Positions 1-57,183 of a stretch of 57,183 bases of DNA are shown one piece after another. Both the position numbers and the translations under genes were made by a program. Under the pieces are notes generated by a model. That model saw only the letters and a list, made by a program, of their open reading frames with translations, did not search any database and had not been told where the DNA came from. Numbering within the stretch: position 1 is the stretch's first letter; each line of letters starts with the position of its first letter. This DNA is from Bacteroidales bacterium. Lineage in GTDB: Bacteria > Bacteroidota > Bacteroidia > Bacteroidales > ML635J-15. The stretch spans positions 1-57,183 of the forward strand of contig JAGCNN010000078.1 in NCBI GenBank assembly GCA_017645925.1. Reading direction: 5' to 3'.

Positions 1-291
1 AAATTCGGCAAACGAAACCAAATCCTTGGCAATCTGAACGCAAAGTTCGCGCGTAGGCGAAAGCACAATCGCCTGTGTGTGCTGCGACTTAGCATCTATC
101 CTTTCGATTATCGGCAGACCAAATGCAGCTGTCTTTCCTGTACCCGTCTGCGCCAAACCGATAATATCCTTTTCGGATGACAGCAACTGCGGAATTACCT
201 TTTCTTGAATAGGTGTTGGTACCTCGAACCCGCGCTTCCTTATAGCGGCCAACAATTTTTCGTTAAGCCCAAAATCTTCAAATGATGACAT
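1..291 (-). CDS. DEAD-box ATP-dependent RNA helicase, first 97 codons only (gene runs off the left edge)
   Basis: Reverse-strand translation from the ATG at 291-289 gives MSSFEDFGLNEKLLAAIRKRGFEVPTPIQEKVIPQLLSSEKDIIGLAQTGTGKTAAFGLPIIERI...LSPTRELCVQI. It carries the Q motif (GFxxPTPIQ), motif I (AQTGTGKT) and motif Ia (PTREL) in canonical order. It is absent from the ORF track because no stop lies inside the window. Confidence 0.9.
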   Translation of the reverse strand, partial: MSSFEDFGLNEKLLAAIRKRGFEVPTPIQEKVIPQLLSSEKDIIGLAQTGTGKTAAFGLPIIERIDAKSQHTQAIVLSPTRELCVQIAKDLVSFAEF

Positions 292-325
292 AAAATTTTA
301 TTTGGGCACAAAAATACAACTTTAT

Positions 326-537
326 TTACGATTGACGAGTTACGATTTTAGATTTGGCTGACAAGATGCAAATTGATTGACGAATTGGCTACGCCGAGCT
401 AAAGGTTACGATTTTAGATTGACGATTGGGGAAAAAAGAAGGAAAGGTTAAAAATCAGAAAGTCGGTCTTTATGCCTAGAACATTTAGACCACATTAACG
501 ATTTTTTAATTCGTCAATCGTACATCGTACATCGTAA
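326..537. promoter_or_regulatory. Array of short repeated motifs in the divergent helicase/serA intergenic region (candidate operator array)
   Basis: GATTGACGA occurs at 330-338, 375-383 and 417-425, with its reverse complement TCGTCAATC at 511-519. The exact 15-mer TTACGATTTTAGATT occurs at 340-354 and 406-420. Tandem TACATCG x2 lies at 521-534. No ORF covers the region. Confidence 0.4.
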
Positions 538-601
538 ATATTATTTATCTTTGCCGAACTTTAAAAGCAAAACATTAATAAAATTTAAAACACAATTTGA
601 A

Positions 602-1525
602 ATGAAAAAGGTTTTAGTAGCAACCGACAAACCGTTTGCAAAAGAAGCAGTTGATGGCATCCAGGCAAAGGCAAAAGCCGCTGGATACGAAGTTATTTTA
701 CTCGAAAAGTACGGAACCAAAGACAAACTTTTGGCTGCTGTAGCTGATGTTGACGCAATGATTATCAGAAGTGACGTTGCCGACAAGGAAGTTATCGAAG
801 CTGGCAAGAACCTCAAGATAATCGTAAGAGCTGGTGCAGGTTTCGACAACATCGACCTCAATGCAGCAACAGCTTGCAATGTAGTTGCAATGAACACTCC
901 TGGTCAGAACTCAAACGCAGTTGCTGAACTTGCAATCGGCCTCATGATTATGGCAGCAAGAAACAACTACAACGGAAAGTCGGGTTCGGAAATCCACGGA
1001 AAGAAACTCGGAATCTACGGCTACGGAAACGTTGGTCGCCTCCTCGGAAAGTACGCTATGGGATTCGGCATGGAAGTAGTTGCATACGATCCATTCCTCA
1101 CAAAGGAACAGATTGAATCGACTGGCGCAAAGCAGTGCACCAACCTCGACGACCTGTTTGGCACATGCCACTACATTTCGCTCCACTGCCCGGCTAACGA
1201 TGAAACAAAGAAGTCAATCAACATGAGCAAAATCGGTAAGATGCCTAAGGGAGCAACCCTCATCAACACCGCCCGCAAGGAAGTCATCAACGAAGACGAC
1301 CTCAAGAAGGTTCTCGCAGAAAGACCAGACTTCAAGTACATGGCAGACGTTGCTCCAGAATGCGCAGCTGAACTCAAGGAAAACTATGCAGACCGCGTAT
1401 TCTTCACACCGAAGAAACTTGGTGCTCAGACCGAAGAAGCAAACGTTAACGCAGGTATCGCAGCAATCAACCAGATTGTTGACTACTTCGAGAACGGAAA
1501 CGAAAGATTCAGACTTAACAAGTAA
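602..1525 (+). CDS. serA: D-3-phosphoglycerate dehydrogenase / D-isomer-specific 2-hydroxyacid dehydrogenase (307 aa)
   Basis: The ATG at 602 (MKKVLVATDKPF...) is preferred over the TTG at 551. There is an NAD-binding Rossmann motif GIYGYGNVGRLLG, and the catalytic-domain layout is typical of short Bacteroidota SerA-like enzymes. The specific substrate is inferred. Confidence 0.8.
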   Translation: MKKVLVATDKPFAKEAVDGIQAKAKAAGYEVILLEKYGTKDKLLAAVADVDAMIIRSDVADKEVIEAGKNLKIIVRAGAGFDNIDLNAATACNVVAMNTPGQNSNAVAELAIGLMIMAARNNYNGKSGSEIHGKKLGIYGYGNVGRLLGKYAMGFGMEVVAYDPFLTKEQIESTGAKQCTNLDDLFGTCHYISLHCPANDETKKSINMSKIGKMPKGATLINTARKEVINEDDLKKVLAERPDFKYMADVAPECAAELKENYADRVFFTPKKLGAQTEEANVNAGIAAINQIVDYFENGNERFRLNK

Positions 1526-1543
1526 GAAAATTTCAACGCAAAT

Positions 1544-1572
1544 AAAAAAGCCGCTTTCCAGCGGCTTTTTTA
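1544..1572. terminator. Bidirectional intrinsic terminator between convergent genes
   Basis: AAAAAAGCCGCT-TTCC-AGCGGCTTTTTT. A perfect 7-bp GC-rich stem (1549-1555 / 1560-1566) is flanked by an A-run and a T-run. It lies between the serA stop (1525) and the stop of the minus-strand 1530-aa gene (1594). Confidence 0.85.
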
Positions 1573-1593
1573 TTTTGTTACGCACAGCACAAA

Positions 1594-4500
1594 CTACCGT
1601 ACCAAATTGATAGTTCCCTGTTCTCTGTGCTGTATTCCATAAACATCTTCAAACTGACAATACCAGTAATATATACCATTTTCCAATACTTTGTCACCCT
1701 TTCTCTTGCTACCCATGTCGGTACCATCCCACGCACCTTCCGAGCATGCATCGCAAGACGCAGCAGGGAAATAGTCAGTGGTAGTGAATACCGATTCTCC
1801 CCAACGGTCATATATTGTCAAAAGGAAATTGTTCCTTGATATGCCATTTCCACAGATACGGAAACAATCGTTAAGACCATCTCCATTGGGAGTGAAGGAA
1901 GTTGGTGCATAAAATGAGAATTGACTGTAAACCGTTATCGTCCTTGTAGTTGTATCTGTACAATAATGTTCGTTTTGTGCTACAAGCATAACTTCATACT
2001 CGCCCATTTCAGGATATACATGACGTGGACTTTCGTAGGTTGAACTATCCTGATCACCAAAGAACCAGAAATACCTGTTGGCATCAATTGACCTGTTGTT
2101 GAAAAGAACTTCTGCCGAAAGTACAGAAACTGTCTGTACATCAGCATCAAACAATGCCTTTGGAACTGGATATGCGTGAATAATATCGGCGTATGTTTTA
2201 TCTATCTTGCAGCCAAAATCACTCCAAACCGACATGGTAACATCAAAATCACCAGGATTCCTATAGGTATGAGTTGGAATTTCTGTCTCAGAAAAATCAT
2301 TGTCGCCAAAATTCCACAAGTACTGGGTTCCATTTATATTCAATGGCGAGAATGTAACTGTCAGAGGCACACATCCTTCTACATTACTTGTTGTAAACAA
2401 TTCATCAGGGAAGCTATGTACAAATATCTCTATCGAATCTGTTACAGAAGGAGTTCCACACATATCTGTCAACGTAATGTAGAACATTGTGGTAGTGTCG
2501 GGAGTTACCGTAAACGGCGATGGAACAACCCTGCCATCCTGCAGTGTCAACGTGTAGGGGCCTCCGTTACCGCCATCCGCTTCAACATATATAAGAGCCT
2601 CATCTCCAGGACATATAGTATCGTAGCTTGTTACTACAGATGCAATTCTCAAATCAGGATTAAGCTTTACGGTTACAGGCGACATCTCAATAGAACAACC
2701 ATGTGAATCGTAAATAGTAAGCCTATATGTAGAGGTTACGGTCGGCGAAACTTCGTAGCGAATACCATTATATGTAGCACTATCTGGACCAGACCACCTG
2801 TAGTCGTAATATGGAGTACCGCCAGTTACTTGCGTTGTCAATATAGCCGACTGTCCATTACAGATTGTAACGTTATTCATCGGCAAAGCCATCATTGCTG
2901 TAGGTTCAGGAATATTGAATTCCTCAGTGTAACGGCAGCCATAACTATCAAGCACTGTTACTATGTACGACCCTGCCGAAGCCGTGAGAATATCGGTTGT
3001 ATTTCCATTAGGCCACAAATAAGTGTATGGAGGAGTAGCACCATCAACAAATATCCTTGCCTCACCATCGTTGCCACCATGACACGAAACAGAATCCATC
3101 GACCTTGATATTACAAAATCATCAGGCTGAGTTATTACAAATGAACCTACTACCGAGCATCCAATAAGGTCGGCAACTGTTACCGTATAAGCTCCACTAC
3201 ATATACCATCATATATATAGGTATCGGAAGGCCACGAATACTGCAGAGGTGGAAGACCGCCTCTCATAGCAAGTTCGGCACGACCATCGCAATGTCCGTA
3301 GCACTTAATCTGACGAAGCATAATGCTGTCTATCACCATCTGAGGACTTACCGTTACCGTCATTGTCTGCATATCGCTGACACAGCCGTGCGAATCGCGT
3401 ACATATGCTGTATAATGTGTAGTTTCTGTCAACAAAGTAGAAATTTCGGTACCAGCTTCAAATTCACCGTTTCCATTGTTCCAAATGTAATGATAGGGAG
3501 ACGTTCCACCGAAAGCGTTCACTCGAACAGGCGTTGGCTCTCCTTCGCACACTGCATAATCGGTTGTCATCTGAATCAAAAGCTGCTCTGGCTGCGAAAG
3601 GGCAACGTATGCTGTTGTTCCACAATTGTTGTCATCGCTAACCGTGAGATAGTACTCTCCAGCCGAAAGGTTGATTCTGTTTTCTGGACCATCGCCAACA
3701 TCCGACCACAGATAATGCAAATCACCAGTACCACCACCTGCATATACCGAAATCGAACCATCATGCGATGCATAGCAGGTCAAGTTCTGCGACTCTATTG
3801 TCTGAACAACAACTTCTGTAGGTTCGGTAATAACAAACGGAGCCTGCGCAACACAACCATTGGCATCGGTTATAGTCAATGTATAGCTACCAGCACCTAC
3901 ATTCAACAATTCAATTCCAGGTGCTGCCCACGAATAGGTTATAGGCATTGTTCCACCATGATGAGTAACTATTGCCGAACCGCCATTGCTATGATAACAC
4001 GGATCATTAACAACCGATATCGAATCAATTACAAGTCGTTCCGGATTAAGTATCGAAACCAAAGTATCGTTTGTAACGCAACCATCATTATCTACAGTAA
4101 GCGTTACACCATGAGTTCCAGCCTCCTGCCAAGTTAGAATGAATGGTCCCATGCTATTAGGATTGCCTTGCACAAACGCACCACCGAAAGTCCATGTATA
4201 ATCGGCATTCGAATCCATATTACCGGTGTATGTAACCTCACACTCACCGCCAAAGCAAGGAATTGGAGTATATACAAAACTATTTGTAGGTTGCTGCCTG
4301 AAAGTTGTCGTTATCTCAGCAAATCCATTGCAGTCGTCCCTGCCGATGTAATGTTCCGTCCAACGGAACGTATATGTACCCCAGCCATTTACAATTACCT
4401 GCGTATTCGGAGCATTAGGATTGGTAAAGGTTACCGAATTGTTCACGTCATCGCCATTGGGATAACCAGAAACAGTCCATTCTCCTGTGTTTCCATTAGG

Positions 4501-6186
4501 AACATTCTGAGCAGAAAGGTTTGTCCTGTTAGAACATATCAGGTCGGGAATACTTGCAATTGTTGGAGTTGGTTCAATACAGCAAGTCGGATCGGTAAAG
4601 TCGCGCACCGTTACATACACCGTGGTATCGTAGGTACAACCGAAGTTATCAGTTGCCGAGAACGTGTATGCCACCTGACCTGGAGTTGTTGGATTTGCTA
4701 TATTGTTGGCTGAATTGCCATCAGTCTGCACGGCATCGCCACCCCATTGCATCTCGTCACCGTATGTATTCTGGAACGATATAACGTTTGATGTGTCAGG
4801 AATAAGACCTTCCGCAAAATGAAGCTCTGTTTGAAATACAGTACCATCGTCAGCGCCAAGATAGTCGATGAATATTACGCACCATTCGCCGTTGATTGGA
4901 CATCCGACCAAGTTGCTGAAATTGTCAACTGGCTGATAGTTTCCCGAAGGCAAAGGATTGCTATAGTTTGGACAGTTAGCCGACATCAAACCTCTGTTAT
5001 TGCTCATTGTCCAATAATAGTCGTAACCTACACCAACCCACTGGTCACCATCAAGACATGAGTTTACGCCAACATCATCATAATCGACAGCTTCGCCGAA
5101 ATAACCACCGCCACATGCCTGATGGAACAATGTTACACGATTGCCGTTAGGGCACTGAATCAATATATCCAAGTCACCCATATACGAGTGTTCCATACGC
5201 ATACCGATGGATTCTATTTGGTCTGCCGACTGTATTGTCTGGCCTGGTGCAAACTCACTATAGTAGAAGCAGCTAACCTGTTCTTGATCCTCATGCGCAT
5301 CATCAAAGCAATGCTGCTCATAGTTTACTTCCTGTATAGTCATTTGCCACTCAGGTGGAGGATTCACAACGCCAATCAACTCTACATCTTCGCCCGGACA
5401 AACTTCTGAGGTTATCGTTGTTCCTTCAAAAGTCGGCGGCACTGATATATAAACCGTCACGGTATTCGAAACCACCTGACATCTGTTTATATCTGTTGTT
5501 GTCAAAGTATAGAAATATGCACCCGGAGCAAGCGGTTCCGTCAATTCATTCAGTCCGAGACCTGCAAAAACCTGCGTTCCGTTGCTATTCAGCGCACTCC
5601 ACGAAAAATTTGTATTATCAATTGTCTGCTCGTAGCTTTCATTGTTGTGCAAAAATACAACACTTGCCGATACTAAACCGCCCGAACATCCAAGGAAAGC
5701 ATCTTCAGTCGCATCATACTCTGCATCGGGAGTGATAGTCACTGTATAATCCTGACAAGGGAAACCGCAACGTATGTCAAGTCGAAAACCTGCATATTGT
5801 ACCGAACCATCACTATGCCACTGAATTGTAACACAGTTACTAGTTGTCTCTATTTCATCCGGTGGTAATGAAGAACCGCCCAACGTTGCCAAAAGAGTTC
5901 CACCTGTACCCGAACCGTCATAGATTTTAAGATAGTCGAAACTAACACTTTCGGTTCTGAGTTCCACAACATCAACAACCATATTCGGGACACCGTCACC
6001 TCCACAGAATGTTACGGTATAATTCTCACTGGCAGAATAATTGCCTTCTGGTCCGCCTGAATCATAAAGCGTTGCATTACAAGTGGTTATAGGTGCAGTA
6101 ATCTGGTCTATTGTGTACACCTGCGAATAACCTGCCAAACCTAACAGCAGGAATATTAACGTTATATATATTATCTTGCTATTCAT
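1594..6186 (-). CDS. Large secreted T9SS cargo protein (1530 aa) with type-B (gliding-motility-associated) C-terminal sorting domain
   Basis: Start chosen at the ATG at 6186 (MNSKIIYITLIFLLLGLAGYSQ, signal peptide). There is a CUB-like N-terminal domain (DYLKIYDGSGTGG...WHSDGSVQYAGFRLDI) and a proprotein-convertase P-domain-like segment (HSYMGDLDILIQCPNGNRV...GCPINGEWCVIFIDYLGADDG). SprB-type repeats are present (CYGHCDGRAELAMRGGLPPLQYSW, CHGGNDGEARIFVDGATPPYTYLW), followed by a PKD-like module (WNFGDN...HTYRNPGDFDVTM). The C-terminus reads FTPNGDGLNDCF...IYDRWGESVF. Confidence 0.9.
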   Translation of the reverse strand: MNSKIIYITLIFLLLGLAGYSQVYTIDQITAPITTCNATLYDSGGPEGNYSASENYTVTFCGGDGVPNMVVDVVELRTESVSFDYLKIYDGSGTGGTLLATLGGSSLPPDEIETTSNCVTIQWHSDGSVQYAGFRLDIRCGFPCQDYTVTITPDAEYDATEDAFLGCSGGLVSASVVFLHNNESYEQTIDNTNFSWSALNSNGTQVFAGLGLNELTEPLAPGAYFYTLTTTDINRCQVVSNTVTVYISVPPTFEGTTITSEVCPGEDVELIGVVNPPPEWQMTIQEVNYEQHCFDDAHEDQEQVSCFYYSEFAPGQTIQSADQIESIGMRMEHSYMGDLDILIQCPNGNRVTLFHQACGGGYFGEAVDYDDVGVNSCLDGDQWVGVGYDYYWTMSNNRGLMSANCPNYSNPLPSGNYQPVDNFSNLVGCPINGEWCVIFIDYLGADDGTVFQTELHFAEGLIPDTSNVISFQNTYGDEMQWGGDAVQTDGNSANNIANPTTPGQVAYTFSATDNFGCTYDTTVYVTVRDFTDPTCCIEPTPTIASIPDLICSNRTNLSAQNVPNGNTGEWTVSGYPNGDDVNNSVTFTNPNAPNTQVIVNGWGTYTFRWTEHYIGRDDCNGFAEITTTFRQQPTNSFVYTPIPCFGGECEVTYTGNMDSNADYTWTFGGAFVQGNPNSMGPFILTWQEAGTHGVTLTVDNDGCVTNDTLVSILNPERLVIDSISVVNDPCYHSNGGSAIVTHHGGTMPITYSWAAPGIELLNVGAGSYTLTITDANGCVAQAPFVITEPTEVVVQTIESQNLTCYASHDGSISVYAGGGTGDLHYLWSDVGDGPENRINLSAGEYYLTVSDDNNCGTTAYVALSQPEQLLIQMTTDYAVCEGEPTPVRVNAFGGTSPYHYIWNNGNGEFEAGTEISTLLTETTHYTAYVRDSHGCVSDMQTMTVTVSPQMVIDSIMLRQIKCYGHCDGRAELAMRGGLPPLQYSWPSDTYIYDGICSGAYTVTVADLIGCSVVGSFVITQPDDFVISRSMDSVSCHGGNDGEARIFVDGATPPYTYLWPNGNTTDILTASAGSYIVTVLDSYGCRYTEEFNIPEPTAMMALPMNNVTICNGQSAILTTQVTGGTPYYDYRWSGPDSATYNGIRYEVSPTVTSTYRLTIYDSHGCSIEMSPVTVKLNPDLRIASVVTSYDTICPGDEALIYVEADGGNGGPYTLTLQDGRVVPSPFTVTPDTTTMFYITLTDMCGTPSVTDSIEIFVHSFPDELFTTSNVEGCVPLTVTFSPLNINGTQYLWNFGDNDFSETEIPTHTYRNPGDFDVTMSVWSDFGCKIDKTYADIIHAYPVPKALFDADVQTVSVLSAEVLFNNRSIDANRYFWFFGDQDSSTYESPRHVYPEMGEYEVMLVAQNEHYCTDTTTRTITVYSQFSFYAPTSFTPNGDGLNDCFRICGNGISRNNFLLTIYDRWGESVFTTTDYFPAASCDACSEGAWDGTDMGSKRKGDKVLENGIYYWYCQFEDVYGIQHREQGTINLVR

Positions 6187-6616
6187 GGCCCATAAATCTA
6201 TTATAGTTTTCAACTAATTTGCGACTCGAATATATGTTTACAATATATCCGGTATCACCAATTCTATACACATTTGTCCTATCGGGAAGAATCTCAAAGT
6301 CGTATGCCATAATGTTGAATGTTGCCTCATCGTATGCGACTTCTTCTTCGGCGGCAAGCTTAGTATCCTTGTCAAAAAACTTCAACGGCGGAAATTTTTG
6401 AGCAACTTCCATACTTGCCTTTTTCACCACATATCCATTATTAGCAAACCAGTTCCAATATACTATTTCCTGCGGCAACAGGTTTACCATATTGTTTATG
6501 TCGTCGGCCTGAAACTTTGAATAAAGTTTGTTGTCTGGCACGACACTGCCTTGCTGCTGGGCATAAACACCTGCAAAAGCGAAGGTCATAATTAGAACTA
6601 TCAATATCCGTTTCAT
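6179..6616 (-). CDS. Small secreted hypothetical protein (145 aa), translationally coupled to the downstream T9SS cargo gene
   Basis: The ATG at 6616 gives MKRILIVLIMTFAFAGVYAQ (signal peptide). Its stop TAG at 6181-6179 overlaps the downstream start (6186-6184) by 8 nt. I recognise no family. Confidence 0.7.
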   Translation of the reverse strand: MKRILIVLIMTFAFAGVYAQQQGSVVPDNKLYSKFQADDINNMVNLLPQEIVYWNWFANNGYVVKKASMEVAQKFPPLKFFDKDTKLAAEEEVAYDEATFNIMAYDFEILPDRTNVYRIGDTGYIVNIYSSRKLVENYNRFMGHE

Positions 6617-6724
6617 CTCTTTGAAAATTTTAAATTCAATTGTAAAACGCATAAAATGTCAAACGGTTGCCTCTAAGTGAAAAATTTTTTTTCACAAAAA
6701 CATAATACACTATTTTACAACCTG

Positions 6725-6754
6725 CAAAGATATGAAAAAAGTTTTTGTAACAAA
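6725..6754 (-). promoter_or_regulatory. Candidate Bacteroidota sigma-A promoter for the small-protein / 1530-aa cargo operon
   Basis: On the minus strand, TATCTTTG (6732-6725) fits the -7 consensus TAnnTTTG. TTTG (6754-6751) lies 18 nt upstream as a candidate -33. The start codon at 6616 is about 100 nt downstream. This is pattern match only. Confidence 0.25.
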
Positions 6755-6780
6755 AAAAAAGGGGCTGAAAATTCAGCCCC
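6752..6780 (-). terminator. Intrinsic terminator of the exbB-exbD operon
   Basis: The minus strand reads GGGGCTGA-ATTT-TCAGCCCC followed by a run of nine T. It has a perfect 8-bp stem and lies 24 nt downstream of the exbD stop at 6804. Confidence 0.85.
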
Positions 6781-6803
6781 ATGCATAAAATAAATTTCAA
6801 AAC

Positions 6804-7298
6804 CTAATAACCCATGTCCTGACGAGCAGAATAATTGATTTTCAAGGCACTTGCCTTTCTCAATTCCTGCTTAATGTCGGTGATGATACCCATCTTAGTA
6901 TCCCTATGCACTTTCAGAGAAGTTGTCATAAAAGGAACTTCGGCCTCATCTCTCTCTGCACGTTCTGCAAGAATATATTCGTAAATGTCAGACAATTCGG
7001 CGAACGAGGAGTTCAACTGAATCTTAGGTTCGGTACCGTAGGTCTTCTGGTATTGCTGCAACGGTTTTCCAACATATATGTAGCTTACCAGCGACTTCTT
7101 TTCGAGTTTCTTGATTTCTGTTGCAGTCGGCAGGTCAGAACCCTTGAGTTCAATCAAAAGTTCCACCTCACGCATAGTCGTAGAAACCATGAAGAAGAAA
7201 AGAATCATGAACACGATATCGGGCAAAGATGCTGTTGATATTGCACCGAGGGTTTTCTTTTTCTTTTTTCCCATTACTGCCATACTACTTTCCTCCAT
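6804..7298 (-). CDS. exbD: Biopolymer transport protein ExbD/TolR family
   Basis: The sequence ...GKKKKKTLGAISTASLPDIVFMILFFFMVSTTM has the basic N-terminus plus single TM helix typical of ExbD, followed by a periplasmic domain. A start at 7298 overlaps the upstream stop by 14 nt. The alternative ATG at 7283 would remove the overlap. Confidence 0.8.
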   Translation of the reverse strand: MEESSMAVMGKKKKKTLGAISTASLPDIVFMILFFFMVSTTMREVELLIELKGSDLPTATEIKKLEKKSLVSYIYVGKPLQQYQKTYGTEPKIQLNSSFAELSDIYEYILAERAERDEAEVPFMTTSLKVHRDTKMGIITDIKQELRKASALKINYSARQDMGY

Positions 7299-7869
7299 AA
7301 TTTTTAGGTTCCGCCTCTGAGATTCGCTGAGGATAAATCTTCCTTATGGCTTCCTGCTGTTCATCATTAAGCTCATCGTATGGCTTGTTGAAGTACTTGC
7401 GGGACGCTTCATTTCTTATCTCATTGTAAGCGGCAACCAGTTCGTTCTGCACTTCGATATACCTACCGTAGGTTGTTCCACGGTCGTTCTTCAACGAAAT
7501 GATACCCTTGGATGTCTTGACTGGAGTCTTTATTCCGTCAACTACAATTTCCTCCATTTCAGGAAGAGTTGGGTCGTCTGCCCTATCGCAGTTGATGAAC
7601 TTCTTTGCATCTTCACGCAACTTGTCCAAGTCCATCCATTTATTGTTTACAGATATATTACCCCTTGAATTTACAAGTACAAGGTAGATATTGCGCTTGT
7701 TGACCTCTACATCGGTCTTCTGATCCTTATTCTCCGGAATTGGAGGCAACTGGCGCTGGATACCTGTATCGACATCCATGGTCGTTGTAACAAGGAAGAA
7801 TATGAGGAGCAGGAAAGCAATATCCGCCATAGAACTTGCGTTAATTTCCGGGGTTGCTCTTTTTGCCAT
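7285..7869 (-). CDS. exbD: Biopolymer transport protein ExbD/TolR family (second copy)
   Basis: MAKRATPEINASSMADIAFLLLIFFLVTTTMD shows the ExbD signature N-terminus and TM helix. The gene lies in an exbB-linked operon. Confidence 0.85.
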   Translation of the reverse strand: MAKRATPEINASSMADIAFLLLIFFLVTTTMDVDTGIQRQLPPIPENKDQKTDVEVNKRNIYLVLVNSRGNISVNNKWMDLDKLREDAKKFINCDRADDPTLPEMEEIVVDGIKTPVKTSKGIISLKNDRGTTYGRYIEVQNELVAAYNEIRNEASRKYFNKPYDELNDEQQEAIRKIYPQRISEAEPKNYGGK

Positions 7870-7895
7870 AATATTAACCTTTTAAAAATTAACAA

Positions 7896-8420
7896 TTATT
7901 TCCATAATCTGGAGATTGCTCCATAAACAAGTGCCAAAATAGCTGCTGCACCAGCGATGTAGGTCATCCACAAGCCAGCTTCAGCCAACTTGATGTCGCT
8001 GTAGGCTTCACCCGGTGTATAACCAGCCTTCTGAATACCAATAGTATGAGGTGCAATACCATCAGCCAATGCCCATGCAACTACAACAACCACAACAATG
8101 GCAACGATTGCTATAGCCGGCTTTATCAATGTCTTAGGTGAAGCAAAACCATCAACGATAACACCGCCAATCTCAAAGATTACAAACATTGCAGCACACA
8201 ATAATGCCAATATTTCGCAGGCGTACATTATAAAGCCGCCCCAATTGGATGCCGCAGCGTCAACACCTGCAATCTTGTCGGCACCGGTTGCTCCGTCAAG
8301 AGCATCCATAGCAGCCTGCATTTCAGGTGCTTCGCTAGGCATTAAGAAGAACAGCACTGATATAAGGGCTGCCGCTCCCAATATAACCCAACCTAATATT
8401 TTAATTACTTTCTCTAACAT
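7896..8420 (-). CDS. Hypothetical integral membrane protein (174 aa, about 4 TM helices) inside the exbB-exbD operon
   Basis: The ORF is uninterrupted and has four hydrophobic stretches (for example ILGWVILGAAALISVLFFL and AIAIVAIVVVVVVAWALA). It is tightly packed between exbB and exbD. I recognise no motif. Confidence 0.6.
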   Translation of the reverse strand: MLEKVIKILGWVILGAAALISVLFFLMPSEAPEMQAAMDALDGATGADKIAGVDAAASNWGGFIMYACEILALLCAAMFVIFEIGGVIVDGFASPKTLIKPAIAIVAIVVVVVVAWALADGIAPHTIGIQKAGYTPGEAYSDIKLAEAGLWMTYIAGAAAILALVYGAISRLWK

Positions 8421-8447
8421 CTCTGTAACTTTTTAATTGACAAACAA

Positions 8448-9260
8448 TTACTTATTTGATTTTTTGTTGTAGTCAACGAGGATGTCAACAAGTGATATTG
8501 AAGCATCTTCCATAGTGTTGACCAAGGTATCAATCTTACCTAAAATATAGTTGTAGAATACCTGAAGAATCATAGCACCAATCAAACCGCCTACGGTTGT
8601 GATAAGAGCGACCTTGATACCACCAGCAACAACTGCAGGGTTAATATCACCAGCTGCTTCAATAGCATCGAATGCGCCAATCATACCGATAACCGTTCCC
8701 ATGAATCCCAACATAGGAAGAAGTGCGATGAACAACGAAATCCAAGTCAAGCCCTTTTCCATCTGTCCCATCTGAACGGAACCGTATGAAACAACTGACT
8801 TTTCAACCATTTCGATACCTTCTGAGTATCTTGAAAGTCCCTGATAGAAGATACTTGCTACAGGTCCGCGAGTGTTGCGGCATACATCCATTGCAGCTTC
8901 TACACCACCTTCATTCAGTGCGTTTTCTATTTTATTCAACAATTTCTTGGTATTTACAGTAGCAAGGTTCAAGTAAATAATTCTTTCGAATGCAATTGCC
9001 AAACCAAGAATCAAAGCAACAAGCAAGAAGCCCATAAAGATAGGACCACCTTCAATAATCTTTATCTTCAACTGCTGGTGGAAAGGCTTTTCTTCGGTTG
9101 CAGCTGGAACTGTTTCGTCCGCAGCAACTGGTTCATCCTGTGCAACAACTTCTGTCTGTGCTGGTTCAGCCTGTTCTTCTGTTTTTTCGTCTTGTGCAAA
9201 TGTAGCAGTTGCAAAAGTCAGCAAACCTGCCAATGTAAGTAACGAGATTAACTTTTTCAT
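8448..9260 (-). CDS. exbB: MotA/TolQ/ExbB proton-channel family protein with N-terminal signal peptide and acidic linker
   Basis: MKKLISLLTLAGLLTFATATFAQ is followed by an E/A/P-rich linker. The MotA/ExbB core follows (LPMLGFMGTVIGMIGAFDAI...GGIKVALITTVGGLIGAMIL). Confidence 0.85.
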   Translation of the reverse strand: MKKLISLLTLAGLLTFATATFAQDEKTEEQAEPAQTEVVAQDEPVAADETVPAATEEKPFHQQLKIKIIEGGPIFMGFLLVALILGLAIAFERIIYLNLATVNTKKLLNKIENALNEGGVEAAMDVCRNTRGPVASIFYQGLSRYSEGIEMVEKSVVSYGSVQMGQMEKGLTWISLFIALLPMLGFMGTVIGMIGAFDAIEAAGDINPAVVAGGIKVALITTVGGLIGAMILQVFYNYILGKIDTLVNTMEDASISLVDILVDYNKKSNK

Positions 9261-9353
9261 GACTAAATTCTGTTTTTAATTAATTCTAATTCTTTTTGTT
9301 ATACTTATTTTATTTATTCAAAATTTAAAATTCAACCATTTTCAAACCCAATC

Positions 9354-9446
9354 TGGCGGAGAGAGTGGGATTCGAACCCACGATACGGCTTCACGCCGCA
9401 TACACACTTTCCAGGCGTGCGCCTTCGACCGCTCGGCCATCTCTCC
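9354..9446 (-). tRNA. tRNA-Ser (anticodon GGA), encoded CCA end included
   Basis: The minus strand reads GGAGAGATGGCCGAGCGGTCGAAGGCGCACGCCTGGAAAGTGTGTATGCGGCGTGAAGCCGTATCGTGGGTTCGAATCCCACTCTCTCCGCCA. It has a 7-bp acceptor stem, anticodon loop CTGGAAA, a long variable arm, and a GGTTCGAATCC T-loop. Confidence 0.95.
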
Positions 9447-9588
9447 AGTGCACCCAAAAAGGACTTGCAAAGTAATAAATTATTTAAGTGAAATAAAAAT
9501 TTTTAACGACTTTTTTTTGTCAAAAAACGAAAAAACACACTCATAATAAATGGAAAATTGCAGCAACCACTTGACTTACAAAAGAATG

Positions 9589-10368
9589 TTATCGCAACAA
9601 ACCAAAAAGTTTTTTTGCATTCATTGTGGTTATTTCGCAAATTTCGGAACAATCTCGAGCAAGTACAAGCGATAGTTTTTCGGCAACACTTGTCAAAAAT
9701 GACGATTCGTTTCGCTTTCCGCGATGCGGAACAGGCGCCAAATACGGAGAATCGGTTTCAAGAAGCACCGCCGACAACGGAATCCGCGAAACAACATCGG
9801 GCAAAAGCGACTTCTTGTATGTTAGCACTCCTCCTACACCTATATAAAAACCCATGTCAACTACTCGCTTCGCAGCTTCATAATCTTCCGAAAAACAATG
9901 AAAAACACCTGTCAGCCCGTTCCTATCACCCGCCGACATCACATCCATTATCTGCGAAAAAGCATTGCGGCAATGTATTATTACAGGAAATCCCTTTTCT
10001 TGCGCGTATGACAACTGGAAATCAAGCACATACTTCTGTTCGTCCTGATATGTGTCGTCCCAGTACAAGTCCATGCCAATCTCCCCTATTGCCACCACAT
10101 TAGGCAACATAGCAAAAGTAGCATCCGAATATATATATTCAAGCTCTGCCTTATAGCCAGCGCCAACCGATGTAGGATGCAAGCCGTTGGCAACACTGAA
10201 ATACTCGGCATCCGACTTTGCAAGAGAAGAAAGCCGTTCTATCGACGATGAGTCAATATTAGGCAACACAATATGTTCAACACCCGCTGCTTTTGCACGG
10301 CTGATGGTCTCATCACGGTCAAGGTCAAATTCCTCGGCATATATGTGCGAATGGGTATCTATCAACAT
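9589..10368 (-). CDS. tatD: TatD-family metal-dependent hydrolase/DNase
   Basis: MLIDTHSHIYAEEFDLDRDE carries the HxH metal motif. Later motifs are PVIIHCR, LETDSPYLAP and PHRG. The length is 259 aa. Confidence 0.85.
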   Translation of the reverse strand: MLIDTHSHIYAEEFDLDRDETISRAKAAGVEHIVLPNIDSSSIERLSSLAKSDAEYFSVANGLHPTSVGAGYKAELEYIYSDATFAMLPNVVAIGEIGMDLYWDDTYQDEQKYVLDFQLSYAQEKGFPVIIHCRNAFSQIMDVMSAGDRNGLTGVFHCFSEDYEAAKRVVDMGFYIGVGGVLTYKKSLLPDVVSRIPLSAVLLETDSPYLAPVPHRGKRNESSFLTSVAEKLSLVLARDCSEICEITTMNAKKLFGLLR

Positions 10369-10373
10369 AAGGC

Positions 10374-11492
10374 TTAGCGCTTTAATGAAAATATTTTTCC
10401 GGGAAGGGAAACTATTGCTCCTTTCATTTCGAGCTGCAACAATATAAGGCTCAGCTCATTGGGTGTCATTTCCGATTGACGGCGCAGGTTGTCAATATCA
10501 AGGAACTCGTATTTTTCCAACACATCTGCCACCTTTTTTTCATCCGGTGTAAGGTCGAACTTGAATTCAAGCACAGGCATCTTAGGCTCTTTACGCGAAG
10601 TCCAGTTCATTATGTACTCAAAGTCGTCAAACGATTCGCACAAGTTAGCCCTGTTGGTCTTTATCAACTTGTTGCACCCACGACTATAGGTCGAAGTAAC
10701 ATTTCCCGGAAGCGCAAACACATCCTTGTTGTAGTTGTTTGCTATGTTTGCCGTAATTATAGAACCACCCTTTTCTCCAGACTCGACAACCAGAAGCGCA
10801 TCACAAAGTCCAGCCACAATCCTGTTTCGCTTCACAAAGTTTGCAGGGTCAATCTTAGCACCATGAGGAAAATCGGAAATCAAAGCGCCAGCATCGGCGA
10901 CTATCCTGTCGGCCACCTTCTTGTGCTGCGAAGGATATATTGTTTCGAGGCTATGACCAAGCACCGCCCAAGTTTTCAAGTTGTTGTCGAGAGCAGCCTT
11001 GTGGGCAGCCACATCTATTCCGTATGCCAATCCACTCACAACCACCGCATCGGGATACCTAGCAGCAAGTTCCGACACAAAGGAATTGCAAAATTCAACA
11101 CCATACTTTGTAGCATTGCGAGTACCAACAATGCTTACAATATGCTTGGCTGCAAAATCGGGCATACCTTTATAATATAATATAGCAGGCGAATCGGCAC
11201 ATTCGCGCAGACGCTCCGGATAAGCATCATCCGAAAATGTTACAAAACCGACTTCGTTTGCATAAATGTACTTCAATTCCTCCTCGGCAGCAGCCAAAGC
11301 GGAATCAAAACTACCATAAAGACGCGAAGCCACAACCTCGCCAATGCCCTGCACCGATTTCAAATCCTTGAACGAGGAAGCGAAAAGGTCTTTGGCAGAA
11401 CCGAAAAAAGAAAGCAGTTTTTTTGCATTTATGTCGCCTATCCCGTGAACGAAGGTAAGAGCGACATCATAAAGTCTATCGTCATCAACCAT
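10374..11492 (-). CDS. dprA: DNA-processing protein DprA (Smf)
   Basis: There is an N-terminal SAM-like region (GIGDINAKKLL). The Rossmann core carries VVSGLAYGIDVAAHKAAL...GGSIITA. The length is 372 aa. It lies 5 nt upstream of tatD. Confidence 0.85.
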   Translation of the reverse strand: MVDDDRLYDVALTFVHGIGDINAKKLLSFFGSAKDLFASSFKDLKSVQGIGEVVASRLYGSFDSALAAAEEELKYIYANEVGFVTFSDDAYPERLRECADSPAILYYKGMPDFAAKHIVSIVGTRNATKYGVEFCNSFVSELAARYPDAVVVSGLAYGIDVAAHKAALDNNLKTWAVLGHSLETIYPSQHKKVADRIVADAGALISDFPHGAKIDPANFVKRNRIVAGLCDALLVVESGEKGGSIITANIANNYNKDVFALPGNVTSTYSRGCNKLIKTNRANLCESFDDFEYIMNWTSRKEPKMPVLEFKFDLTPDEKKVADVLEKYEFLDIDNLRRQSEMTPNELSLILLQLEMKGAIVSLPGKIFSLKR

Positions 11493-11494
11493 AG

Positions 11495-12001
11495 CTACCT
11501 CTTAATGGAATCAAGGTCATCCATCATGCCAGTAAGTTCGTCTTGCGACAAAATGGAAACGCTCACAGGCTTAAACTTTGCGACACCGTTTGGAGTTCGG
11601 ACATATATAACAATCATTTTCCTCATTCCAAGAATCGACTTTTGCAGTTCCACGTTTACCAAGTCCTTTTTAGGTATTTCCAACTTGAAATTGCCAGCCG
11701 AAAGCATTCCCAACGAGGTGTACTTCAATATTATCTTGAACCCATCGGAATTATAATTGATGTAATTGAATTTCTTAATAAATAGGAATGCCTCGAAAAA
11801 TACAAACAAAGCTATGCAAACGTATTCGAGAATATGACTTGGCACCCACGAATAAATCAAATCGAGGACAACCAAAGCCACCAACACCAGCACCACAAAC
11901 ATAGAGCCAAGCTTTATACGAGCAGAAATCTCCTTGGTATCAACAATCATATCTCTTATTTTTTGGAGGGCAAAGATAATGTTATTTTTATAAACAGCCA
12001 C
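11495..12001 (-). CDS. Hypothetical membrane protein (168 aa, two TM helices)
   Basis: The ORF ends 2 nt before the dprA start. Hydrophobic segments are LGSMFVVLVLVALVVLDLIY and YVCIALFVFFEAFLFI. I recognise no family, and the start codon is uncertain. Confidence 0.5.
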   Translation of the reverse strand: MAVYKNNIIFALQKIRDMIVDTKEISARIKLGSMFVVLVLVALVVLDLIYSWVPSHILEYVCIALFVFFEAFLFIKKFNYINYNSDGFKIILKYTSLGMLSAGNFKLEIPKKDLVNVELQKSILGMRKMIVIYVRTPNGVAKFKPVSVSILSQDELTGMMDDLDSIKR

Positions 12002-12123
12002 ACCAGACGGGAATAAAAAAGTTGCATAAAATAAAAAAATGGAAAAAAAATTTTGTTAATAAAAATATTTGTGTTTACTTTGCCGTCTGTATCATTAAAA
12101 GGTCTAATTAGAAATATATTAGT

Positions 12124-12909
12124 ATGAACGCAAAGAAGTCATTGAGTTTAGCAATCGCCGCTATTATGGTGATTCTTCCAATAGTGTTTTCAAGCTGCGG
12201 AGTTGGTGATGGAGACCCATTCCTTTCATTCAGAAGCAGAAAGCAAAGAGTATGTGGTACTTGGACTGTTACAAATTTTCAGTCCGAAGTTATTCGTAAG
12301 GTTAATAATATCAACACAAAAACCGTTACAACTGTAGATGGTGACTCTTGGAAACAAGTAATTACAATTGTTGGAACCGACAGCACTAGAACTCTTATAG
12401 GAAAAATTACAAAGGAACCTAATCAAGCAGAAGGTTCGTATTTCTTCACATTCGACAAAAATGGAAAAGCATTAATGACCTATAAGTACGAATACGATGA
12501 AGATTTATCAGGCGAAGATGATGATGTAAGCACAGTTCGTCAAACTAAGGTTACAGAAGAAATGACCGGTACCTGGAATTTCCTTGGAGGCATTGACGAA
12601 TACAAAGATAAGGAAAGACTTGCATTCGTAATCGAAGACAAGAAAACAACTACCTACGAATACGAACTTATTACCAGTGATGATGACGAAGGCGGTGTAA
12701 GTCTTCCTAGATTGATTGGAACCAATGTTGTAAACGACAGATATGCAAATGGTGAAATGTGCACCGTATATGCTATCATTGAATTGAGAAACAAAGAAAT
12801 AAAACTTCACCAAAATATTAATACTTTCTATCTAAGAAACGACAATGGAACTGGTGAATCATATCAAGACAACGGTTACGAAGAATTAATATTGAAACCA
12901 AGACAATAA
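12124..12909 (+). CDS. Hypothetical lipoprotein (261 aa)
   Basis: The signal peptide has a lipobox-like ...LPIVFSSC|GVGDG. The mature part is T/E/D-rich. The gene is followed by a terminator. Confidence 0.65.
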   Translation: MNAKKSLSLAIAAIMVILPIVFSSCGVGDGDPFLSFRSRKQRVCGTWTVTNFQSEVIRKVNNINTKTVTTVDGDSWKQVITIVGTDSTRTLIGKITKEPNQAEGSYFFTFDKNGKALMTYKYEYDEDLSGEDDDVSTVRQTKVTEEMTGTWNFLGGIDEYKDKERLAFVIEDKKTTTYEYELITSDDDEGGVSLPRLIGTNVVNDRYANGEMCTVYAIIELRNKEIKLHQNINTFYLRNDNGTGESYQDNGYEELILKPRQ

Positions 12910-12927
12910 ATGTTGTTCAACTATAAG

Positions 12928-12955
12928 AAAGGCTCGGATTTCCGAGCCTTTTTTT
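12928..12955. terminator. Intrinsic terminator between convergent genes
   Basis: AAAGGCTCGGA-TT-TCCGAGCC followed by TTTTTTT. It lies 19 nt after the lipoprotein stop. The reverse reading also gives a hairpin followed by TTTCTT, close to the stop of the minus-strand glycosyltransferase (12962). Confidence 0.8.
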
Positions 12956-12961
12956 ATGCAA

Positions 12962-14011
12962 TCACTTCAACAATTCAGCAAGACTGCTCCGATAATCGTA
13001 TTTCCATACGGATTCATAAGATATGCTTGAAAAATCCACTTGCGACAATTCTTCTTGTGAATAAAACGAGAAGCCAAACTTCTCATGAAATCTTGACGCA
13101 AGATATTCCTGTTCTGGTTGTCGAGGTGTAGGCACAAGCACAGCCCTTCGCCCAAGAGCAGCAAGGTCGCACAAGGTACTGTAGCCACTTCGGCAGAAAA
13201 TCCGCCTTGCCGAAACAATGAGAGACGCTATCCTAGCATCCGAGGGAGCATTCTCGTAAGTAATGTTAGCAGAATGTTCAAGTTCGGCACCATCAGCCAC
13301 ACCCCTTACTATATGCAAGTGCACTTCGGGCATTGAAGAATACTTTTCAATGAAGATATTTTCAAGCATGGTGCGCTGCGGCTCAATGCCAGACAAAAGC
13401 AACATGTCAAAGTCAGCATCAGTTTTTTCAACCATAGTACCATAAAACCGCGAAAGCGGGCCCAAATGCCTTAGCTCAATTTGCGAATCGGACAACTTGC
13501 CCGACAAGGACAACTCTCCAGCAGCATCAGGCACAAAGCAATACCTATATTTATTTATATAGCGCAAATGCAAACGCTTCATCATCCTTGCCGAAAAACG
13601 ATTCAAGAACCCCGTGTCAAAATTGAGCTGATGTGTCATATAAAAAGAAGGCACGCGACTTGAGTACACACCTAACCTATTGTCGGAAAAAACATAATCA
13701 ATCGACTTTTCAGCGACCAACCTTTCCAACGCACAATGTTCCCTGCGGATATTACGTGCAAAACGAAACATTGAGAGCATAAACGGCAGCGAAACCATTC
13801 CTCGCCGCCCATAGTTCATTCTGGCAGATGGCAATTCTACCGAATCAAGATTAGGGAAACGCTGCTGCAAATAGGCAAGCGAACCGCCACTGCCGCCAAT
13901 TATCACTTCAAAACCTTGTTCTACAAGAAATTGCACGAGAGGCACACAACGCGATGCGTGTCCAAGCCCCCAATCTAGAGGAGCAACAAGTATCTTTGCA
14001 CCTGCTTTCAA
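12962..14011 (-). CDS. Glycosyltransferase, GT28/MurG-like fold (uncharacterised family)
   Basis: The N-terminus KILVAPLDWGLGHASRCVPLVQFLVEQGFEVIIGGSG is typical of the GT-B UDP-glycosyltransferase N-domain. A C-terminal nucleotide-sugar domain follows (CRSGYSTLCDLAALGRRAVLVP). The substrate is unknown. Confidence 0.65.
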   Translation of the reverse strand: MKAGAKILVAPLDWGLGHASRCVPLVQFLVEQGFEVIIGGSGGSLAYLQQRFPNLDSVELPSARMNYGRRGMVSLPFMLSMFRFARNIRREHCALERLVAEKSIDYVFSDNRLGVYSSRVPSFYMTHQLNFDTGFLNRFSARMMKRLHLRYINKYRYCFVPDAAGELSLSGKLSDSQIELRHLGPLSRFYGTMVEKTDADFDMLLLSGIEPQRTMLENIFIEKYSSMPEVHLHIVRGVADGAELEHSANITYENAPSDARIASLIVSARRIFCRSGYSTLCDLAALGRRAVLVPTPRQPEQEYLASRFHEKFGFSFYSQEELSQVDFSSISYESVWKYDYRSSLAELLK

Positions 14012-14012
14012 C

Positions 14013-14777
14013 TTATGGAGTTACAAGTACTTGAAAACCTAAATTACGGATACCATCCCCTATCCTTTCGAGTTCATCGGGAGCAACCTTCTGCAAACCT
14101 GAAAGCGGGGTTTCACGCGCTATAGAATACACCATGACCATTGACGGGTTAAGCCGTTTTAGTGTATTGTAGTACAAATCAAGGGATTCTTCTGTTGTGT
14201 TATCAAAGAAGGTTCCATTTATATTGCCACGCATAAACATGGTCTGGATAATAGGTCTGGCAAAATTGCGAGATATATCATCTACTATCGAAGCGATAGA
14301 AAGACTTGATACAGGCTGGTTTATCAGTTCAAAGTCGGACTGAATGAAAGTATCAACCTTAAGAATAGGCTCGTCAATTATCTTTAGCGCAGCCACAACC
14401 TTATCGTTTTTCAGGTTCGAGGCATTTGTCAGAACCGAAATCTTCACATTGGGCATGTATTTGTCGCGCAGGCGGACAGTTTCAACAACAATTTCTGGGA
14501 AATCCGGATTGATAGTAGGTTCGCCATTTCCAGCAAAAGTTATGACATCAAGCGGCTGGGTATTTTCGGAGAAATACTTTTCCATTGCAGGAACGACGTC
14601 TCCAAGTCGTGGAAGTTCAATCTTTACGCCCTTGCTGTTCCAGCCGCATTCGCAATACACGCAGTTGAAAGTGCAAAACTTTGCATTTGTCGGCAGCAAG
14701 TTAACACCCAACGAATTTCCTAATCTTCTGGACTTTACCGGTCCAAAAATGATATTGTCGAAAAGAAAAGTTGCCAT
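14013..14777 (-). CDS. Radical SAM protein
   Basis: The CxxxCxxC cluster motif is CTFNCVYCECGW, preceded by FGPVKSRRLGNSLGVNL. The gene ends 1 nt before the glycosyltransferase start, so the two are probably one operon. Confidence 0.8.
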   Translation of the reverse strand: MATFLFDNIIFGPVKSRRLGNSLGVNLLPTNAKFCTFNCVYCECGWNSKGVKIELPRLGDVVPAMEKYFSENTQPLDVITFAGNGEPTINPDFPEIVVETVRLRDKYMPNVKISVLTNASNLKNDKVVAALKIIDEPILKVDTFIQSDFELINQPVSSLSIASIVDDISRNFARPIIQTMFMRGNINGTFFDNTTEESLDLYYNTLKRLNPSMVMVYSIARETPLSGLQKVAPDELERIGDGIRNLGFQVLVTP

Positions 14778-14840
14778 AGTGAAGTAATTATTTATTGCAA
14801 AGATAAGTACAATTTTTTAGATGCGACAAGGATATTACAT

Positions 14841-14871
14841 AAAACAAAAAATCCCGCTGTTGCGGGATTTT
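14841..14871 (-). terminator. Intrinsic terminator downstream of tRNA-Lys
   Basis: The minus strand reads AAATCCCGC-AACA-GCGGGATTTTTTGTTTT, immediately 3' of the tRNA. Confidence 0.8.
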
Positions 14872-14872
14872 G

Positions 14873-14945
14873 TCGGTCCGAAGGGGATCGAACCCTTGAC
14901 ACCCTGATTAAGAGTCAGGTGCTCTACCAACTGAGCTACGGACCG
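14873..14945 (-). tRNA. tRNA-Lys (anticodon CTT)
   Basis: The minus strand reads CGGTCCGTAGCTCAGTTGGTAGAGCACCTGACTCTTAATCAGGGTGTCAAGGGTTCGATCCCCTTCGGACCGA. The acceptor stem is CGGTCCG/CGGACCG, the anticodon loop is CTCTTAA, and the T-loop is GGTTCGATCC. No CCA end is encoded. Confidence 0.93.
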
Positions 14946-15209
14946 CTTAGCTGATTTTGCGAGTGCAAAGGTAATGCTTTATTACAAACCCACAAAACTT
15001 TTTTTGATTATTTTTCACAAACAAGATAACACACTATAAAACAAGGTATTACAAGAACAACCAAATTATTACACTGCTGAAAAATATGTTCCACAATCAA
15101 AAAAAACAACAACTCGCAAAAGCATAAAGCTTAATTTTATATTTTTCCTAACAAATTCATATTGCATGTTGGCAAGAGAAAACCGATATTTGCACCGCAA
15201 TTTATAGGC

Positions 15210-15563
15210 ATGAAGACGTTGCGGAAAATATTATGCGCATTGTTTATGACTTTGTTCATAGGAATGTTCCTTAGCAACACGCTGTTCTCTCACAGTCACG
15301 TTGTTAGAGGCATAATAGTCGCACATTCGCACCCTTACAATCCTTTCTCGCCCGAAAAGCATCATCATAGCGACGATGAACTAAACCTCATAGCTTTTCT
15401 GGCAAATTGCCCAGTAATTGGAAATGAAACTCAAGATTTTTCGCGCGTATTTCTTGCACCAACTGGATTTGTACAAAATGAATACACCGCATGCAATGTG
15501 CAAAGCGAAAAGGTCAGTTTTTCCCGTCCTCGCGACCCTCCTATCGGCATTACTATTTTCTAA
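15210..15563 (+). CDS. Small His-rich membrane-anchored hypothetical protein (117 aa)
   Basis: The ATG at 15210 gives MKTLRKILCALFMTLFIGMFLSNTLF (TM or signal anchor). It is followed by HSHVVRGIIVAHSHPYNPFSPEKHHHSDDE. The gene lies 60 nt upstream of a TonB-dependent receptor on the same strand. Confidence 0.55.
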   Translation: MKTLRKILCALFMTLFIGMFLSNTLFSHSHVVRGIIVAHSHPYNPFSPEKHHHSDDELNLIAFLANCPVIGNETQDFSRVFLAPTGFVQNEYTACNVQSEKVSFSRPRDPPIGITIF

Positions 15564-15623
15564 CAAGTGGTAATCAATGCTTTACAGAGCAAAGCGATAG
15601 GTATTTTTTTATAAAAGCACAAA

Positions 15624-17909
15624 ATGAAAAAATATATTCTGTTAGCGTTAATGCTAACTATAGGTGTATGCCTCATGGCACAGACCGACAAAAAGACCGA
15701 TGCAAACATTTTCGGTCATGTAGTTGACAAAAAGACAGGTGAACACCTGCCATACATAAACATAATGGTAAAAGGTACATCAATAGGCACTGCTACCGAT
15801 GCTACCGGACACTTTCACCTCAACAACCTTCCAACAGGCAAGCTGACGATTATAGCACAAAGCATCGGCTATATGTCGCAGGAAAAGATTGTTGATGTGG
15901 AAAAAGGCAAAATGATTGAGCTGAACTTTGAAATAGAGGAAGATGCCATAATGCTCAACGATGTTGTGGTTTCGGCAAACAAAAACCAGACAAACAGAAT
16001 GGAAGCGCCTGTGGTTGTAGGCGTCATATCACCAAAAACCTTTGAGAACACCAACTCGGTATGCCTTGCCGAAGGACTTAACTTCCAGCCAGGACTAAGG
16101 TTGGAAACCAACTGCCAGAACTGTGGATTCCAGCAAGTACGAATAAATGGTCTTGAAGGTTCATACTCTCAGATACTTATTGACGGGAGAGCAGTCAGCA
16201 GCGCATTGTCGCAGGTATATGGACTTGAGCAACTGCCTGTAAACATGATTGAGAAAGTTGAAGTAATACGAGGAGGAGGCTCGGCAATATTCGGCTCGAA
16301 TGCTGTTGCTGGAACAATAAACATTCTTACACGCGAACCGCAGTTCAACAGCCTCTCGCTGGGCAACACGACCACACTCATAGGAATGAAAAAAGCCGAC
16401 GTAAACACCACTCTCAATGCATCGGTGGTTTCAAACGACAACAAGGCAGGCATAACAATATTCGCAGCAGCACGACAACGTACACCTTTCGATTACGATG
16501 GAGACGGATTTACCGAAATTGGCAAGATTAACTCCAAGAATGTCGGATTCCGCGGCTACTTGAAAACAGGGAACTACACAAAACTTACGGTTGAATACCA
16601 CACACTTGACGAATTTCGTCGCGGTGGAAACAAGCTGTCGCTACCAGCACACGAAGCCGACATTACCGAACAGACCGACCATAATATACACTGCGCAGGA
16701 GCAAAATATGACATCTTCTCAAAAAACAGCAAGCACTGGTTTCAAATATACTCGTCGCTACAGAACATAAAACGCAAAAGCTACTATGGTTCGGGACAAG
16801 ACCCCAATGCCTACGGAAACACCAAGGATTTTGCTTCGGTAAGCGGATTCCAATACGTTTTCTACATGGACAGGTTCCTGTTTATGCCGGCAACGTTGAC
16901 CACTGGAATAGAATACAACTACAACTCGCTTTATGACGAATCGCTTGGATACAACAGAATTATAGAGCAGAAAATTAGCATCTACAGCGCATTCATACAG
17001 AACGAATGGAAGAAAGAAAAACTGTCGTTCCTAATTGGCGGAAGAATTGACAAGCACAACATGATAAAGAACCCGATAATAAGTCCGCGCTGCAACATAA
17101 GGTATTCACCGCTAAAATGGATGTCAATGCGAGCCGGCTATGCAATGGGCTTCCGCGCTCCGCAGGCATTCAACGAAGACCTGCACATTGCAGCCGTTGG
17201 AGGCGAAGTTTCTCTCATAAGCATTGATCCAGAACTAAAACCAGAAAAATCACACTCGGCAAATGCTTCCATAGATTTTAATACACAATGGTCAAAGTCG
17301 GCAATAGATTTCCTTGTCGAAGGGTTCTACACAGTGCTGAACGATGTTTTCATACTTGAAGAAAATGGTCATGATGCAGATGGCAACCTGCTGTTAACCA
17401 GAACAAACGGAAGCGGGGCAGTTGTCGCAGGAGCAAACTTCGAGCTGAAGTACATACCTACAAAAAAGGTTGAAATACAGGCAGGATTCACCTATCAGCA
17501 AAGCCGCTACAAGCAACCCGAACAATGGAGCGAAACCGTTGACGCACAAAGGCGCATGTTCCGCACACCCGACATCTACGGCTTCCTGACCACATACTAC
17601 AGTCCGTTGAAGAGCTTCGACATTGCACTTTCGGGAACATACACAGGCCGAATGCTAATACAACACTTTGCCGGATACATCAGCGAAGATGCCGAAACCA
17701 TCAGCAAGCCATTCTTCGACATGAACCTAAAATTATCGTACACATTCAAGATAATGGACGAGGTGAACCTTGAGGCAAGCCTCGGCATGAAAAACATATT
17801 CAACAGCTACCAGAACGATTTCGACCAAGGAGAACTCCGCGATGCAGGCTACATATACGGACCAAGTCTGCCACGAAGCATATATTTTGGATTGAAGATT
17901 TCGTTGTAA
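15624..17909 (+). CDS. TonB-dependent outer-membrane receptor (761 aa) with carboxypeptidase-regulatory-like N-terminal domain
   Basis: There is a signal peptide, then GHVVDKKTGEHLPYINIMVKGTSIGTATDATGHFHLNNLPTGKL (CarbopepD_reg-like). A plug follows (VVVSANK...IEKVEVIRGGGSAIFGSNAVAGTINILT), then a long beta-barrel. No SusD-like partner is adjacent. Confidence 0.9.
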   Translation: MKKYILLALMLTIGVCLMAQTDKKTDANIFGHVVDKKTGEHLPYINIMVKGTSIGTATDATGHFHLNNLPTGKLTIIAQSIGYMSQEKIVDVEKGKMIELNFEIEEDAIMLNDVVVSANKNQTNRMEAPVVVGVISPKTFENTNSVCLAEGLNFQPGLRLETNCQNCGFQQVRINGLEGSYSQILIDGRAVSSALSQVYGLEQLPVNMIEKVEVIRGGGSAIFGSNAVAGTINILTREPQFNSLSLGNTTTLIGMKKADVNTTLNASVVSNDNKAGITIFAAARQRTPFDYDGDGFTEIGKINSKNVGFRGYLKTGNYTKLTVEYHTLDEFRRGGNKLSLPAHEADITEQTDHNIHCAGAKYDIFSKNSKHWFQIYSSLQNIKRKSYYGSGQDPNAYGNTKDFASVSGFQYVFYMDRFLFMPATLTTGIEYNYNSLYDESLGYNRIIEQKISIYSAFIQNEWKKEKLSFLIGGRIDKHNMIKNPIISPRCNIRYSPLKWMSMRAGYAMGFRAPQAFNEDLHIAAVGGEVSLISIDPELKPEKSHSANASIDFNTQWSKSAIDFLVEGFYTVLNDVFILEENGHDADGNLLLTRTNGSGAVVAGANFELKYIPTKKVEIQAGFTYQQSRYKQPEQWSETVDAQRRMFRTPDIYGFLTTYYSPLKSFDIALSGTYTGRMLIQHFAGYISEDAETISKPFFDMNLKLSYTFKIMDEVNLEASLGMKNIFNSYQNDFDQGELRDAGYIYGPSLPRSIYFGLKISL

Positions 17910-18018
17910 AAGACTGATACAAAAAACAATTATCCCCCGAAATTACCACGAGGGATAACTGCCAATTCATTTTTTTCATATAGATATGTTGCTCTATTTT
18001 TGGCGCAGCCTAAGCCGG

Positions 18019-19191
18019 TTACAAAACCGATTTATGCCAAAACAAATATATGTGTTCTGCCCCACTCTGATTACCAAATAGATAATCGCCAAACTTACGG
18101 ATACTATTTTCTTGACATAGATAGTAATATTGTAGTTTTGCCCAATTGTCATCGGGATTGTTATGGATATGGCACAAATACGTGTATGCAATCAAACGCC
18201 TGTAGTAATTGAACCTACTGTTCGGGACATAGCAGAATGTTGATGGACAGCTATAGTTATAGCAGTAAAACACCCTATAAGCCCGCCATAGCAGAGGAAG
18301 CATAGGCGAATATTTTCCCGACTCGAAAAAAGACTCCACATCATCCAAAATATTGTCGCAGATTTCGTGTCCCCAAATACCTAACATAGTAAATGCACAC
18401 GCCAGTTTTGCATCATAGTCCGTGGTATTTTTATATGTTTCCCTTAGCTTTAGCATGTCTTCTTCCGTCGGATTGGCAGAATCAACCAAATACGTTTCGT
18501 AAACATCTGGGAAATCGGCTGGCAGATATGCATTTGGAGAAAGATGCGCCAATACTGTATCATACTCATCTTCCGTAATAAAATCAGGATACCACCATCC
18601 AACTTTCTCTACAATATCGGAAACAATAAGCCGTTCATCAACACTATCTACAGAACCGAGTGTACCTGCAAGAAAAGAATCAATGTGAGCATCACAAATC
18701 TCATTTAACCTACGGCGTACCATAGTATCATAAACTATTGGACACTCCACAATTGTATTCCTGCCAGTCAACGAATCAACGAATGAAATAGTCAGTTTGT
18801 CAGGACATTTAATCTTGTGCCATTCATCAAGAAGATAATCTTCAGCCGTGTCTTCCTGATAACGGATATAAGTCTCATGATCAATATACATAGCTTCCAT
18901 GAGTTCGCAGAAATTGTAAAAATCTGCCATAGCAAGAGCCAATGAATCATTCTCTAACTGTTGTGGCACCAACAAGGAAATTCGCTTGCTTGAATTAAAA
19001 ACAAATGAGCCAACTTCCTGCTCCAAAAGGCTGTCATCCTCAACAACCATCATGCTATCGGCAAGCATCGCACAAAAATATTCATCCTTATAACATTCTG
19101 GCACCTTATCACCCCTGCTGCAACCCTCAAACATCATAGCAAAAGACATTGCCATGCCAACGATTAAAACTTGTAAAAATCTACTTTCCAT
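18019..19191 (-). CDS. Hypothetical lipoprotein (390 aa)
   Basis: The sequence starts MESRFLQVLIVGMAMSFAMMFEGC|SRGD (lipobox-like). The body is acidic and Y/C-rich. I recognise no family. Confidence 0.55.
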   Translation of the reverse strand: MESRFLQVLIVGMAMSFAMMFEGCSRGDKVPECYKDEYFCAMLADSMMVVEDDSLLEQEVGSFVFNSSKRISLLVPQQLENDSLALAMADFYNFCELMEAMYIDHETYIRYQEDTAEDYLLDEWHKIKCPDKLTISFVDSLTGRNTIVECPIVYDTMVRRRLNEICDAHIDSFLAGTLGSVDSVDERLIVSDIVEKVGWWYPDFITEDEYDTVLAHLSPNAYLPADFPDVYETYLVDSANPTEEDMLKLRETYKNTTDYDAKLACAFTMLGIWGHEICDNILDDVESFFESGKYSPMLPLLWRAYRVFYCYNYSCPSTFCYVPNSRFNYYRRLIAYTYLCHIHNNPDDNWAKLQYYYLCQENSIRKFGDYLFGNQSGAEHIYLFWHKSVL

Positions 19192-19617
19192 ATCTTATTA
19201 TTTTATTGGTTATCCACATATTTCACATACTTTTTACTTAGTTTGCCATGCAAATATACAGTGACTTTTTCGCTTGCCAAAGTTTTTTGACCGCCGTTGT
19301 ATGAAAGCATTAGTTCGCTGTATGAAATTAAAGAACAACGATGAAATGGAAAATGAAGAGAACGCATAAACTGATGTTTGCACACGAAGCCACGAGCAAT
19401 GATTAGTTCAGAAAAGTGCAACTTGCCACCCATCTACCTATCCGGATTTTCACCCCAAAAACAGATTTCACACACAAAATTTCGCCACACTATACGATTT
19501 TTCGCCACAAGAAACACCACTTTGTCAAAAAAAAGCACAGCGTATCACATAAAAAATCAAGCATTTAAACTCTTGCATAGTTTTGTAGCCCGAAAAAACA
19601 CATCAACGACAACGATT

Positions 19618-20199
19618 ATGACAAAAATTAAAAATACAGTCGGTAAACGATGGGCAAAATTTTGCGGATGGCTACTAAGGAAACTTGGATGGAAAAGCAT
19701 TGGCGGCCCGATGCCAGAAGAAAAAGCCATAGTATTGGGTGTGCCGCATACATCATTCTTCGACTTTCCAATATGCTACTTATTTTATGCACAATTCGGA
19801 CAAATGGCGCACATCATGGTAAAGAAAGAACTATTTTTCTGGCCGCTAGGACCAATACTCCGCGCCTGCGGTGCTGTACCCGTTGACCGTAGCAATGCAA
19901 CAGCAACCATAAAAAGTATAATTTCGGCAATTAACGAAAACGACATTTTCCATCTGGCTATTGCCCCCGAAGGCACACGCAAGCCAGTAAAACGTTGGAA
20001 GACAGGATATCACCTTATTGCAAGGGAAACTGGAGCAGCAGTATATGTAGGCTACTACAACTGGGGCAAAAAGGAAATCAGTGTAGGGAAAAAATGGGAA
20101 CTATCAGAAAACCCAACCGATGACATCAGAAAAATTCAAGAATACTATTCAACACTTGACATACAAGGCAAGCATAAAAACAATTACATAACACATTGA
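19618..20199 (+). CDS. 1-acyl-sn-glycerol-3-phosphate acyltransferase-like (PlsC family) protein
   Basis: The ATG at 19618 (MTKIKNTVGKRWAKFCGWLL) is preferred over the long upstream extension. The HxxxxD acyltransferase motif is VPHTSFFDF, with a later APEGTR motif. Confidence 0.75.
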   Translation: MTKIKNTVGKRWAKFCGWLLRKLGWKSIGGPMPEEKAIVLGVPHTSFFDFPICYLFYAQFGQMAHIMVKKELFFWPLGPILRACGAVPVDRSNATATIKSIISAINENDIFHLAIAPEGTRKPVKRWKTGYHLIARETGAAVYVGYYNWGKKEISVGKKWELSENPTDDIRKIQEYYSTLDIQGKHKNNYITH

Positions 20200-20204
20200 A
20201 CATC

Positions 20205-21896
20205 ATGACAAAGAACATTAAAAATCCATACAAGGTAAGAAACAAGTACCGCGAAATATACTGCACTACGCTCAACAAAACGTTCAACTTTGCCACAACA
20301 CACTACTGGAAACGCACTATGGCACAATATGTTGACGGAGAACAACAATACACCTACAGCAGTTTTCGCGAAAAATGCAACATGCTCTCGACAAGGCTGT
20401 CAAGGTTTGGGATAAGTGCCGGCGACAAAATTGCAATCCTGTCACAGAACATGCCCAACTGGACATTGGCGTTTTTCACAGCCACAGCCTTCGGACGAAT
20501 AGCAGTGCCGATATTGCCCGACAGTTCGGAAAACGAAGTTACAAACATACTCACACATTCCGAAAGCAAAGTGATTTTCATATCAAAAAGGCTAATGCAC
20601 AAACTAAGCGACGAATGTAAGGAAAAGCTGACTTTAGTCATTGATATAGAAACACTTGAATTTGTAAAGCATAAACGCGAGGACTTTCAATGCAACGGAT
20701 GGACAAAAGAGCCTCTCCCCGACGACCTTGCAACAATAATCTACACATCTGGAACAACGGGCAAGGCTAAAGGAGTTATGCTCAGCCATCGCAACCTATG
20801 CCACAACCTAGTAGCATCGTACAAGGCACAACCATGCAACAAGAACGACCGGTTTCTGTCAATACTGCCAATGTCGCATGCCTACGAGATGTGCGTATCA
20901 AGCTTGTACTCGTTCTATGTAGGCGCCTGCTGCTACTACATACAAAAGCCACCAACTCCCTCCATTCTTATTCCTGCAATGAAAAAGGTAAAGCCTACAA
21001 TCATGCTAGGTGTGCCACTGATAATTGAGAAAATATACCACAACAGCATTGTCCCGACGATAAACAAAAGTCGCGTACTAAAATGGATGGAAAAGCATAC
21101 TCCGCGACTGCTGCATAGCCTAATTGGGCACAAACTGATAAAAACTTTCGGTGGTAAACTTAGATTCTTCGGAATTGGCGGCTCTAAATTAGACACAAAC
21201 GTTGAAGAATTTCTTGCAAAATGCAAATTCCCCTACGCCATTGGATATGGACTTACCGAAACTGCGCCCTTGGTATGCAATGTACTTGTAAACAAAAAGA
21301 AACGTGTCGGTTCAATAGGTATTGCAGCCTATAAGGTTGAAATTCGCCTAGACAACCAAGACGCCAAGACGGGAGAAGGCGAAATAGTATGCCGCGGCGA
21401 CAATGTTATGCTTGGCTACTACAAAGACCCAGAACGCACATTGCAGGTTCTTGACGAGGACGGATGGTTTAGAACCAACGACATTGCCACAGTTGACGAT
21501 GATGGCTACTACTACATCCGCGGCAGGCTGAACAATACGATTGTTGGTCCATCGGGTGAAAACATATATCCCGAAGAAATAGAGATGGTAATAAACGACA
21601 TGGAAGGTGTTGACGAATCGCTTGTGATGGAACGGGACGGAGAACTTGTTGCCTTGGTAAAATTTGACGACAATGCACTGGACTGGAATCAAGAATACGA
21701 AGACCACTTTTTTGAAAAGGTAGAAAGCATGAAAAAATCGGTGATGGACTTTGTAAACCGTGCAGTCGGCAAGAACTCGAAAATTGGCAAGGTAGAAGCA
21801 ATGAAAGAACCTTTTGAAAAGACTGCCACGCAAAAGATTCGCAGGTTCAAGTATAAGAAAGATGCTGAGAAAAAAGTCTTGCCAAACAACAAATAA
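20205..21896 (+). CDS. AMP-dependent synthetase/ligase (long-chain fatty-acid--CoA ligase-like)
   Basis: The AMP-binding signature is IIYTSGTTGKAKGVML, followed by GYGLTET and a C-terminal domain. The ATG at 20205 lies 5 nt after the acyltransferase stop. Confidence 0.85.
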   Translation: MTKNIKNPYKVRNKYREIYCTTLNKTFNFATTHYWKRTMAQYVDGEQQYTYSSFREKCNMLSTRLSRFGISAGDKIAILSQNMPNWTLAFFTATAFGRIAVPILPDSSENEVTNILTHSESKVIFISKRLMHKLSDECKEKLTLVIDIETLEFVKHKREDFQCNGWTKEPLPDDLATIIYTSGTTGKAKGVMLSHRNLCHNLVASYKAQPCNKNDRFLSILPMSHAYEMCVSSLYSFYVGACCYYIQKPPTPSILIPAMKKVKPTIMLGVPLIIEKIYHNSIVPTINKSRVLKWMEKHTPRLLHSLIGHKLIKTFGGKLRFFGIGGSKLDTNVEEFLAKCKFPYAIGYGLTETAPLVCNVLVNKKKRVGSIGIAAYKVEIRLDNQDAKTGEGEIVCRGDNVMLGYYKDPERTLQVLDEDGWFRTNDIATVDDDGYYYIRGRLNNTIVGPSGENIYPEEIEMVINDMEGVDESLVMERDGELVALVKFDDNALDWNQEYEDHFFEKVESMKKSVMDFVNRAVGKNSKIGKVEAMKEPFEKTATQKIRRFKYKKDAEKKVLPNNK

Positions 21897-21947
21897 AAAA
21901 GGACGAACTTTGGAAGTCCGCCCCTTTATAAATGAGAGTAGAGTATT

Positions 21948-24900
21948 CTAATAAATTATAGTAACCGAACCACGATATGGTTCTTCATCGTCGAACAGGT
22001 CAATTATGAACATATAAGTTCCGGCTGGTACAAAGTGGCCTCTGTAACGACCATCCCATGGTTCATTGTAACCCTTAGAGGTGAACATCAACTGACCCCA
22101 ACGATTGAATACATAAACCTCGGCAGCCGGGAACATTTCCACGTTATCAATAAGCCATGTATCGTTTACGCCATCCCCATTAGGAGTGAAGACATTTGGA
22201 ATACGCAAGCAAGGAACGTCCACATCGGTAAGTACGACCTCGGTTTCATCGGACTTACATCCGTTGGCATCGACAACATACAATGTATATTCACCCGACG
22301 GCATATTAGGAAGTACTGCAACATCGGACTTGCTTTCGTTCCAGTAATACATATAAGGCTCGACACCACCTACAGCACTCATCTCTATTTGACCTGTACG
22401 GCTGTTGCGGCAGAACGGATGTTGTATATCAACATTCATGAGCAGTGCATCGGGCTGATATACCAATACCGATTCAATAGCATCACAACCATTATTGTCG
22501 GTTACCCTGACAACATAGTAGCCTGCATTCAAATTATTGAATACGCTGACCATTGACGGACGAATGAGATTATCAATCGAGTAACTGTATGGCTCAACAC
22601 CACCAGTAGCCTGAACTTCAATCTTACCAGTCTTTTCACCGTTACAATTTATTCCAGTTGCAGTTGCATCAATTGAAATTGCAGCCGGAGCCTCAAGCGT
22701 TATGCTCTTCACTGCCGAGCAACCTACTTGGTCGGTAATAGTAAGCGAATATGTACCCATTCCAACATTTGTAAGTTCGCTTTCAGTTGTTGAAGTGTTC
22801 CACAGATAAGTGTAAGGAGCAACACCGCCAAAAGCAGTAGCGACAATCTTACCGTCGTGCGAATCGTAGCACAATGGCGACTCGATGTAGGTCTGCAAAT
22901 TCATTTCTGGAGGTGAAACAAGATTTATTCCTGCCTGACCTGTACAACCCCATGCATCGGTAATAGTTACCATATAAGCACCTTCGAACAAGTTATAGAT
23001 TTCAGGTGAAGCATTGCCAGTACTCCATGAGTAGTAAGGCTGACCTGCAGCATCGGGACATTGAGCAGCAATAATACCATCGTTGTAACCGTGGCAGCTA
23101 ATTGGCTGCGATACGGTTATGTTAACCGAAAGCATTCCCTGCATCAATATCTGAGCCTCAGCACTTGCCTGACACATGTTTGCATCAACAACAGTAAGTC
23201 CGTATGTACCGACTGCCAGTCCAATGTTATCTGGAGCATCGGCAGCACCATTAGACCAGATGTATGTGTAAGGACGTGTACCACCTACAACAACAGCGCT
23301 AATTGAGCCCTCAACGACACCGCACTGGAGGTCGCGAGTTACGAGCGAAGGAGTGATTTCCATAGGCTGCTGAACGTTGCATTGCAATGCTGCCGAACAT
23401 CCACCTGAATCGTAAACCGTAACAGTGTAGTTTCCTGCAGTGAGGTTAGTTGCTGTTTGCGAAGTCTGACCATCGCTCCAATTGTAGGTGTAACCAGGAT
23501 TTCCACCAGTTGCCAATACAGTAACAGAAGTTGTTCCACCGTTGCAGTCAATTGTTCCTATCGAAGAGAAATCAACATTGAAAACAGGAGCCTGCCTTAT
23601 TTGTATTGTCGCCGTATTGGTACAACCGTTTGCAGCAGTTGCTGTAACAGTATATAGATTTTCTGTTACAACTGTATTTGACTGCGTATCAGTTCCATCG
23701 CTCCACATATATGATTGACCACCATTTGCTGTGAGCGTAATCGCGGTTGTCAAGCAATTCAATTCAGAAGTTTCTGGAGTAGTCGTTATTGAAACATAAG
23801 GCTGAACAATATTCTCGAGTATGCCAATAGATGTCGTTGAAGTACATCCATTTGCACCAGTAGCAGTTAACGTATATTGTCCGTGAGTTGTGAATGTTCT
23901 ATCATCAGCAACAACATTATCGTTCCAACGGTAGGTTACATCCGGATTACTCATAATTATATGTATGCTCGGATTGTTGCAGTCGATTTCATAGGTTCCT
24001 GTTTCGTTTATAACGTCAAATACAGGAGGATTGTAATCGGTTGTAATTTCAAAAGAAGCAGAAGCTGTACATCCGTTAGAACCTGTAGATGTTACTGTAT
24101 ATACACCAGGACCAACAAATGAATTGAGATAATTGCTCGGATTTGAACCGCCCGACCAAGCATATGCGACACCATTGCCACTTGCGGTAACGTCAATATG
24201 GTCAGTAGTACAATTTAATTCGTAAGAACCAGTTACACTGCTAACATTCAAGTTTGGAACTGTGTTATCGCTCCGAATGGTTATATCGGCAGAACCTGTA
24301 CATCCATTAGCCGAAGTAACAGTTACCGTGTATGTACCGGGTGTAGTAACAGTCTGAGAAGCACCTCCACCCCATAATGAATTGCCCCAAGCGAATTGGT
24401 ACTGAGAGCCATTTTGAGCCTGAGCTATGATGTCAATTGAATGGAGATTGCAGTTTAGAGTTTCTGTTCCAGACATATTATCAATATAGACGATAGGTGC
24501 AGAACTATTTTGATCTATGGTTATTGAAGCCTCGCCTTCACAACCATTCTGTGCTTTTACTGTTACAGTATATTGACCAGCTTGGGTTACCGTAATATTT
24601 GGACCTACCTGATTATTCGACCATGTATATAAAACACCGTCAGGTGAAGATGCGCCAAGAGTAAGCTGGCTATGCGAACAATCGAGTTCGGAGTTTTCGC
24701 TTGTTATTCTTATAGTAGGAGACGGAGTTGTAAAGTCTTCGGTTACAACAACGTATGCTGTATTAGAACAACCATTTGCGCCATAAGCTGTTACTGTATA
24801 TGTGCCAGCGGCAGTCAAATCAATTTCAGCACCCTCGTATCCACCAGTCCATTGATACAAAACACCAGTTCCTGTTGCAATAGCATGCACAGAAGTTGCA

Positions 24901-27900
24901 TTACAATCTATTTGGTTGAAACCACTTTCGTTTCTTATCGAAACTGTAGGAGGTGTTGTGTTTTCTGTAATTGATAATGATGCGACGGCGGTACATCCAT
25001 TAGCAGCGGTAGCCGTTACTGTGTAAATACCTGTTGCTTCCACTACGTTTGCAGCCTCGTTAGGATTTCTACCGCCCGACCACGCATAGCTTACAGCATC
25101 GCCGATAGCAGTAATTGGCAATTCAAATGTTGTACATGTAAGTACCGTATTTGGAGCATCAATTTCCACATGAGGTCTGCCCATCGTCTCTGATATCGGA
25201 ATTTGTGCCGTATTTGTACAACCATTGCTAGCAGTTGCTGTAACAACATAAGAACCAATAGTGGTCAGTTCGTTGGTTGCCTGATTGGTGAAGGAACCGC
25301 CAGACCAGCTATACGAAACGATATTATCATTACTACCTGCAGGCATTTCAAATACAGCCGTTACTGAGATTACTGAGATATCGCATGTAAGAACATCGGT
25401 TCCTGTATTGTTTGTTATTTCAATAAAATCTGGCTGAGTAATATTCTCCTCAATTGTTATCTCGTCAACAGAAGTACAACCATTCGGTGCTGTTGCAGTA
25501 ACGTAGTACGTTGCCGGAGCTGTGAACGAGTTACCTGTACCAGTCAAGTTTTCACCACCCGACCATACATAGTCGTCAGCATCACTATCATCGATTAGTG
25601 TTACCGAAATCGAAGGACCAGCACATGTCAATACGGTAGTATTTGAGTTATTACCAATTTCAACATTAGGCACATTAACATCCTCGGTTATTTCGATTTC
25701 GGCAGTTGCGGAACAACCATTTTCACCAGTAGCCGTTACAGAATATGAACCAGGAGCCGTTACATCAAGAGTTCCGTTATCCCACGAAAGTGTAGCACCT
25801 TCGGAGGCGGTTGCCTCAAGTGTAATAGGAATATTATTATAAGAATTATAACATGTCAGAACTGTAGTTGCAGGAGGCACTATAGTTACATCTGGTTCAT
25901 CCCTATTCACCAGAACGGTAGCAGTTGCAACTCTTTGACAGCCATTAGGAGCAGTAGCAGTAACCATATAAGTTCCAGCTTCCCTTATGTCAGTAGGATC
26001 AACACCGTCAGCCCATGTAAGTACGTATGACGGATCAGCAGCAGGAGTAAGCTCAACAGATTCAAGCAAACAAGTTAACGTTGCCATACTTGGAACTATT
26101 GATACTTCAGACATATCAGAATCCTGATTTATCATAACAGTTTCAGATGCAACACAACCATTAGATGCTGTTCCCACAACTGTATATTCGCGATTACCTT
26201 CGGTAACAATCAGTTGAGCGCCTGTAGAATTATTATCATCATTCCAAACATAGCTTGCGGCACCGCTTGCTGTAAGTACAACCTGCGACACAGTACAAGT
26301 CAAAGCAGGAGCACTTTGCTCTATAGTAATAGTAGGCAAACTTTCGTCCAATGAAATATGAATCAAATCTGAAGCCTCGCAACCGTTATCAGCAACAGCA
26401 GTAACAACATAATCCCCAGAAGCAGGATAATTATCAGGTGTTGCTACATTAGATGGCGACCATGTGAGAGTTCCCTGTCCTGTAGCAGTAAGTGTTATCG
26501 ACTGCGTTGTACAGTTTAGAGTAATTGTTGACGGTTGGTCGATTAAAACAGTTGGAGTACTTTCGTCTATTGTTATTTCTATGCTAGCCTCCGATTTACA
26601 ATTGTTGGAAGGATCAGTTGCCGTTACTGTATATATGCGAGGTGCGCTAACTTGATATTCAGCCGGACTTGGACTACTTGAACCCGGAGTCCACTCAAGC
26701 ATAGCATTATCAGTGGTAGAAGTACCCGTTAAAGTTATTACATTATTTGTACATGTAAGTTCCGTTGAAGGACTTGCTGTAATGGATACGTTAGGATGTT
26801 CATCATTGCGAGTAATATTTACCTGAGTTGAAGCTGTACAAGAGTTATCGTCTGTTACAGTTACGGTATAAACACCTTCAGTTGTAAATGTATTCTGAGC
26901 ACCCTCAACTCCATTAGACCACACATAAGAAGAACCACCCGTTGCCACAACTGTAATCTCAGTAATATCACATGTTATTTCGGTAGAACCGACTTCCGGA
27001 TTAGGAATATTTGGCTTAGGAATATCGTTAACCATAACAGTAACTTCGTCAGTATAAGTGCTTATAGCATCATCACCGCAAGCTGTTGAAGTAAGTGTTA
27101 CTCGGTATGTAAACGAGGCTACCAAACCTGGCGTTACCGTGATACGTTCACCGCCTGTTGTCAAAAGTCCGGCATAATCCTCAAGACCTACAGGGTCGGT
27201 AGAAACAACAGCCCATTCCAAAGTATATCCAGTTCCTGCATTATGCACATTAGCTATAAGCACATCATCGTCACCGAAACAGATAGATGGTATAGCAACT
27301 GCATCAACATCTGGAAGTTCACCAATTTGAATCTCGACCTGAGCAGAAGCAGTACATCCGTTTTCATCGGTAACAGTTACCGAATACGGAGCACTAACAG
27401 TCATCGCTGGAGTTGTAAGTTGAGCTGTAGTTGTCGTATTGTCAGACCATGCATACTGGAAAGTTCCAGCACCATTTGACGGGTGAGCAGTAAGAGTTGT
27501 GGTTGTTCCAGAACAAATTGAAAGAGCACCAGAAATATCAACAGTAGGACTAGTTGTTGTATTTCCAATTGTAACAGTCTGTTCGGTGTAGCAGATACCG
27601 AGTGTAGATTCATTTGTAATTGTTACAGTATAGGAACCTGCCTCAAGACCGCTGAATACGATATCGCTTCCTGTTGTAGTCTGCGATGCCTGACCTGTTA
27701 CATCAACAGTGTATGTAGAACCTGATAGTCCGCCTGCGAATCCGCTAACAGTAATAGTACCATTGTAAGGTTCTTCGCACTTTGTATTGTTAGCAGGAGT
27801 AACATTTGCGGTAGGTGTTGCCGATACGGTAATTGCCTGCTGAACATCAGCCGTACATCCATTGCCATCGGTTACACGCAAGTTATAAACGACATCGGTG

Positions 27901-30900
27901 CTACCCTGAGTTACAGTCGGGTTAACCGAAATGGAAGATACGGTTACCGAAGTCGGCAAACCGGGCGATACAGTATATGTTGCATCCGAAGAGGTTGTGC
28001 AAGTCCAACGATAGCTATTGAAAGTTGCCGGTTGTGAAGTCAATGTTACCGAAGAACCGTTGCATATTTCATCGGCGCTTGCTACAATTGATACATCAGG
28101 AGTATCGTAAACATTTATGGAAACATCAAACGCCTTTTCTTCGCATGGATTCCATGTATCGGAAGCTCCAGTTGTGCTTACTGTAATGTTGAAAGTTCCA
28201 GCTTCTGTTGGTGTTCCCGACAATGTCAATGTATGAGCTGCATCATCGGTAACAGCCGACACACCTGCTGGCAAGGTACCAGTCTGCGAAACGCCAGTAG
28301 CACCGCCTCCGTATGTAAATACGATGGTTGACAAATCGTTTCCAAGGCAGAACGACTGAGAACGGCTTCCGGTAGCCTCAAGTGTCGGGTCAATACCTAT
28401 AGTTATATTACCCGAAGTAGAAGCTGGCTTACAAGCATCAATAGTACCAGTTGTTGCTATAAAATAGTCGTAGCTACCCGGTTCGGTAGGTGTACCTGCT
28501 ATTGTAACCGTATGAGCCGTAGTATTTACGTTAGCAGTAAGGCCTGCTGGCATATCCGAAACATTTGCACCAGTAGCACCGCCGCCATAAGTATATACTA
28601 TAGTAGTGAATGACTGGTTAGGCAAGCAGAGTTCCTGACCATCGGTGCCAGCTGCAGATGTAAGAACAAGAGTTGCATTGGTAGAGATTTCGATAACACC
28701 CTGCAAACTCTTATCTGGACATTGAGAAGAAGGATCAGATGTTGTAGTTACCACATAAGTATAAGAACCTTCGCCTGCTGTAGCCATACCTGAAATTGTT
28801 ACAACATTTCCAACCACATCATAGGTTAATCCATCGGGCAAACCAGTTACGGTAGCACCTGTTGCAGTACCGCCAAATTCGTACTGGATATTATCGTCCC
28901 ACTCACCATTCTGGCAAAGCACAGCATCAGGCGAATCGGAAAGCAATACTAATGTTGCAGGCTGAGTTATTTCTACAGTTCCTGTCAACGTAACATCACC
29001 GCAAGGAGCAACCACATTGGTTGTCGTAACCGTGAATGAACCGGCAGCGGTTGCATTTCCCGATATTGTAAGCGTATGGTTAGTAGTATTGAGTGTAGCT
29101 GTAAGTCCGCTTGGCAAGCCAGAAGCCTCTGCTCCACCGGCACCACCGCCGTATGTATATACGAAATTGACTGGAGAACCAACACATACCGTCTGGGTAG
29201 CATCACCGCTAGTAAGAGTAAGCGTTGCTGGCTCGGTTACTGTTATTGTACGTGTTACCGGTAAATTTGTACATGGACTTGTTGCACCAGTAGTGGTTAT
29301 GGTGTAACTGTATGTTCCTGCGTTAGCTGTTGGTGTTCCAGAAATCACAATCTGATGTGCAGTTGCGTCTGTATTGAATACCAATCCAGCAGGAAGACCT
29401 GTAACATCGGCACCATTTGCACCACCACCGTATGTAAATATAATGTTGGCACTTGTTTCGCCCTTGCACAAGGTTTCAGTTCCAGAGGTATATTCCAATG
29501 TCGGCTGCGGATTTACAGTGATTAACATTGTAGTTATTGTTGCACACTGACCTGCATCTGGAGTAAAGGTATAAGTATTGGTCGAATTTGTTATATTCGG
29601 AGACCATCTTCCTGTAATGTTGTTTAACGATGTTGTTGGCAAATCATCAACAGTTGTTCCTTCGCAATAAGGACCTGCCTGGTCAAATACAGGAGTTATA
29701 TTACCTTCGTTAACAATTATTCGTCCGGTTGCCGTAACTTCTGTGCAGTGGAGCCCCGAAGCACTTACCGTAGTAATTATATAGTTATATGTACCATGAG
29801 CATCTGGAGAACCTGAAACTGTAACGGTATTACCAGACACGGTAAGAGTTACACCTGCTGGCAGACCTGTTGCCGTTGCGCTTACTGCAGAACCACCCAA
29901 AGTATATTGAATATCTATTATAGGTTGATCCTCGCATACGGTCTGGTTTTCATCACCTGATGTTGCAACATGAGTAATGGTAGGAGCAACAGCTGTATAA
30001 GAAAGAGGAATAGTTGTTGAACAACCAAGGTTGTCGGCAAGCAAGATGTTACATGTCTGTTCACCGTTAGATGCTGTCTGCGGAGCCACCGTAAGGTTAT
30101 TGCCGTTCACACTGGCAATGCTGTTGCAGTCGGTGCTCACAGCATCCAAGTTGACCGTATAGTCCCAGTTGCTAGGCAGGAGGTCTTCCGAAAGTGCAAT
30201 TTCCCAATCGAATACATACCCGTTGTCCAAGCCCCAACTATCGCAGACCGAAATAGACCATGTTCCGTTAAGCGGACATCCTATAAGGTTGGAGAAACTC
30301 TGGAACGGCTGATACATTTGTGTACCATTGTCAACATTTGATGGCAATACATGATATAAATTCTGTGATTCAGCCACACCATTATCATAGGTAGTAGATG
30401 GCGTTGCCATATTTGCCACATCATAAACATAGCCTACAGTAGTATATTGCGAACTGCTAGTCCAAGCATAGTCGAATCCAACTCCTGGCAGGTTGTGTTC
30501 ATCGGAACCATTACATATCTGTGTTGCACTAAGGTTATCAGCTTCATTGACATCATAAAAATCTGGTTCGCCGAACAATATACGTCTATATCTGCCAACA
30601 TCCTCGTATGAAGAAACTACACCATTTCCACCACAAGAATAAGTGAGGAAATACTGGGCAGCAGCCTGAGATGGGAATGAGTATGCATTGCCTTCTGTTG
30701 TATTGTCGCGTGTCAGCCATACTATATAACCTTCATCTCCTTGATATGTATATCCTATTACATAATACGATATATTATCTTGGCTAGGACCAATACCATA
30801 CACGGTATAATCTCTACCTGAATAATAACGTGACAAGAAATTAGTTATAAAATCCTGTGCATCTGAATTGCTACTAAACGAAGCCAAATAATAAGTATAA

Positions 30901-33900
30901 CCATCGGTGTGTGTATAAGCTTCGTTCTGTTCCTCAAATGCATCATAGAGTCCAAGCATGTGCAGACCCGTGTACCAGTTGGTTGCAGAAGTTCCAACAT
31001 GCCAACGAGTTGTAGTTACTCTATCAGGCCATACGTAAGTATAAGGATCGATTGCATTGCCATTATAGATACCACTTGAAGGATCGCTGCTGTAGTAGTC
31101 GGGAAGGATTATTGCTTCACGGTTATTAGGACATGTAATCTTTATCTGTACATCACCTATGAATGAATGTTCGGTATTAAGCTTAATGTACTTTATTGCA
31201 TCGGTGTTAGTAACAACAGCACCATCGTCGAAATCATAGAATGTAACATCCGAAGTATAGCACTGTGTTGAGCAATTGGTTCCATCAGGGATGAAAGTTG
31301 TTTCGGCGTGACCGAGAGAAGTTTCTATTGCATGAGGTTCCGGAGTAACCTGTATATCGGATCCGTTACCACCGATTGTAATCTCCTGACTGTCGCCAAC
31401 ACAGATATCGCCGAGAGAATAATCGGATACACTTGTATTCAAACCGCCAGAAACACGGATTCTACCGTATGCCACAGTTTGACATTGTCCTTCCGAAACA
31501 GTAAGCGAGACGTCGTAACCCTGTTCTGCGTTCGGAATATAAGGAGCAGTCTGCGTATTTACTACATAAGGCTCAAGACCTCCGTGAGGATTGATACTCC
31601 ATCTCCATGTTGGATTGGTATAGCCAGTCTGCTGTCCGTACATATTTACGCTAGAACCAAGACATACATCGAAATAATATCTATCGCCAATTACTTCTGA
31701 ATATCCAGTCATAGACACTGTTGCATCAGGACAATCAATTTCGCACATTGGAGCGTCGATATATGTAATCTTTTCACAGTTAGTTGTGGATGATGCAAAC
31801 GCTGCCATTATAGTATGCTGCTCACCATCACCATGCAGTCCGCTAAGCGAATAAGCTATTGGGCTTACAAACGGAGGCGTGAATACCTGCGATACAGCGC
31901 CGTCGGAAATTGTAAGAGTTCCATCTACTGGAGGATCGGTAAAGTTAATAAGACCACTTAGGGAGAATGTCTGGTCGCCAGCACAATCTCCAGCTATTGT
32001 TGTTATACTTGTGATATTACAGTCGTTTACAATTGAACAGTCGGAAAGACCAGCACCAGGAGCACCAAGATTAGTCTGGGTAAACGAAATTGTTCCCTCC
32101 GACCTACTATAGTTAGCAATCAAGACCATATAAATCTGTCCTCTGCGCGCATTCGGAATCTGCAAATACTCGACATTGGATGTAGAACCGCCAAAATCGA
32201 CCAAGTTTCCACTAGGAGATGCTAATGCACCAACTACGCATATTGGAGTTTCTGTATCGGATGTAGTTGATACATTATTAGGATTATATGAATTATGCAA
32301 ATTTGAGTATGAGGAACCCGAAAAATATGTGAAACCATTTGCCCCATTATCATTTAGGTCATTCTGTATGTCACAGGTGTTATTTTCAAATGGCCCCCAG
32401 CAACCAAAGTCCACATCACCAGTTGAACTACTATTTGGAGTCAACCTAATTTCCATTTCTATCGCACCGTCTTGCGATATACGCAGATACCACCAAGTAG
32501 CATTATGGAAGAAGGTACACATTCCATCAGGGCTGTCGGTAGCATCACTCGTTACATTCATGTCGTAGCCCGGATTTTCGTTTGTAGCACAGAATGCCTG
32601 AGCCGTTTCGCACTCGGTACTACCAGTGATGTCGCCATCGCTTGGACAAGTTACCGACAACGTATATCCTGCACTGTTTGAACTTGAATAATTGTCAACT
32701 ATCAGATAATAAGTTGTTCCTGCTGTTAAGGATATAGTCTGGTTACCAGTTGACCAGCAACTGCCGACCAAGTTGGTGCCAGAAGTTCCACACGACGACA
32801 TCAGGAAAAAGTCGGGGTCACCAGTTGTTGTACTTGTTATAAATGTATGGCTTCCTGAAATAGTAGGAGTAAATGCATATACACGTTCCTCACCCGGCTC
32901 ACTATAACCACAACCATTATATGACGACCAGCTACCCGAAGTGCCAAGAGTTCCTGTATATGTCTGACCGCAAGTCATTGTCGTTGCGCTTGCACAAGGA
33001 CCATTACCAGAAGGACAAGTTACCGAAAGTGTATATCCTGCATTCTCTGATGTACGGTAATTATCAGCAATTATGTAATAGGTTGTTCCTGCTGTCAATG
33101 TAACAGTCTGGTTGCCAGTGCTCCAGCATCCACCTACCAAATTGGTGCCCGAAGTGCCGCACGATGACATTAGGAAGAAATCTGGGTCGCCAGTTGTAGT
33201 CGTTGCAGAGAAAGTATAACTTCCTGATGATGAAGGGGTAAACGAATAAACGCGTTCCTCGCCCGGTTCAGAATAGCTACAACTTGTGTATGACGACCAC
33301 TCGCCCGAAGTACCGAGAGTACCCGAATAAGTTGTTCCACAAGTCATTGCTGTGGCACTGCCACATGGACCGGCAGGACAGGTTACACTAATTGTATATC
33401 CTGCGGTATTTGAACTTGAATAATTATCAACTATAAGGTAATACGTTGTTCCTGCCGTCAATGTAACGGTTTTGTCTCCAAGCCCCCAACATCCTCCTGT
33501 CAAATTGGTACCAGATGTTCCGCACGATGACATAAGGAAGAAATCGGGGTCGCCAGTGGTTTGAGAAGCAGAAAATGTATAACTTCCACTCGATGTCGGA
33601 GTAAACGCATATACATGTTCTTCGCCCGGTTCTGAATAAGAACAACTTGAATATGAAGACCACTGTCCCGAAGTGCCGAGTGTTCCCGAATAAGTTGTAC
33701 CGCAAGTCATTGTCCTGACATTACTGCACGGGTCGTTTTGCGGACAATCTACGGATATGGTATAACTTGCCGTATTGGAACTGCTATAATTATCGACTAT
33801 AAGATAATAGGTTGTCCCTGCGGTCAATGTAACGGTTTTACTTCCTAAACTCCAGCAACCGCCCGCAAAATTGGTACCCGATGTTCCGCAGGACGACATC

Positions 33901-34751
33901 AGGAAGAAGTCGGCATCACCGCTATCATTGGTTCCCGTAAAAGTATAACTGCCACTTGATGATGGCGTAAACGAATAAACACGTTCCTCGCCAGGCTCTG
34001 AATAACCACAACTTGTATATGAAGTCCATTGTCCAGAAGTGCCAAGAGTACCAGAATAAGTTGAGCCACAATACATTGGTGTTACATTGCTGCATGGGTC
34101 ACCACTCTGCGAACATGAACCATTGAAAGTAAGGATGATGTTAGTACGATTGGCATCAATAGCACCGGTAACAGAAGTTCCGGGATCAGAAGAATCTGCA
34201 TGCTTATACCAGTGCTTGCCTGTTGCTGAAGTATAATATACACTCTTAGAGCAACCGCCGGATGTACCACAACCTACGCCCCTAACAGCAATCATCAGCG
34301 ATTTACTTGCATCGTGACAGAATTGACTAGAAAGTGTATATGTATTCCAGCCTGTAGATGGTGTTGAAAGGGATGAATTTGAATAAACCAAGGTTGCTCC
34401 AGAAATATAGCTTGCAAATGTTGTACTAGCACCAAGAGCAAAAGATGTTTCAACATCCTTCATATATATCTGTATCGAAGACGTTCCACTACTTGCCGAT
34501 GATATATTATAAGCCAATTTCGTTATGTAACCAGCAGTATTAATATCGGCTCTATCATAAATATATACATCGTACTGCCATCCCCAAAAACCTGGCATAG
34601 GGTAATAGTTAGTACTTGTTCCTGTACCTATCGTTACATTTGTCTGCGCACTCACATTGGCTGAGCCCAGTACAAGCAACATAAACATCGCGACAAATGC
34701 CGTTCGAATTGGCATTACCTTATTCATGAATATATTGTATAATCTTTTCAT
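21948..34751 (-). CDS. Giant secreted T9SS cargo protein (4267 aa), type-B C-terminal sorting domain, multi-repeat adhesin-like
   Basis: This is a single uninterrupted ORF with a signal peptide (...VLGSANVSAQ). It has four ~121-aa PPC-like repeats and a P-domain-like segment (HSFIGDVQIKITCPNN...GCPLNGTWSISVCDSWGLDNG). Six He_PIG-like motifs follow (for example TGLPAGVTLTVSGNTVTVSGSP), then roughly 1400 residues of ~75-80-aa Ig-like repeats. Seven SprB-type repeats come next (CNGGTTSVTVLATGGNPGYTYNW ...). The C-terminus reads FTPNGDGVNDTW...VFNRWGQLMF. Confidence 0.9.
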   Translation of the reverse strand: MKRLYNIFMNKVMPIRTAFVAMFMLLVLGSANVSAQTNVTIGTGTSTNYYPMPGFWGWQYDVYIYDRADINTAGYITKLAYNISSASSGTSSIQIYMKDVETSFALGASTTFASYISGATLVYSNSSLSTPSTGWNTYTLSSQFCHDASKSLMIAVRGVGCGTSGGCSKSVYYTSATGKHWYKHADSSDPGTSVTGAIDANRTNIILTFNGSCSQSGDPCSNVTPMYCGSTYSGTLGTSGQWTSYTSCGYSEPGEERVYSFTPSSSGSYTFTGTNDSGDADFFLMSSCGTSGTNFAGGCWSLGSKTVTLTAGTTYYLIVDNYSSSNTASYTISVDCPQNDPCSNVRTMTCGTTYSGTLGTSGQWSSYSSCSYSEPGEEHVYAFTPTSSGSYTFSASQTTGDPDFFLMSSCGTSGTNLTGGCWGLGDKTVTLTAGTTYYLIVDNYSSSNTAGYTISVTCPAGPCGSATAMTCGTTYSGTLGTSGEWSSYTSCSYSEPGEERVYSFTPSSSGSYTFSATTTTGDPDFFLMSSCGTSGTNLVGGCWSTGNQTVTLTAGTTYYIIADNYRTSENAGYTLSVTCPSGNGPCASATTMTCGQTYTGTLGTSGSWSSYNGCGYSEPGEERVYAFTPTISGSHTFITSTTTGDPDFFLMSSCGTSGTNLVGSCWSTGNQTISLTAGTTYYLIVDNYSSSNSAGYTLSVTCPSDGDITGSTECETAQAFCATNENPGYDMNVTSDATDSPDGMCTFFHNATWWYLRISQDGAIEMEIRLTPNSSSTGDVDFGCWGPFENNTCDIQNDLNDNGANGFTYFSGSSYSNLHNSYNPNNVSTTSDTETPICVVGALASPSGNLVDFGGSTSNVEYLQIPNARRGQIYMVLIANYSRSEGTISFTQTNLGAPGAGLSDCSIVNDCNITSITTIAGDCAGDQTFSLSGLINFTDPPVDGTLTISDGAVSQVFTPPFVSPIAYSLSGLHGDGEQHTIMAAFASSTTNCEKITYIDAPMCEIDCPDATVSMTGYSEVIGDRYYFDVCLGSSVNMYGQQTGYTNPTWRWSINPHGGLEPYVVNTQTAPYIPNAEQGYDVSLTVSEGQCQTVAYGRIRVSGGLNTSVSDYSLGDICVGDSQEITIGGNGSDIQVTPEPHAIETSLGHAETTFIPDGTNCSTQCYTSDVTFYDFDDGAVVTNTDAIKYIKLNTEHSFIGDVQIKITCPNNREAIILPDYYSSDPSSGIYNGNAIDPYTYVWPDRVTTTRWHVGTSATNWYTGLHMLGLYDAFEEQNEAYTHTDGYTYYLASFSSNSDAQDFITNFLSRYYSGRDYTVYGIGPSQDNISYYVIGYTYQGDEGYIVWLTRDNTTEGNAYSFPSQAAAQYFLTYSCGGNGVVSSYEDVGRYRRILFGEPDFYDVNEADNLSATQICNGSDEHNLPGVGFDYAWTSSSQYTTVGYVYDVANMATPSTTYDNGVAESQNLYHVLPSNVDNGTQMYQPFQSFSNLIGCPLNGTWSISVCDSWGLDNGYVFDWEIALSEDLLPSNWDYTVNLDAVSTDCNSIASVNGNNLTVAPQTASNGEQTCNILLADNLGCSTTIPLSYTAVAPTITHVATSGDENQTVCEDQPIIDIQYTLGGSAVSATATGLPAGVTLTVSGNTVTVSGSPDAHGTYNYIITTVSASGLHCTEVTATGRIIVNEGNITPVFDQAGPYCEGTTVDDLPTTSLNNITGRWSPNITNSTNTYTFTPDAGQCATITTMLITVNPQPTLEYTSGTETLCKGETSANIIFTYGGGANGADVTGLPAGLVFNTDATAHQIVISGTPTANAGTYSYTITTTGATSPCTNLPVTRTITVTEPATLTLTSGDATQTVCVGSPVNFVYTYGGGAGGAEASGLPSGLTATLNTTNHTLTISGNATAAGSFTVTTTNVVAPCGDVTLTGTVEITQPATLVLLSDSPDAVLCQNGEWDDNIQYEFGGTATGATVTGLPDGLTYDVVGNVVTISGMATAGEGSYTYVVTTTSDPSSQCPDKSLQGVIEISTNATLVLTSAAGTDGQELCLPNQSFTTIVYTYGGGATGANVSDMPAGLTANVNTTAHTVTIAGTPTEPGSYDYFIATTGTIDACKPASTSGNITIGIDPTLEATGSRSQSFCLGNDLSTIVFTYGGGATGVSQTGTLPAGVSAVTDDAAHTLTLSGTPTEAGTFNITVSTTGASDTWNPCEEKAFDVSINVYDTPDVSIVASADEICNGSSVTLTSQPATFNSYRWTCTTSSDATYTVSPGLPTSVTVSSISVNPTVTQGSTDVVYNLRVTDGNGCTADVQQAITVSATPTANVTPANNTKCEEPYNGTITVSGFAGGLSGSTYTVDVTGQASQTTTGSDIVFSGLEAGSYTVTITNESTLGICYTEQTVTIGNTTTSPTVDISGALSICSGTTTTLTAHPSNGAGTFQYAWSDNTTTTAQLTTPAMTVSAPYSVTVTDENGCTASAQVEIQIGELPDVDAVAIPSICFGDDDVLIANVHNAGTGYTLEWAVVSTDPVGLEDYAGLLTTGGERITVTPGLVASFTYRVTLTSTACGDDAISTYTDEVTVMVNDIPKPNIPNPEVGSTEITCDITEITVVATGGSSYVWSNGVEGAQNTFTTEGVYTVTVTDDNSCTASTQVNITRNDEHPNVSITASPSTELTCTNNVITLTGTSTTDNAMLEWTPGSSSPSPAEYQVSAPRIYTVTATDPSNNCKSEASIEITIDESTPTVLIDQPSTITLNCTTQSITLTATGQGTLTWSPSNVATPDNYPASGDYVVTAVADNGCEASDLIHISLDESLPTITIEQSAPALTCTVSQVVLTASGAASYVWNDDNNSTGAQLIVTEGNREYTVVGTASNGCVASETVMINQDSDMSEVSIVPSMATLTCLLESVELTPAADPSYVLTWADGVDPTDIREAGTYMVTATAPNGCQRVATATVLVNRDEPDVTIVPPATTVLTCYNSYNNIPITLEATASEGATLSWDNGTLDVTAPGSYSVTATGENGCSATAEIEITEDVNVPNVEIGNNSNTTVLTCAGPSISVTLIDDSDADDYVWSGGENLTGTGNSFTAPATYYVTATAPNGCTSVDEITIEENITQPDFIEITNNTGTDVLTCDISVISVTAVFEMPAGSNDNIVSYSWSGGSFTNQATNELTTIGSYVVTATASNGCTNTAQIPISETMGRPHVEIDAPNTVLTCTTFELPITAIGDAVSYAWSGGRNPNEAANVVEATGIYTVTATAANGCTAVASLSITENTTPPTVSIRNESGFNQIDCNATSVHAIATGTGVLYQWTGGYEGAEIDLTAAGTYTVTAYGANGCSNTAYVVVTEDFTTPSPTIRITSENSELDCSHSQLTLGASSPDGVLYTWSNNQVGPNITVTQAGQYTVTVKAQNGCEGEASITIDQNSSAPIVYIDNMSGTETLNCNLHSIDIIAQAQNGSQYQFAWGNSLWGGGASQTVTTPGTYTVTVTSANGCTGSADITIRSDNTVPNLNVSSVTGSYELNCTTDHIDVTASGNGVAYAWSGGSNPSNYLNSFVGPGVYTVTSTGSNGCTASASFEITTDYNPPVFDVINETGTYEIDCNNPSIHIIMSNPDVTYRWNDNVVADDRTFTTHGQYTLTATGANGCTSTTSIGILENIVQPYVSITTTPETSELNCLTTAITLTANGGQSYMWSDGTDTQSNTVVTENLYTVTATAANGCTNTATIQIRQAPVFNVDFSSIGTIDCNGGTTSVTVLATGGNPGYTYNWSDGQTSQTATNLTAGNYTVTVYDSGGCSAALQCNVQQPMEITPSLVTRDLQCGVVEGSISAVVVGGTRPYTYIWSNGAADAPDNIGLAVGTYGLTVVDANMCQASAEAQILMQGMLSVNITVSQPISCHGYNDGIIAAQCPDAAGQPYYSWSTGNASPEIYNLFEGAYMVTITDAWGCTGQAGINLVSPPEMNLQTYIESPLCYDSHDGKIVATAFGGVAPYTYLWNTSTTESELTNVGMGTYSLTITDQVGCSAVKSITLEAPAAISIDATATGINCNGEKTGKIEVQATGGVEPYSYSIDNLIRPSMVSVFNNLNAGYYVVRVTDNNGCDAIESVLVYQPDALLMNVDIQHPFCRNSRTGQIEMSAVGGVEPYMYYWNESKSDVAVLPNMPSGEYTLYVVDANGCKSDETEVVLTDVDVPCLRIPNVFTPNGDGVNDTWLIDNVEMFPAAEVYVFNRWGQLMFTSKGYNEPWDGRYRGHFVPAGTYMFIIDLFDDEEPYRGSVTIIY
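32640..34103 (-). repeat. Four tandem ~365-nt coding repeats (PPC-like modules) inside giant gene 1
   Basis: Each unit has the form (D)PCSNV..M.CG.TYSGTLGTSG.W.SY..C.YSEPGEE.VY.FTP.SSGSYTF....T.GD.DFFLMSSCGTSGTN..GGCW..G..TVTLTAGTTYYLIVDNYSSSN.A.YT.SV.CP. By eye the units are about 80 percent identical at nucleotide level (compare 33160-33370 with 33520-33730). Confidence 0.85.
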
Positions 34752-34762
34752 AGTCGTATGTT

Positions 34763-35371
34763 TTATTTGTTCTTACCGTTTTCGTTATATTTAGCCGAAG
34801 AAACCTGCTCAATATTCTTAGACTTTGAGTTTCCATCAGACGGCTGCTGCATTACCGATTCGGTATTCATTGGAAATGCATGCAAATTGCTTGATTTTTT
34901 TTCTAAATTCTTATCTTCCGACACCCTCATTTCTGGTGAAGACGAAACCTTTGCAGGGGCAACATTGCCAGAATGTTTGGTTACCTTGACATTAGAAGGT
35001 TGCTTTTCGTAGTCCTGTGGCGATGGCGGAGGGAAATCACCGACATTTGCCTTATACTCGGCAAGCGCATCATTCACCGCATCCACAATCATGTCTGGCT
35101 CAACACTCTGCAAAGCCTCATACATAAATGTTTTACCATTCCTATATATCATGGCTCTATTTACATCAGGGTTTTCGAGTACAATCTTGGAAACGAACTC
35201 ACGCATTTCGGGCGAGTTTGGGAAATCCGCCATTTCAAAATATGTTATGCGCGTACCATTATCGTAAAACTTTGTAGTACCGCTGTCAGTAAGTTTAACC
35301 TGAGCAGAAATTGTCGTTGCTACGGACAAAATAATGACCGTATAAAAAATTCCTAATAAATATCTCTTCAT
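34763..35371 (-). CDS. Small secreted hypothetical protein (202 aa) immediately upstream of giant gene 1
   Basis: MKRYLLGIFYTVIILSVATTISAQ is a signal peptide. A ~100-aa folded-looking region follows, then a low-complexity S/K/N/P/E-rich tail. The stop lies 11 nt before the giant-gene start codon. Confidence 0.7.
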   Translation of the reverse strand: MKRYLLGIFYTVIILSVATTISAQVKLTDSGTTKFYDNGTRITYFEMADFPNSPEMREFVSKIVLENPDVNRAMIYRNGKTFMYEALQSVEPDMIVDAVNDALAEYKANVGDFPPPSPQDYEKQPSNVKVTKHSGNVAPAKVSSSPEMRVSEDKNLEKKSSNLHAFPMNTESVMQQPSDGNSKSKNIEQVSSAKYNENGKNK

Positions 35372-35466
35372 ACTCTACTTCTTTAATAATCAACAATAAA
35401 TATACAATCTACTCTATATCTTTATGCAATTCCGAACCATAAAAATATAGTTACAGAATTAAAGAC

Positions 35467-35497
35467 CAAATTTATACAATGATTTTTAAAATGCAAA
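35467..35497 (-). promoter_or_regulatory. Candidate Bacteroidota sigma-A promoter for the small-protein / giant-gene-1 operon
   Basis: On the minus strand, TAAATTTG (35474-35467) fits TAnnTTTG, and TTTG (35497-35494) lies 19 nt upstream. The start codon at 35371 is about 95 nt downstream. This is pattern match only. Confidence 0.35.
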
Positions 35498-35583
35498 AAA
35501 AATTTTAATTATTTTTTAAGAATTACAAAACTGCCATTTCTATGGGACAATATTTGACATCAAAAAACGCCCCAAAAAACATA

Positions 35584-35616
35584 CAAAAAAATAGCGGCGC
35601 AATGCATTGCGCCGCT
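35584..35616 (-). terminator. Intrinsic terminator (distal copy of the triplicated hairpin) for giant gene 2
   Basis: The perfect 24-nt palindrome AGCGGCGCAATGCATTGCGCCGCT (35593-35616) is followed on the minus strand by ATTTTTTTG. Only this copy of the three hairpins carries the T-tract. Confidence 0.75.
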
Positions 35617-35842
35617 ACAAATTGGTCATTATTATATTCTATTCCACAACAAACCTTTCCACCCGCACCTTGTTGCCAGCGCAATACATTGCGCTGCTAC
35701 AAATTGGTCATTACTATATTCTATTCCACAACAAACCTTTCCACCCGCACCTTGTTGACTGCGCAATGCATTGCGCCGCTACAAATTGGTCATTATTATA
35801 TTCTATTCCACAACAAACCTTTCCACAAATACCTTGTCGCCA
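35597..35842 (-). repeat. Three tandem copies of an 82-nt unit spanning the last 13 codons, stop codon and hairpin of giant gene 2
   Basis: The units lie at 35597-35678, 35679-35760 and 35761-35842. Each differs from its neighbour at about 5 of 82 positions. Each contains GCGCAAT(G/A)CATTGCGC plus ...GTGGAAAGGTTTGTTGTGGAATAG (VERFVVE-stop) on the minus strand. Only the rightmost copy is continuous with the ORF. Confidence 0.9.
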
Positions 35843-38800
35843 GAAACGAACCTTGCGAAATAAACGCCAGGCTTTAGGTCGTGGTAGAACTCCATCGTCA
35901 TGCCTTCGTCAACATATATGTCGCGGACATCAACTATTGCACCAGCAGCATCAACAAGCTGATAAACGACTTCGCCACTTATTCCTGCAAAGTCAACAGA
36001 GAATCGACCGTCGTTTGGATTCGGATAGAGCGATGCTGCAACTGCAACCTCATCGCCAACCGAAACCGCAATATGCCTGAATGTAACATGGAATGTATGG
36101 TTTGCATCAACATCAACAAATTCGTATGTATTTCCATCGGTAACAACGTATTCGCCATCAACGAAAACACTGTCAAGTTCGTAGCCGATATACGGGTTAA
36201 ATGTAAACACCTGAGTTGTACCCGGTGCTACCTCTACCTCGCCCAACGGTGAAAGTTCGCCGTGAGGTCCAGCCGTTGCCGTAATGTAATATACCAACGG
36301 ACGGAACGAAACATAGATGTAATGATTTTCGGTTACATTCTCGAAGCGATAAATATTGCTTTCGGGCGAGAATCCCTGTCCATCGACAACCACCCTGTCA
36401 AGCATATAGCCATCGTTAGGAACGAAAGTGAACTCAATGTCATCTCCATTGAGGACATACTGCGTTCCGTTAGGACTTATCGCGCCGTTTGCACCAGAAA
36501 CAGCCGTTATAGTCCACATCGGCAACAAGTCGAAGTTAACTGTTACAACATGGTCGGAAAGGACATTCTGCAGGGTGTATGTATTTCCAGAGAACTCAAC
36601 GCTTTCACCATCGACAAGCACTTCGGAAACAATATAACCCACATTCGGAGCGAAAGTAAATGTTATGTCGGAACCTTCATCAACTTCCTGTTCGCCAGAC
36701 GGACTTATGATGCCATGTTCACCAGCAATTGCTGTTACCGTATGCTTGTATGCCTCGAAGGACGCCGAAATAGTATGGTCGGCAACAACATTCTCGAACT
36801 GATACGATTCGACAACGTCCACAGCTTCGCCATCAACAAGCAGCGATGAAATGTAGTAGTGCTCATCGGGCGTAATCTGGAATGTCTGGTTTTCGCCCTC
36901 AACCACGCGAACCCTACCGCTAGGCGATATGCTTCCATGTTCGCCAGCCGTAGCTGTTATTTCATGCCTTATTATATTCATAGGTGTAAATATCGCAACC
37001 ACCGCATGGTCGGCAGTTATGCTGTCGAAAGTATAAGCATTGCCTTCAACTTCATGCGAAATATTGTCAACCAAGAAATTAAGCAATTCGTATTCTGCAT
37101 CGGGTTCAAACTCGAAAGTAAGGTTGTCGCCATGATTTACAGTTATCGAACCGCTTGGCGTAATAGTTCCGCCTTGTGCGTAAGCCACTATGGTATATGT
37201 ATTTATGGCAAACTCTGCATGTATTGAATGTTCTGCGGTTACATTTACAAAAGTATATTCACCTTCAGCAACTGCCGACGGAACAACCTCGTCGTCAACA
37301 GTTACCGATTCGATATGATAACCGGCATCTGCAACAATGTAGAATGTCTGGTCGGCACCGTTTGCCACCGAAACATCGCCATTAGGAGTTATTGTACCAT
37401 GTTCACCGAATGAAACTGCAATCGAGTAATATACATTTTCGACAAACGAAACACGCACCGTATGGTCATCGGTAATATTCTCAAAAGTATAATTGTTGCC
37501 ACCAGCAACTAGCTCCTCCATAGCATCAGAGCCATCAACCAAGAACTCATGTATTATGTAGCCCTCCTCAGGAATTACCGAAATTGTGAGGTTTTCACCT
37601 TCTTCTAAAACGACATCGCCATTAGGAGTTACAATGCCATTTTCACCAGCATCTACATGAATTGTATGGTAAATTATCCTGTCGAATGTTGCGTGAATTG
37701 TATGCGATGCATCAACATTTTCGAAAGTGTAAATGTAGCTACCCTGCTCAAGCTGTTCGGCAATACCATCCACAATCACGTCGCCCGGACGATAACCCTC
37801 ATCGGGAATTATAACAAACGATACCGTATCGCCACGGTCGGCAGCCGTAACACCTTCGGTAACAATACGACCACCTTCGCCAGCCGATGCTGTGAAAGTG
37901 TAGCGTTCGGTAAATGTTGCTACCAGCGTATGCTCTGCATTCACATCAGCAAGAGTGTAGATTCCGTCAACGACTTCGTCAGAAACATCTTCACCATCAA
38001 GCGTCAATGAGAGCAAATCGTTGTATTCATCGGGCATGATGACAAATTCGGCACTTTCGCCAGGAGCTACCTCTACCCTACCATCAGGTGAAATAGAACC
38101 ATTTCCAACCGACGAAACATCTATCACATAGTCGGAAACAAAAACTCGGAAATCATCGATATACAAGCGATACATATTGGGAGCAGACTGACATACAATT
38201 GCAATTTCTACAAGCTGTCCAGCAAATTCGGAAAGGTCAACTGGTCCGTAGGTCTGGTATGTTTCGTTTGTTACAGTCAGCGAATCCAATCTAACAAGGC
38301 CATTATTTGCAGTTCCAACATACACCGAGAAGGTTTCCGGATAAGAGAAATTGCCTGCCCTGTACTTGAACTCCATCTTGGCATTCTGAAGAATCTTCAA
38401 CTCAGGTGAAACAAGATAGTCATCTGCTTGATTTGTGCGTGAGAAGTTGTAAACGGCCTCGCCATTTGCGATAGACCAAGTCCTATTATCATCGTTATAA
38501 CTATATATTTCCCAGCAATCATCAGCAGAGAAATCCTGCTCGTACGGGAGCGTAAACACACCGCAGGCAGTCTTTTCTGTCCAGCTAGTTGCACCACAAT
38601 TCGACTGTACATATATATAATAGTAGGTATAAATATCCAAACCTTCTATTACCGACTTATGCGTAGAATCAGGTTCAATAGTGCTATCGAACAAATCTGC
38701 TGTTTCTGTATCAGGGTCAATAGGCAGAGAAGAAATCTTCAAGTTGTATGAAGTTTCGTTATGTGCAGGGAATAAATACATTACTGCCGAATCGTTATAG

Positions 38801-41800
38801 ACAAAGAAAAATATGTCATCAGCAGACGGATTCGGACAGTAGTTTTCATCGAGGCCAACATTTACAGTCCAAGTCTTTGTCGTTACACCATCCTCGGCTG
38901 TAACTATATATTCGACAGGTTCCGAGAAATTTCTCCTTACGCCCGACTGTACATTGACAGTAGCATTTTCCGAAATTGTGAAGGTCGGAATATAAAACAT
39001 ATAGTTAGATACTTCGGCGACAAATACCGATATGGTAGCATTTTCCGAATCTATAATCGATTCTGAAGTCTGCTCATCAATTTCGAAAGTAAGTATTTCC
39101 GCTTCGGTGTTCATTGGTCTCAACAACAAATTGTCTATCGCACATTCGCGATAACCATTCAATACAAAGTCGAAACGAGCCTCTCCTTCATACTCCGGAA
39201 CTGCTATCTTCATTCTTGCCATTCCGTTGCTTGATGCATTTTGGATTGCAACAACCCTTAAAGTATCAGTTTCACTATTTACAAACATTACATACAGGGA
39301 ATCGGGACGGCTTATATTTTGAGTTGACTGCAAAACATCAAACTCAAGTGCATAATGTAGTCCAGATTCAAAATTGAATAGCGGAGTCTGCAAACGAGCA
39401 ACCATCTGCGAAGTGCCGGCTGCCAAATGAGCCTCGCCATTGCTTACCGACCAAACATTTTGTCCGCTGCTTGTTGTCCTCCAACATTCGGGAAGTTCAC
39501 CATCAGCAACTGCAAAGTCTTGTGTATATGGCAAGTCAACAGCAGGGCAATCGGTTGCAACATTGACAGTCGCATCATACCATTCGCTTTCGATTCCTTC
39601 ATAGCAAGCACATTGAATTTCGGCAGAAATAGTGTACTCGGTGCTAGCCTGAAGTCCATCAATATGCAAACTCGGCTCGTTAACCGTCGTTTCGACAACT
39701 TCACCTCCATTCAATGAATATTTTACGTTCCAAGCGCCTGATATTGCATTAACATCCGACCATGCCAAAACTACGTTGTTTTCGCCAACCGACCTAACTA
39801 CCATATTATAAGGTGCAATGCAGTCAACAGTCTTTTCGATTGTCAAGTTGTCAACATAAACGCCACCAGCATTGTTTGACTTTCCTACAAGTATCACATA
39901 GTTAATACCTGCATCTACCCTTGCATTTAATGTATATCTGTACCATCCAGCCGACAATTCGCCATGTACATTTTCGCCATCCGAAATTTGGTAATTCTTC
40001 GAAACGAAACCAAGTTTCTGCGGAGTACCGTTTACTATGTCAGGATAAGTATTAACCCAAATTTCAACGCCCTCGTCCATTGCCGGCTCTGATGATGTCG
40101 AACGATAAACATCAAGACTGATGTTGTATCCGTTGATGCTTTCAACAAACTTAAGTCCCATAGATGACAAGTTGTGAACCGAGCCTACCTTTGTATCGGC
40201 AAGCATCGCCTTAGGCGTTGCATTGTCGCCCAACACCGTTGAAGCACCCATCCATGCGCCATTAACATAGCTTAGACCTGCACCCGAACCGACTGCCGTC
40301 CTTTCCTGCGACCAGCATACAGGCGGGAATATTCCAGAATTGAAGTCCTCGGTATATGGGAAGCTCTTGACGATTAAGCAATTGGTTGTAAACGAGTATT
40401 CTGCAAAACCTGAATAATCGTTGTCGCAAACAGAACGTATCCTTACATTGTATGTAGTGGAGAATTGCAAACCTGTTATGTTTATAGTATTTTCGTCAAC
40501 AGTAACAGTAGTATATTCAGTTTCCGCTTCCGTCTTGTATCCGACTTCCCACTGAGTCATATTGAAGCCATTCCACAACAATGTTACTTCGTCATCCGCC
40601 AAATTTACTGTTGCAATATCTTCCGGCATCTGGCACGATGCAATTGTAGAAACGGTAAGCAACGACCAATCGCTATTGCCATTTCCACCTTGACAATTTG
40701 CACGGACATAAATGTCATAAAGCGTAGATTCTGCAAGTCCTGTAATCGCGTAGTACGGCTCATCAACATTCACTTCAGTGCCTGCGGTATTAACATCAAA
40801 GCCCGAAAGTCCATATTTTAATGTCCAGCTATCGCCAACATTGTCGGATGACCAAGCCACGTCAAGTTCGTTTTGCAAACGAGTAGCTTCCATATCGTTT
40901 ACGGCATAGCAGTGAGATATCGCGTTTATCCGAATTTCGTATGAAATATCCTCGCCATCGCTATCAACGATTACATAATACGAACCGGCACTGCAATCTA
41001 CGACAAATGACATATTACTATCATTTGTCTTCGAGTCAATCATATATGAATGCATCGTGCCGCAAGAATTCATTACAAAAGCACTGAAATAACCGCCGTT
41101 TGACCATAGGCTAATATTAAGCATCTTCCTATTTTCCACGTCAATCCAATATACAGCATCGTTGCCCGAAAGCACAAATGCATTTTCAGGCATATCATTA
41201 TAATAGGTATTCAGCATACTAAACAAACCTGCTGTTGATGATGAATGGGCGTATGGCAAATCATTTTCAGCATCGACCACATAGGGATTTGTACAATCGG
41301 CGCCAAGTGGAGAATCTGCATACGAAATATTAACCGTCCATTCCTTAACTGTACCATCCTCAGCAGTTACAACAAACGCAACCGGCTCAGAGAAATTGTA
41401 GGACATTCCGTTTGAATGGTTTATGCTAGCCAAGTATGAAATTTCAATCTCAGGGGTTATTGATTCAACATCAAACATACGGCTAATAGTTGCATCAACA
41501 GTTGCATTTCCTGAATTAATGTCAACGCTCAACATACCTTCGAATGCAAACGAAAGTATTTCTGCCTCGGCAATTGCAACATTACGATTTACAATTATTG
41601 TCCAATCCTGCGTCATTCCTGACTCGGAAGTTACAGTATATACAAATGGATCGTTAAGGTCGATTGCCGTTCCTATTTCTGGACTTATAGTTGCGTTGTC
41701 AGAAATTTGAATGAACGGAGTTACATTATCCAAGTTCCACGAATATGGGACATTGCAAGTAACTGTATGGTTTTCATTATCAATAATGACATTTTCAGCG

Positions 41801-44800
41801 CCATCAAAGTCAAAAGCCAATATTTCATTTTCATTAGAAAGTATTTCGATGGAAATGTCATCTACTGCTGCTGGAGGATTCGTACCACCAGAGCCATCGT
41901 TCTTCCAGAATAATACCAAATAATAGTCTCCAGCTGCAGGCAATAATTGTTTTCCTTCAAAATGTTGCCAAGCATAAACACCAGACAATACTCCACTCAA
42001 ACCATACCAACCACTTGGTGCATCTGAGGAAGTGCTACCCATACCATTTGCACCAGAAAACATAGGATTTATATTCGTTGGCACTATAAAAGCCATCATG
42101 TTATCCCAGCCGCCTTCTCCAAAGCACTTCCAATCGAATGAAAGACCGACTCCCACAACACTATCAGTATGGAATTTGAGATATGCATAAGAATACGAGA
42201 TACAAGATTGACAATAAGTATTTTCAACTCCACTATTCTGAGAAATATACAAGGATTTTCCACTTGCCGATGTAGCCGTTCCTACATACCAACCATTTGC
42301 ATCGTTGTGGAAATACCAATTTTCAAGATATTCCGAATTGAAATTCTGAGTATAAGGCAATGTTACATAATCATTATCTGGAGTCTGGAAATCGAACACC
42401 ACCCATTCGCTAATCTCAGCATCAGAACATACCGAAGATATATATGCGTGGTACGAATGTCCGGGTTCAAGACCAGATTGCACGCATGAAGTAGCGGTTA
42501 CATTTGTATATGCAGCCGATGCCAGTTCAGCATCAGTCATCTCCACCTGCGATATGTAAACATTAAAATTATTGTATTCATACGGTTGCACCCAGTTTAG
42601 CGATACCGATGTTGAAGAAACGCTTGCAGTAACGCCATACGGAGATTCGCAAGGTGGCAATGTTGTAAAACTTGGGCCTGCAACCCATGGGCTGTAGTCG
42701 GTTTCGGAACAATACGACCTAATGTATGTATAATAAGTGGTATTTTCAGTAAGTCCAGTTACCATGTATGGGCTAGATGACACGATTGTTGGTGCTTCAG
42801 TTGCAGCGGCAAGGTCGCTCGACTCGGAAACAAGCAGCTGCCACTGTGGAATCGAGCCTACTGATGTCCACGAAATTTCAGCAGATGTCTTACCTACATT
42901 GTCAACACCTACATTTCCGGAGAACAAGCAGTCGGTTTTATATGTAACACTTATGTTATCTACTGCGGCAGGAGGATCTTGCCTTTCATCAAAGATGTTC
43001 ATCCAGAAAAATACTAAATAATAATCTTCAGCATTAGCCACATTTATATCACAAACATTTGTCTGCCAATTATAACCAGCACCAGACACATAATATTCTG
43101 ACAGAGCGTCAGTATTTGTAGCAAGCAACCAACCGTTAGGAACAGAGGTCGAACCACCAATTCCATTGCCATATCCTTCACTCAGATATGGATTCAATGA
43201 CACAGGAACCAAGAATACCCTTAGACAATCAATATGATCACGTCCAAAACATCTCCAATCGAACTGCACCCTCACTACGCTTGGATGGTCGATATTCAAA
43301 CGGCAGTATGCATACGAATAGTTGTAACCCCAACTGTAAGCATCCATATACCCGTTGCTATAACCTTCATCATCTGATACGTATAAAGATTTTTCACTAT
43401 CATGGGCGACAGCTCCTCCCCAGTACCAGCCTACAACGCCGTTGCTAATAGCCCAATTTTCCATTATACCACTCTCAAAATTCTGAGTATAAGGCAGCGG
43501 CATAGCCTCCAATTCAGGTGTAGTAAATTGGGAATGCACCCAAGCGCTGTATTCATCATCACCACATTCAGTTGCTGCATATAGGTGGTATGTATGACCT
43601 GGAGTCAAATCCGAAAAAGACTTATTTCTTGCATTGCACAACTCATATCCTTCAGACGCAAGTTCTACATCCGTTTTTTCTGTTTCAGAAAATACTATGC
43701 GCGTACCAAGCCTATCATATACATTATACCACGACACTTGAGCCGTTGTTGGAGTAACTAATACGCTTATATCGTATGGTGCCTCACATGGCGGATAAGT
43801 TGTAAAGCTTACACCCTCGCACCATGCACTCTGTTCCGAGGCCGAGCAATAAGAACGAACAAACACGTTGTATTCGGTATTCATTTCAAGGCCAGTGATT
43901 GTTGTATTGGTTGCATCCACAAGCACAGGCTGCTCTGTTGCCGACTCGGGACTATCGGCAGTAGTTACAAGAACCTGCCACTGGGTAGAAACGCCAACCT
44001 CATCCCATTCCAAATCAACAGAAGTCTTGCCTAGTCCAGAATATGCCAAATTCATGACGGGCACACAATTCGACACAATTTCAATGCTAATGTTATCGAC
44101 TGCTGCCGGTGGGTTGTCGCCTCCGCTATAATCGTTTTTCCAGAACAACACAAAGTAATAGTCGCCTGGATTTGTAAGCGTAACAGTCGATACACTTGTT
44201 GACCAATATGGATTACCAGATTTATTTCCATTACCGACATCAATCCATGAAGAATATTGTTCATTATAATTAGAGCCCATTCCATTTACTGCACCAGCCG
44301 AAAGATTAGGATTTTCAGATACCGGAATCATAAATGCACGAAGCAAATCGTAATTGGTTTCACCATTAGCCAACCAATCAAACGATACACTCACCACTGC
44401 AGGCTGATCGAGATGAATACGACAGTAAGCATACGAAAATGACCCTTCCCAATCTCTATAATTATGGGAAACGCCATTATCATCCGATATGTATAGCGAT
44501 TTTTCACCACCTCTTGCAACCGCTGTTCCCATATACCAACCATTCATATCATTGTTCAGATGCCAGTTTTCGAGAACATCTCCTTCAAAGTTCTGATGGT
44601 ATGGCAACGACATTGCCTCATCGGTAGTTGTTGTAAACTGATAGTGCACCCAGTCGCTCAAAAAACCCTCACCGCAAACTGTCCTTACATAAAAATGATA
44701 AGTACTACCTGCAGCAAGTCCCGTATTTGTGTACACCCTTGAATCAACGGTTTCGTATTCAGAATCTGTAAGTGCATTCAAATCCGAGCTTGACATTTCC

Positions 44801-47800
44801 GTTTCGGAAAGATATACATGGAAATCTAACATGTTGTATTGCTGTGCCCATGTTAAGGTTGCCGTATTGGGAGTTACAACAGCAGCAACGTTATCGGGCT
44901 GCTCACATGGAGGCAAGGTTGTGAAATAATATCCATATACCCAATCACTTTGGTCGGACTGAGAACAATAAGCACGTACATACACATTGTAATCTGTATT
45001 CGCTACAAGTCCATTGACAGTTACCATTGTATTGCTTACCAACTCAGGCGTTAAGCTTGTCGAATTCGGATCGTTGGATGTTGTAACCAGAACCTGCCAT
45101 TGCGAAGCATCTGACTCTACATTTGACCACGACACCACTGCCCAAGTCATACCATAACTATCAACGTTGATATCCTCAACCGGTCGGCATGTTGGATAAG
45201 TAGTGAAATATCCACCCCACGCCCAAGCGCTTTGCTCTGATTCCGAACAATATGTTCGCACATATACATAATATTCAGTATTTGGCGTTAGACCGGAAAC
45301 ATTTGCAGTAGTGCTGTTTACAAGCATCGGGGTTTCGGTAGCGTCATTAGCTGATGATGACCGCGAAACCAGCACCTGCCACTGTGAAGCATCTGCGTCA
45401 ACATTTATCCACGACAGATTTACCCATGTATCATCCCAACTATCAATGTCAACATTCCCGACAGGAACACATGATGGCAAAGTTGTGAACTGAACGCCAC
45501 TACTCCATTCGCTCTGGTCCGATTCGGAACAATATGTACGCACATATACATAATATTCAGTGTCTGGCGTCAGATTGGAAACACTTGCAGTAGTGCTGTT
45601 TACAAGCATCGGAGTTTCGGTAGCTTCTGATACTGAAGCCGACTGCGAAACCAGCACCTGCCACGGAGAAACACTGCCGTTTGCATACCACGAAATTTCA
45701 GATGAATACTTGTCGTAATTGTCAACGCTTACATTTGCGACAGGCAAACATGATGACAATATTTCTATGCTTATATTATCCACTGCAGCAGGAGGATTTG
45801 AACCACTATAGCTATCATTTTTCCAGAAGAATACAAGATAATAGTTGCCAGTTTCCGTCAATACAACATTCTTAGCACTATGCTGCCAATCTTCATACCC
45901 TTGCAAACAGCCATCCGTTTCCGAAATATCAATCCAGCCATTTGGTGTTGGGTTGCTTGACCCTGCCATGTCGTTTGAAGTACCAGCATTAAGATTCGGA
46001 GATTTCGATACTGGAATCATAAATGCACGTAGCACATCCCATGAATATTCACCAATATTTTTCCAATCAAAAGAAACATTAACTAGGCATGGATTTCCAA
46101 CATTCAACATGCAATAAGCATACGAAAACGATGTATTATTAGTACTATATTCATTATTTACTCCATTATTATTTGAAATATACAATGAATATGTGCTTTC
46201 GTTTGCCGTAGCAGAGCCAACATACCATCCGTTACTTGCATTATTAAATGTCCAGCCGTTAACGCTTCCGTTCTCAAAATCTTCATAGTAAGGCAAAGTG
46301 AAATTCGCCGCACCCGTCGTAAAGTGGACACTAGCCCACGAACCTACCTCGTATTCATTGCATACCGGACGCACATACACATTGTAATATGTTGCAGGCT
46401 CCAGTCCACTCACCGAATAACTGCTGCCCGTTACATTTATCAACGAAGCCGACTCCAGCTCGCTAACACTCATTGTGTTAGTTGTTACATACAACTGATA
46501 CTGCAAGACATCATACGCGTACGACCATGAAATATCAGCAGTACTAACACCTGCATTTACCGCAAGATTGTCAACCGTAGTACATACTTGCTGTGTAACA
46601 AATCCTACAGCACTGCTCCATGCACCATAAATCTCCTGTGTACAATAACTGCGTATGAATGCATAATACTGAGTAGCGGGCGAAAGACCAGTTACTGTTT
46701 GTGTTGTCGATGTCATTGCGACAGGCGATTCGGTTGCCGTAGCCGGATTAGATGAAGTTGAAACCAATATGTCGTACTTCACGCCATCTCCAGAGGTACG
46801 CGTCAACGACACAGATGTTGAACTTTGGACATTAGCAGTTAAAGCAGCTGTCTTGCCGCATGTGGTAACAAAGCTTAGAGCACTGCTCCATTCTCCATGC
46901 CTATTTTCAGAACAATAAGCACGTATGTACGCATAATACTGTGTTGCCTGTGTAAGACCAGTTATTGTTTGTGTCGCGGAAGTCATCTCTACTGGAGTTT
47001 CGGTTGCCGTTTCTGGATTCGAAGATGTTGAAACCAAAACTTCATACTTTACGCCATTGCCTGATGCACGCGTCAACGACACTGATGTTGAACTTGGAAC
47101 TGCATTACCCAATGTAGCCGTAGCCGTACAAGGAGCAACTATCTCTATGTCGTCAACAGCAGCGGGAGGATTGGTACCTGCACTGTTATCGTTCTTCCAA
47201 TAGAATACAAGAATATATTCTCCCGCGGATGGAATATCAACGTTCAATGATGAAGTTCTCCAATCGCTTGCCGAATAAGTCCATAAGAATGGTCCTGTCG
47301 CTCTATAACTTTGCGAAGAATCTGCCACATTAATATAACCATCTGGCAATGAATTTGTGTTGCCAGTAATATCATCTGCAGGCGGACAGTCTGTGCCAGA
47401 TGGCACAAGAGCAGCATACATTGCATCCCAGCAATTAGTTTCACCACGAGCCTTCCACTTAAACGACACCGAATATGTTCCTTCACTGGCCAAATTGATA
47501 TAACGATAAGCGTACACGTATGACGGAGATGAAGTTGTATAAGCATTTGACGAACCATCGTTTGTTATGTACAACGCCTTTGATGAACTAGCACTAGTTG
47601 CAGTACCTATCATCCAATAGTTTGTGTACGTGCCGTTTACAAATATCCAACTGGAATTTTCAGCAGCATTTTCAAAATCGCAGTAATAAGGTGTCACGGC
47701 TGGCGCTACAAAAGAATAATACCGACCAGCACCCGGAAATACAGAATATGTAGTACTAGTATATGTAGTGGAATATGATGCGGTATGATCGCTTGGATTT

Positions 47801-48405
47801 ACATACCAGAATTTATTACCATCAACGTTTCCAATACCAATCTGGTAGTTAGACGGTGCATTTGTGTAGTCGCCACTATACACAATCCTAATCTCGTTTG
47901 TTCCTTCGTACAACTGGATTTGGAACTTTATATAGTTTGTTCCACTAGTGCTTGAGGTCAAATGTAAAAGGCCTTCTATTACCCTCACATTAATTGCTCC
48001 ACCTGTATATAAACCTGTTTTCACATATCCTGCAGCACCTGTACTACAATCTTTTCCGACAGCTGCAATAATTGGCGTATTTGATGAATAATTTGACGAA
48101 TTAAACGGATTTTGATAATGGCTACCGGATATAGCAGTGCCACCCAATCGTATTCGTCCATTTGAATTGGCAGAAAACTGCGTATATTCAACACCATCGT
48201 ACACAAATGTAAAACCAATATCTGTCACACCAGAAGCCCAATCATCTCCTCCCGATTGAATTATCTCTGTAAATTCCGGAGAAAGAAATGTACCATCATC
48301 TCCTGTTGAAAAACGATAAATCTCAAGTCCCTGAGCATGTACATTAGCAACATAAGACAGCAATGCCATTAACACAAAAACTGCAATGCGTATTTTATTT
48401 CTCAT
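35803..48405 (-). CDS. Giant secreted T9SS cargo protein (4200 aa from the ATG at 48405), type-A (Por_Secre_tail-like) C-terminal sorting domain
   Basis: This is a single uninterrupted ORF. The ATG at 48405 gives MRNKIRIAVFVLMALLSYVANVHAQ (the track start at 48453 is a TTG). It has many FN3-like modules (W...VLVS....A.E.P......T.TGL...T.Y..YVR.YC). Five beta-sandwich modules end in PPAAVD(D/N)I(E/S)(I/V), and three more diverged ones are present. Modules of the IL.F.F...TISP type follow, then nine InlB-B-repeat-like units. The C-terminus reads LYPNPNDGRFSVDF...GVYFARFVSGDKVFVERFVVE. Confidence 0.9.
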   Translation of the reverse strand: MRNKIRIAVFVLMALLSYVANVHAQGLEIYRFSTGDDGTFLSPEFTEIIQSGGDDWASGVTDIGFTFVYDGVEYTQFSANSNGRIRLGGTAISGSHYQNPFNSSNYSSNTPIIAAVGKDCSTGAAGYVKTGLYTGGAINVRVIEGLLHLTSSTSGTNYIKFQIQLYEGTNEIRIVYSGDYTNAPSNYQIGIGNVDGNKFWYVNPSDHTASYSTTYTSTTYSVFPGAGRYYSFVAPAVTPYYCDFENAAENSSWIFVNGTYTNYWMIGTATSASSSKALYITNDGSSNAYTTSSPSYVYAYRYINLASEGTYSVSFKWKARGETNCWDAMYAALVPSGTDCPPADDITGNTNSLPDGYINVADSSQSYRATGPFLWTYSASDWRTSSLNVDIPSAGEYILVFYWKNDNSAGTNPPAAVDDIEIVAPCTATATLGNAVPSSTSVSLTRASGNGVKYEVLVSTSSNPETATETPVEMTSATQTITGLTQATQYYAYIRAYCSENRHGEWSSALSFVTTCGKTAALTANVQSSTSVSLTRTSGDGVKYDILVSTSSNPATATESPVAMTSTTQTVTGLSPATQYYAFIRSYCTQEIYGAWSSAVGFVTQQVCTTVDNLAVNAGVSTADISWSYAYDVLQYQLYVTTNTMSVSELESASLINVTGSSYSVSGLEPATYYNVYVRPVCNEYEVGSWASVHFTTGAANFTLPYYEDFENGSVNGWTFNNASNGWYVGSATANESTYSLYISNNNGVNNEYSTNNTSFSYAYCMLNVGNPCLVNVSFDWKNIGEYSWDVLRAFMIPVSKSPNLNAGTSNDMAGSSNPTPNGWIDISETDGCLQGYEDWQHSAKNVVLTETGNYYLVFFWKNDSYSGSNPPAAVDNISIEILSSCLPVANVSVDNYDKYSSEISWYANGSVSPWQVLVSQSASVSEATETPMLVNSTTASVSNLTPDTEYYVYVRTYCSESDQSEWSSGVQFTTLPSCVPVGNVDIDSWDDTWVNLSWINVDADASQWQVLVSRSSSANDATETPMLVNSTTANVSGLTPNTEYYVYVRTYCSESEQSAWAWGGYFTTYPTCRPVEDINVDSYGMTWAVVSWSNVESDASQWQVLVTTSNDPNSTSLTPELVSNTMVTVNGLVANTDYNVYVRAYCSQSDQSDWVYGYYFTTLPPCEQPDNVAAVVTPNTATLTWAQQYNMLDFHVYLSETEMSSSDLNALTDSEYETVDSRVYTNTGLAAGSTYHFYVRTVCGEGFLSDWVHYQFTTTTDEAMSLPYHQNFEGDVLENWHLNNDMNGWYMGTAVARGGEKSLYISDDNGVSHNYRDWEGSFSYAYCRIHLDQPAVVSVSFDWLANGETNYDLLRAFMIPVSENPNLSAGAVNGMGSNYNEQYSSWIDVGNGNKSGNPYWSTSVSTVTLTNPGDYYFVLFWKNDYSGGDNPPAAVDNISIEIVSNCVPVMNLAYSGLGKTSVDLEWDEVGVSTQWQVLVTTADSPESATEQPVLVDATNTTITGLEMNTEYNVFVRSYCSASEQSAWCEGVSFTTYPPCEAPYDISVLVTPTTAQVSWYNVYDRLGTRIVFSETEKTDVELASEGYELCNARNKSFSDLTPGHTYHLYAATECGDDEYSAWVHSQFTTPELEAMPLPYTQNFESGIMENWAISNGVVGWYWGGAVAHDSEKSLYVSDDEGYSNGYMDAYSWGYNYSYAYCRLNIDHPSVVRVQFDWRCFGRDHIDCLRVFLVPVSLNPYLSEGYGNGIGGSTSVPNGWLLATNTDALSEYYVSGAGYNWQTNVCDINVANAEDYYLVFFWMNIFDERQDPPAAVDNISVTYKTDCLFSGNVGVDNVGKTSAEISWTSVGSIPQWQLLVSESSDLAAATEAPTIVSSSPYMVTGLTENTTYYTYIRSYCSETDYSPWVAGPSFTTLPPCESPYGVTASVSSTSVSLNWVQPYEYNNFNVYISQVEMTDAELASAAYTNVTATSCVQSGLEPGHSYHAYISSVCSDAEISEWVVFDFQTPDNDYVTLPYTQNFNSEYLENWYFHNDANGWYVGTATSASGKSLYISQNSGVENTYCQSCISYSYAYLKFHTDSVVGVGLSFDWKCFGEGGWDNMMAFIVPTNINPMFSGANGMGSTSSDAPSGWYGLSGVLSGVYAWQHFEGKQLLPAAGDYYLVLFWKNDGSGGTNPPAAVDDISIEILSNENEILAFDFDGAENVIIDNENHTVTCNVPYSWNLDNVTPFIQISDNATISPEIGTAIDLNDPFVYTVTSESGMTQDWTIIVNRNVAIAEAEILSFAFEGMLSVDINSGNATVDATISRMFDVESITPEIEISYLASINHSNGMSYNFSEPVAFVVTAEDGTVKEWTVNISYADSPLGADCTNPYVVDAENDLPYAHSSSTAGLFSMLNTYYNDMPENAFVLSGNDAVYWIDVENRKMLNISLWSNGGYFSAFVMNSCGTMHSYMIDSKTNDSNMSFVVDCSAGSYYVIVDSDGEDISYEIRINAISHCYAVNDMEATRLQNELDVAWSSDNVGDSWTLKYGLSGFDVNTAGTEVNVDEPYYAITGLAESTLYDIYVRANCQGGNGNSDWSLLTVSTIASCQMPEDIATVNLADDEVTLLWNGFNMTQWEVGYKTEAETEYTTVTVDENTINITGLQFSTTYNVRIRSVCDNDYSGFAEYSFTTNCLIVKSFPYTEDFNSGIFPPVCWSQERTAVGSGAGLSYVNGAWMGASTVLGDNATPKAMLADTKVGSVHNLSSMGLKFVESINGYNISLDVYRSTSSEPAMDEGVEIWVNTYPDIVNGTPQKLGFVSKNYQISDGENVHGELSAGWYRYTLNARVDAGINYVILVGKSNNAGGVYVDNLTIEKTVDCIAPYNMVVRSVGENNVVLAWSDVNAISGAWNVKYSLNGGEVVETTVNEPSLHIDGLQASTEYTISAEIQCACYEGIESEWYDATVNVATDCPAVDLPYTQDFAVADGELPECWRTTSSGQNVWSVSNGEAHLAAGTSQMVARLQTPLFNFESGLHYALEFDVLQSTQNISRPDSLYVMFVNSETDTLRVVAIQNASSNGMARMKIAVPEYEGEARFDFVLNGYRECAIDNLLLRPMNTEAEILTFEIDEQTSESIIDSENATISVFVAEVSNYMFYIPTFTISENATVNVQSGVRRNFSEPVEYIVTAEDGVTTKTWTVNVGLDENYCPNPSADDIFFFVYNDSAVMYLFPAHNETSYNLKISSLPIDPDTETADLFDSTIEPDSTHKSVIEGLDIYTYYYIYVQSNCGATSWTEKTACGVFTLPYEQDFSADDCWEIYSYNDDNRTWSIANGEAVYNFSRTNQADDYLVSPELKILQNAKMEFKYRAGNFSYPETFSVYVGTANNGLVRLDSLTVTNETYQTYGPVDLSEFAGQLVEIAIVCQSAPNMYRLYIDDFRVFVSDYVIDVSSVGNGSISPDGRVEVAPGESAEFVIMPDEYNDLLSLTLDGEDVSDEVVDGIYTLADVNAEHTLVATFTERYTFTASAGEGGRIVTEGVTAADRGDTVSFVIIPDEGYRPGDVIVDGIAEQLEQGSYIYTFENVDASHTIHATFDRIIYHTIHVDAGENGIVTPNGDVVLEEGENLTISVIPEEGYIIHEFLVDGSDAMEELVAGGNNYTFENITDDHTVRVSFVENVYYSIAVSFGEHGTITPNGDVSVANGADQTFYIVADAGYHIESVTVDDEVVPSAVAEGEYTFVNVTAEHSIHAEFAINTYTIVAYAQGGTITPSGSITVNHGDNLTFEFEPDAEYELLNFLVDNISHEVEGNAYTFDSITADHAVVAIFTPMNIIRHEITATAGEHGSISPSGRVRVVEGENQTFQITPDEHYYISSLLVDGEAVDVVESYQFENVVADHTISASFEAYKHTVTAIAGEHGIISPSGEQEVDEGSDITFTFAPNVGYIVSEVLVDGESVEFSGNTYTLQNVLSDHVVTVNFDLLPMWTITAVSGANGAISPNGTQYVLNGDDIEFTFVPNDGYMLDRVVVDGQGFSPESNIYRFENVTENHYIYVSFRPLVYYITATAGPHGELSPLGEVEVAPGTTQVFTFNPYIGYELDSVFVDGEYVVTDGNTYEFVDVDANHTFHVTFRHIAVSVGDEVAVAASLYPNPNDGRFSVDFAGISGEVVYQLVDAAGAIVDVRDIYVDEGMTMEFYHDLKPGVYFARFVSGDKVFVERFVVE
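36045..38140 (-). repeat. Nine tandem ~77-aa divergent InlB B-repeat (Listeria-Bacteroides repeat)-like modules, protein-level repeat
   Basis: The pattern Y.(I/V).......G.(I/V)(S/T)P.G...V..G....F...P..GY.......VDG.........Y.F.NV...H.(I/V)...F recurs nine times directly before the CTD. The copies are diverged at nucleotide level. Confidence 0.7.
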
Positions 48406-48784
48406 ATAAATAAATTTTATTCGTTTCAAATATTTAAAAATCTCGTGAGGCAAGCAACCTACAAAAAGGAAACAATACCTCTAATAAAAATAAAAACACG
48501 CAAACATACAACTTAAAAAACAAAATAGCAAGGGAAAGTTTACAATATTGCAATATGCCCAATAGTGGGATAGCCGACATATCAGGTAGAGTTAAACGAT
48601 ATGAATATACTATCAAACATAAAGGGAAATGAAGATTCGCTTTTTTACCTCCCGCTCAAGCCGCGGAGGCTTTTACTTTTTTATTCGCCCCTACAATTGA
48701 TTTTCAGCGGTGCTCATGATTGTCTTCGACAATTGTTGGCAAAAAAGTAAACAAAAAACCATGTCCGCTGCGTCTGCTTCGCTA

Positions 48785-48906
48785 AAAATCAGTTTCACTT
48801 CGCTAAAAGTCAGAAACTTGCCGTTTTTTGCGAGTTGCGTTTAAGACGCGAACCCGCAAAACGGCTTCAAACAGACTGACTTTTTACGCTTCGTTCCACT
48901 GATTTT
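48785..48906. repeat. 122-nt imperfect palindrome (three-segment long hairpin) in the ORF-free region upstream of giant gene 2
   Basis: The outer arms are AAAATCAGT (48785-48793) / ACTGATTTT (48898-48906). The middle arms are TAAAAGTCAG (48804-48813) / CTGACTTTTTA (48876-48886). The inner hairpin spans 48820-48865: GCCGTTTTTTGCGAGTTGCG-TTTAAGA-CGCGAACCCGCAAAACGGC. Pairings were checked by hand. Confidence 0.75.
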
Positions 48907-49167
48907 CTTAACGCTCACCAGCCAAGGCGGCAATCAAGGTATGCTCACTTCGTTTCGCGAGCTAAAGGTTCGCCGAAGGCGATGAGTAAAAAAACGAAAT
49001 CCGTCTTCGAGAAAATCCGTTTTTTTGCATTAACAAAATAAATCTCATCCGTTTTTTCCTCTGCCACCAATAGTGCCGTCAATCAAAAACGATATATGTA
49101 TTGATTGCACAATGCTATAAAAACCACAGCATTGCTCATAATGAACCAACGTAAAAACTACGCAAGA

Positions 49168-50328
49168 CTAAAATACGTTAGCATAGTTTTTCACATCATC
49201 GGCTGTAATTTCGTTTCCGCAAAGGATGACAAGCCTTTCAATCACGTTGCGCAGTTCGCGGATGTTGCCGCGCCAATTGATTTTTTTCAGTTCAGACAAC
49301 GCCTCAGCTGTTATTTTCTTTGCAGGGAAATTCTGTTCTTCGCAGCAGGTACGAATAAAATCGTCAACCAGCAGAGGAATATCGTCTGTCCTTTCGTTTA
49401 AAGTTGGCACATGAATAAGAATCACGCTTAGACGATGATACAAGTCCTCACGGAAATTTCCCTTTTCTATTTCCTCGCGCAGATTCTTGTTGGTAGCTGC
49501 CACAACACGCACATTTACAGTTACATCCTTGTCGCTTCCAATACGTGTAATCCTGTTTTCCTGCAATGCGCGAAGCACCTTTGCCTGAGCAGCAAGGCTC
49601 ATGTCGCCAATCTCGTCGAGGAAAAGAGTACCGCCGTCGGCCTGCTCAAACTTGCCAGCCTTGTCCTTTACGGCACCTGTAAACGAACCTTTCACATGAC
49701 CAAACAATTCACTTTCAATAAGTTCCGAAGGTATTGCTGCGCAATTCACCTCGACAAAAGGAGCTGCCGCACGATTGCTTTTCTCGTGAATCCAATGAGC
49801 TACAGCCTCCTTGCCGGTACCATTGCTTCCCGTTATCAGCACACGGGCATCGGTAGGAGCAACACGGTCAATCATTTCCTTTACCTTGAGCATGGCAGGA
49901 GTTTCGCCTATCATCTTGTACTTTGAATTAACCTTCTTTTTCAAGGTTTTGGTTTCGGTAACCAAGGTCGAACGGTCGAGTGCATTGCGTAATGTTACAA
50001 GTAACCTGTTCAAGTCCAACGGCTTCTGTATATAGTCGAAAGCACCTTTCTTTATTGATTCCACAGCCGTATCTATGTCGCCATGACCGGAAATCATCAC
50101 AATCGGAAGTTCCGGAAAACTGTCGTGAAGCTTTGCAAGCACTTCCATGCCATCCATCTTAGGCATTTTTATATCACAGAATACCGCATCAAACTTTGTT
50201 TCCGAAGCCTTGCGGAAACCTTGTTCGCCATCTTCAGCCACATCAACTTTGTGACCTTCAAGGCTCAATATATCGTTCAATGTGTTGCGGATGCTTCGCT
50301 CGTCGTCTATTACAAGAATCTTAGCCAT
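49168..50328 (-). CDS. Sigma-54-interacting response regulator (REC + AAA+ domains) lacking a C-terminal DNA-binding domain (386 aa)
   Basis: The REC domain shows ILVIDDE...[11 protein letters not shown]. The AAA+ domain has Walker A GSNGTGKE, the sigma-54 contact loop [13 protein letters not shown], Walker B LFLDEIGD and an [17 protein letters not shown] box. Only 24 residues follow that box, so there is no room for a Fis-type HTH. Confidence 0.85.
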
Positions 50329-50383
50329 TGTATTTTCATTTTAAATCAAGATGCAAAGATAAGTTTTTTTCCTTTATGCTACA

Positions 50384-51400
50384 TCATTTGTCCGACTGAA
50401 GATATTCTCCAACCGACCATGCCGCTGCTCTTGCATCGTTTATTACATCATTTATAGTCATAGGACGTTTGCACGAACCTGCAACAAACAAACCCTTTTC
50501 AGAGGTTTCGTTGTCGCAAAGATGCGGAGTTGCAGTCTTTACATAGCCATATTCACCATCAATTCCACATTTCTTGCCAAGGTCACGTGTACCGCACGAA
50601 GCCTCCATACCAACCATAAGCACTAGCAGGTCGGCAGTCATCTTCATCGGAACGCCAAGCAAAGTATCTTCGGCCTTTATCTGAATCTTGCGGTCGAAAG
50701 TCGATGATGCCTCCGAAATTCTTCCTCGCACATAGCGGATGTCGTACTTTTCCTGCGATTCGCGGTAAAGTTCCTCGAAATGCTGTCCCCACATGCGCAA
50801 ATCCATATAGAAAATGTAGATTTCGGCTTCGGGAAGTATCTTCCGCACTTCAATAGCCTGCTTTACAGCCGTTACACAGCATACCTTGGAGCAATAGCGG
50901 TTGCCAGACTTTTCATCTCGTGAACCAACGCACTGCAGGAAAACAACGCGCTTTGGCGATTCGTTTATGGAGTTTACAATCTGGTTGTACTTTATCATCC
51001 TTTCCATATCAATGGAAGTAACAACGCCCTTGTATATGCCGTAGCCAAGTTCTTCCTTGCGCGTAGCGTCAAAGGTTTGATAACCAGTAGTAACAAGCAC
51101 TGCATCAACAAAATAGTTCTTTCCCGACTTGTCTACAATTTTCCATTCAGAATCGTTACGCACAATGTCAACGACCTCGGTGTTGAGCATCAACTTGATA
51201 TTTTCGTTAATCAGCTTTGAATTAAGGCTATCGGCGATTTCCGATGCACTTGAAAAATCGGGGAAAAGATAAGCCTTGTCAAGTATGTTGGATAGAGCCG
51301 TCGCCGACTTTTCAAAAAGCAACACTTCGTTTTCCCTTGCTAGGATTGATGCACTTTCGATACCTGCGGGACCTGCTCCTATAACTGCAATCTTTCTCAT
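50384..51400 (-). CDS. Short HdrA-like FAD/[4Fe-4S] oxidoreductase (338 aa)
   Basis: The N-terminal dinucleotide fold is KIAVIGAGPAGIESA. The HdrA-type cysteine cluster is CVGSRDEKSGNRYCSKVCC. The ferredoxin and MvhD-like domains of full-length HdrA are absent. Confidence 0.75.
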   Translation of the reverse strand: MRKIAVIGAGPAGIESASILARENEVLLFEKSATALSNILDKAYLFPDFSSASEIADSLNSKLINENIKLMLNTEVVDIVRNDSEWKIVDKSGKNYFVDAVLVTTGYQTFDATRKEELGYGIYKGVVTSIDMERMIKYNQIVNSINESPKRVVFLQCVGSRDEKSGNRYCSKVCCVTAVKQAIEVRKILPEAEIYIFYMDLRMWGQHFEELYRESQEKYDIRYVRGRISEASSTFDRKIQIKAEDTLLGVPMKMTADLLVLMVGMEASCGTRDLGKKCGIDGEYGYVKTATPHLCDNETSEKGLFVAGSCKRPMTINDVINDARAAAWSVGEYLQSDK

Positions 51401-51415
51401 ATCTAATGTTTTATA

Positions 51416-52483
51416 TTAAACTTTTAAATTCATTGGTTTTTCGGGAGATGGAAGGATTTCTCCATTTGCACCGCGATATTTTTCATTTGGCTTGTACGGA
51501 ATTCCAATCTTGTCAAGCAGATTTTCCACCTGAACCTGATGCAACTGCATTCCGAGTTTCCACGGGTCGTAGCCAAGCAACATTCCAGCCATTTCCTCGT
51601 AAGTGAGAACCGGAATACCATAGCCGTCCTTGTCATAGGTCTTGTTTTCCATCTCGGCGATGGTGTACTGCCATTTGTCCATGAACATCGAACATCCGGG
51701 GCAATTCGTTACAATAAAATCAGGCTCGAACGGCTCCATCGACTCAAATTTCTTCTTGGTGTTTGCTACCGAATAGCCACGGTTTTCCTGCAACAAATAA
51801 TGGCGGAAACCGAATCCGCAGCAATGACGGCGTTCGGGATAATCGACCACTTCCCCGCCCCACGCTTCAATCATACCGGCGAGAACATACGGGAATTCTG
51901 CCTTACCGATACCCTTTTCGGGAAAAATCTTGGCATAATGACAGCCTATATGCTCCACAACGCGCAAAGGCTTGCCTGTGAAACGGTTCACAAGCTGGTA
52001 TTTCATCTTTTCCTTCAGCTCGAAGCGGTATTTATAAATAATATCCGATGGGTGGACAAGGTTTTTGGGCACATCAAACTCGCGTCCAGTAGCTTCCTTC
52101 AAGTACTTGCGTGTCTTTTCGAGCATTTCGGGATGTTCCTTCCACATTTCCACCATTTCGGTAAAAATGCCGAACGAAGTCACGCACGAAGGCACATAGT
52201 TCTCGTAACCTGCTTCGGTCATCAGCGAGAACAGACGGGCAACAACCGTCATTGTCGTTTCGAGCGGAACAATGTCGGAATGATAGCCTATGCCAGTGCA
52301 AGTGTGCTGGTTGGCCTCATCGCGGATATCCTTGCCAAGTTCCTCGCGGAGAATTTTCAGAAAAGCCGTTTCCGAACCAGGGAAAAACGTCTGTCTGATG
52401 CAACTGCGCTCGTAGAAGAACTTGTCATCGGCAATTTCCTTCTGGTATTCGTTCCAATATCTTCTATTTTTTGATTCGTCCAT
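51416..52483 (-). CDS. HdrB-like CCG-domain protein (355 aa), first CCG domain degenerate
   Basis: The C-terminal half has HIGCHYAK...RHCCGFGFRH...VTNCPGCSMF (CCG domain). The N-terminal half has only remnants (HTCTGIGYH, PSCVTSFG). The gene ends 15 nt before the hdrA-like start. Confidence 0.7.
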   Translation of the reverse strand: MDESKNRRYWNEYQKEIADDKFFYERSCIRQTFFPGSETAFLKILREELGKDIRDEANQHTCTGIGYHSDIVPLETTMTVVARLFSLMTEAGYENYVPSCVTSFGIFTEMVEMWKEHPEMLEKTRKYLKEATGREFDVPKNLVHPSDIIYKYRFELKEKMKYQLVNRFTGKPLRVVEHIGCHYAKIFPEKGIGKAEFPYVLAGMIEAWGGEVVDYPERRHCCGFGFRHYLLQENRGYSVANTKKKFESMEPFEPDFIVTNCPGCSMFMDKWQYTIAEMENKTYDKDGYGIPVLTYEEMAGMLLGYDPWKLGMQLHQVQVENLLDKIGIPYKPNEKYRGANGEILPSPEKPMNLKV

Positions 52484-52504
52484 ATAACTATTCTTTCATC
52501 ATTT

Positions 52505-52565
52505 TATTTCAATCATTCTTTTTCAATCATTTTTTTAAGATGTTTGTTTTAGGATGATGGGATTT
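52505..52565. repeat. Left copy of a ~61-nt direct repeat (partner at 56219-56279)
   Basis: The left copy TATTTCAATCATTCTTTTTCAATCATTTTTTTAAGATGTTTGTTTTAGGATGATGGGATT aligns with the right copy TATTTCAATCATTCTATTTCAATCATTTCTTTAGGATGATTGTTTTGCAATGATTGAAATT. By hand alignment they are about 84 percent identical overall, and 42 of the first 46 nt match. Confidence 0.8.
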
Positions 52566-52571
52566 TGTTTT

Positions 52572-55247
52572 TTATTCCTTAACAACCTTTCGCTGTTCCA
52601 AAATAGAACCCGCATCTGTTCCGAAAATTCTCACGACATAAACACCTGCCGTCAATCCTTCAACATCGCAAACCGCATTCTCTCCGTTTATCTCCTTGCG
52701 GTAAACAACCTGTCCCATCACATTTACAATCTCAATTTCGGAAATTGTTTCCGTGGATGTTATGTTGAGAATGTCGCTGGTTGGGTTAGGGAAAATGGTA
52801 ATTGCGGAATTGTCGGTGTCGGAAATGCCAGACAGAATGTTCAGGTGAAGTGTAACGATTGAATCACAACCGTTTTCTGCCGTGAAATTCTGTACATAGT
52901 CGCCTGTTTCGGTGTACTCGGTGCCATTCCAAATGTATGGACTAGTTGCCGATTCAGTGAAACTATAATGCACGGAATTGTTTATTGTCAAATGCAGGGT
53001 AACAACAGAATCGCAACCGTTTGAAGCGGTGAAAGTCTTGTCGTATGTACCGCTTTCGGTATAGGTTTCGCCATTCCATTCGTATGAATCGCAAGCGGTG
53101 ACCTCTACAAATCCAGTCTGCGGATGGTTGATAGTCAGATGCAGGGTAACAACTGAATCACAACCATTAGAAGCGGTGAAAGTCTTGTCGTATGTACCAC
53201 TTTCGGTATAGGTTTCGCCATTCCATTCGTAGGAATCGCAAGCAGTGACCTCTACAAGTCCAGTCTGCGGATGGTTGATAGTCAGATGCAAAGTAACAAC
53301 CGAGTCACAACCGTTTGAAGCGGTGAAAGTCTTGTCGTATGTGCCGCTTTCGGTGTATGTTTCGCCATTCCACTCGTAGGAATCGCAAGCAGATGCTTCA
53401 ACACTTTCTGTCTGCGGATGATTTATTGTGAGATGCAGAGTAACAATCGAATCGCAACCGCTGTCGGATGAAATCGTTTGCTCATAATTTCCAGATTCGG
53501 TATATGTTTGATTGTTCCACAAATAACTGCCACAAGCAACTGCGGTAAAATCGCGTGTTGGCGATTCGTTTATTGTCAAATGCAAAGTGACAACTGAATC
53601 ACAACCATTTGATGCAGTGAAAGTCTTGTCGTATGTACCGCTTTCGGTATAGGTTTCGCCATTCCATTCGTATGAATCGCAAGCGGTGACCTCTACAAGT
53701 CCTGTCTGCGGATGGTTGATAGTCAAATGCAAAGTAACAACCGAGTCGCAACCATTAGAAGCGGTGAAAGTCTTGTCGTAAGTGCCGCTTTCGGTATAAG
53801 TTTGCCCGTCCCACTCGTAGGAACTGCAAGCAGTGACTTCGATATTTTCTGCCTGCGGATGGTTGATTGTTAAATGCAAGGTCAACACAGAATCGCAACC
53901 GTTGGACTGGGGAACAGTTATAGTATAATTGCCCGATTCGGTGTAGGTTGTGCCGTGCCACAGGTACGAACCGCAAGCCGTAGCCGATGTTTCGCCAGTA
54001 GGTTGCTGGCAATCCTGAGTGCTGAAATTCCACACTGCCGACCAAACCGAGTTTCCGCTTGCATTGTAGCCCTGAACGCGCCAGTAGTAGGTTGTTCCAT
54101 ACATAAGGTTGCAGGTTGCATTGGTGCCTGCTGTTGTTCCGTTGCGGACTATTGAAGCAAAATCATTGTCGGTAGCCACCTGATAGCGGTAGCCGGTAAC
54201 ATTGTCCAGTTCGTCCCATAACAGTTCCACTCCCGATGGTGCAATTTCGGTGCTGCCGTTTGCAGGACTAACAAGCGTTGGCGCAGTGGTCAATTGATAT
54301 GCTGTTGTGAAACGCCATACATTTGACCATCCAGAAGTATCTTCTGCATTAACAGCGCAAACTCGCCAGAAATATGTTGTACCAGAAAGCAAAGTGGATA
54401 TAGTAGAACTTATGTAGGTCGTGTAATTAGTTAGTGAAGATGATACATTCGAATTTTGCAATATTTCTGAATCAAAATTTGCAGTAGTGTCAACTTGAAG
54501 AATATATGACGAAGACCCCTCATTATTTGTCCATTGTAGAGTACAATATGCATTGGATTGTCCTATACTATTGTTTTGTGGAGAATAAAGTAAAACATTA
54601 CTGGCAGTTGAAAATCTTCTTACCGCCGAATAGTTAGATGTATCACTATCATCTCTGTTTGTAGCCCTCACGCGCCAATAATAAGTAGTGCCGTAATTTA
54701 AATTGTACAAATATTTCTCGTATGATGTTGTTGCAAATGTTCGATATAACGGGGAAGAAAATGTTGTAGTTGTATCCAAGTCAAATATATAATGTGCAGC
54801 ATAATTTATTTGTGAGCAAACGAGTTTAGTCCAAACAGCAGAACCATAATTTATTCCGTTTATAGGCGATTCTAAGTCCGGACAGCAAGTTATTGTAAAA
54901 TATCTCGTTACAGAATACATAGAAGTATCGGATGTATTAGTATTTATTGCTTTTGCACGCCAATAATATGTAGTTCCATAACACAGTTCATTAAAAGAAA
55001 TCACCCGATAATCCCTGTCTCGCTCTCCACTTTGAAAACAAGGAGAATTAAATGATTCCGTTGTGTCTATTTCTATTAAAAATCTATTTGCATCAGATTG
55101 ATAGTACCATTCTAATGATGGTAGTATTGTGTTTGAAATATATGCTCCATTTGCAGGTGATGACAATGTTGGAGGATTAACAGCAAATGAATTACTGACA
55201 ATCAATATCGTTATAAATAAAACAGCAAAGAATCTTTTCATAATCAC
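52572..55247 (-). CDS. Secreted T9SS cargo protein (891 aa), type-A C-terminal sorting domain, FN3-like repeats plus eight Cys-containing 49-aa repeats
   Basis: There is a signal peptide (MIMKRFFAVLFITILIVSNSFA). Four ~95-aa modules end in GTTYYWRV.A.N....S.WS....F.T. Eight repeats of the form C.SY.W.G.TYTESG.Y......NGCDS.VTLHLTIN follow. The C-terminus reads IFPNPTSDILNI...GVYVVRIFG. Confidence 0.9.
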   Translation of the reverse strand: MIMKRFFAVLFITILIVSNSFAVNPPTLSSPANGAYISNTILPSLEWYYQSDANRFLIEIDTTESFNSPCFQSGERDRDYRVISFNELCYGTTYYWRAKAINTNTSDTSMYSVTRYFTITCCPDLESPINGINYGSAVWTKLVCSQINYAAHYIFDLDTTTTFSSPLYRTFATTSYEKYLYNLNYGTTYYWRVRATNRDDSDTSNYSAVRRFSTASNVLLYSPQNNSIGQSNAYCTLQWTNNEGSSSYILQVDTTANFDSEILQNSNVSSSLTNYTTYISSTISTLLSGTTYFWRVCAVNAEDTSGWSNVWRFTTAYQLTTAPTLVSPANGSTEIAPSGVELLWDELDNVTGYRYQVATDNDFASIVRNGTTAGTNATCNLMYGTTYYWRVQGYNASGNSVWSAVWNFSTQDCQQPTGETSATACGSYLWHGTTYTESGNYTITVPQSNGCDSVLTLHLTINHPQAENIEVTACSSYEWDGQTYTESGTYDKTFTASNGCDSVVTLHLTINHPQTGLVEVTACDSYEWNGETYTESGTYDKTFTASNGCDSVVTLHLTINESPTRDFTAVACGSYLWNNQTYTESGNYEQTISSDSGCDSIVTLHLTINHPQTESVEASACDSYEWNGETYTESGTYDKTFTASNGCDSVVTLHLTINHPQTGLVEVTACDSYEWNGETYTESGTYDKTFTASNGCDSVVTLHLTINHPQTGFVEVTACDSYEWNGETYTESGTYDKTFTASNGCDSVVTLHLTINNSVHYSFTESATSPYIWNGTEYTETGDYVQNFTAENGCDSIVTLHLNILSGISDTDNSAITIFPNPTSDILNITSTETISEIEIVNVMGQVVYRKEINGENAVCDVEGLTAGVYVVRIFGTDAGSILEQRKVVKE
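52835..53985 (-). repeat. Eight tandem 147-nt coding repeats, several nearly identical at nucleotide level
   Basis: Compare 52990-53136, 53137-53283, 53284-53430 and 53578-53724. These differ at only a handful of positions. The protein unit ACDSYEWNGETYTESGTYDKTFTASNGCDSVVTLHLTINHPQTGLVEVT is exactly repeated. Confidence 0.9.
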
Positions 55248-55397
55248 AAAGTTAATGGCATTTATAATTTATATTTCTACCGCAAAAATACATTTTTTTT
55301 TCGATACTACAATGCTACGGAACATTTTAGGATGAAAAATGCATACAAATCCACAACCTATGTAGGGTGATTTGGGTTGGTTCAAGGGGTTCGGATG

Positions 55398-55417
55398 AGA
55401 CGCAACATTTTGCGTCT
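55398..55417. promoter_or_regulatory. Perfect palindrome AGACGCAA-CATT-TTGCGTCT upstream of hicB (candidate operator)
   Basis: The palindrome has 8-bp perfect arms. It lies 40 nt upstream of a TACATTTG -7-like box (55458-55465) and 69 nt upstream of the hicB ATG. No T-tract follows on either strand, so it is not a convincing terminator. Confidence 0.3.
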
Positions 55418-55485
55418 GTACAATTATTTTTCTTATTGTCGGTAAAGAAAAACGCATTACATTTGCGATAAATTCAATTGAAGTT

Positions 55486-55869
55486 ATGAATAACAGCAAA
55501 AACAAGGTTACGATTGCGGCAAAGTCAAATGTAGGAAACACCGAGTACCGTTTCAACATCGACTTCTATGTGTTCCAGTACGATGGCGAATATGTGGCTT
55601 ATTGTCCGTCGCTCGACATTACCGAAACCGGCGAAACTTACAGCCAATGTATATGCAGTTTCTATGAGAAATTCCAGATATATGCCGAATGGTGCATTGA
55701 GCACGGTACGCTCCTTGACGACCTGCGGAATCACGGATGGAAAATCCTCAAGACAGAATTAAGGCCTCCGTCATACAAAACGCAGATGGGCAAAGCGGAA
55801 ATGAAAAGACTGTTCGACAGCAATGTGAACTTCGAACGCATTGTTTCTCCAATGAGAGTTGCGCTGTGA
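55486..55869 (+). CDS. hicB: HicB-like antitoxin (127 aa)
   Basis: YRFNIDFYVFQYDGEYVAYCPSLDITETGETYSQCICSFYEKFQIY matches the HicB/UPF0150 N-terminal fold signature (..Y.A.CPELD....G.T.EEA...). I cannot recognise the C-terminal DNA-binding part. The gene is paired with hicA. Confidence 0.6.
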   Translation: MNNSKNKVTIAAKSNVGNTEYRFNIDFYVFQYDGEYVAYCPSLDITETGETYSQCICSFYEKFQIYAEWCIEHGTLLDDLRNHGWKILKTELRPPSYKTQMGKAEMKRLFDSNVNFERIVSPMRVAL

Positions 55870-56099
55870 AAAAGTTGTCGAACATATCGTTAAGGGAACT
55901 TAGACTAGTATTGACACAGTTGGGGCTGTCGAAGGAACGCACAAAGGGCGGACACGAAATCTGGTCGAAAGAAGGGCTTTGCAGACCTGTAACATTCCAG
56001 ACACACAAAGACCCCGTTCCCGAACTGGTGATAAAGAACATAATCCGCGATGTGAATATTACTCGCGACCAATTCCTCGAAATACTGGAAGAGATATAG
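55866..56099 (+). CDS. hicA: HicA-like mRNA interferase toxin (77 aa, GTG start)
   Basis: The GTG at 55866 overlaps the hicB stop (GTGA, 4-nt overlap). SLRELRLVLTQLGLSKERTKGGHEIWSKEGLCRPVTFQTHKDPVPELVIKNIIRDVNITRDQF fits the HicA pattern (L..L...G....R..GSH.......G....V..H.........++.I+...G+....F). Confidence 0.65.
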   Translation: MKKLSNISLRELRLVLTQLGLSKERTKGGHEIWSKEGLCRPVTFQTHKDPVPELVIKNIIRDVNITRDQFLEILEEI

Positions 56100-56218
56100 G
56101 AGTGGATATGCCTACGGCGTTTGAATGGCTACGCCGTTTCTCGCGTAGCGACTACCATGAGGTTTTAATGACTACGCGGTTTCTGGGGTTATGTGGGCAA
56201 CCTAAATTCACTTGCCTA

Positions 56219-56279
56219 TATTTCAATCATTCTATTTCAATCATTTCTTTAGGATGATTGTTTTGCAATGATTGAAATT
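56219..56279. repeat. Right copy of the ~61-nt direct repeat, with internal symmetry (2 x TTTCAATCAT then 2 x ATGATTG)
   Basis: See the partner at 52505-52565. In this copy TTTCAATCATT (56221-56231) is the exact reverse complement of AATGATTGAAA (56267-56277). A second inner pair is CAATCAT / ATGATTG. Confidence 0.8.
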
Positions 56280-56380
56280 GTCAATTATTCATTACATACA
56301 TTACAGTTCCAGATTAGCTTCGCTGAGCTGAAGGTACTGAAACAAGTTCAGAATGACACCGTGGGTGTATTGTCCATTGT

Positions 56381-57183
56381 TCATTGTCCATTATCAATTA
56401 TGTTTTCTGCTACAATCTCTGCAACATCCTTTACCTGCAATGTAGTAGCATGATTAAACGCCTTCTTGCACATAGGGCAGGCTGTTGCAATGAGGTCAGG
56501 ATTCTTATCCATAAGACTTTCCACTGCAGCATCGCGAACCTTGGTCTGCTGTTCCATAGTAAGCACTGTGCTTCCAAGATTGAAACCGCAACAGAGGCTC
56601 TTTTCCTTTTCGTCCTTTGCCTTCACCAGATTCGAAACCGACTTCAGAACCTCGCGCGGTTCATCGTAGATTCCGCATCCACGACCAAGTTCACACGGGT
56701 CGTGATACACAACCTTAAGGTCGTCCTTGCGCAACTTCAGTCGTCCCGACTTTATCAGACCAGCAATGTATTCTGTATGGTGCATAACCTTGATAGGCAG
56801 GTTGTATTCCTTGGTAAACGACTGATAGCAAATCGGGCATGAAGTCACAAGCAACTTTGCCTTCGACTTTATAATCATGCTCTGGTTCTTCAATCGCAAG
56901 TCCTTGGCCTGCTTCAAGAAACCCTGCTGCAACAGCGGACGGCCACAGCAGATGGTCCTGTTCTTGTCCATATACCAGTAGTTCTGGTCAACAGCCTCGA
57001 AAATCTTTATCATCGACTCGGTAATACCGGGTGTCAAGTGCGACATACATCCGCCAAAATACAGCACACGACCTACCGAGTTGAATGCCTGAATATTATC
57101 AGCATAGCTATAGTTTCCCGACGCATCAAGAGCGCTTTCCTTTGTTCGCACCTGACGGCGGATTGTCATAAGGTCGAGCCCTA
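56381..57183 (-). CDS. CCG-domain (Fe-S)-binding oxidoreductase, HdrD/GlpC/LutA-like, possibly 5'-truncated by the window edge
   Basis: There are two CCG domains: LYFGGCM...CCGRPLLQQGF...VTSCPICYQSF and YHDPCELGRGCG...CCGFNLGS...ATACPMCKKAF. The frame stays open upstream of the ATG at 57169 to the window end, so the true start is unresolved. Confidence 0.75.
   Translation of the reverse strand, partial: GLDLMTIRRQVRTKESALDASGNYSYADNIQAFNSVGRVLYFGGCMSHLTPGITESMIKIFEAVDQNYWYMDKNRTICCGRPLLQQGFLKQAKDLRLKNQSMIIKSKAKLLVTSCPICYQSFTKEYNLPIKVMHHTEYIAGLIKSGRLKLRKDDLKVVYHDPCELGRGCGIYDEPREVLKSVSNLVKAKDEKEKSLCCGFNLGSTVLTMEQQTKVRDAAVESLMDKNPDLIATACPMCKKAFNHATTLQVKDVAEIVAENIIDNGQ

What the first reader, a model, noticed from the sequence alone, without database searches (positions are those of the whole stretch)
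21948..48405. Two back-to-back giant T9SS cargo genes (4267 aa type-B CTD, about 4200 aa type-A CTD) fill 26 kb
Seen in sequence:
- Two uninterrupted minus-strand ORFs (21948-34751 and 35803-48405) are separated only by a 202-codon secreted-protein gene and a 430-nt spacer.
- Both begin with signal peptides and end in T9SS sorting domains of different classes. Gene 1 ends FTPNGDGVNDTW...NRWGQ (type B). Gene 2 ends LYPNPNDGRFSVDF...FVERFVVE (type A).
- Their repeat content does not overlap. Gene 1 has PPC-like, P-domain, He_PIG-like, ~75-aa Ig-like and SprB repeats. Gene 2 has FN3, beta-sandwich modules ending in PPAAVD(D/N)I, IL.F.F modules and nine InlB-B-like repeats.

Established knowledge: genes above 4000 codons are rare in bacteria, and giant T9SS cargo such as SprB are motility or adhesion filaments.

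Inference: this is a dedicated giant-adhesin locus, possibly controlled by the response regulator immediately upstream. I cannot name a characterised homologue for either protein.
Basis: partly seen in the sequence, partly recalled or inferred. Interest (0 to 1): 0.7.

Follow-up and report, generated by a model that had tools for sequence, protein, structure and literature searches.

The report
Paired giant T9SS surface adhesin genes
Two intact 4,200-residue surface-protein genes and a small unknown gene between them form a conserved three-gene unit in uncultured ruminant-gut Bacteroidales; it is most likely a pair of long cell-surface adhesin fibres, which is a known kind of protein in a new, conserved arrangement.

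Summary
Gene 1 (21948-34751, minus strand, 4267 aa) ends in a type-B T9SS sorting domain. Gene 2 (35803-48405, minus strand, 4200 aa) ends in a type-A sorting domain. A 202-aa signal-peptide gene lies between them.

Neither ORF is an assembly artefact. At least eight independent metagenome assemblies carry them intact, dN/dS is 0.15-0.20, and the repeats are mostly too diverged at DNA level to collapse.

New findings:
- The order type-A giant, small gene, type-B giant recurs in all 8 lineages examined, all uncultured and mostly ruminant-gut.
- The N-terminal domain of gene 2 is homologous to that of the Flavobacterium gliding adhesin RemA/RemZ (profile E=1.5e-17).
- The eight "PPAAVD" modules of gene 2 fold as CBM/MAM/gingipain-adhesin-like jelly-rolls.
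- The 122-aa repeats of gene 1 are PPC-like.
- The small protein is a narrow, highly conserved family with no known fold. In two distant proteins it is fused to the N-terminus of gene-1-like cargo.
- A terminator and a Bacteroidetes-type promoter separate gene 2 from the small-gene/gene-1 operon.

No sigma-54 promoter supports control by the neighbouring response regulator.

Verdict: real giant T9SS adhesins in a new conserved arrangement. Function is inferred, and interest is moderate.

The parts
35803..48405 (-). Gene 2: 4200-aa T9SS type-A cargo. Signal peptide, RemA-like N-domain, 8 jelly-roll modules interleaved with about 15 FN3, 3 DUF5018 Ig-like modules, 9 InlB-B repeats, type-A CTD.
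   Evidence: intact 4200-aa ORF in 6 other assemblies; dN/dS 0.19-0.20
47701..48330 (-). Gene 2 N-terminal domain (aa 26-235), RemA/RemZ-type
   Evidence: Profile A6 against PDB: 8gl6_D 'RemA' aa 18-227, E=1.5e-17, 67 bits. No Pfam family.
45751..46302 (-). Jelly-roll module 2 of 8 (aa 702-885). The other seven are at aa 236-427, 1265-1446, 1635-1825, 2014-2191, 2680-2861, 2956-3100 and 3284-3426.
   Evidence: Motif [LFT]PYxx[DN]F ... VD[DN][ILF]. AF2 pLDDT 88. Foldseek gives 110 PDB hits at E<=1e-3: CBMs, MAM, Eph LBD, gingipain K1/K3.
36073..38139 (-). Nine InlB-B-like (Flg_new_2) repeats, aa 3423-4111
   Evidence: PF18998 92.7 bits; own HMM finds 9 copies
35809..36030 (-). Type-A CTD of gene 2 (aa 4126-4199)
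   Evidence: TIGR04183 33.5 bits, cut-off 23; 57-89% identical in orthologues
35597..35826 (-). 82-bp unit (last 24 nt of gene 2, stop codon, hairpin) in 2.8 tandem copies. Only the last copy is a complete intrinsic terminator (35618-35591).
   Evidence: copy number is 3 or 1 among assemblies
35467..35497 (-). Bacteroidetes-type promoter TTTG-N19-TAnnTTTG upstream of the small gene
   Evidence: 3 exact matches in the window against 0.32 expected; this one lies 96 nt upstream of the ATG
34763..35371 (-). Small gene: 202 aa. Signal peptide, conserved 90-aa domain (aa 24-112), disordered tail with a basic C-end. No CTD and no lipobox.
21948..34751 (-). Gene 1: 4267-aa T9SS type-B cargo. Signal peptide, N-domain, 4 PPC-like repeats, 'WGPF' domain, P-domain region, 6-7 He_PIG-like repeats, about 21 Ig-like/SprB 75-aa repeats, type-B CTD.
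   Evidence: intact in other assemblies as 4259/4260/4267 aa; dN/dS 0.15
32637..34106 (-). Four 122-aa PPC-like repeats (aa 216-705), 65-82% identical to each other at protein level and 75% at DNA level
32022..32636 (-). 'WGPF' domain (aa 706-910). It is the first collinearly conserved domain and the partner of the small-protein domain in fusion proteins.
22212..23456 (-). SprB-type 75-aa repeats (aa 3766-4180)
   Evidence: PF13573 72 bits, 5 stretches; own HMM
21957..22205 (-). Type-B CTD of gene 1 (aa 4183-4265)
   Evidence: TIGR04131 70.4 bits, PF13585 83.5 bits
21897..21927 (-). Intrinsic terminator after gene 1 (14-bp stem plus T-run)
48406..48540 (-). Conserved promoter/leader of gene 2, including the -7 box TATGTTTG
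   Evidence: Nearly identical to L040 although the proteins are only about 60-67% identical

Best explanation
This is a conserved three-gene cassette of an uncultured, mostly ruminant-gut Bacteroidales clade. [quoted passage not shown]

Shown:
- Both giants have Sec signal peptides and class-specific T9SS sorting domains.
- They consist almost entirely of Ig-like, FN3 and beta-sandwich modules. No catalytic domain was detected.
- Gene 2 begins with a RemA/RemZ-type domain and carries eight CBM/MAM/cleaved-adhesin-like jelly-rolls.
- Gene 1 carries an unassigned N-domain, PPC-like repeats, SprB repeats and a type-B CTD.
- Conservation rises towards the C-terminus, and the N-terminal 'heads' are mosaic between species.
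- Gene 2 is its own transcription unit, with a terminator after it. The small gene and gene 1 share a promoter and lie 11 nt apart.

Inferred from published T9SS work (PMC9143113, PMC12618676, PMC10994853):
- After Sec export, each CTD docks in the SprA/Sov translocon.
- The type-A CTD of gene 2 is handed to PorV. The protein is then fixed to the surface, covalently to anionic LPS in the P. gingivalis model, or partly released.
- The type-B CTD of gene 1 is handed to a PorP/SprF-like outer-membrane shuttle that also anchors it. No such gene is adjacent, so gene 1 would be an 'orphan' substrate served by a shuttle encoded elsewhere.
- With the C-termini at the membrane, the roughly 40-45 tandem domains form stalks. 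These would be of the order of 100 nm or more (my estimate at 3-4 nm per domain). They hold the fast-evolving N-terminal ligand-binding modules away from the cell.
- The likely ligands are glycans on plant fibre, other microbes or the host.

The small protein most likely binds the N-proximal 'WGPF' region of gene 1, as a dedicated periplasmic partner or chaperone, or as a tip subunit. This is the weakest step.
For: - ORFs, signal peptides and CTDs.
- Not an artefact:
  - At least 8 independent assemblies at 97.9-99.9% nt identity keep the ORFs intact.
  - dN/dS is 0.15-0.20.
  - Only two DNA-level tandem arrays exist, and the coding one is 75% identical.
  - Orthologous reading frames are stop-free over 9-12 kb in L018, L020, L037, L038 and L039. 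The L040 translation, which started in the upstream spacer, showed 2 stops.
- Cassette conserved: L018, L020, L037, L038, L039, L042/43 and L044, with small-protein identity down to about 49%.
- RemA/RemZ N-domain: E=1.5e-17.
- Jelly-roll fold: pLDDT 88, 110 PDB matches including CBM22, CBM61, CBM4, MAM and gingipain K1/K3. Weak Pfam hits to Cleaved_Adhesin and CBM_4_9.
- PPC-like repeat: 2luw, E=8e-5.
- Gradient of conservation and mosaic heads.
- Transcription units.
- Small protein linked to gene 1:
  - They are adjacent in every context, 11 nt apart as called in L037-L039 and at the upstream ATG in the window.
  - Two fusion proteins, P0006 and P0118, place the small-protein domain directly N-terminal of gene-1-like domains.
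- Anchoring routes and orphan type-B substrates.
Against: - There is no expression, localisation or binding data.
- All relatives are uncultured.
- No T9SS component or porP/sprF-like gene lies in the window, so secretion is inferred from CTDs alone.
- Fold similarity to CBMs is at 10-16% sequence identity and does not show sugar binding.
- The small protein has no CTD, so it cannot reach the surface alone. Its fold has no informative relative.
- The fusion argument rests on two proteins, one of them from a short contig.
- All assemblies are short-read.
Confidence: 0.58

Rival explanations
1. The pair are true gliding-motility adhesins. They would be functional counterparts of SprB (gene 1) and RemA (gene 2), loaded onto a moving surface track driven by GldLM, so these gut Bacteroidales would glide.
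For: - Gene 1 has SprB repeats and a type-B CTD.
- In F. johnsoniae the SprB type-B CTD alone sends cargo to the gliding machinery.
- Gene 2 has a RemA/RemZ-type N-domain and a type-A CTD.
- Both are filament-sized.
Against: - No gld or spr genes and no sprF-like gene are in the window.
- Type-B cargo also exists in the non-gliding P. gingivalis, where it is simply anchored to PorP.
- SprB repeats occur in many non-motility proteins, including the 1539-aa protein in this window.
- The RemA lectin domain was not detected in gene 2.
- The rest of the genome could not be reached.
Confidence: 0.2
2. The proteins are not adhesins. They would be a protective or structural surface coat (against phage, protozoa or host factors), or shed glycan-binding scaffolds that work away from the cell.
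For: - The distal parts evolve fast and are mosaic, as expected for exposed antigens or phage receptors.
- RemA-type type-A cargo can be released into the medium.
- No enzymatic domain was found.
Against: - CBM/MAM/cleaved-adhesin-like and PPC-like modules are typical ligand-binding units.
- The architecture of a stalk plus distal binding modules and a C-terminal anchor is that of known fibrillar adhesins.
- A coat would be expected to be shorter and more abundant (inference).
Confidence: 0.12
3. The locus is switched on by the adjacent sigma-54-dependent response regulator.
For: - The regulator gene (49168-50328) is co-oriented and is the nearest upstream gene.
- It lacks a DNA-binding domain, as do activators that act without enhancer binding (own knowledge: FlgR, CtcC).
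Against: - No TGGCAC-N5-TTGC-like site with 2 or fewer mismatches lies on the minus strand of 48406-49167 or 35372-35802.
- The conserved upstream element is a -7 TAnnTTTG box, and the small-gene promoter is TTTG-N19-TAnnTTTG.
- The regulator is 55 nt from the preceding gene and 760 nt from gene 2.
- No regulator homologue lies in the other loci that reach upstream of gene-2-like genes. L040 shows at least 700 nt of non-coding sequence there.
Confidence: 0.08
4. One or both ORFs are assembly chimeras or decaying pseudogenes.
For: The genes are highly repetitive at protein level. All available assemblies are short-read. The 82-bp repeat at the 3' end of gene 2 varies in copy number.
Against: - The same ORF lengths appear in at least 8 assemblies from different samples and assemblers.
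- Repeats are mostly 30-50% identical at protein level (65-82% for the four PPC-like copies), and only one coding array is detectable at DNA level, at 75%.
- dN/dS is 0.15-0.20.
- Collinear orthologues at 46-67% identity have no stops in L018, L020, L037, L038 and L039.
Confidence: 0.02

Closest known systems
SprB of Flavobacterium johnsoniae (giant gliding adhesin, type-B CTD cargo bound to SprF)
   Same: Gene 1 shares the size class, SprB repeats next to the C-terminus, a type-B CTD and a build of tandem Ig-like modules. Type-B cargo is anchored through PorP/SprF-like proteins.
   Different: No sprF-like gene lies downstream, and no sprC/sprD-like genes lie upstream (operon recalled from memory). 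Instead there is an unrelated 202-aa gene. Gliding is unknown.
RemA / RemZ (Fjoh_0803) of F. johnsoniae (mobile surface lectin adhesins, type-A CTD)
   Same: The N-terminal domain directly after the signal peptide is homologous (E=1.5e-17). Both have a type-A CTD.
   Different: Gene 2 is three times longer. No lectin (Gal_Lectin) domain was detected. It has eight CBM-like jelly-rolls, about 15 FN3 and nine InlB-B repeats instead. The PDB chain is labelled RemA, while the paper calls the trapped substrate RemZ, and only its CTD is resolved.
Gingipain/HagA 'cleaved adhesin' domains of Porphyromonas gingivalis, and CBM4/9/22/61 and MAM jelly-rolls
   Same: The predicted fold of the gene 2 module matches K1 and K3 (4itc, 3m1h), several CBMs and MAM domains at E of 1e-4 to 4e-6. 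These also occur in T9SS type-A cargo.
   Different: Sequence identity is 10-16%. The Pfam Cleaved_Adhesin and CBM_4_9 hits are below threshold. There is no protease domain, and no ligand is known.
Orphan type-B T9SS substrates (Fjoh_1123, Fjoh_1720, Fjoh_4934) served by the orphan shuttle Fjoh_1677
   Same: Gene 1 has a type-B CTD without an adjacent porP/sprF-like gene.
   Different: The shuttle for gene 1 has not been identified. The conserved partner gene here is a small soluble protein, not a beta-barrel.

Membership tests
T9SS type-B CTD cargo (TIGR04131 / PF13585) | C-terminal type-B sorting domain above the curated cut-off | tested here: met
   Gene 1 aa 4183-4265: 70.4 bits (cut-off 35) and 83.5 bits (cut-off 27)
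T9SS type-B CTD cargo (TIGR04131 / PF13585) | N-terminal Sec signal peptide | tested here: met
   Read from the translation: MKRLYNIFMNKVMPIRTAFVAMFMLLVLGSANVSA|Q. No predictor was run.
T9SS type-B CTD cargo (TIGR04131 / PF13585) | Cognate porP/sprF-like gene directly downstream (common, not obligatory) | tested here: not met
   A terminator and a convergent AMP-binding gene follow. No PorP_SprF hit among the window ORFs scanned.
T9SS type-B CTD cargo (TIGR04131 / PF13585) | T9SS-dependent secretion and surface anchoring | not testable with these tools
   Needs genetics or proteomics
T9SS type-A CTD cargo (TIGR04183 / PF18962) | C-terminal type-A sorting domain above the curated cut-off | tested here: met
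   Gene 2 aa 4126-4199: TIGR04183 33.5 bits (cut-off 23). PF18962 scores 25.3, below 27. Orthologues carry unmarked PF18962 hits.
SprB-type gliding adhesin | SprB repeats (PF13573) with a type-B CTD | tested here: met
   72 bits, 5 stretches, aa about 3766-4180
SprB-type gliding adhesin | sprF downstream, and movement on the gliding track | tested here: not met
   No sprF-like gene. Movement is not testable.
RemA/RemZ-type adhesin | Homologous N-terminal domain plus type-A CTD | tested here: met
   Profile A6 against 8gl6_D aa 18-227, E=1.5e-17; CTD
RemA/RemZ-type adhesin | Lectin domain (RemA is described as a lectin) | tested here: not met
   No lectin family among Pfam hits at E<=0.01
PPC (pre-peptidase C-terminal) domain, PF04151 | Match to the family model or to a solved member | tested here: inconclusive
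   No Pfam hit at E<=1. A profile of 13 copies hits the solved C-terminal domain of a metalloprotease (2luw) at E=8e-5. That this is a PPC domain rests on my recall.
CBM / MAM / cleaved-adhesin beta-jelly-roll superfold | Jelly-roll fold | tested here: met
   AF2 pLDDT 88; Foldseek top hits have TM 0.5-0.76 normalised to the target
CBM / MAM / cleaved-adhesin beta-jelly-roll superfold | Ligand (carbohydrate) binding | not testable with these tools
   Needs binding assays
Sigma-54-dependent operon | -24/-12 promoter (TGGCAC-N5-TTGC) upstream | tested here: not met
   No minus-strand site with 2 or fewer mismatches in 48406-49167 or 35372-35802

The most novel reading that the evidence does not exclude
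The cassette could encode one integrated surface organelle rather than two independent adhesins. A RemA-like type-A fibre and a SprB-like type-B fibre would always be made together. The 202-aa protein would be a new class of dedicated partner (chaperone, adaptor or tip subunit) for giant type-B cargo, replacing the usual adjacent SprF-type gene. This would give an abundant uncultured rumen Bacteroidales clade a distinct way to attach to fibre or to move.
Probability: 0.25. Interest if true: 0.65.

Novelty: new variant of a known kind. Interest (0 to 1): 0.42.

Why it matters
Giant T9SS adhesins are known mainly from Flavobacterium gliding (SprB, RemA). Very little is known about them in the anaerobic gut and rumen Bacteroidales that dominate fibre digestion.

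A strictly conserved pairing of a type-A and a type-B giant with a tiny, highly conserved partner protein offers a concrete system for three questions:
- How are 450-kDa cargoes kept secretion-competent?
- How are orphan type-B substrates anchored?
- What do uncultured rumen Bacteroidales stick to?

The eight CBM-like modules and the mosaic heads are candidate determinants of substrate or host specificity. The result is not a new principle. It is a well-defined new arrangement of known parts plus one unknown protein family.

Tried and rejected
- Full-length gene 1 as a homology query timed out.
- Queries with sub-regions returned few hits. They did not return the near-identical giants known to be in the collection. 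I therefore do not treat 'few homologues' as evidence of rarity.
- Exact-sequence look-ups of both giants found nothing, because strain variants differ by a few residues.
- Plain self-BLAST gave only the identity hit. It was replaced by fragment BLAST.
- Single-sequence PDB searches gave nothing for gene 1 and only Ig/FN3/DUF4960 hits for gene 2.
- A profile of the gene 1 N-domain found no solved relative.
- A fold search with the small protein gave only generic alpha/beta sandwiches (RNA polymerase subunit L/Rpb11, LuxS) at E>0.009. I rejected these as uninformative.
- Rfam found only two tRNAs in the window.
- No inverted repeats suggesting an invertible promoter lie upstream of gene 2, and no inversion is seen among assemblies.
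- The 157-aa ORF upstream of the other type-B gene (6179-6652) is unrelated to the small protein.
- The 313-aa ORF downstream of a gene-1-like gene in L019 has no Pfam match, so it is not demonstrably PorP/SprF. L019 is not the same cassette, because it has no gene 2 homologue.
- The metagenome scan for the gene 2 N-terminus gave one locus (L040) that starts about 700 nt upstream of the gene. Synteny of the regulator therefore could not be tested across species.
- Literature searches found no description of this cassette.
Full report

Yes. The mechanical ORF list gives three minus-strand ORFs: 21948-34751 (4267 aa, ATG), 34763-35371 (202 aa, ATG) and 35803-48453 (4216 aa from a TTG).
Gene callers chose this length in six other assemblies. 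It also aligns with the start of a divergent orthologue: MRNKIRI in the window against MGNKIRL in L040.
- All three products start with a Sec-type signal peptide ending in A|Q. From my own knowledge this is the usual Bacteroidota signal-peptidase-I context.
- The sorting domains are confirmed by curated models:
  - Gene 1 aa 4183-4265 scores 70.4 bits on TIGR04131 (cut-off 35) and 83.5 bits on PF13585.
  - Gene 2 aa 4126-4199 scores 33.5 bits on TIGR04183 (cut-off 23). It scores 25.3 on PF18962, just under its cut-off of 27.
- The domain list is largely right:
  - SprB, fn3, InlB-B-like PF18998 (exactly nine copies by my own HMM) and DUF5018 (the 'IL.F.F' modules) are clear.
  - The P-domain passes only on a fragment scan, and He_PIG is sub-threshold.
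  - 'PPC-like' is not seen by Pfam. A profile of 13 copies of the 122-aa repeat does hit the solved C-terminal domain of a metalloprotease (2luw, which I recall to be the Vibrio vulnificus vEP PPC domain) at E=8e-5.
- The two proteins share no repeat detectable by BLASTP.

**2. Are the ORFs artefacts?**

No.
- Exact-protein look-ups with the response regulator and the small protein retrieved at least eight contigs from different samples and assemblers. These are ruminant gastro-intestinal metagenomes, two JGI samples and Logan unitigs.
- The contigs are 97.9-99.9% identical to the window. They carry a 4200-aa gene 2 and a 4259-, 4260- or 4267-aa gene 1. The 8-residue spread is a start-codon choice.
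- Against the roughly 98% identical strain, dN/dS is 0.19-0.20 for gene 2 and 0.15 for gene 1, with no internal stops.
- Protein-level repeats are mostly 30-50% identical to each other; the four PPC-like copies are 65-82%.
- Tandem Repeats Finder sees only two DNA arrays in 27 kb. One is the 366-bp PPC-like repeat at 75% identity. The other is a non-coding 82-bp array. Repeat collapse is therefore unlikely, although no long-read assembly was available.

**3. What surrounds the genes?**

- Downstream of gene 1 lie a strong terminator (21927-21897) and a convergent AMP-binding enzyme gene.
- Between gene 2 and the small gene, the 431-nt spacer contains an 82-bp unit made of the last 24 nt of gene 2, its stop codon and a hairpin.
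  - The unit is present in 2.8 copies.
  - Only the last copy keeps the full 12-bp stem and T-run (35618-35591).
  - Five other assemblies have three copies and two have one.
- A Bacteroidetes-type promoter, TTTG-N19-TAnnTTTG, lies at 35497-35467. It is one of three exact matches in the window against 0.32 expected.
- The small gene and gene 1 are 11 nt apart.
- The locus therefore reads as two transcription units: gene 2 alone, and small gene plus gene 1.
- Upstream of gene 2 lies a 760-nt spacer.
  - Its last 130 nt or so are almost identical in L040, although the proteins are only about 60-67% identical.
  - This conserved stretch includes a -7 box, TATGTTTG. The rest of the spacer does not align.
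- The response regulator (REC + sigma-54 AAA+ + lid, no HTH) sits 55 nt behind a Pyr_redox gene and a CCG-domain gene.
  - No -24/-12 site with 2 or fewer mismatches lies on the minus strand of either spacer.
Synteny of the regulator in other species could not be tested.
- No porP/sprF-like gene and no T9SS or gld component is in the window.
- Two more CTD proteins are in the window: 1594-6213 (type B) and 52572-55247 (type A).

**4. The cassette is conserved.**

- In GTDB genomes, L018 (a water-buffalo reticulum MAG) carries all three genes in the same order. Identities are 64% for gene 2, 71% for the small protein and 60% for gene 1.
- L020 does too, at 46-53% identity.
- The small protein has 76 homologue clusters, all hypothetical proteins of uncultured Bacteroidales.
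- Context look-ups for five divergent members all returned the same order:
  - first a type-A giant of 4466-4837 aa (3434 and 3721 aa as called in L044 and L042/43);
  - then the small gene;
  - then a type-B giant of 4173-4481 aa.
- Together with the window, this makes 8 of 8 lineages examined.
- Gene 1 orthologues are collinear from about aa 700 to the end of the available sequence, at 50-59% identity.
- Gene 2 orthologues are collinear from about aa 970 to the C-terminus, at 46-64% identity.
- The reading frames are stop-free in L018, L020, L037, L038 and L039.
- Conservation in gene 2 rises towards the C-terminus:
  - jelly-rolls 3-5: 39-62%;
  - jelly-roll 8: 54-94%;
  - InlB-B array: 52-89%;
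  - CTD: 57-89%.
- The N-terminal 640-935 aa of gene 1 orthologues are mosaic:
  - The N-domain is kept at 57-71% in L018, L020, L022 and L038.
  - The PPC-like repeats are replaced by GEVED + CUB + Big_2 in L037, and by Big_2 in L038 and L039.
  - L039 even has a gene-2-type jelly-roll there.
- Conversely, the gene-2-like proteins in L030 and L032 carry a PPC-like repeat.
- The membrane-proximal parts are thus constrained, and the distal parts are shuffled from a common pool of modules.

**5. What are the modules?**

- Gene 2 N-domain. A profile of the window sequence, four loci and one database hit matches the chain deposited as 'RemA' in 8gl6 over residues 18-227, with E=1.5e-17.
  - Only its CTD is resolved.
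  - Gene 2 therefore shares both ends, N-domain and type-A CTD, with a characterised adhesin family.
- Gene 2 jelly-rolls. Eight modules begin with [LFT]PYxx[DN]F and end with VD[DN][ILF].
  - AlphaFold2 on module 2, with its seven paralogues as the alignment, gave pLDDT 88.
  - Foldseek against the PDB returned 110 hits at E<=1e-3.
  - The top hits are a porphyran-binding CBM, CBM22, CBM61 and CBM4, followed by MAM and Eph ligand-binding domains and the gingipain K1 and K3 cleaved-adhesin domains.
- No catalytic family was detected in either giant.
- Gene 1 in order:
  - N-domain of unknown fold; a PDB profile search found nothing;
  - four PPC-like repeats;
  - a cysteine-rich 'WGPF' domain (aa 706-910) shared with many smaller CTD proteins;
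  - a P-domain whose two halves, read by eye at about aa 1153-1225 and 1496-1520, are split by a long insertion;
  - 6-7 He_PIG-like repeats;
  - about 16 strong 75-aa Ig-like repeats;
  - five SprB-type repeats;
  - the type-B CTD.

**6. The small protein.**

- It has a signal peptide, no CTD and no lipobox.
- Residues 24-112 are very conserved, with more than 20 invariant positions across 47 sequences. The tail is disordered and ends in a conserved basic motif.
- AlphaFold2 predicts a confident (pLDDT>90) beta-beta-alpha-beta-beta-alpha domain. It has no informative structural relative.
- An exhaustive HMMER search of 1.84 billion representatives found only 32 relatives.
- Two of those relatives are fusions:
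  - P0006 has the signal peptide, the small-protein domain, a CUB domain, a gene-1-like 'WGPF' domain and He_PIG-like repeats.
  - P0118 has the small-protein domain and then a 'WGPF'-like domain (E=4e-12 against gene 1 aa 716-908), an Ig domain and a CTD-like end.
- Conserved adjacency plus these two fusions argue that the small protein works with the N-proximal part of gene 1. How it does so is unknown.

**7. Most likely mechanism.**

The shown and inferred steps are kept apart in the Best explanation section. In short:
- Both giants are Sec-exported and recognised through their CTDs by the T9SS translocon.
- The type-A cargo goes to PorV and is anchored or partly released.
- The type-B cargo goes to a PorP/SprF-like shuttle that also anchors it (PMC9143113, PMC12618676, PMC10994853).
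- C-terminal anchoring, 40-45 tandem beta-domains and fast-evolving N-terminal binding modules describe fibrillar adhesins.

Whether the fibres are also moved by a gliding motor cannot be decided from this window.

**8. Comparison and novelty.**

- The proteins are new members of a known kind, giant T9SS adhesins. Gene 2 is related to RemA/RemZ at its N-terminus, and gene 1 is SprB-like at its C-terminus.
- Three things are new:
  - the strictly conserved pairing of a type-A and a type-B giant;
  - the small partner family;
  - the absence of the usual sprF-type neighbour.
- No paper in the held library describes this arrangement.
- I rate it a new variant of a known kind, of moderate interest.

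Noticed in passing
window 35597-35826: An 82-bp unit is tandemly triplicated. It is made of the last 24 nt of gene 2, the stop codon and the terminator hairpin. Copy number is 3 in the window and five other assemblies and 1 in two assemblies. Only the last copy is a complete terminator.
   Followed up: partly
window 48406-48540 and L040 about 600-730: The last 130 nt or so upstream of the gene 2 start codon are almost identical between two species whose gene 2 proteins are only about 60-67% identical. The remaining 630 nt of the spacer do not align. This is probably a conserved promoter/leader with a TATGTTTG -7 box.
   Followed up: partly
window 49168-50328 (-): The response regulator has REC + sigma-54 AAA+ + lid domains but no DNA-binding HTH (386 aa). 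It appears to be in an operon with a Pyr_redox gene (50384-51400) and a CCG-domain gene (51416-52483).
   Followed up: partly
window 1594-6213 (-) and 52572-55247 (-): The window holds two further T9SS cargo genes. One is a 1539-aa type-B protein (CUB, PKD, SprB, CHU_C), again without an adjacent porP/sprF-like gene. The other is an 891-aa type-A protein.
   Followed up: partly
window 32637-34106; L024, L026, L036: The 122-aa PPC-like repeat (GDPDFFLMS...TYYLIVDNY) is 61-67% identical to copies in Brumimicrobium species (Flavobacteriales) and about 50% identical to a copy in a Phycisphaerae MAG. This is unusually high conservation across orders and phyla.
   Followed up: partly
P0006 (locus L041 1837-4389) and P0118: These are fusion proteins in which the small-protein domain is the N-terminal domain of gene-1-like T9SS cargo.
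   Followed up: yes
L030 2401-3402 and L032 9356-10345: Gene-2-like proteins in other rumen MAGs carry a RemA-like N-domain followed by one PPC-like repeat. Modules have therefore been exchanged between the two giant families.
   Followed up: partly
window 30117-31241 (gene 1 aa about 1153-1545): The P-domain consensus appears split by an insertion of roughly 270 aa that contains two short alpha/beta-looking repeats. This was read by eye only; Pfam reports two P_proprotein stretches.
   Followed up: no
window 6804-9260 (-): An ExbB/ExbD/ExbD cluster lies here. A TonB-dependent receptor is at 15624-17909 (+), and tRNA genes are at 9357-9446 and 14873-14945.
   Followed up: no
tool behaviour (against 16, 17): The word-indexed homology search did not return the near-identical 4200- and 4267-aa proteins that are demonstrably in the collection. 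Low hit counts for giant proteins from that tool should not be read as rarity.
   Followed up: no

Follow-up and report, generated by a model that had tools for sequence, protein, structure and literature searches.

Why should the last codons of a very long gene, its stop codon and the hairpin behind it stand three times in a row? The question arises in the window analyzed here, a 57,183-nt contig (JAGCNN010000078.1) from an uncultured rumen Bacteroidales bacterium, where a giant gene on the minus strand ends in an array of three 82-nt units. An earlier reading, made from the letters of the window alone and referred to below as the sequence-only reading, had noticed the triplication and had offered for it either a duplication scar or a functional stack of RNA hairpins. 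We read the array as a head-to-tail cluster of a dispersed, GTAG-tagged palindrome (REP) and consider it likely that the REP was reiterated locally along with some 60 nt on its 5′ side, in this case the end of the gene.

The end of a giant, putative T9SS cargo gene is triplicated

The features of the locus are as follows, with the units lettered A to C and the hairpins already labeled as REPs.

35803..48453, minus strand: giant, putative T9SS cargo gene, 4216 aa, stop codon TAG at 35803-35805
~35809-36030, minus strand: putative C-terminal sorting domain of the giant gene, ending in ...GDKVFVERFVVE
35761-35842, minus strand: unit C (gene-proximal), with the true last 12 codons and stop, a 20-nt spacer and a one-headed REP
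35761-35782, minus strand: REP-C, GTAGCG followed by GCGCAATGCATTGCGC, with no U-tract behind it
35679-35760, minus strand: unit B (middle), with pseudo gene end ..NKVRVERFVVE and pseudo-stop at 35721-35723
35679-35700, minus strand: REP-B, one-headed REP variant GTAGCA GCGCAATGTATTGCGC
35597-35678, minus strand: unit A (distal), with pseudo gene end GNKVRVERFVVE and pseudo-stop at 35639-35641
35592-35618, minus strand: REP-A, two-headed REP, GTAGCG-GCGCAATGCATTGCGC-CGCTA
35585-35591, minus strand: T7 run behind REP-A (REP-A and T7 together, 35585-35618)
35372..35584, minus strand: remaining intergenic region, with the presumed promoter region of the 202-aa gene in it, conserved in related species (alignment by eye)
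34763..35371, minus strand: downstream 202-aa gene, without Pfam match, the query used to fetch conspecific contigs

The giant protein matches the Por_Secre_tail family (PF18962) over the full length of the model (1-75 of 75) and up to its own final residue, with 25.6 bits when the last 200 aa were searched and 27.6 bits in the whole-genome scan, around a cut-off of 27. Por_Secre_tail matches number about 116-119 in this 3.1-Mb, 75%-complete metagenome-assembled genome (MAG), a very large T9SS cargo repertoire.

Tandem Repeats Finder reported a single array at 35597-35826 (period 82, 2.8 copies, 94% matches, no indels, score 425), and the three head-to-tail units, which together span 35597-35842, align with one another without gaps; the triplication is thus borne out. 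On the minus strand, unit C reads ...SGDKVFVERFVVE, the stop codon TAG, AATATAATAATGACCAATTT and GTAGCG-GCGCAATGCATTGCGC. The order recurs in units B and A, but their coding end is ...NKVRVERFVVE-TAG. Unit C alone joins the open reading frame 35803..48453, and CGCTA with the T7 run is present behind unit A only, both as first described. Several dimensions had to be corrected. The repeated coding part is 12 codons plus 1 nt, beginning 37 nt ahead of the stop, rather than 13 codons, and what had been called a 43-nt spacer is the entire noncoding part of the unit, in which the stop codon lies 20 nt from the GTAG head and 26 nt from the 16-nt palindrome core. The extent of the palindrome had been understated; in unit A it is GTAGCGGCGCAATGCATTGCGCCGCTA, with a 12-bp stem. 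Neighboring units had been said to differ at about 5 of 82 positions, which is right for A and B (5 mismatches) and wrong for C and B (10), while A and C differ at 5. Unit B has five scattered private substitutions, and columns 17-82 of unit A equal those of unit C (66 nt, no difference). The two plus-strand open reading frames that had been set aside as artifacts (35542-35877 and 35607-36080) are present, lie antisense to both the repeat and the giant gene, and give no sign of being genes.

Two other regions of the window, 33058-34086 and 52980-53949, are tandem repeats within genes, one in giant gene 1 (period 366, 2.8 copies) and one in the gene of an 891-aa T9SS cargo protein (period 147/294/441). 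These long repeats probably correspond to domains that recur within the proteins.

The hairpin is a dispersed GTAG-tagged REP

The source genome, a 3.09-Mb MAG of 311 contigs that is 75% complete, was searched with the 82-nt consensus, which returned the three units and about 68 partial matches, all of them in the first 25-47 nt, the hairpin end. The sequence-only reading had named a dispersed REP-like element as the finding that would speak against a unit tied to this gene end, and the outcome is divided: about 22-30 nt of each unit are dispersed, and the remaining 55-60 nt or so, the coding and spacer part, are absent elsewhere in the MAG. The REP core occurs 61 times in the MAG with up to 2 mismatches, and GCGCAAnnnnTTGCGC, allowing up to 1 mismatch, occurs 79 times, compared with 4 times in a shuffled genome. 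From the flanks of these matches the consensus is TGTAGCG-GCGCAATGCATTGCGC-CGCTACA, a GTAG-headed palindrome; 50/79 cores carry the GTAGCG head, 35 on one side and 15 on both. A one-headed REP measures 22 nt, and the perfect palindrome extends up to 30 nt (TGTAGCGGCGCAATGCATTGCGCCGCTACA). The 22-nt headed pattern has 61 strand-hits in the MAG and is present in 15/39 genomes of the genus with 2 to 61 strand-hits each, and its reversed control has 0 in the MAG and 0 everywhere else.

The array hairpin is therefore a GTAG-tagged REP, by virtue of its short palindrome, conserved GTAG end, many dispersed copies and RAYT association (see below). It had been taken as specific to this locus and is in fact a genome-wide and genus-wide element tied to a RAYT-like transposase. 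Units B and C contain ordinary one-headed copies and unit A a two-headed one, all three with the GTAG head on the gene-sense strand and in the same orientation. Rfam models gave only sub-threshold chance matches on the array (miRNA and PinT models). Membership in a BIME was considered and ruled out, as the three REPs share one orientation rather than alternating.

REPs show no association with T9SS tail genes. The suggestion that the same unit might follow other genes with a T9SS C-terminal domain was not upheld: a headed REP lies within 300 nt downstream of 1/116 Por_Secre_tail genes, two further REP-core matches downstream of such genes are headless palindromes, and 113/116 lack any. Whole-genome Tandem Repeats Finder detected no other array of coding end plus REP in the MAG; the other REP-bearing arrays, on C1, C56, C169, C183, C208, C214 and C254, include a coding end in no case, and an array on C146 begins past a stop codon and contains no REP.

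The MAG is unusually REP-rich for Bacteroidales. Intergenic mosaic arrays with periods of 114-196 nt, built from several palindrome families (GTACAGACGCAATATTTTGCG, GTAGAGACGTTGCGAGCAACGTCTA and AATCGCGCCATGGCGCGATT), are found at C1:5357-5727, C183:7851-8356, C214:11216-11838, C254:11434-11861, C56:9940-10174, C208:2109-2428 and C169:9409-9659.

RAYT-like transposases carry the REP in their own genes

Several RAYT-like Y1 HUH open reading frames (ORFs) are encoded in the MAG. For three of them (~180-220 aa) the best family is NCBIfam NF047646 (REP_Tyr_transpos), with E values from 5.5e-11 to 3.1e-19; their scores of 42.5-69.3 bits fall under the curated cut-off of 80 bits, and the match is split in two by an insert. 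Paralogues above the cut-off exist in other genomes of the genus. In two of the ORFs the insert is a REP:

C64:723-1373, minus strand: RAYT-like ORF with embedded REP at C64:991-1018
G000:C214:32192-32809: RAYT-like ORF with embedded REP at 32529-32556

These two ORFs are 87% identical paralogues of 217-219 aa, and their insert is the array's own REP (GTAGGGGCGCAATGCATTGCGCCCCTAC) in a GTAGGG...CCCTAC variant, translated in frame. Judging from coordinates, the REP also lies inside the RAYT-like ORF in at least five other species of the genus (G008, G003, G011, G012 and G041). Homologues of the C64/C214 ORF were detected in 12/39 genomes of the genus, all of them REP-positive (12/12), and in 0/24 REP-negative genomes, a co-occurrence to be read as consistency rather than statistics, since the genomes are kin and not independent. 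Another RAYT-like ORF, C55:8693-9301 on the minus strand, has a series of near-identical heptapeptide repeats (ACIVQSC/ACIVQST/ACIAQST...) where its C64 paralogue has the REP.

Related species have a single gene end

The orthologous gene end was located in ten other species of the genus, at 72-84% DNA identity, and is present as a single copy in 10/10. Behind the gene, four of these species (G020, G012, G003 and G051) have a single two-headed REP with a T-run, e.g., TTTGTAGCGGCGCAATGCATTGTGCCGCTATTTTTT; four others (G010, G024, G002 and G043) have plain terminator hairpins at the gene end. Because the gene end is single in ten relatives and is followed by REP and T-run in four of them, the REP stands where a terminator is expected, and the triplication is confined to the lineage of this species. 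The ancestral gene end was a single copy, and comparison among these species suggests that it ended in one two-headed REP and a T-run that would have served as the gene's intrinsic terminator.

In G011 (L028, C38) and G050 (L054, C14), a different, GTGG-headed palindrome (TTTGTGGCGACATGCTGTGCCATGTCGTCACAAA) stands just past the stop codon in place of the GTAG REP and is followed by a separate terminator, which suggests that REP families turn over at one site. In L029 (G003:C128) and L055 (G051:C2), the interval from stop to REP contains short tandem motif insertions (caattgacaatggataatgtaca...), and a segment of about 50 nt (ccctatgtcatgctgaacttgtttc.gcatctg) is common to the same interval of both genomes. 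The intergenic region behind the giant gene is a hotspot for small insertions.

Copy number varies among strains

Conspecific contigs were fetched from ENA, JGI, and Logan assemblies by means of the exact 202-aa protein (34763-35371).

L036, L037, L039, L040, L041: 3 units, array base-for-base identical, 99.8-99.9% identity to the window over 6.6 kb
L038: 1 unit, 0 differences from L036 and L041 across ~6.4 kb of shared flank
L042: 1 unit, about 1.8% diverged

Copy number, which the sequence-only reading had proposed to compare, thus varies among strains, with three units in six assemblies including the window and one unit in two (L038 and L042). The identical three-copy array in five independent metagenome assemblies shows that it is real and not produced by assembly. 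That strain variants were strung together from a genome with one or another copy number is highly improbable: the source is a fragmented MAG and in two Logan contigs the break falls exactly on the REP, but a dispersed 30-nt palindrome will cause such breaks when k is small, and they are uninformative on copy number. The same three-copy sequence recurs in those five assemblies from different samples with two contig-naming styles, a single-copy genome could not supply the junctions GCGC|AGTCAAC and GCGC|TGGCAAC, an assembler errs by collapsing tandem repeats and not by expanding them, and "k141"-style contigs yield both the three-copy and the one-copy form.

The single unit of L038 and L042 consists of columns 1-16 of unit C, the shared columns 17-82 and the tail of REP-A. 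As C and A are identical over 66 nt, this is the exact product of recombination between the two, and the single copy of L038 fits a recent collapse through that stretch. The zero-SNP background of L038 likewise speaks for a recent change from three units to one, given that a recent expansion from one to three could not yield copies that are 6-12% apart. Collapse to one unit leaves the protein unchanged.

In exact-pattern scans, from which records close to the MAG may be missing, the invariant 28-mer had no match in public genome contigs, and neither this 28-mer nor the A/B-type 26-mer had one in JGI metagenome contigs. The 90% cluster of the 202-aa neighbor has a single member and offered no further close alleles.

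In a tract of about 400 nt inside the giant gene (36322-36724), all seven conspecific contigs agree with one another and differ from the window at eight clustered SNPs. Either a short stretch of recombination or a consensus of mixed strains in the MAG could account for this cluster.

Origin of the array and divergence of its units

The reading of the array as a scar of tandem duplication of gene end and hairpin is supported. Under the local reiteration that we favor, the starting point would be one two-headed REP with T-run, acting as the intrinsic terminator of the giant, putative T9SS cargo gene. An illegitimate, REP-dependent event would then have joined the 3′ foot of the REP (...CATTGCGC|) to a coding site 82 nt upstream (TTTC|TGGCGAC), and a second round would have produced three units. 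The copies would have diverged afterwards, and the array would now be collapsing to one unit via the 66 nt identical in C and A. Template switching provoked by the hairpin, or illegitimate recombination, is judged the most likely mechanism, and cleavage and strand transfer by a resident single-strand transposase of the RAYT type would be a serious alternative.

The junctions are where these mechanisms can be compared. One breakpoint is the 3′ foot of the REP core, without the second arm, and the other is TTTC|TGGC in the coding sequence. The same foot is the usual end of the 35 one-headed REPs genome-wide, although most of those keep a further CG pair. Microhomology at the junction is minimal, a single C or an imperfect C.GC.A, so that slippage, which had been proposed at the outset, is poorly supported. 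At the new junctions ACAAG comes to lie opposite UUUGU, and the resulting outer helix of 5 bp in REP-C and REP-B imitates the second arm that they lack.

By analogy with the transposase of Escherichia coli, the array might be a natural footprint of RAYT activity in Bacteroidales, cut at the REP foot and at a coding C|T and then joined, though we think this unlikely. E. coli TnpA-REP cuts single-stranded DNA at the feet of REPs and at C|T in the linkers, and by strand transfer it can build up tandem copies in vitro (Ton-Hoang et al. 2012, PMC3333891). The parental sites here are C|T on the coding side and C|C on the REP side, an imperfect fit because the required C|T is available on the coding side only. 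If the array were such a footprint, REP-RAYT systems could copy adjacent gene ends, and diverged pseudo-ends such as GNKVRVERFVVE would be a by-product that might occasionally be recombined into the sorting signal.

Local reiteration has to accommodate the divergence of the copies. They differ at 5-10 of 82 positions (6-12%), compared with 0-1.8% between the three-copy and one-copy strains, so either the array is much older than the strains and its single-copy alleles go back to repeated deletions, or the copies did not come from simple in-place duplication. All five A/C differences are confined to columns 5-16, and four of them are adjacent (GCGG versus ATTT); the outgroup sequence, GTATTG in both G012 and G020, marks three clustered changes as derived in A and B, and one in C. 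The array may predate the 1.8% strain split, with an independent collapse in L042 and partial homogenization of A with C; or the A/B type may have come from a diverged allele or from a multi-base event. A simple unequal crossover was rejected as the source of the mosaic unit A, as it predicts the hybrid in the middle of the array and the hybrid stands at the distal end; no simple unequal-crossover scheme yields the observed order of C, B and A-hybrid. Unequal recombination between CTD-coding ends, the scar proposed in the sequence-only reading, is unsupported, the coding part being unique in the genome and the REPs being unlinked to T9SS tail genes.

The gap between copy and strain divergence is also what would favor an import, in which the extra units came by illegitimate or unequal recombination from a diverged allele of the same gene end (that of GNKVRVERFVVE) in another strain or species. 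The A/B-type differences would make a plausible alternative coding end, with N for D, R for F/L and the synonymous codon GTG for GTA, and unit B has single bases in common with other species (its ATGT loop with G012 and G051, TAGTAATGA with G020), but such shared bases are transitions and can recur. An in-frame GTGCGG/KVRV allele was not found in the genomes of the genus or in JGI metagenome contigs (0 hits), and the junctions of REP core and coding sequence would still require an illegitimate event. We therefore rate an import as improbable.

Predicted transcript end and possible function

A terminator consensus scan singled out REP-A, with 12 pairs and the T7 run, as the sole terminator-like site, in line with the initial observation that only the most distal hairpin looks like a terminator. 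REP-A with T7 is predicted to work as the giant gene's intrinsic terminator and has a single-copy counterpart in four related species. Hairpin energies are −10.9 kcal/mol for REP-C, −15.2 kcal/mol for REP-B and −20.6 kcal/mol for REP-A (z of −4.3 for REP-A). The RNA behind REP-B is UGGCAAC and that behind REP-C is AGUCAAC, neither of them a U-tract. Read-through of both is expected for that reason, and RNA polymerase would pass REP-C and REP-B and stop at REP-A and U7. The mRNA would bear two extra hairpins in its 3′ untranslated region (UTR), three in all, probably as near-neutral passengers.

A selected stack would assign these hairpins a task: either the three REPs shield the 12.6-kb mRNA from 3′ exonucleases or, at the level of DNA, they form clustered sites of the gyrase or IHF type behind a very long transcription unit. 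Taken together, we give these two versions little credence. The array has persisted until its copies were 6-12% diverged despite an easy one-step collapse, all three hairpins are still foldable (the new base of the REP-B change G66A has a pairing partner in the first base of unit A), and REPs reportedly stabilize upstream mRNA in E. coli (Higgins, McLaren and Newbury 1988). The whole 3′ UTR also folds better than shuffles (z of −4.5), but this follows trivially from repeating a palindrome. Against a selected stack, the copy is single on a zero-SNP background, in a strain diverged by 1.8% and in all ten related species, and the neighboring 12.8-kb giant gene has no such element downstream. Because a one-copy allele exists on an identical background and all related species have single copies, and because most sorting-domain genes (113/116) lack the element and no second array of this composition exists in the genome, a required function for the extra hairpins appears unlikely.

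Whatever built it, the array calls for caution in annotation, since two spurious plus-strand ORFs and two pseudo gene ends result from the repeat, and the REP is a place where contigs break. The natural pair of three copies and one copy on a zero-SNP background could be used to study the effect of REP hairpins on a very long mRNA, as well as the growth and collapse of REP clusters.

Comparison with known systems

REP-stabilized mRNA 3′ ends and REP-type terminators are familiar from enterobacteria through the work of Higgins and Newbury. The array resembles them in having a stable hairpin just past the stop codon and, by prediction, within the mRNA; unlike them, it has the U-tract of an intrinsic terminator at the distal copy only. 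REP copy number is about 50 in this 75%-complete MAG, compared with more than 100 typical of classical REP families.

With the BIME/RAYT system of E. coli, in which local amplification of BIMEs varies between strains, the locus shares a REP family, a resident Y1 HUH transposase and strain-variable local tandem amplification (PMC3333891). REP orientation alternates in BIMEs, with defined linkers between the REPs, whereas it is uniform in the array. The putative transposase is closest in kind to TnpA-REP subclass 2.4 (RAYT group 4), which is abundant in Bacteroidetes and Cyanobacteria and for which a REP inserted in the transposase gene is a hallmark (Quentin et al. 2018, PMC6006769). ORFs of about 190-220 aa, the embedded REP, the HUH (DHVH), WQ and YIxNN motifs and the Bacteroidetes host are common to both, and the histidine motif differs, being DHVH here and NH[IFV]H in the published table (PMC6006769); the subclass was assigned from the motifs and the embedded REP only.

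The array itself belongs to a described kind, in which GTAG-tagged REPs form head-to-tail (HT) clusters and the DNA flanking them is reiterated as well (Di Nocera, De Gregorio and Rocco 2013, PMC3733652). As in those clusters, a short palindrome with a GTAG tail lies mostly downstream of genes, and REPs end near or overlap stop codons (PMC3733652); unlike in those clusters, what is reiterated beside the REP is a gene's coding end, and the REP is predicted to double as a terminator. GTAG REPs were assigned in that survey mainly to Proteobacteria and Cyanobacteria, and Bacteroidetes were credited with CGTC-type repeats only (PMC3733652), so that a GTAG-type family, with a RAYT that carries the REP in its own gene, is reported here from uncultured rumen Bacteroidales, where such systems have hardly been described. 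The features particular to this case are that host, the REP's predicted second role as terminator and the coamplified coding end. The array is thus a real but ordinary variant, probably neutral, and it is unusual among REP clusters only in having the coding end of a gene in its flank.

Follow-up and report, generated by a model that had tools for sequence, protein, structure and literature searches.

Within the window, the 57,183-nt stretch of DNA from a rumen Bacteroidales bacterium analysed here, a 3,653-nt accessory block (positions 52566-56218) probably represents a true insertion that interrupted an ancestral Hdr-like operon and belongs to the type known as 'insertion with long target duplication'. 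The ancestral operon is likely to have contained, in this order, an hdrC-like gene, a ferredoxin gene and an hdrD-like CCG gene, followed by an hdrB-like and an hdrA-like gene, with the block entering between the CCG gene and the hdrB-like gene. An insertion into an ancestral redox operon had been proposed in the original prediction, and this view is supported by empty sites in relatives and by the locus specificity of the flanking repeat.

The block is bracketed by two copies of a 61-nt element in the same orientation, copy A at 52505-52565 and copy B at 56219-56279 (both minus strand). They are 84% identical over 61 nt and match at 42 of the first 46 nt (91.3%), in agreement with the values first reported. 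Copy A ends 21 nt before the hdrB-like ATG (52483), and copy B is 101 nt apart from the stop codon of the CCG gene (56381-56383). About 60 of these 101 nt are accounted for by REPc (56300-56362), a palindrome lying in this interval, outside the main insertion. REPc is a separate REP-like insertion that has an identical 48-nt copy on contig C67 of the same genome and is lacking in G011, a genome of another species. The element corresponds to the intercistronic leader of about 85 nt between the CCG gene and hdrB, an A/T-rich nested palindrome with four half-sites (ATCATT and AATGATT) whose last hairpin arm adjoins the hdrB start codon. The whole hairpin is duplicated. Copy B retains the intact nested hairpin, with an outer stem of 12 bp and an inner stem of 7 bp (RNA fold of -17.5 kcal/mol, z -2.56), whereas copy A is degenerate and has lost it (-7.4 kcal/mol, z -0.43). 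The last leader unit, AAATGATGAAAGAATAGTTAT (52484-52504, minus strand), is not duplicated; it abuts the hdrB ATG and corresponds in alignment to the final AATGATT unit of the leaders at empty sites, and the variant found here is confined to filled alleles.

Four close relatives carry an empty site (G051/L043, G008/L046, G024/L047 and the metagenome contig L189), in which a single copy of the element lies between the CCG gene and hdrB and the two genes follow each other within 75-125 nt. Both 61-nt copies of the filled locus align with this single leader. On a broader scale, 52 of 80 Bacteroidales loci have the CCG gene immediately upstream of a same-strand hdrB, the median gap being 38 nt. 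The element itself is bound to the locus. A BLAST search of the whole 3.09-Mb genome with copy B returned copy A (E 1.7e-12) and nothing else notable, so that the genome holds two copies, both at the hdr locus. Eight of the 39 genus genomes contain the element, always at the hdr locus or in one derived block, and across 185,579 species genomes its 20-nt core is genus-restricted, apart from 11 single matches in unrelated taxa. The original prediction had allowed that relatives might offer no empty site or that the element might be a common dispersed repeat; neither is the case. All genomes compared, including that of the studied locus (G000), are MAGs.

The insert combines a T9SS cargo gene, a divergently oriented hicB-hicA module and a hairpin-rich spacer, the content initially described for it, with the spacer measuring 119 nt. 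The T9SS cargo gene (52572-55241, minus strand) encodes 889-891 aa and contains seven 147-nt tandem repeats (52828-54009). Its product carries a T9SS sorting domain according to Por_Secre_tail PF18962 (47.6 bits, cut-off 27) and also matches TIGR04183 (41.2 bits, cut-off 23), and an 83%-identical paralogue is present within the same genome. The adjoining divergent promoter region (55242-55485) harbours the REP-like palindrome REPb (55385-55430), of which the genome has 43 copies. Motif scans place two Bacteroidetes-type -7 boxes there, TATTTTTG on the minus strand (first base 55290) for the T9SS gene and TACATTTG on the plus strand (starting at 55458) for hicBA.

The hicB-like antitoxin gene (55486-55869, plus strand) encodes a 127-aa protein that has no Pfam or NCBIfam match. 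A homologue at 48% identity carries the NCBI name HicB, and the top four PDB matches of the AF2 model (pLDDT 84) are HicB antitoxins, with probabilities of 0.97-0.99 and E-values of only 0.03-0.08. The protein is thus predicted from its model to adopt the HicB antitoxin fold, and its gene adjoins hicA, the hicB stop and the hicA start overlapping in GTGA. The hicA-like toxin gene (55866-56099, plus strand, GTG start) encodes 77 aa including a GGH motif, as read from the sequence. Its product scores 25.5 bits against PF07927, slightly below the gathering score of 27 (E 1.5e-5), and matches PHROG 353 'toxin' with an E-value of 2.6e-7. The hairpin spacer (56100-56218) folds with -32 to -35 kcal/mol and includes REPa (56105-56146), a dispersed palindrome with 22 genome copies. 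No integrase or transposase Pfam domain was found in any ORF of the segment, as had been noted at the outset, and a search for terminal inverted repeats gave a best end-to-end inverted match scoring 15, compared with a shuffle mean of 15.9. The suggested comparison of GC and k-mer composition was uninformative, with a GC content of 0.420 in the insert and 0.425 in the genome and a close T9SS paralogue elsewhere in that genome.

The upstream half of the split operon ends with the HdrD/TfrB-like CCG gene, whose 3' part lies in the window (56381-57183, minus strand). The complete protein has 593 aa and two CCG domains; the full gene is visible on L155, where it is preceded by two HdrC-like ferredoxin genes. 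The downstream half comprises the HdrB-like gene (51416-52483, minus strand; 355 aa, one CCG domain, PF02754) and the HdrA-like flavoprotein gene (50384-51400, minus strand; 338 aa, Pyr_redox_2), which keeps its synteny with hdrB in almost all of the 80 loci. Matches to the NCBIfam models HdrB (149 bits, cut-off 450), HdrC (104 bits, cut-off 350) and HdrA2 (222 bits, cut-off 1100) fall below the equivalog cut-offs, those to HdrA and HdrA2 both far below, and the proteins are therefore 'Hdr-like' only and not heterodisulfide reductase proper. Both hdrB and hdrA are still intact and under purifying selection, and hdrB shows 45 synonymous differences and 1 non-synonymous difference to its G051 counterpart. 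Between the T9SS stop and hdrB, neither a terminator-like site nor a TAnnTTTG box was found. Paralogous T9SS genes in G011 are followed by terminators of their own and resemble the T9SS gene of the insert only as far as the stop codon. The genes hdrB and hdrA are probably now transcribed via read-through from the T9SS gene promoter.

The filled structure was assembled on 13 independent contigs and is thus no assembly artefact. G011 carries the same insertion with identical junctions. Nucleotide identity between G000 and G011 reaches 99.2% for hicB, 99.6% for hicA and 100% for the hairpin spacer, which has 145 extra nt in G011, compared with 84% for the CCG gene and 86.5% for hdrB in the flanks. 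The T9SS parts are 93-95% identical, as against 99-100% for hicBA, and the tract of high identity stops just beyond both repeats. The difference between hicBA at 99% and flanks at 84-87% argues for horizontal spread of the filled allele. In a tree of hdrB and hdrA, which as a locus tree may itself be affected by recombination, G011 lies inside a 100/100 clade that leaves out G000 and the empty-site genome G051. In G003, G050, L192 and L197, an unrelated ATPase_2 gene borders the same leader, which is not duplicated there; the site is therefore a hotspot and not the scene of a single accident. A further genome, G010, contains a relocated derivative of the block with an Abi_2 gene inserted in the T9SS/hicB divergent promoter region. 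Its leader copies are identical over 54 nt beside T9SS ends that are only 85% identical, an observation that counts against break capture and would fit recombination at the leader. The position of the leader behind two different T9SS genes in G010 would also fit recombination at the leader itself.

As the proposed explanation, the intercistronic leader of about 85 nt between the CCG gene and hdrB would have been the target. The 3,653-nt block would have entered between the leader hairpin and the last leader unit, leaving the first 58-61 nt of the leader on both of its sides and bringing along hicB-hicA with its own promoter, the divergent T9SS gene with its own promoter and the REP-like palindromes. 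The most likely route would be an illegitimate, break-repair-type capture at the hairpin, possibly aided by a GAATAA microhomology at the T9SS end. Once established, the insert would be stabilised by its toxin-antitoxin pair, and the direct repeats may have allowed unequal crossing-over or loop-out, from which a T9SS-leader-hicA junction such as that of G010 would be expected. The higher identity of the insert relative to its flanks indicates that the filled allele passed horizontally between species.

It is possible, if on the whole doubtful, that the leader hairpin acts instead as an att-like site at which a circle composed of hicBA, the T9SS gene and one leader integrated into the resident leader. 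Similarly doubtful is the route this would entail, in which a recombinase acting in trans or a Campbell-type homologous crossover produces the flanking leaders and repeated integration gives rise to tandem arrays. The duplication of the entire hairpin, a nested palindrome with four half-sites, agrees with such a site, as do the identical G010 leaders next to 85%-identical flanks, the drop in identity between G000 and G011 just at the outer edge of copy B, and the second cargo gene, ATPase_2, at the same leader. The ATPase_2 insertion, however, left the leader unduplicated. The G010 block includes a junction of the end of T9SS#2, leader and hicA, as a circle or tandem array would yield, but this junction is equally explained by unequal crossing-over between copies, and the block terminates inside hdrB and inside a T9SS gene, not at leaders. 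Moreover, the non-duplicated 3' leader unit moves with the insert in G000 and G011, which is not predicted by a crossover inside the leader. The block and its surroundings lack a recombinase, and the 75%-complete genome yields one tyrosine-recombinase (Phage_integrase-family) match, located on another contig (C7).

It also seems improbable that the block was built in two steps, hicBA alone entering with the long duplication and the T9SS gene (and Abi_2 in G010) being added later between hicB and copy A. The toxin-antitoxin pair would then, with the same low probability, be the sole self-inserting unit. Homology of hicBA across contexts is restricted to 55425-56099, covering the promoter, hicB and hicA, and at another locus of the same genus (L205) hicBA is found alone between direct repeats of 58-84 nt that are 91% identical. 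For L205, however, no clean empty site was found, and its repeat holds a locally repeated hairpin. The extra Abi_2 gene of the G010 block and the lower identity of the T9SS parts relative to hicBA between G000 and G011 would fit stepwise growth, but gene conversion with paralogues could account for the latter, and every hdr-locus allele found to carry hicBA also had the T9SS gene.

We regard it as highly improbable that the filled arrangement is ancestral and that relatives lost the block through recombination between the repeats. Direct repeats permit such deletions, and several branches of the locus tree include leader-type spacers; yet the CCG gene and hdrB are neighbours in many genera of the order, genomes with 84-87% identity in the flanks share 99% in hicBA, and the filled genomes do not form a monophyletic group in that tree. 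The leaders of empty sites also lack the 3' unit of the filled allele, and the difference between this unit and that of the empty allele in G051 indicates that the empty state of the relatives is not the result of excision. That the bracketing is coincidental, through a commonly dispersed 61-nt element or a misassembled contig, can practically be dismissed: other parts of the insert are indeed dispersed palindromes (REPa with 22 and REPb with 43 copies), but its own genome holds just two copies of the leader, which proved locus-specific across 39 genus and 185,579 species genomes, and independent assemblies, on 13 contigs and in G011, show the same structure.

Insertion with long target duplication, our preferred reading, was described for restriction-modification genes (Nobusato, Uchiyama, Ohashi, Kobayashi, Gene 2000, 259:99; Furuta, Abe, Kobayashi, NAR 2010, PMC2853133). 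It is defined by an insert of <20 kb that is absent from a flank-aligned relative, repeats of >30 bp that both match one copy at the empty site, no mobility gene in the insert or beside it and a repeat that is not multicopy, and the flanking repeats allow amplification (PMC2853133). Here, the insert of 3,653 nt is absent from G051, G008, G024 and L189, the 61-nt copies both align to the single leader of the empty site, no integrase or transposase domain is present, and the repeat has two copies only. The cargo consists of hicBA and a T9SS gene and not of restriction-modification genes, so membership covers the insertion pattern and not the original cargo class. As in the restriction-modification cases, the insert occupies an intergenic or gene-end position and its repeats are unique in the genome; unlike in those cases, an intercistronic hairpin within an operon served as the target and the copies have diverged to 84%. 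The published hypothesis places double-strand breaks by restriction enzymes behind such insertions (PMC2853133). Here, in contrast, the cargo includes no restriction nuclease that could cause such breaks. HicA belongs to an RNase family, and the restriction rationale therefore does not transfer.

Comparable arrangements are known from other bacteria. In Microcystis aeruginosa PCC 7806, a type II toxin-antitoxin pair lies between same-orientation repeats with inverted repeats and just after a chromosomal gene, as here (Klemencic et al. 2021, PMC7935541). The passages of that report on the pair describe repeats of 152 bp that are identical and mention no empty site, compared with 61 nt, empty sites and an extra gene in our case. 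In Haemophilus influenzae, intergenic dyad hairpins at the hif/haf pilus and hicAB loci likewise border an inserted surface-structure cluster next to hicAB and are thought to promote locus movement without a dedicated recombinase (summarised in PMC4144887); the name hicAB goes back to 'hif contiguous' (PMC8610362). As described there, the Haemophilus dyads are dispersed in the genome, whereas the present leader is unique to one locus (PMC4144887).

Integron cassettes share with this locus a folded nested-stem site (attC) after the cargo and typical toxin-antitoxin cargo, and the cargo-site-cargo-site arrangement of G010 resembles an integron array. Here, however, there is no IntI or attI nearby, the genes have their own promoters and lie on both strands, and the leader is homologous to the resident operon leader. 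An integron cassette was rejected, with no RYYYAAC/GTTRRRY cores seen by eye in the leader and no integrase in the window region. CIMEs and integrative islands similarly feature direct repeats around accessory genes and a one-repeat empty site, but at the present locus no integrase occurs in this genome or in any relative, the copies are not identical, and the target is neither a tRNA nor a gene 3' end used by known integrases. Classification as a site-specific integrative element (island, IME or CIME) is therefore doubtful, the insert itself containing no recombinase. Transposons, too, leave target sequence on both sides of the insert; their duplications usually measure 2-15 bp, as opposed to 58-61 nt without a transposase here. 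An IS, transposon or MITE was ruled out given this length and the lack of terminal inverted repeats above shuffle.

The locus of this rumen Bacteroidales bacterium is a well documented case of a known insertion pattern and not a new pattern. Here, the long-target-duplication pattern carries a toxin-antitoxin pair and a T9SS gene instead of restriction-modification genes.

The window spans the entire contig C135 of its metagenome-assembled genome (G000; 3.09 Mb, 75% complete). Read along the minus strand, a CCG-domain gene (56381-57183, 3' end only) is followed by genes for an HdrB-like protein (51416-52483), an HdrA-like protein (50384-51400) and a sigma-54 response regulator. The upstream half is complete on L155, a longer contig with the same allele, where a 593-aa HdrD/TfrB-like CCG protein is encoded together with two HdrC-like ferredoxins. 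Because every Hdr assignment scores far under the NCBIfam cut-offs, we call the operon only 'Hdr-like'. The gap between the CCG gene and hdrB amounts to 3,897 nt (~3.9 kb) in the window. Across 80 Bacteroidales loci that hold an HdrB-like gene, the CCG gene lies directly upstream on the same strand in 52, with a median gap of 38 nt and a maximum of 1,287 nt, and downstream in 8. In loci L035-L041, which come from remoter relatives within the genus and the order (G004, G017, G013, G009, G021, G026), the gene order is hdrB, hdrA, a ~1.3-kb gene and CCG; the CCG gene has therefore switched sides of the hdrB-hdrA pair at least once.

The original prediction placed an insertion in a formerly contiguous operon and called for a search for the empty site in related genomes. 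The interpretation is supported by genomes whose HdrB is 96-100% identical to that of the window. A single leader, the ~85-nt hairpin spacer between the two genes, separates CCG and hdrB in G051 (L043), G008 (L046), G024 (L047) and the metagenome contig L189, and the CCG-hdrB adjacency in the survey agrees with this state. Unrelated short spacers occupy the position in G020, G002, L044, L045 and L049, while the window's insertion recurs with the same junctions in G011, where it is split across contigs C32 and C20. Furthermore, an identical HicB is encoded on 13 independent contigs, and all of these that reach the flanking genes share the window's context. Together with the site states in relatives, these contigs establish that the structure is real, that an empty state exists and that the operon was once contiguous. 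Between the window and G051, hdrB shows 45 synonymous codon differences and a single non-synonymous one, and the gene remains under strong purifying selection.

Two leader copies flank the insertion in the same orientation, copy A at 52505-52565 and copy B at 56219-56279. Over 61 nt they share 84% identity, with 42 of the first 46 positions matching, which confirms the direct repeats noted around the T9SS gene and hicBA. When all copies are aligned, the duplicated stretch opens at the first ATCATT arm and closes at ...GAATGATTGAAATA (some 58-61 nt), and the last leader unit stays single beside the hdrB ATG. On the hicA side the insert opens with TAGGCAAGTG...; its other end lies 6 nt past the T9SS stop codon. 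The alignment also reveals a GAATAA microhomology between the T9SS stop region and the sequence just ahead of the leader. That the bracketing reflects a dispersed repeat, which the prediction had named as a refuting outcome, can be rejected: copy B finds only copy A in its own genome (E 1.7e-12), the leader occurs in 8 of 39 genus genomes, always at the hdr locus or within the relocated block of G010 described below, and its 20-nt core matches, among 185,579 species genomes, six genomes, all of this genus, plus 11 single sites in unrelated taxa, about what we roughly estimate chance to yield for an A/T-rich 20-mer. Judged by this distribution, the repeat is to be read as a duplicated target, not a dispersed element.

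Intergenic spacers of this genus open, straight after the stop codon, with A/T-rich tandem 'words' of ~7 nt (TGGACAA/TGAACAA, GTTAAGA/GTTAATA, AAGTTGA), as in the window (56363-56400), in L048 (~7928-8000), in L045 (~7893-8000) and in G000 contig C296 (3030-3230), and the words are wholly different between genomes despite flanking proteins that are >95% identical. Since the last residues and the stop codon of the CCG protein sit within such words, its C-terminus is variable (ENII* versus ENIIDNGQ...).

Between the leader copies, the insert comprises the T9SS cargo gene, in which a 147-nt repeat occurs seven times, then a divergent intergenic region, hicB (55486-55869), hicA (55866-56099), whose GTG start overlaps the hicB stop, and a 119-nt hairpin spacer that runs to copy B. 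HicA scores 25.5 bits in Pfam against a cut-off of 27 and also matches a PHROG toxin family. The family search gave no match for HicB; the first structural matches of its AF2 model (pLDDT 84) are HicB antitoxins, and a 48%-identical homologue bears the HicB name at NCBI. A check for foreign composition is uninformative because the insert's GC content (0.420) is close to that of the genome (0.425). The T9SS gene has an 83%-identical paralogue within G000. Its length differs between alleles (891, 889, 850 and 712 aa) along with the number of 147-nt repeats, as seen in the window (52828-54009), in L158/L203 and in L139 (2151-4703). Between G000 and G011 these repeats show mosaic identity of 78-100% per 60 nt, a pattern that suggests gene conversion among repeats or paralogues.

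The insert also holds dispersed REP-like palindromes of two families, REPb (55385-55430; 43 genome copies) and REPa (56105-56146; 22 copies), and a third family, REPc (56300-56362; ~6 copies), is present outside it, beyond copy B. On contig C40 of G000 (4668-4965), 22 nt of REPc recur ~100 nt away from a Y1_Tnp (IS200/RAYT-like) match, which suggests a REP/RAYT system, and in contig C101 of G008 (6632-6766) REPa units are arrayed in tandem every 34 nt.

A search for a donor locus with both hicBA and this T9SS gene found none; HicB homologues are few (6 proteins). More distant hicBA homologues (L205, L207-L209) have the hicBA module alone in common with the window's context. In L205, another locus of the same genus, an 86%-identical hicBA lies between direct repeats (1734-1817 and 2668-2751) of 58-84 nt that are 91% identical and contain a hairpin; a search of 301 genomes from the order gave no empty site for it.

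The filled allele seems to have spread between lineages. Comparing G000 with G011, nucleotide identity is 99.2% for hicB, 99.6% for hicA, 100% for the hairpin spacer, 93-95% for the T9SS gene and 93% for the repeat copies, versus 84% for the flanking CCG gene and 86.5% for hdrB; in 60-nt bins it falls just beyond both repeats. In the hdrB+hdrA tree, which represents a single locus and is to be read within that limit, G011 belongs to a 100/100 clade without G000 and the empty-site genome G051. Taken with the identity contrast between insert and flanks, the tree favours horizontal transfer over shared descent for the filled allele.

A relocated derivative is found in G010, a 100% complete genome without the hdr operon. 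Another of its loci, for which G000 contig C296 shows the empty state, holds a 6.7-kb block. The block comprises, in order, a sorting-domain fragment of a second T9SS gene (T9SS#2), a leader copy, hicA and hicB, Abi_2, the first T9SS gene (T9SS#1), another leader copy, ATPase_2 and the first 37 nt of hdrB. G010 has neither an hdrB nor an hdrA gene, yet these 37 nt (L139 883-925) are fused behind ATPase_2, a relic showing that an hdr locus was the source from which the block was copied, by illegitimate recombination. Its internal T9SS-leader-hicA junction is the kind that a tandem duplication or a circle would create. The hicA of this block (L139 6408-6610) is broken by a ~195-nt insert that we consider MITE-like because its ends are 16-nt inverted repeats (GGTGGGTTCTATAAAT / ATTTATAGAATCCACC) and TTAAG is duplicated.

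These features fit a known kind of event, insertion with long target duplication, which Nobusato et al. 2000 were the first to report (PMC2853133). Such inserts are shorter than 20 kb and lack mobility genes; their flanking repeats are direct, longer than 30 bp, unique in the genome and align with one copy at the empty site, and they permit amplification (PMC2853133), with which the G010 junction is consistent. The window's insertion agrees with this description in every structural respect. It differs in cargo, a toxin-antitoxin pair and a T9SS gene, whereas the published cargo consists of restriction-modification genes (PMC2853133). Related precedents are a ParDE-like pair in Microcystis that lies between 152-bp direct repeats containing inverted repeats (PMC7935541) and dyad sequences in Haemophilus thought to mobilise pilus loci beside hicAB (PMC4144887, PMC8610362). 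The kind of insertion is thus already known.

The main live alternative, which we regard as unlikely, is that the leader hairpin acts as an att-like site. No fewer than two unrelated cargos, hicBA with the T9SS gene and ATPase_2, have entered at the leader, which also lies downstream of two different T9SS genes in G010 and keeps an identical sequence where adjoining sequences diverge. As anticipated, no integrase or transposase domain was detected in any ORF of the insert, nor did terminal inverted repeats exceed shuffled controls; G000 yields one tyrosine-recombinase and two Y1 transposase matches, none of them on the window contig. A metagenome scan for other cargo types at the leader gave empty and ATPase_2 alleles only. 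ATPase_2 (PF01637, 375 aa, with its own TAnnTTTG box) occupies the exact position between the final leader unit and the ATG of hdrB in L050 (~6847-8000; G003), L152 (G050), L197 (5920-7044) and L192, where the leader is not duplicated, and likewise downstream of a leader in the G010 block. Still more doubtful is the specific version that the nested A/T-rich hairpin is an active site of cassette exchange, either without a recombinase gene or with one in trans. Were this true and general, toxin-antitoxin modules inserted with long target duplication would move by a hairpin-targeted mechanism independent of restriction enzymes.

The folds of empty-site leaders are clearly more stable than those of shuffles (z -3.3 and -3.6), and the 3' arm of these leaders adjoins the hdrB AUG. 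Copy B keeps a nested hairpin (12 + 7 bp, -17.5 kcal/mol, z -2.56), and copy A has lost it (z -0.43). Neither leader nor hairpins matched an Rfam family at E <= 1. We take the leader to be a putative RNA hairpin between the cistrons, one that may affect hdrB translation or mRNA stability. The -7 promoter motif of Bacteroidetes is TAnnTTTG, and it was used in place of a sigma-70-type scan, which returned weak matches only. Such boxes lie ahead of hicB and of the T9SS gene, and none was found in copy A or copy B; reading the leader by eye gave no GG-N10-GC pattern of a sigma-54 promoter. No terminator-like site occurs from the T9SS stop to hdrB. The paralogous T9SS genes of G011 have their own terminators and, past the stop codon, nothing in common with the window's gene. 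Since the leaders lack a -7 box and no terminator follows the T9SS stop, hdrB and hdrA would probably be transcribed by read-through from the T9SS promoter.

The locus is thus a well-resolved example of a pattern already known, and its effect on operon expression may be testable. The case covers several genomes, with the site filled, empty or taken by another gene, and with a derivative that has moved elsewhere; it illustrates how accessory DNA without a recombinase enters a conserved operon at its middle, persists there and spreads from it. Insertion with long target duplication, described for restriction-modification genes, is thereby extended to HicBA and a passenger surface-protein gene, a cargo that weakens the case for DNA breaks by restriction enzymes as a requirement. 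The case also predicts a rewiring of expression that places hdrB and hdrA behind a secreted-protein promoter, and it advises caution in annotating rumen Bacteroidales, in which an intact Hdr-like operon may look split.
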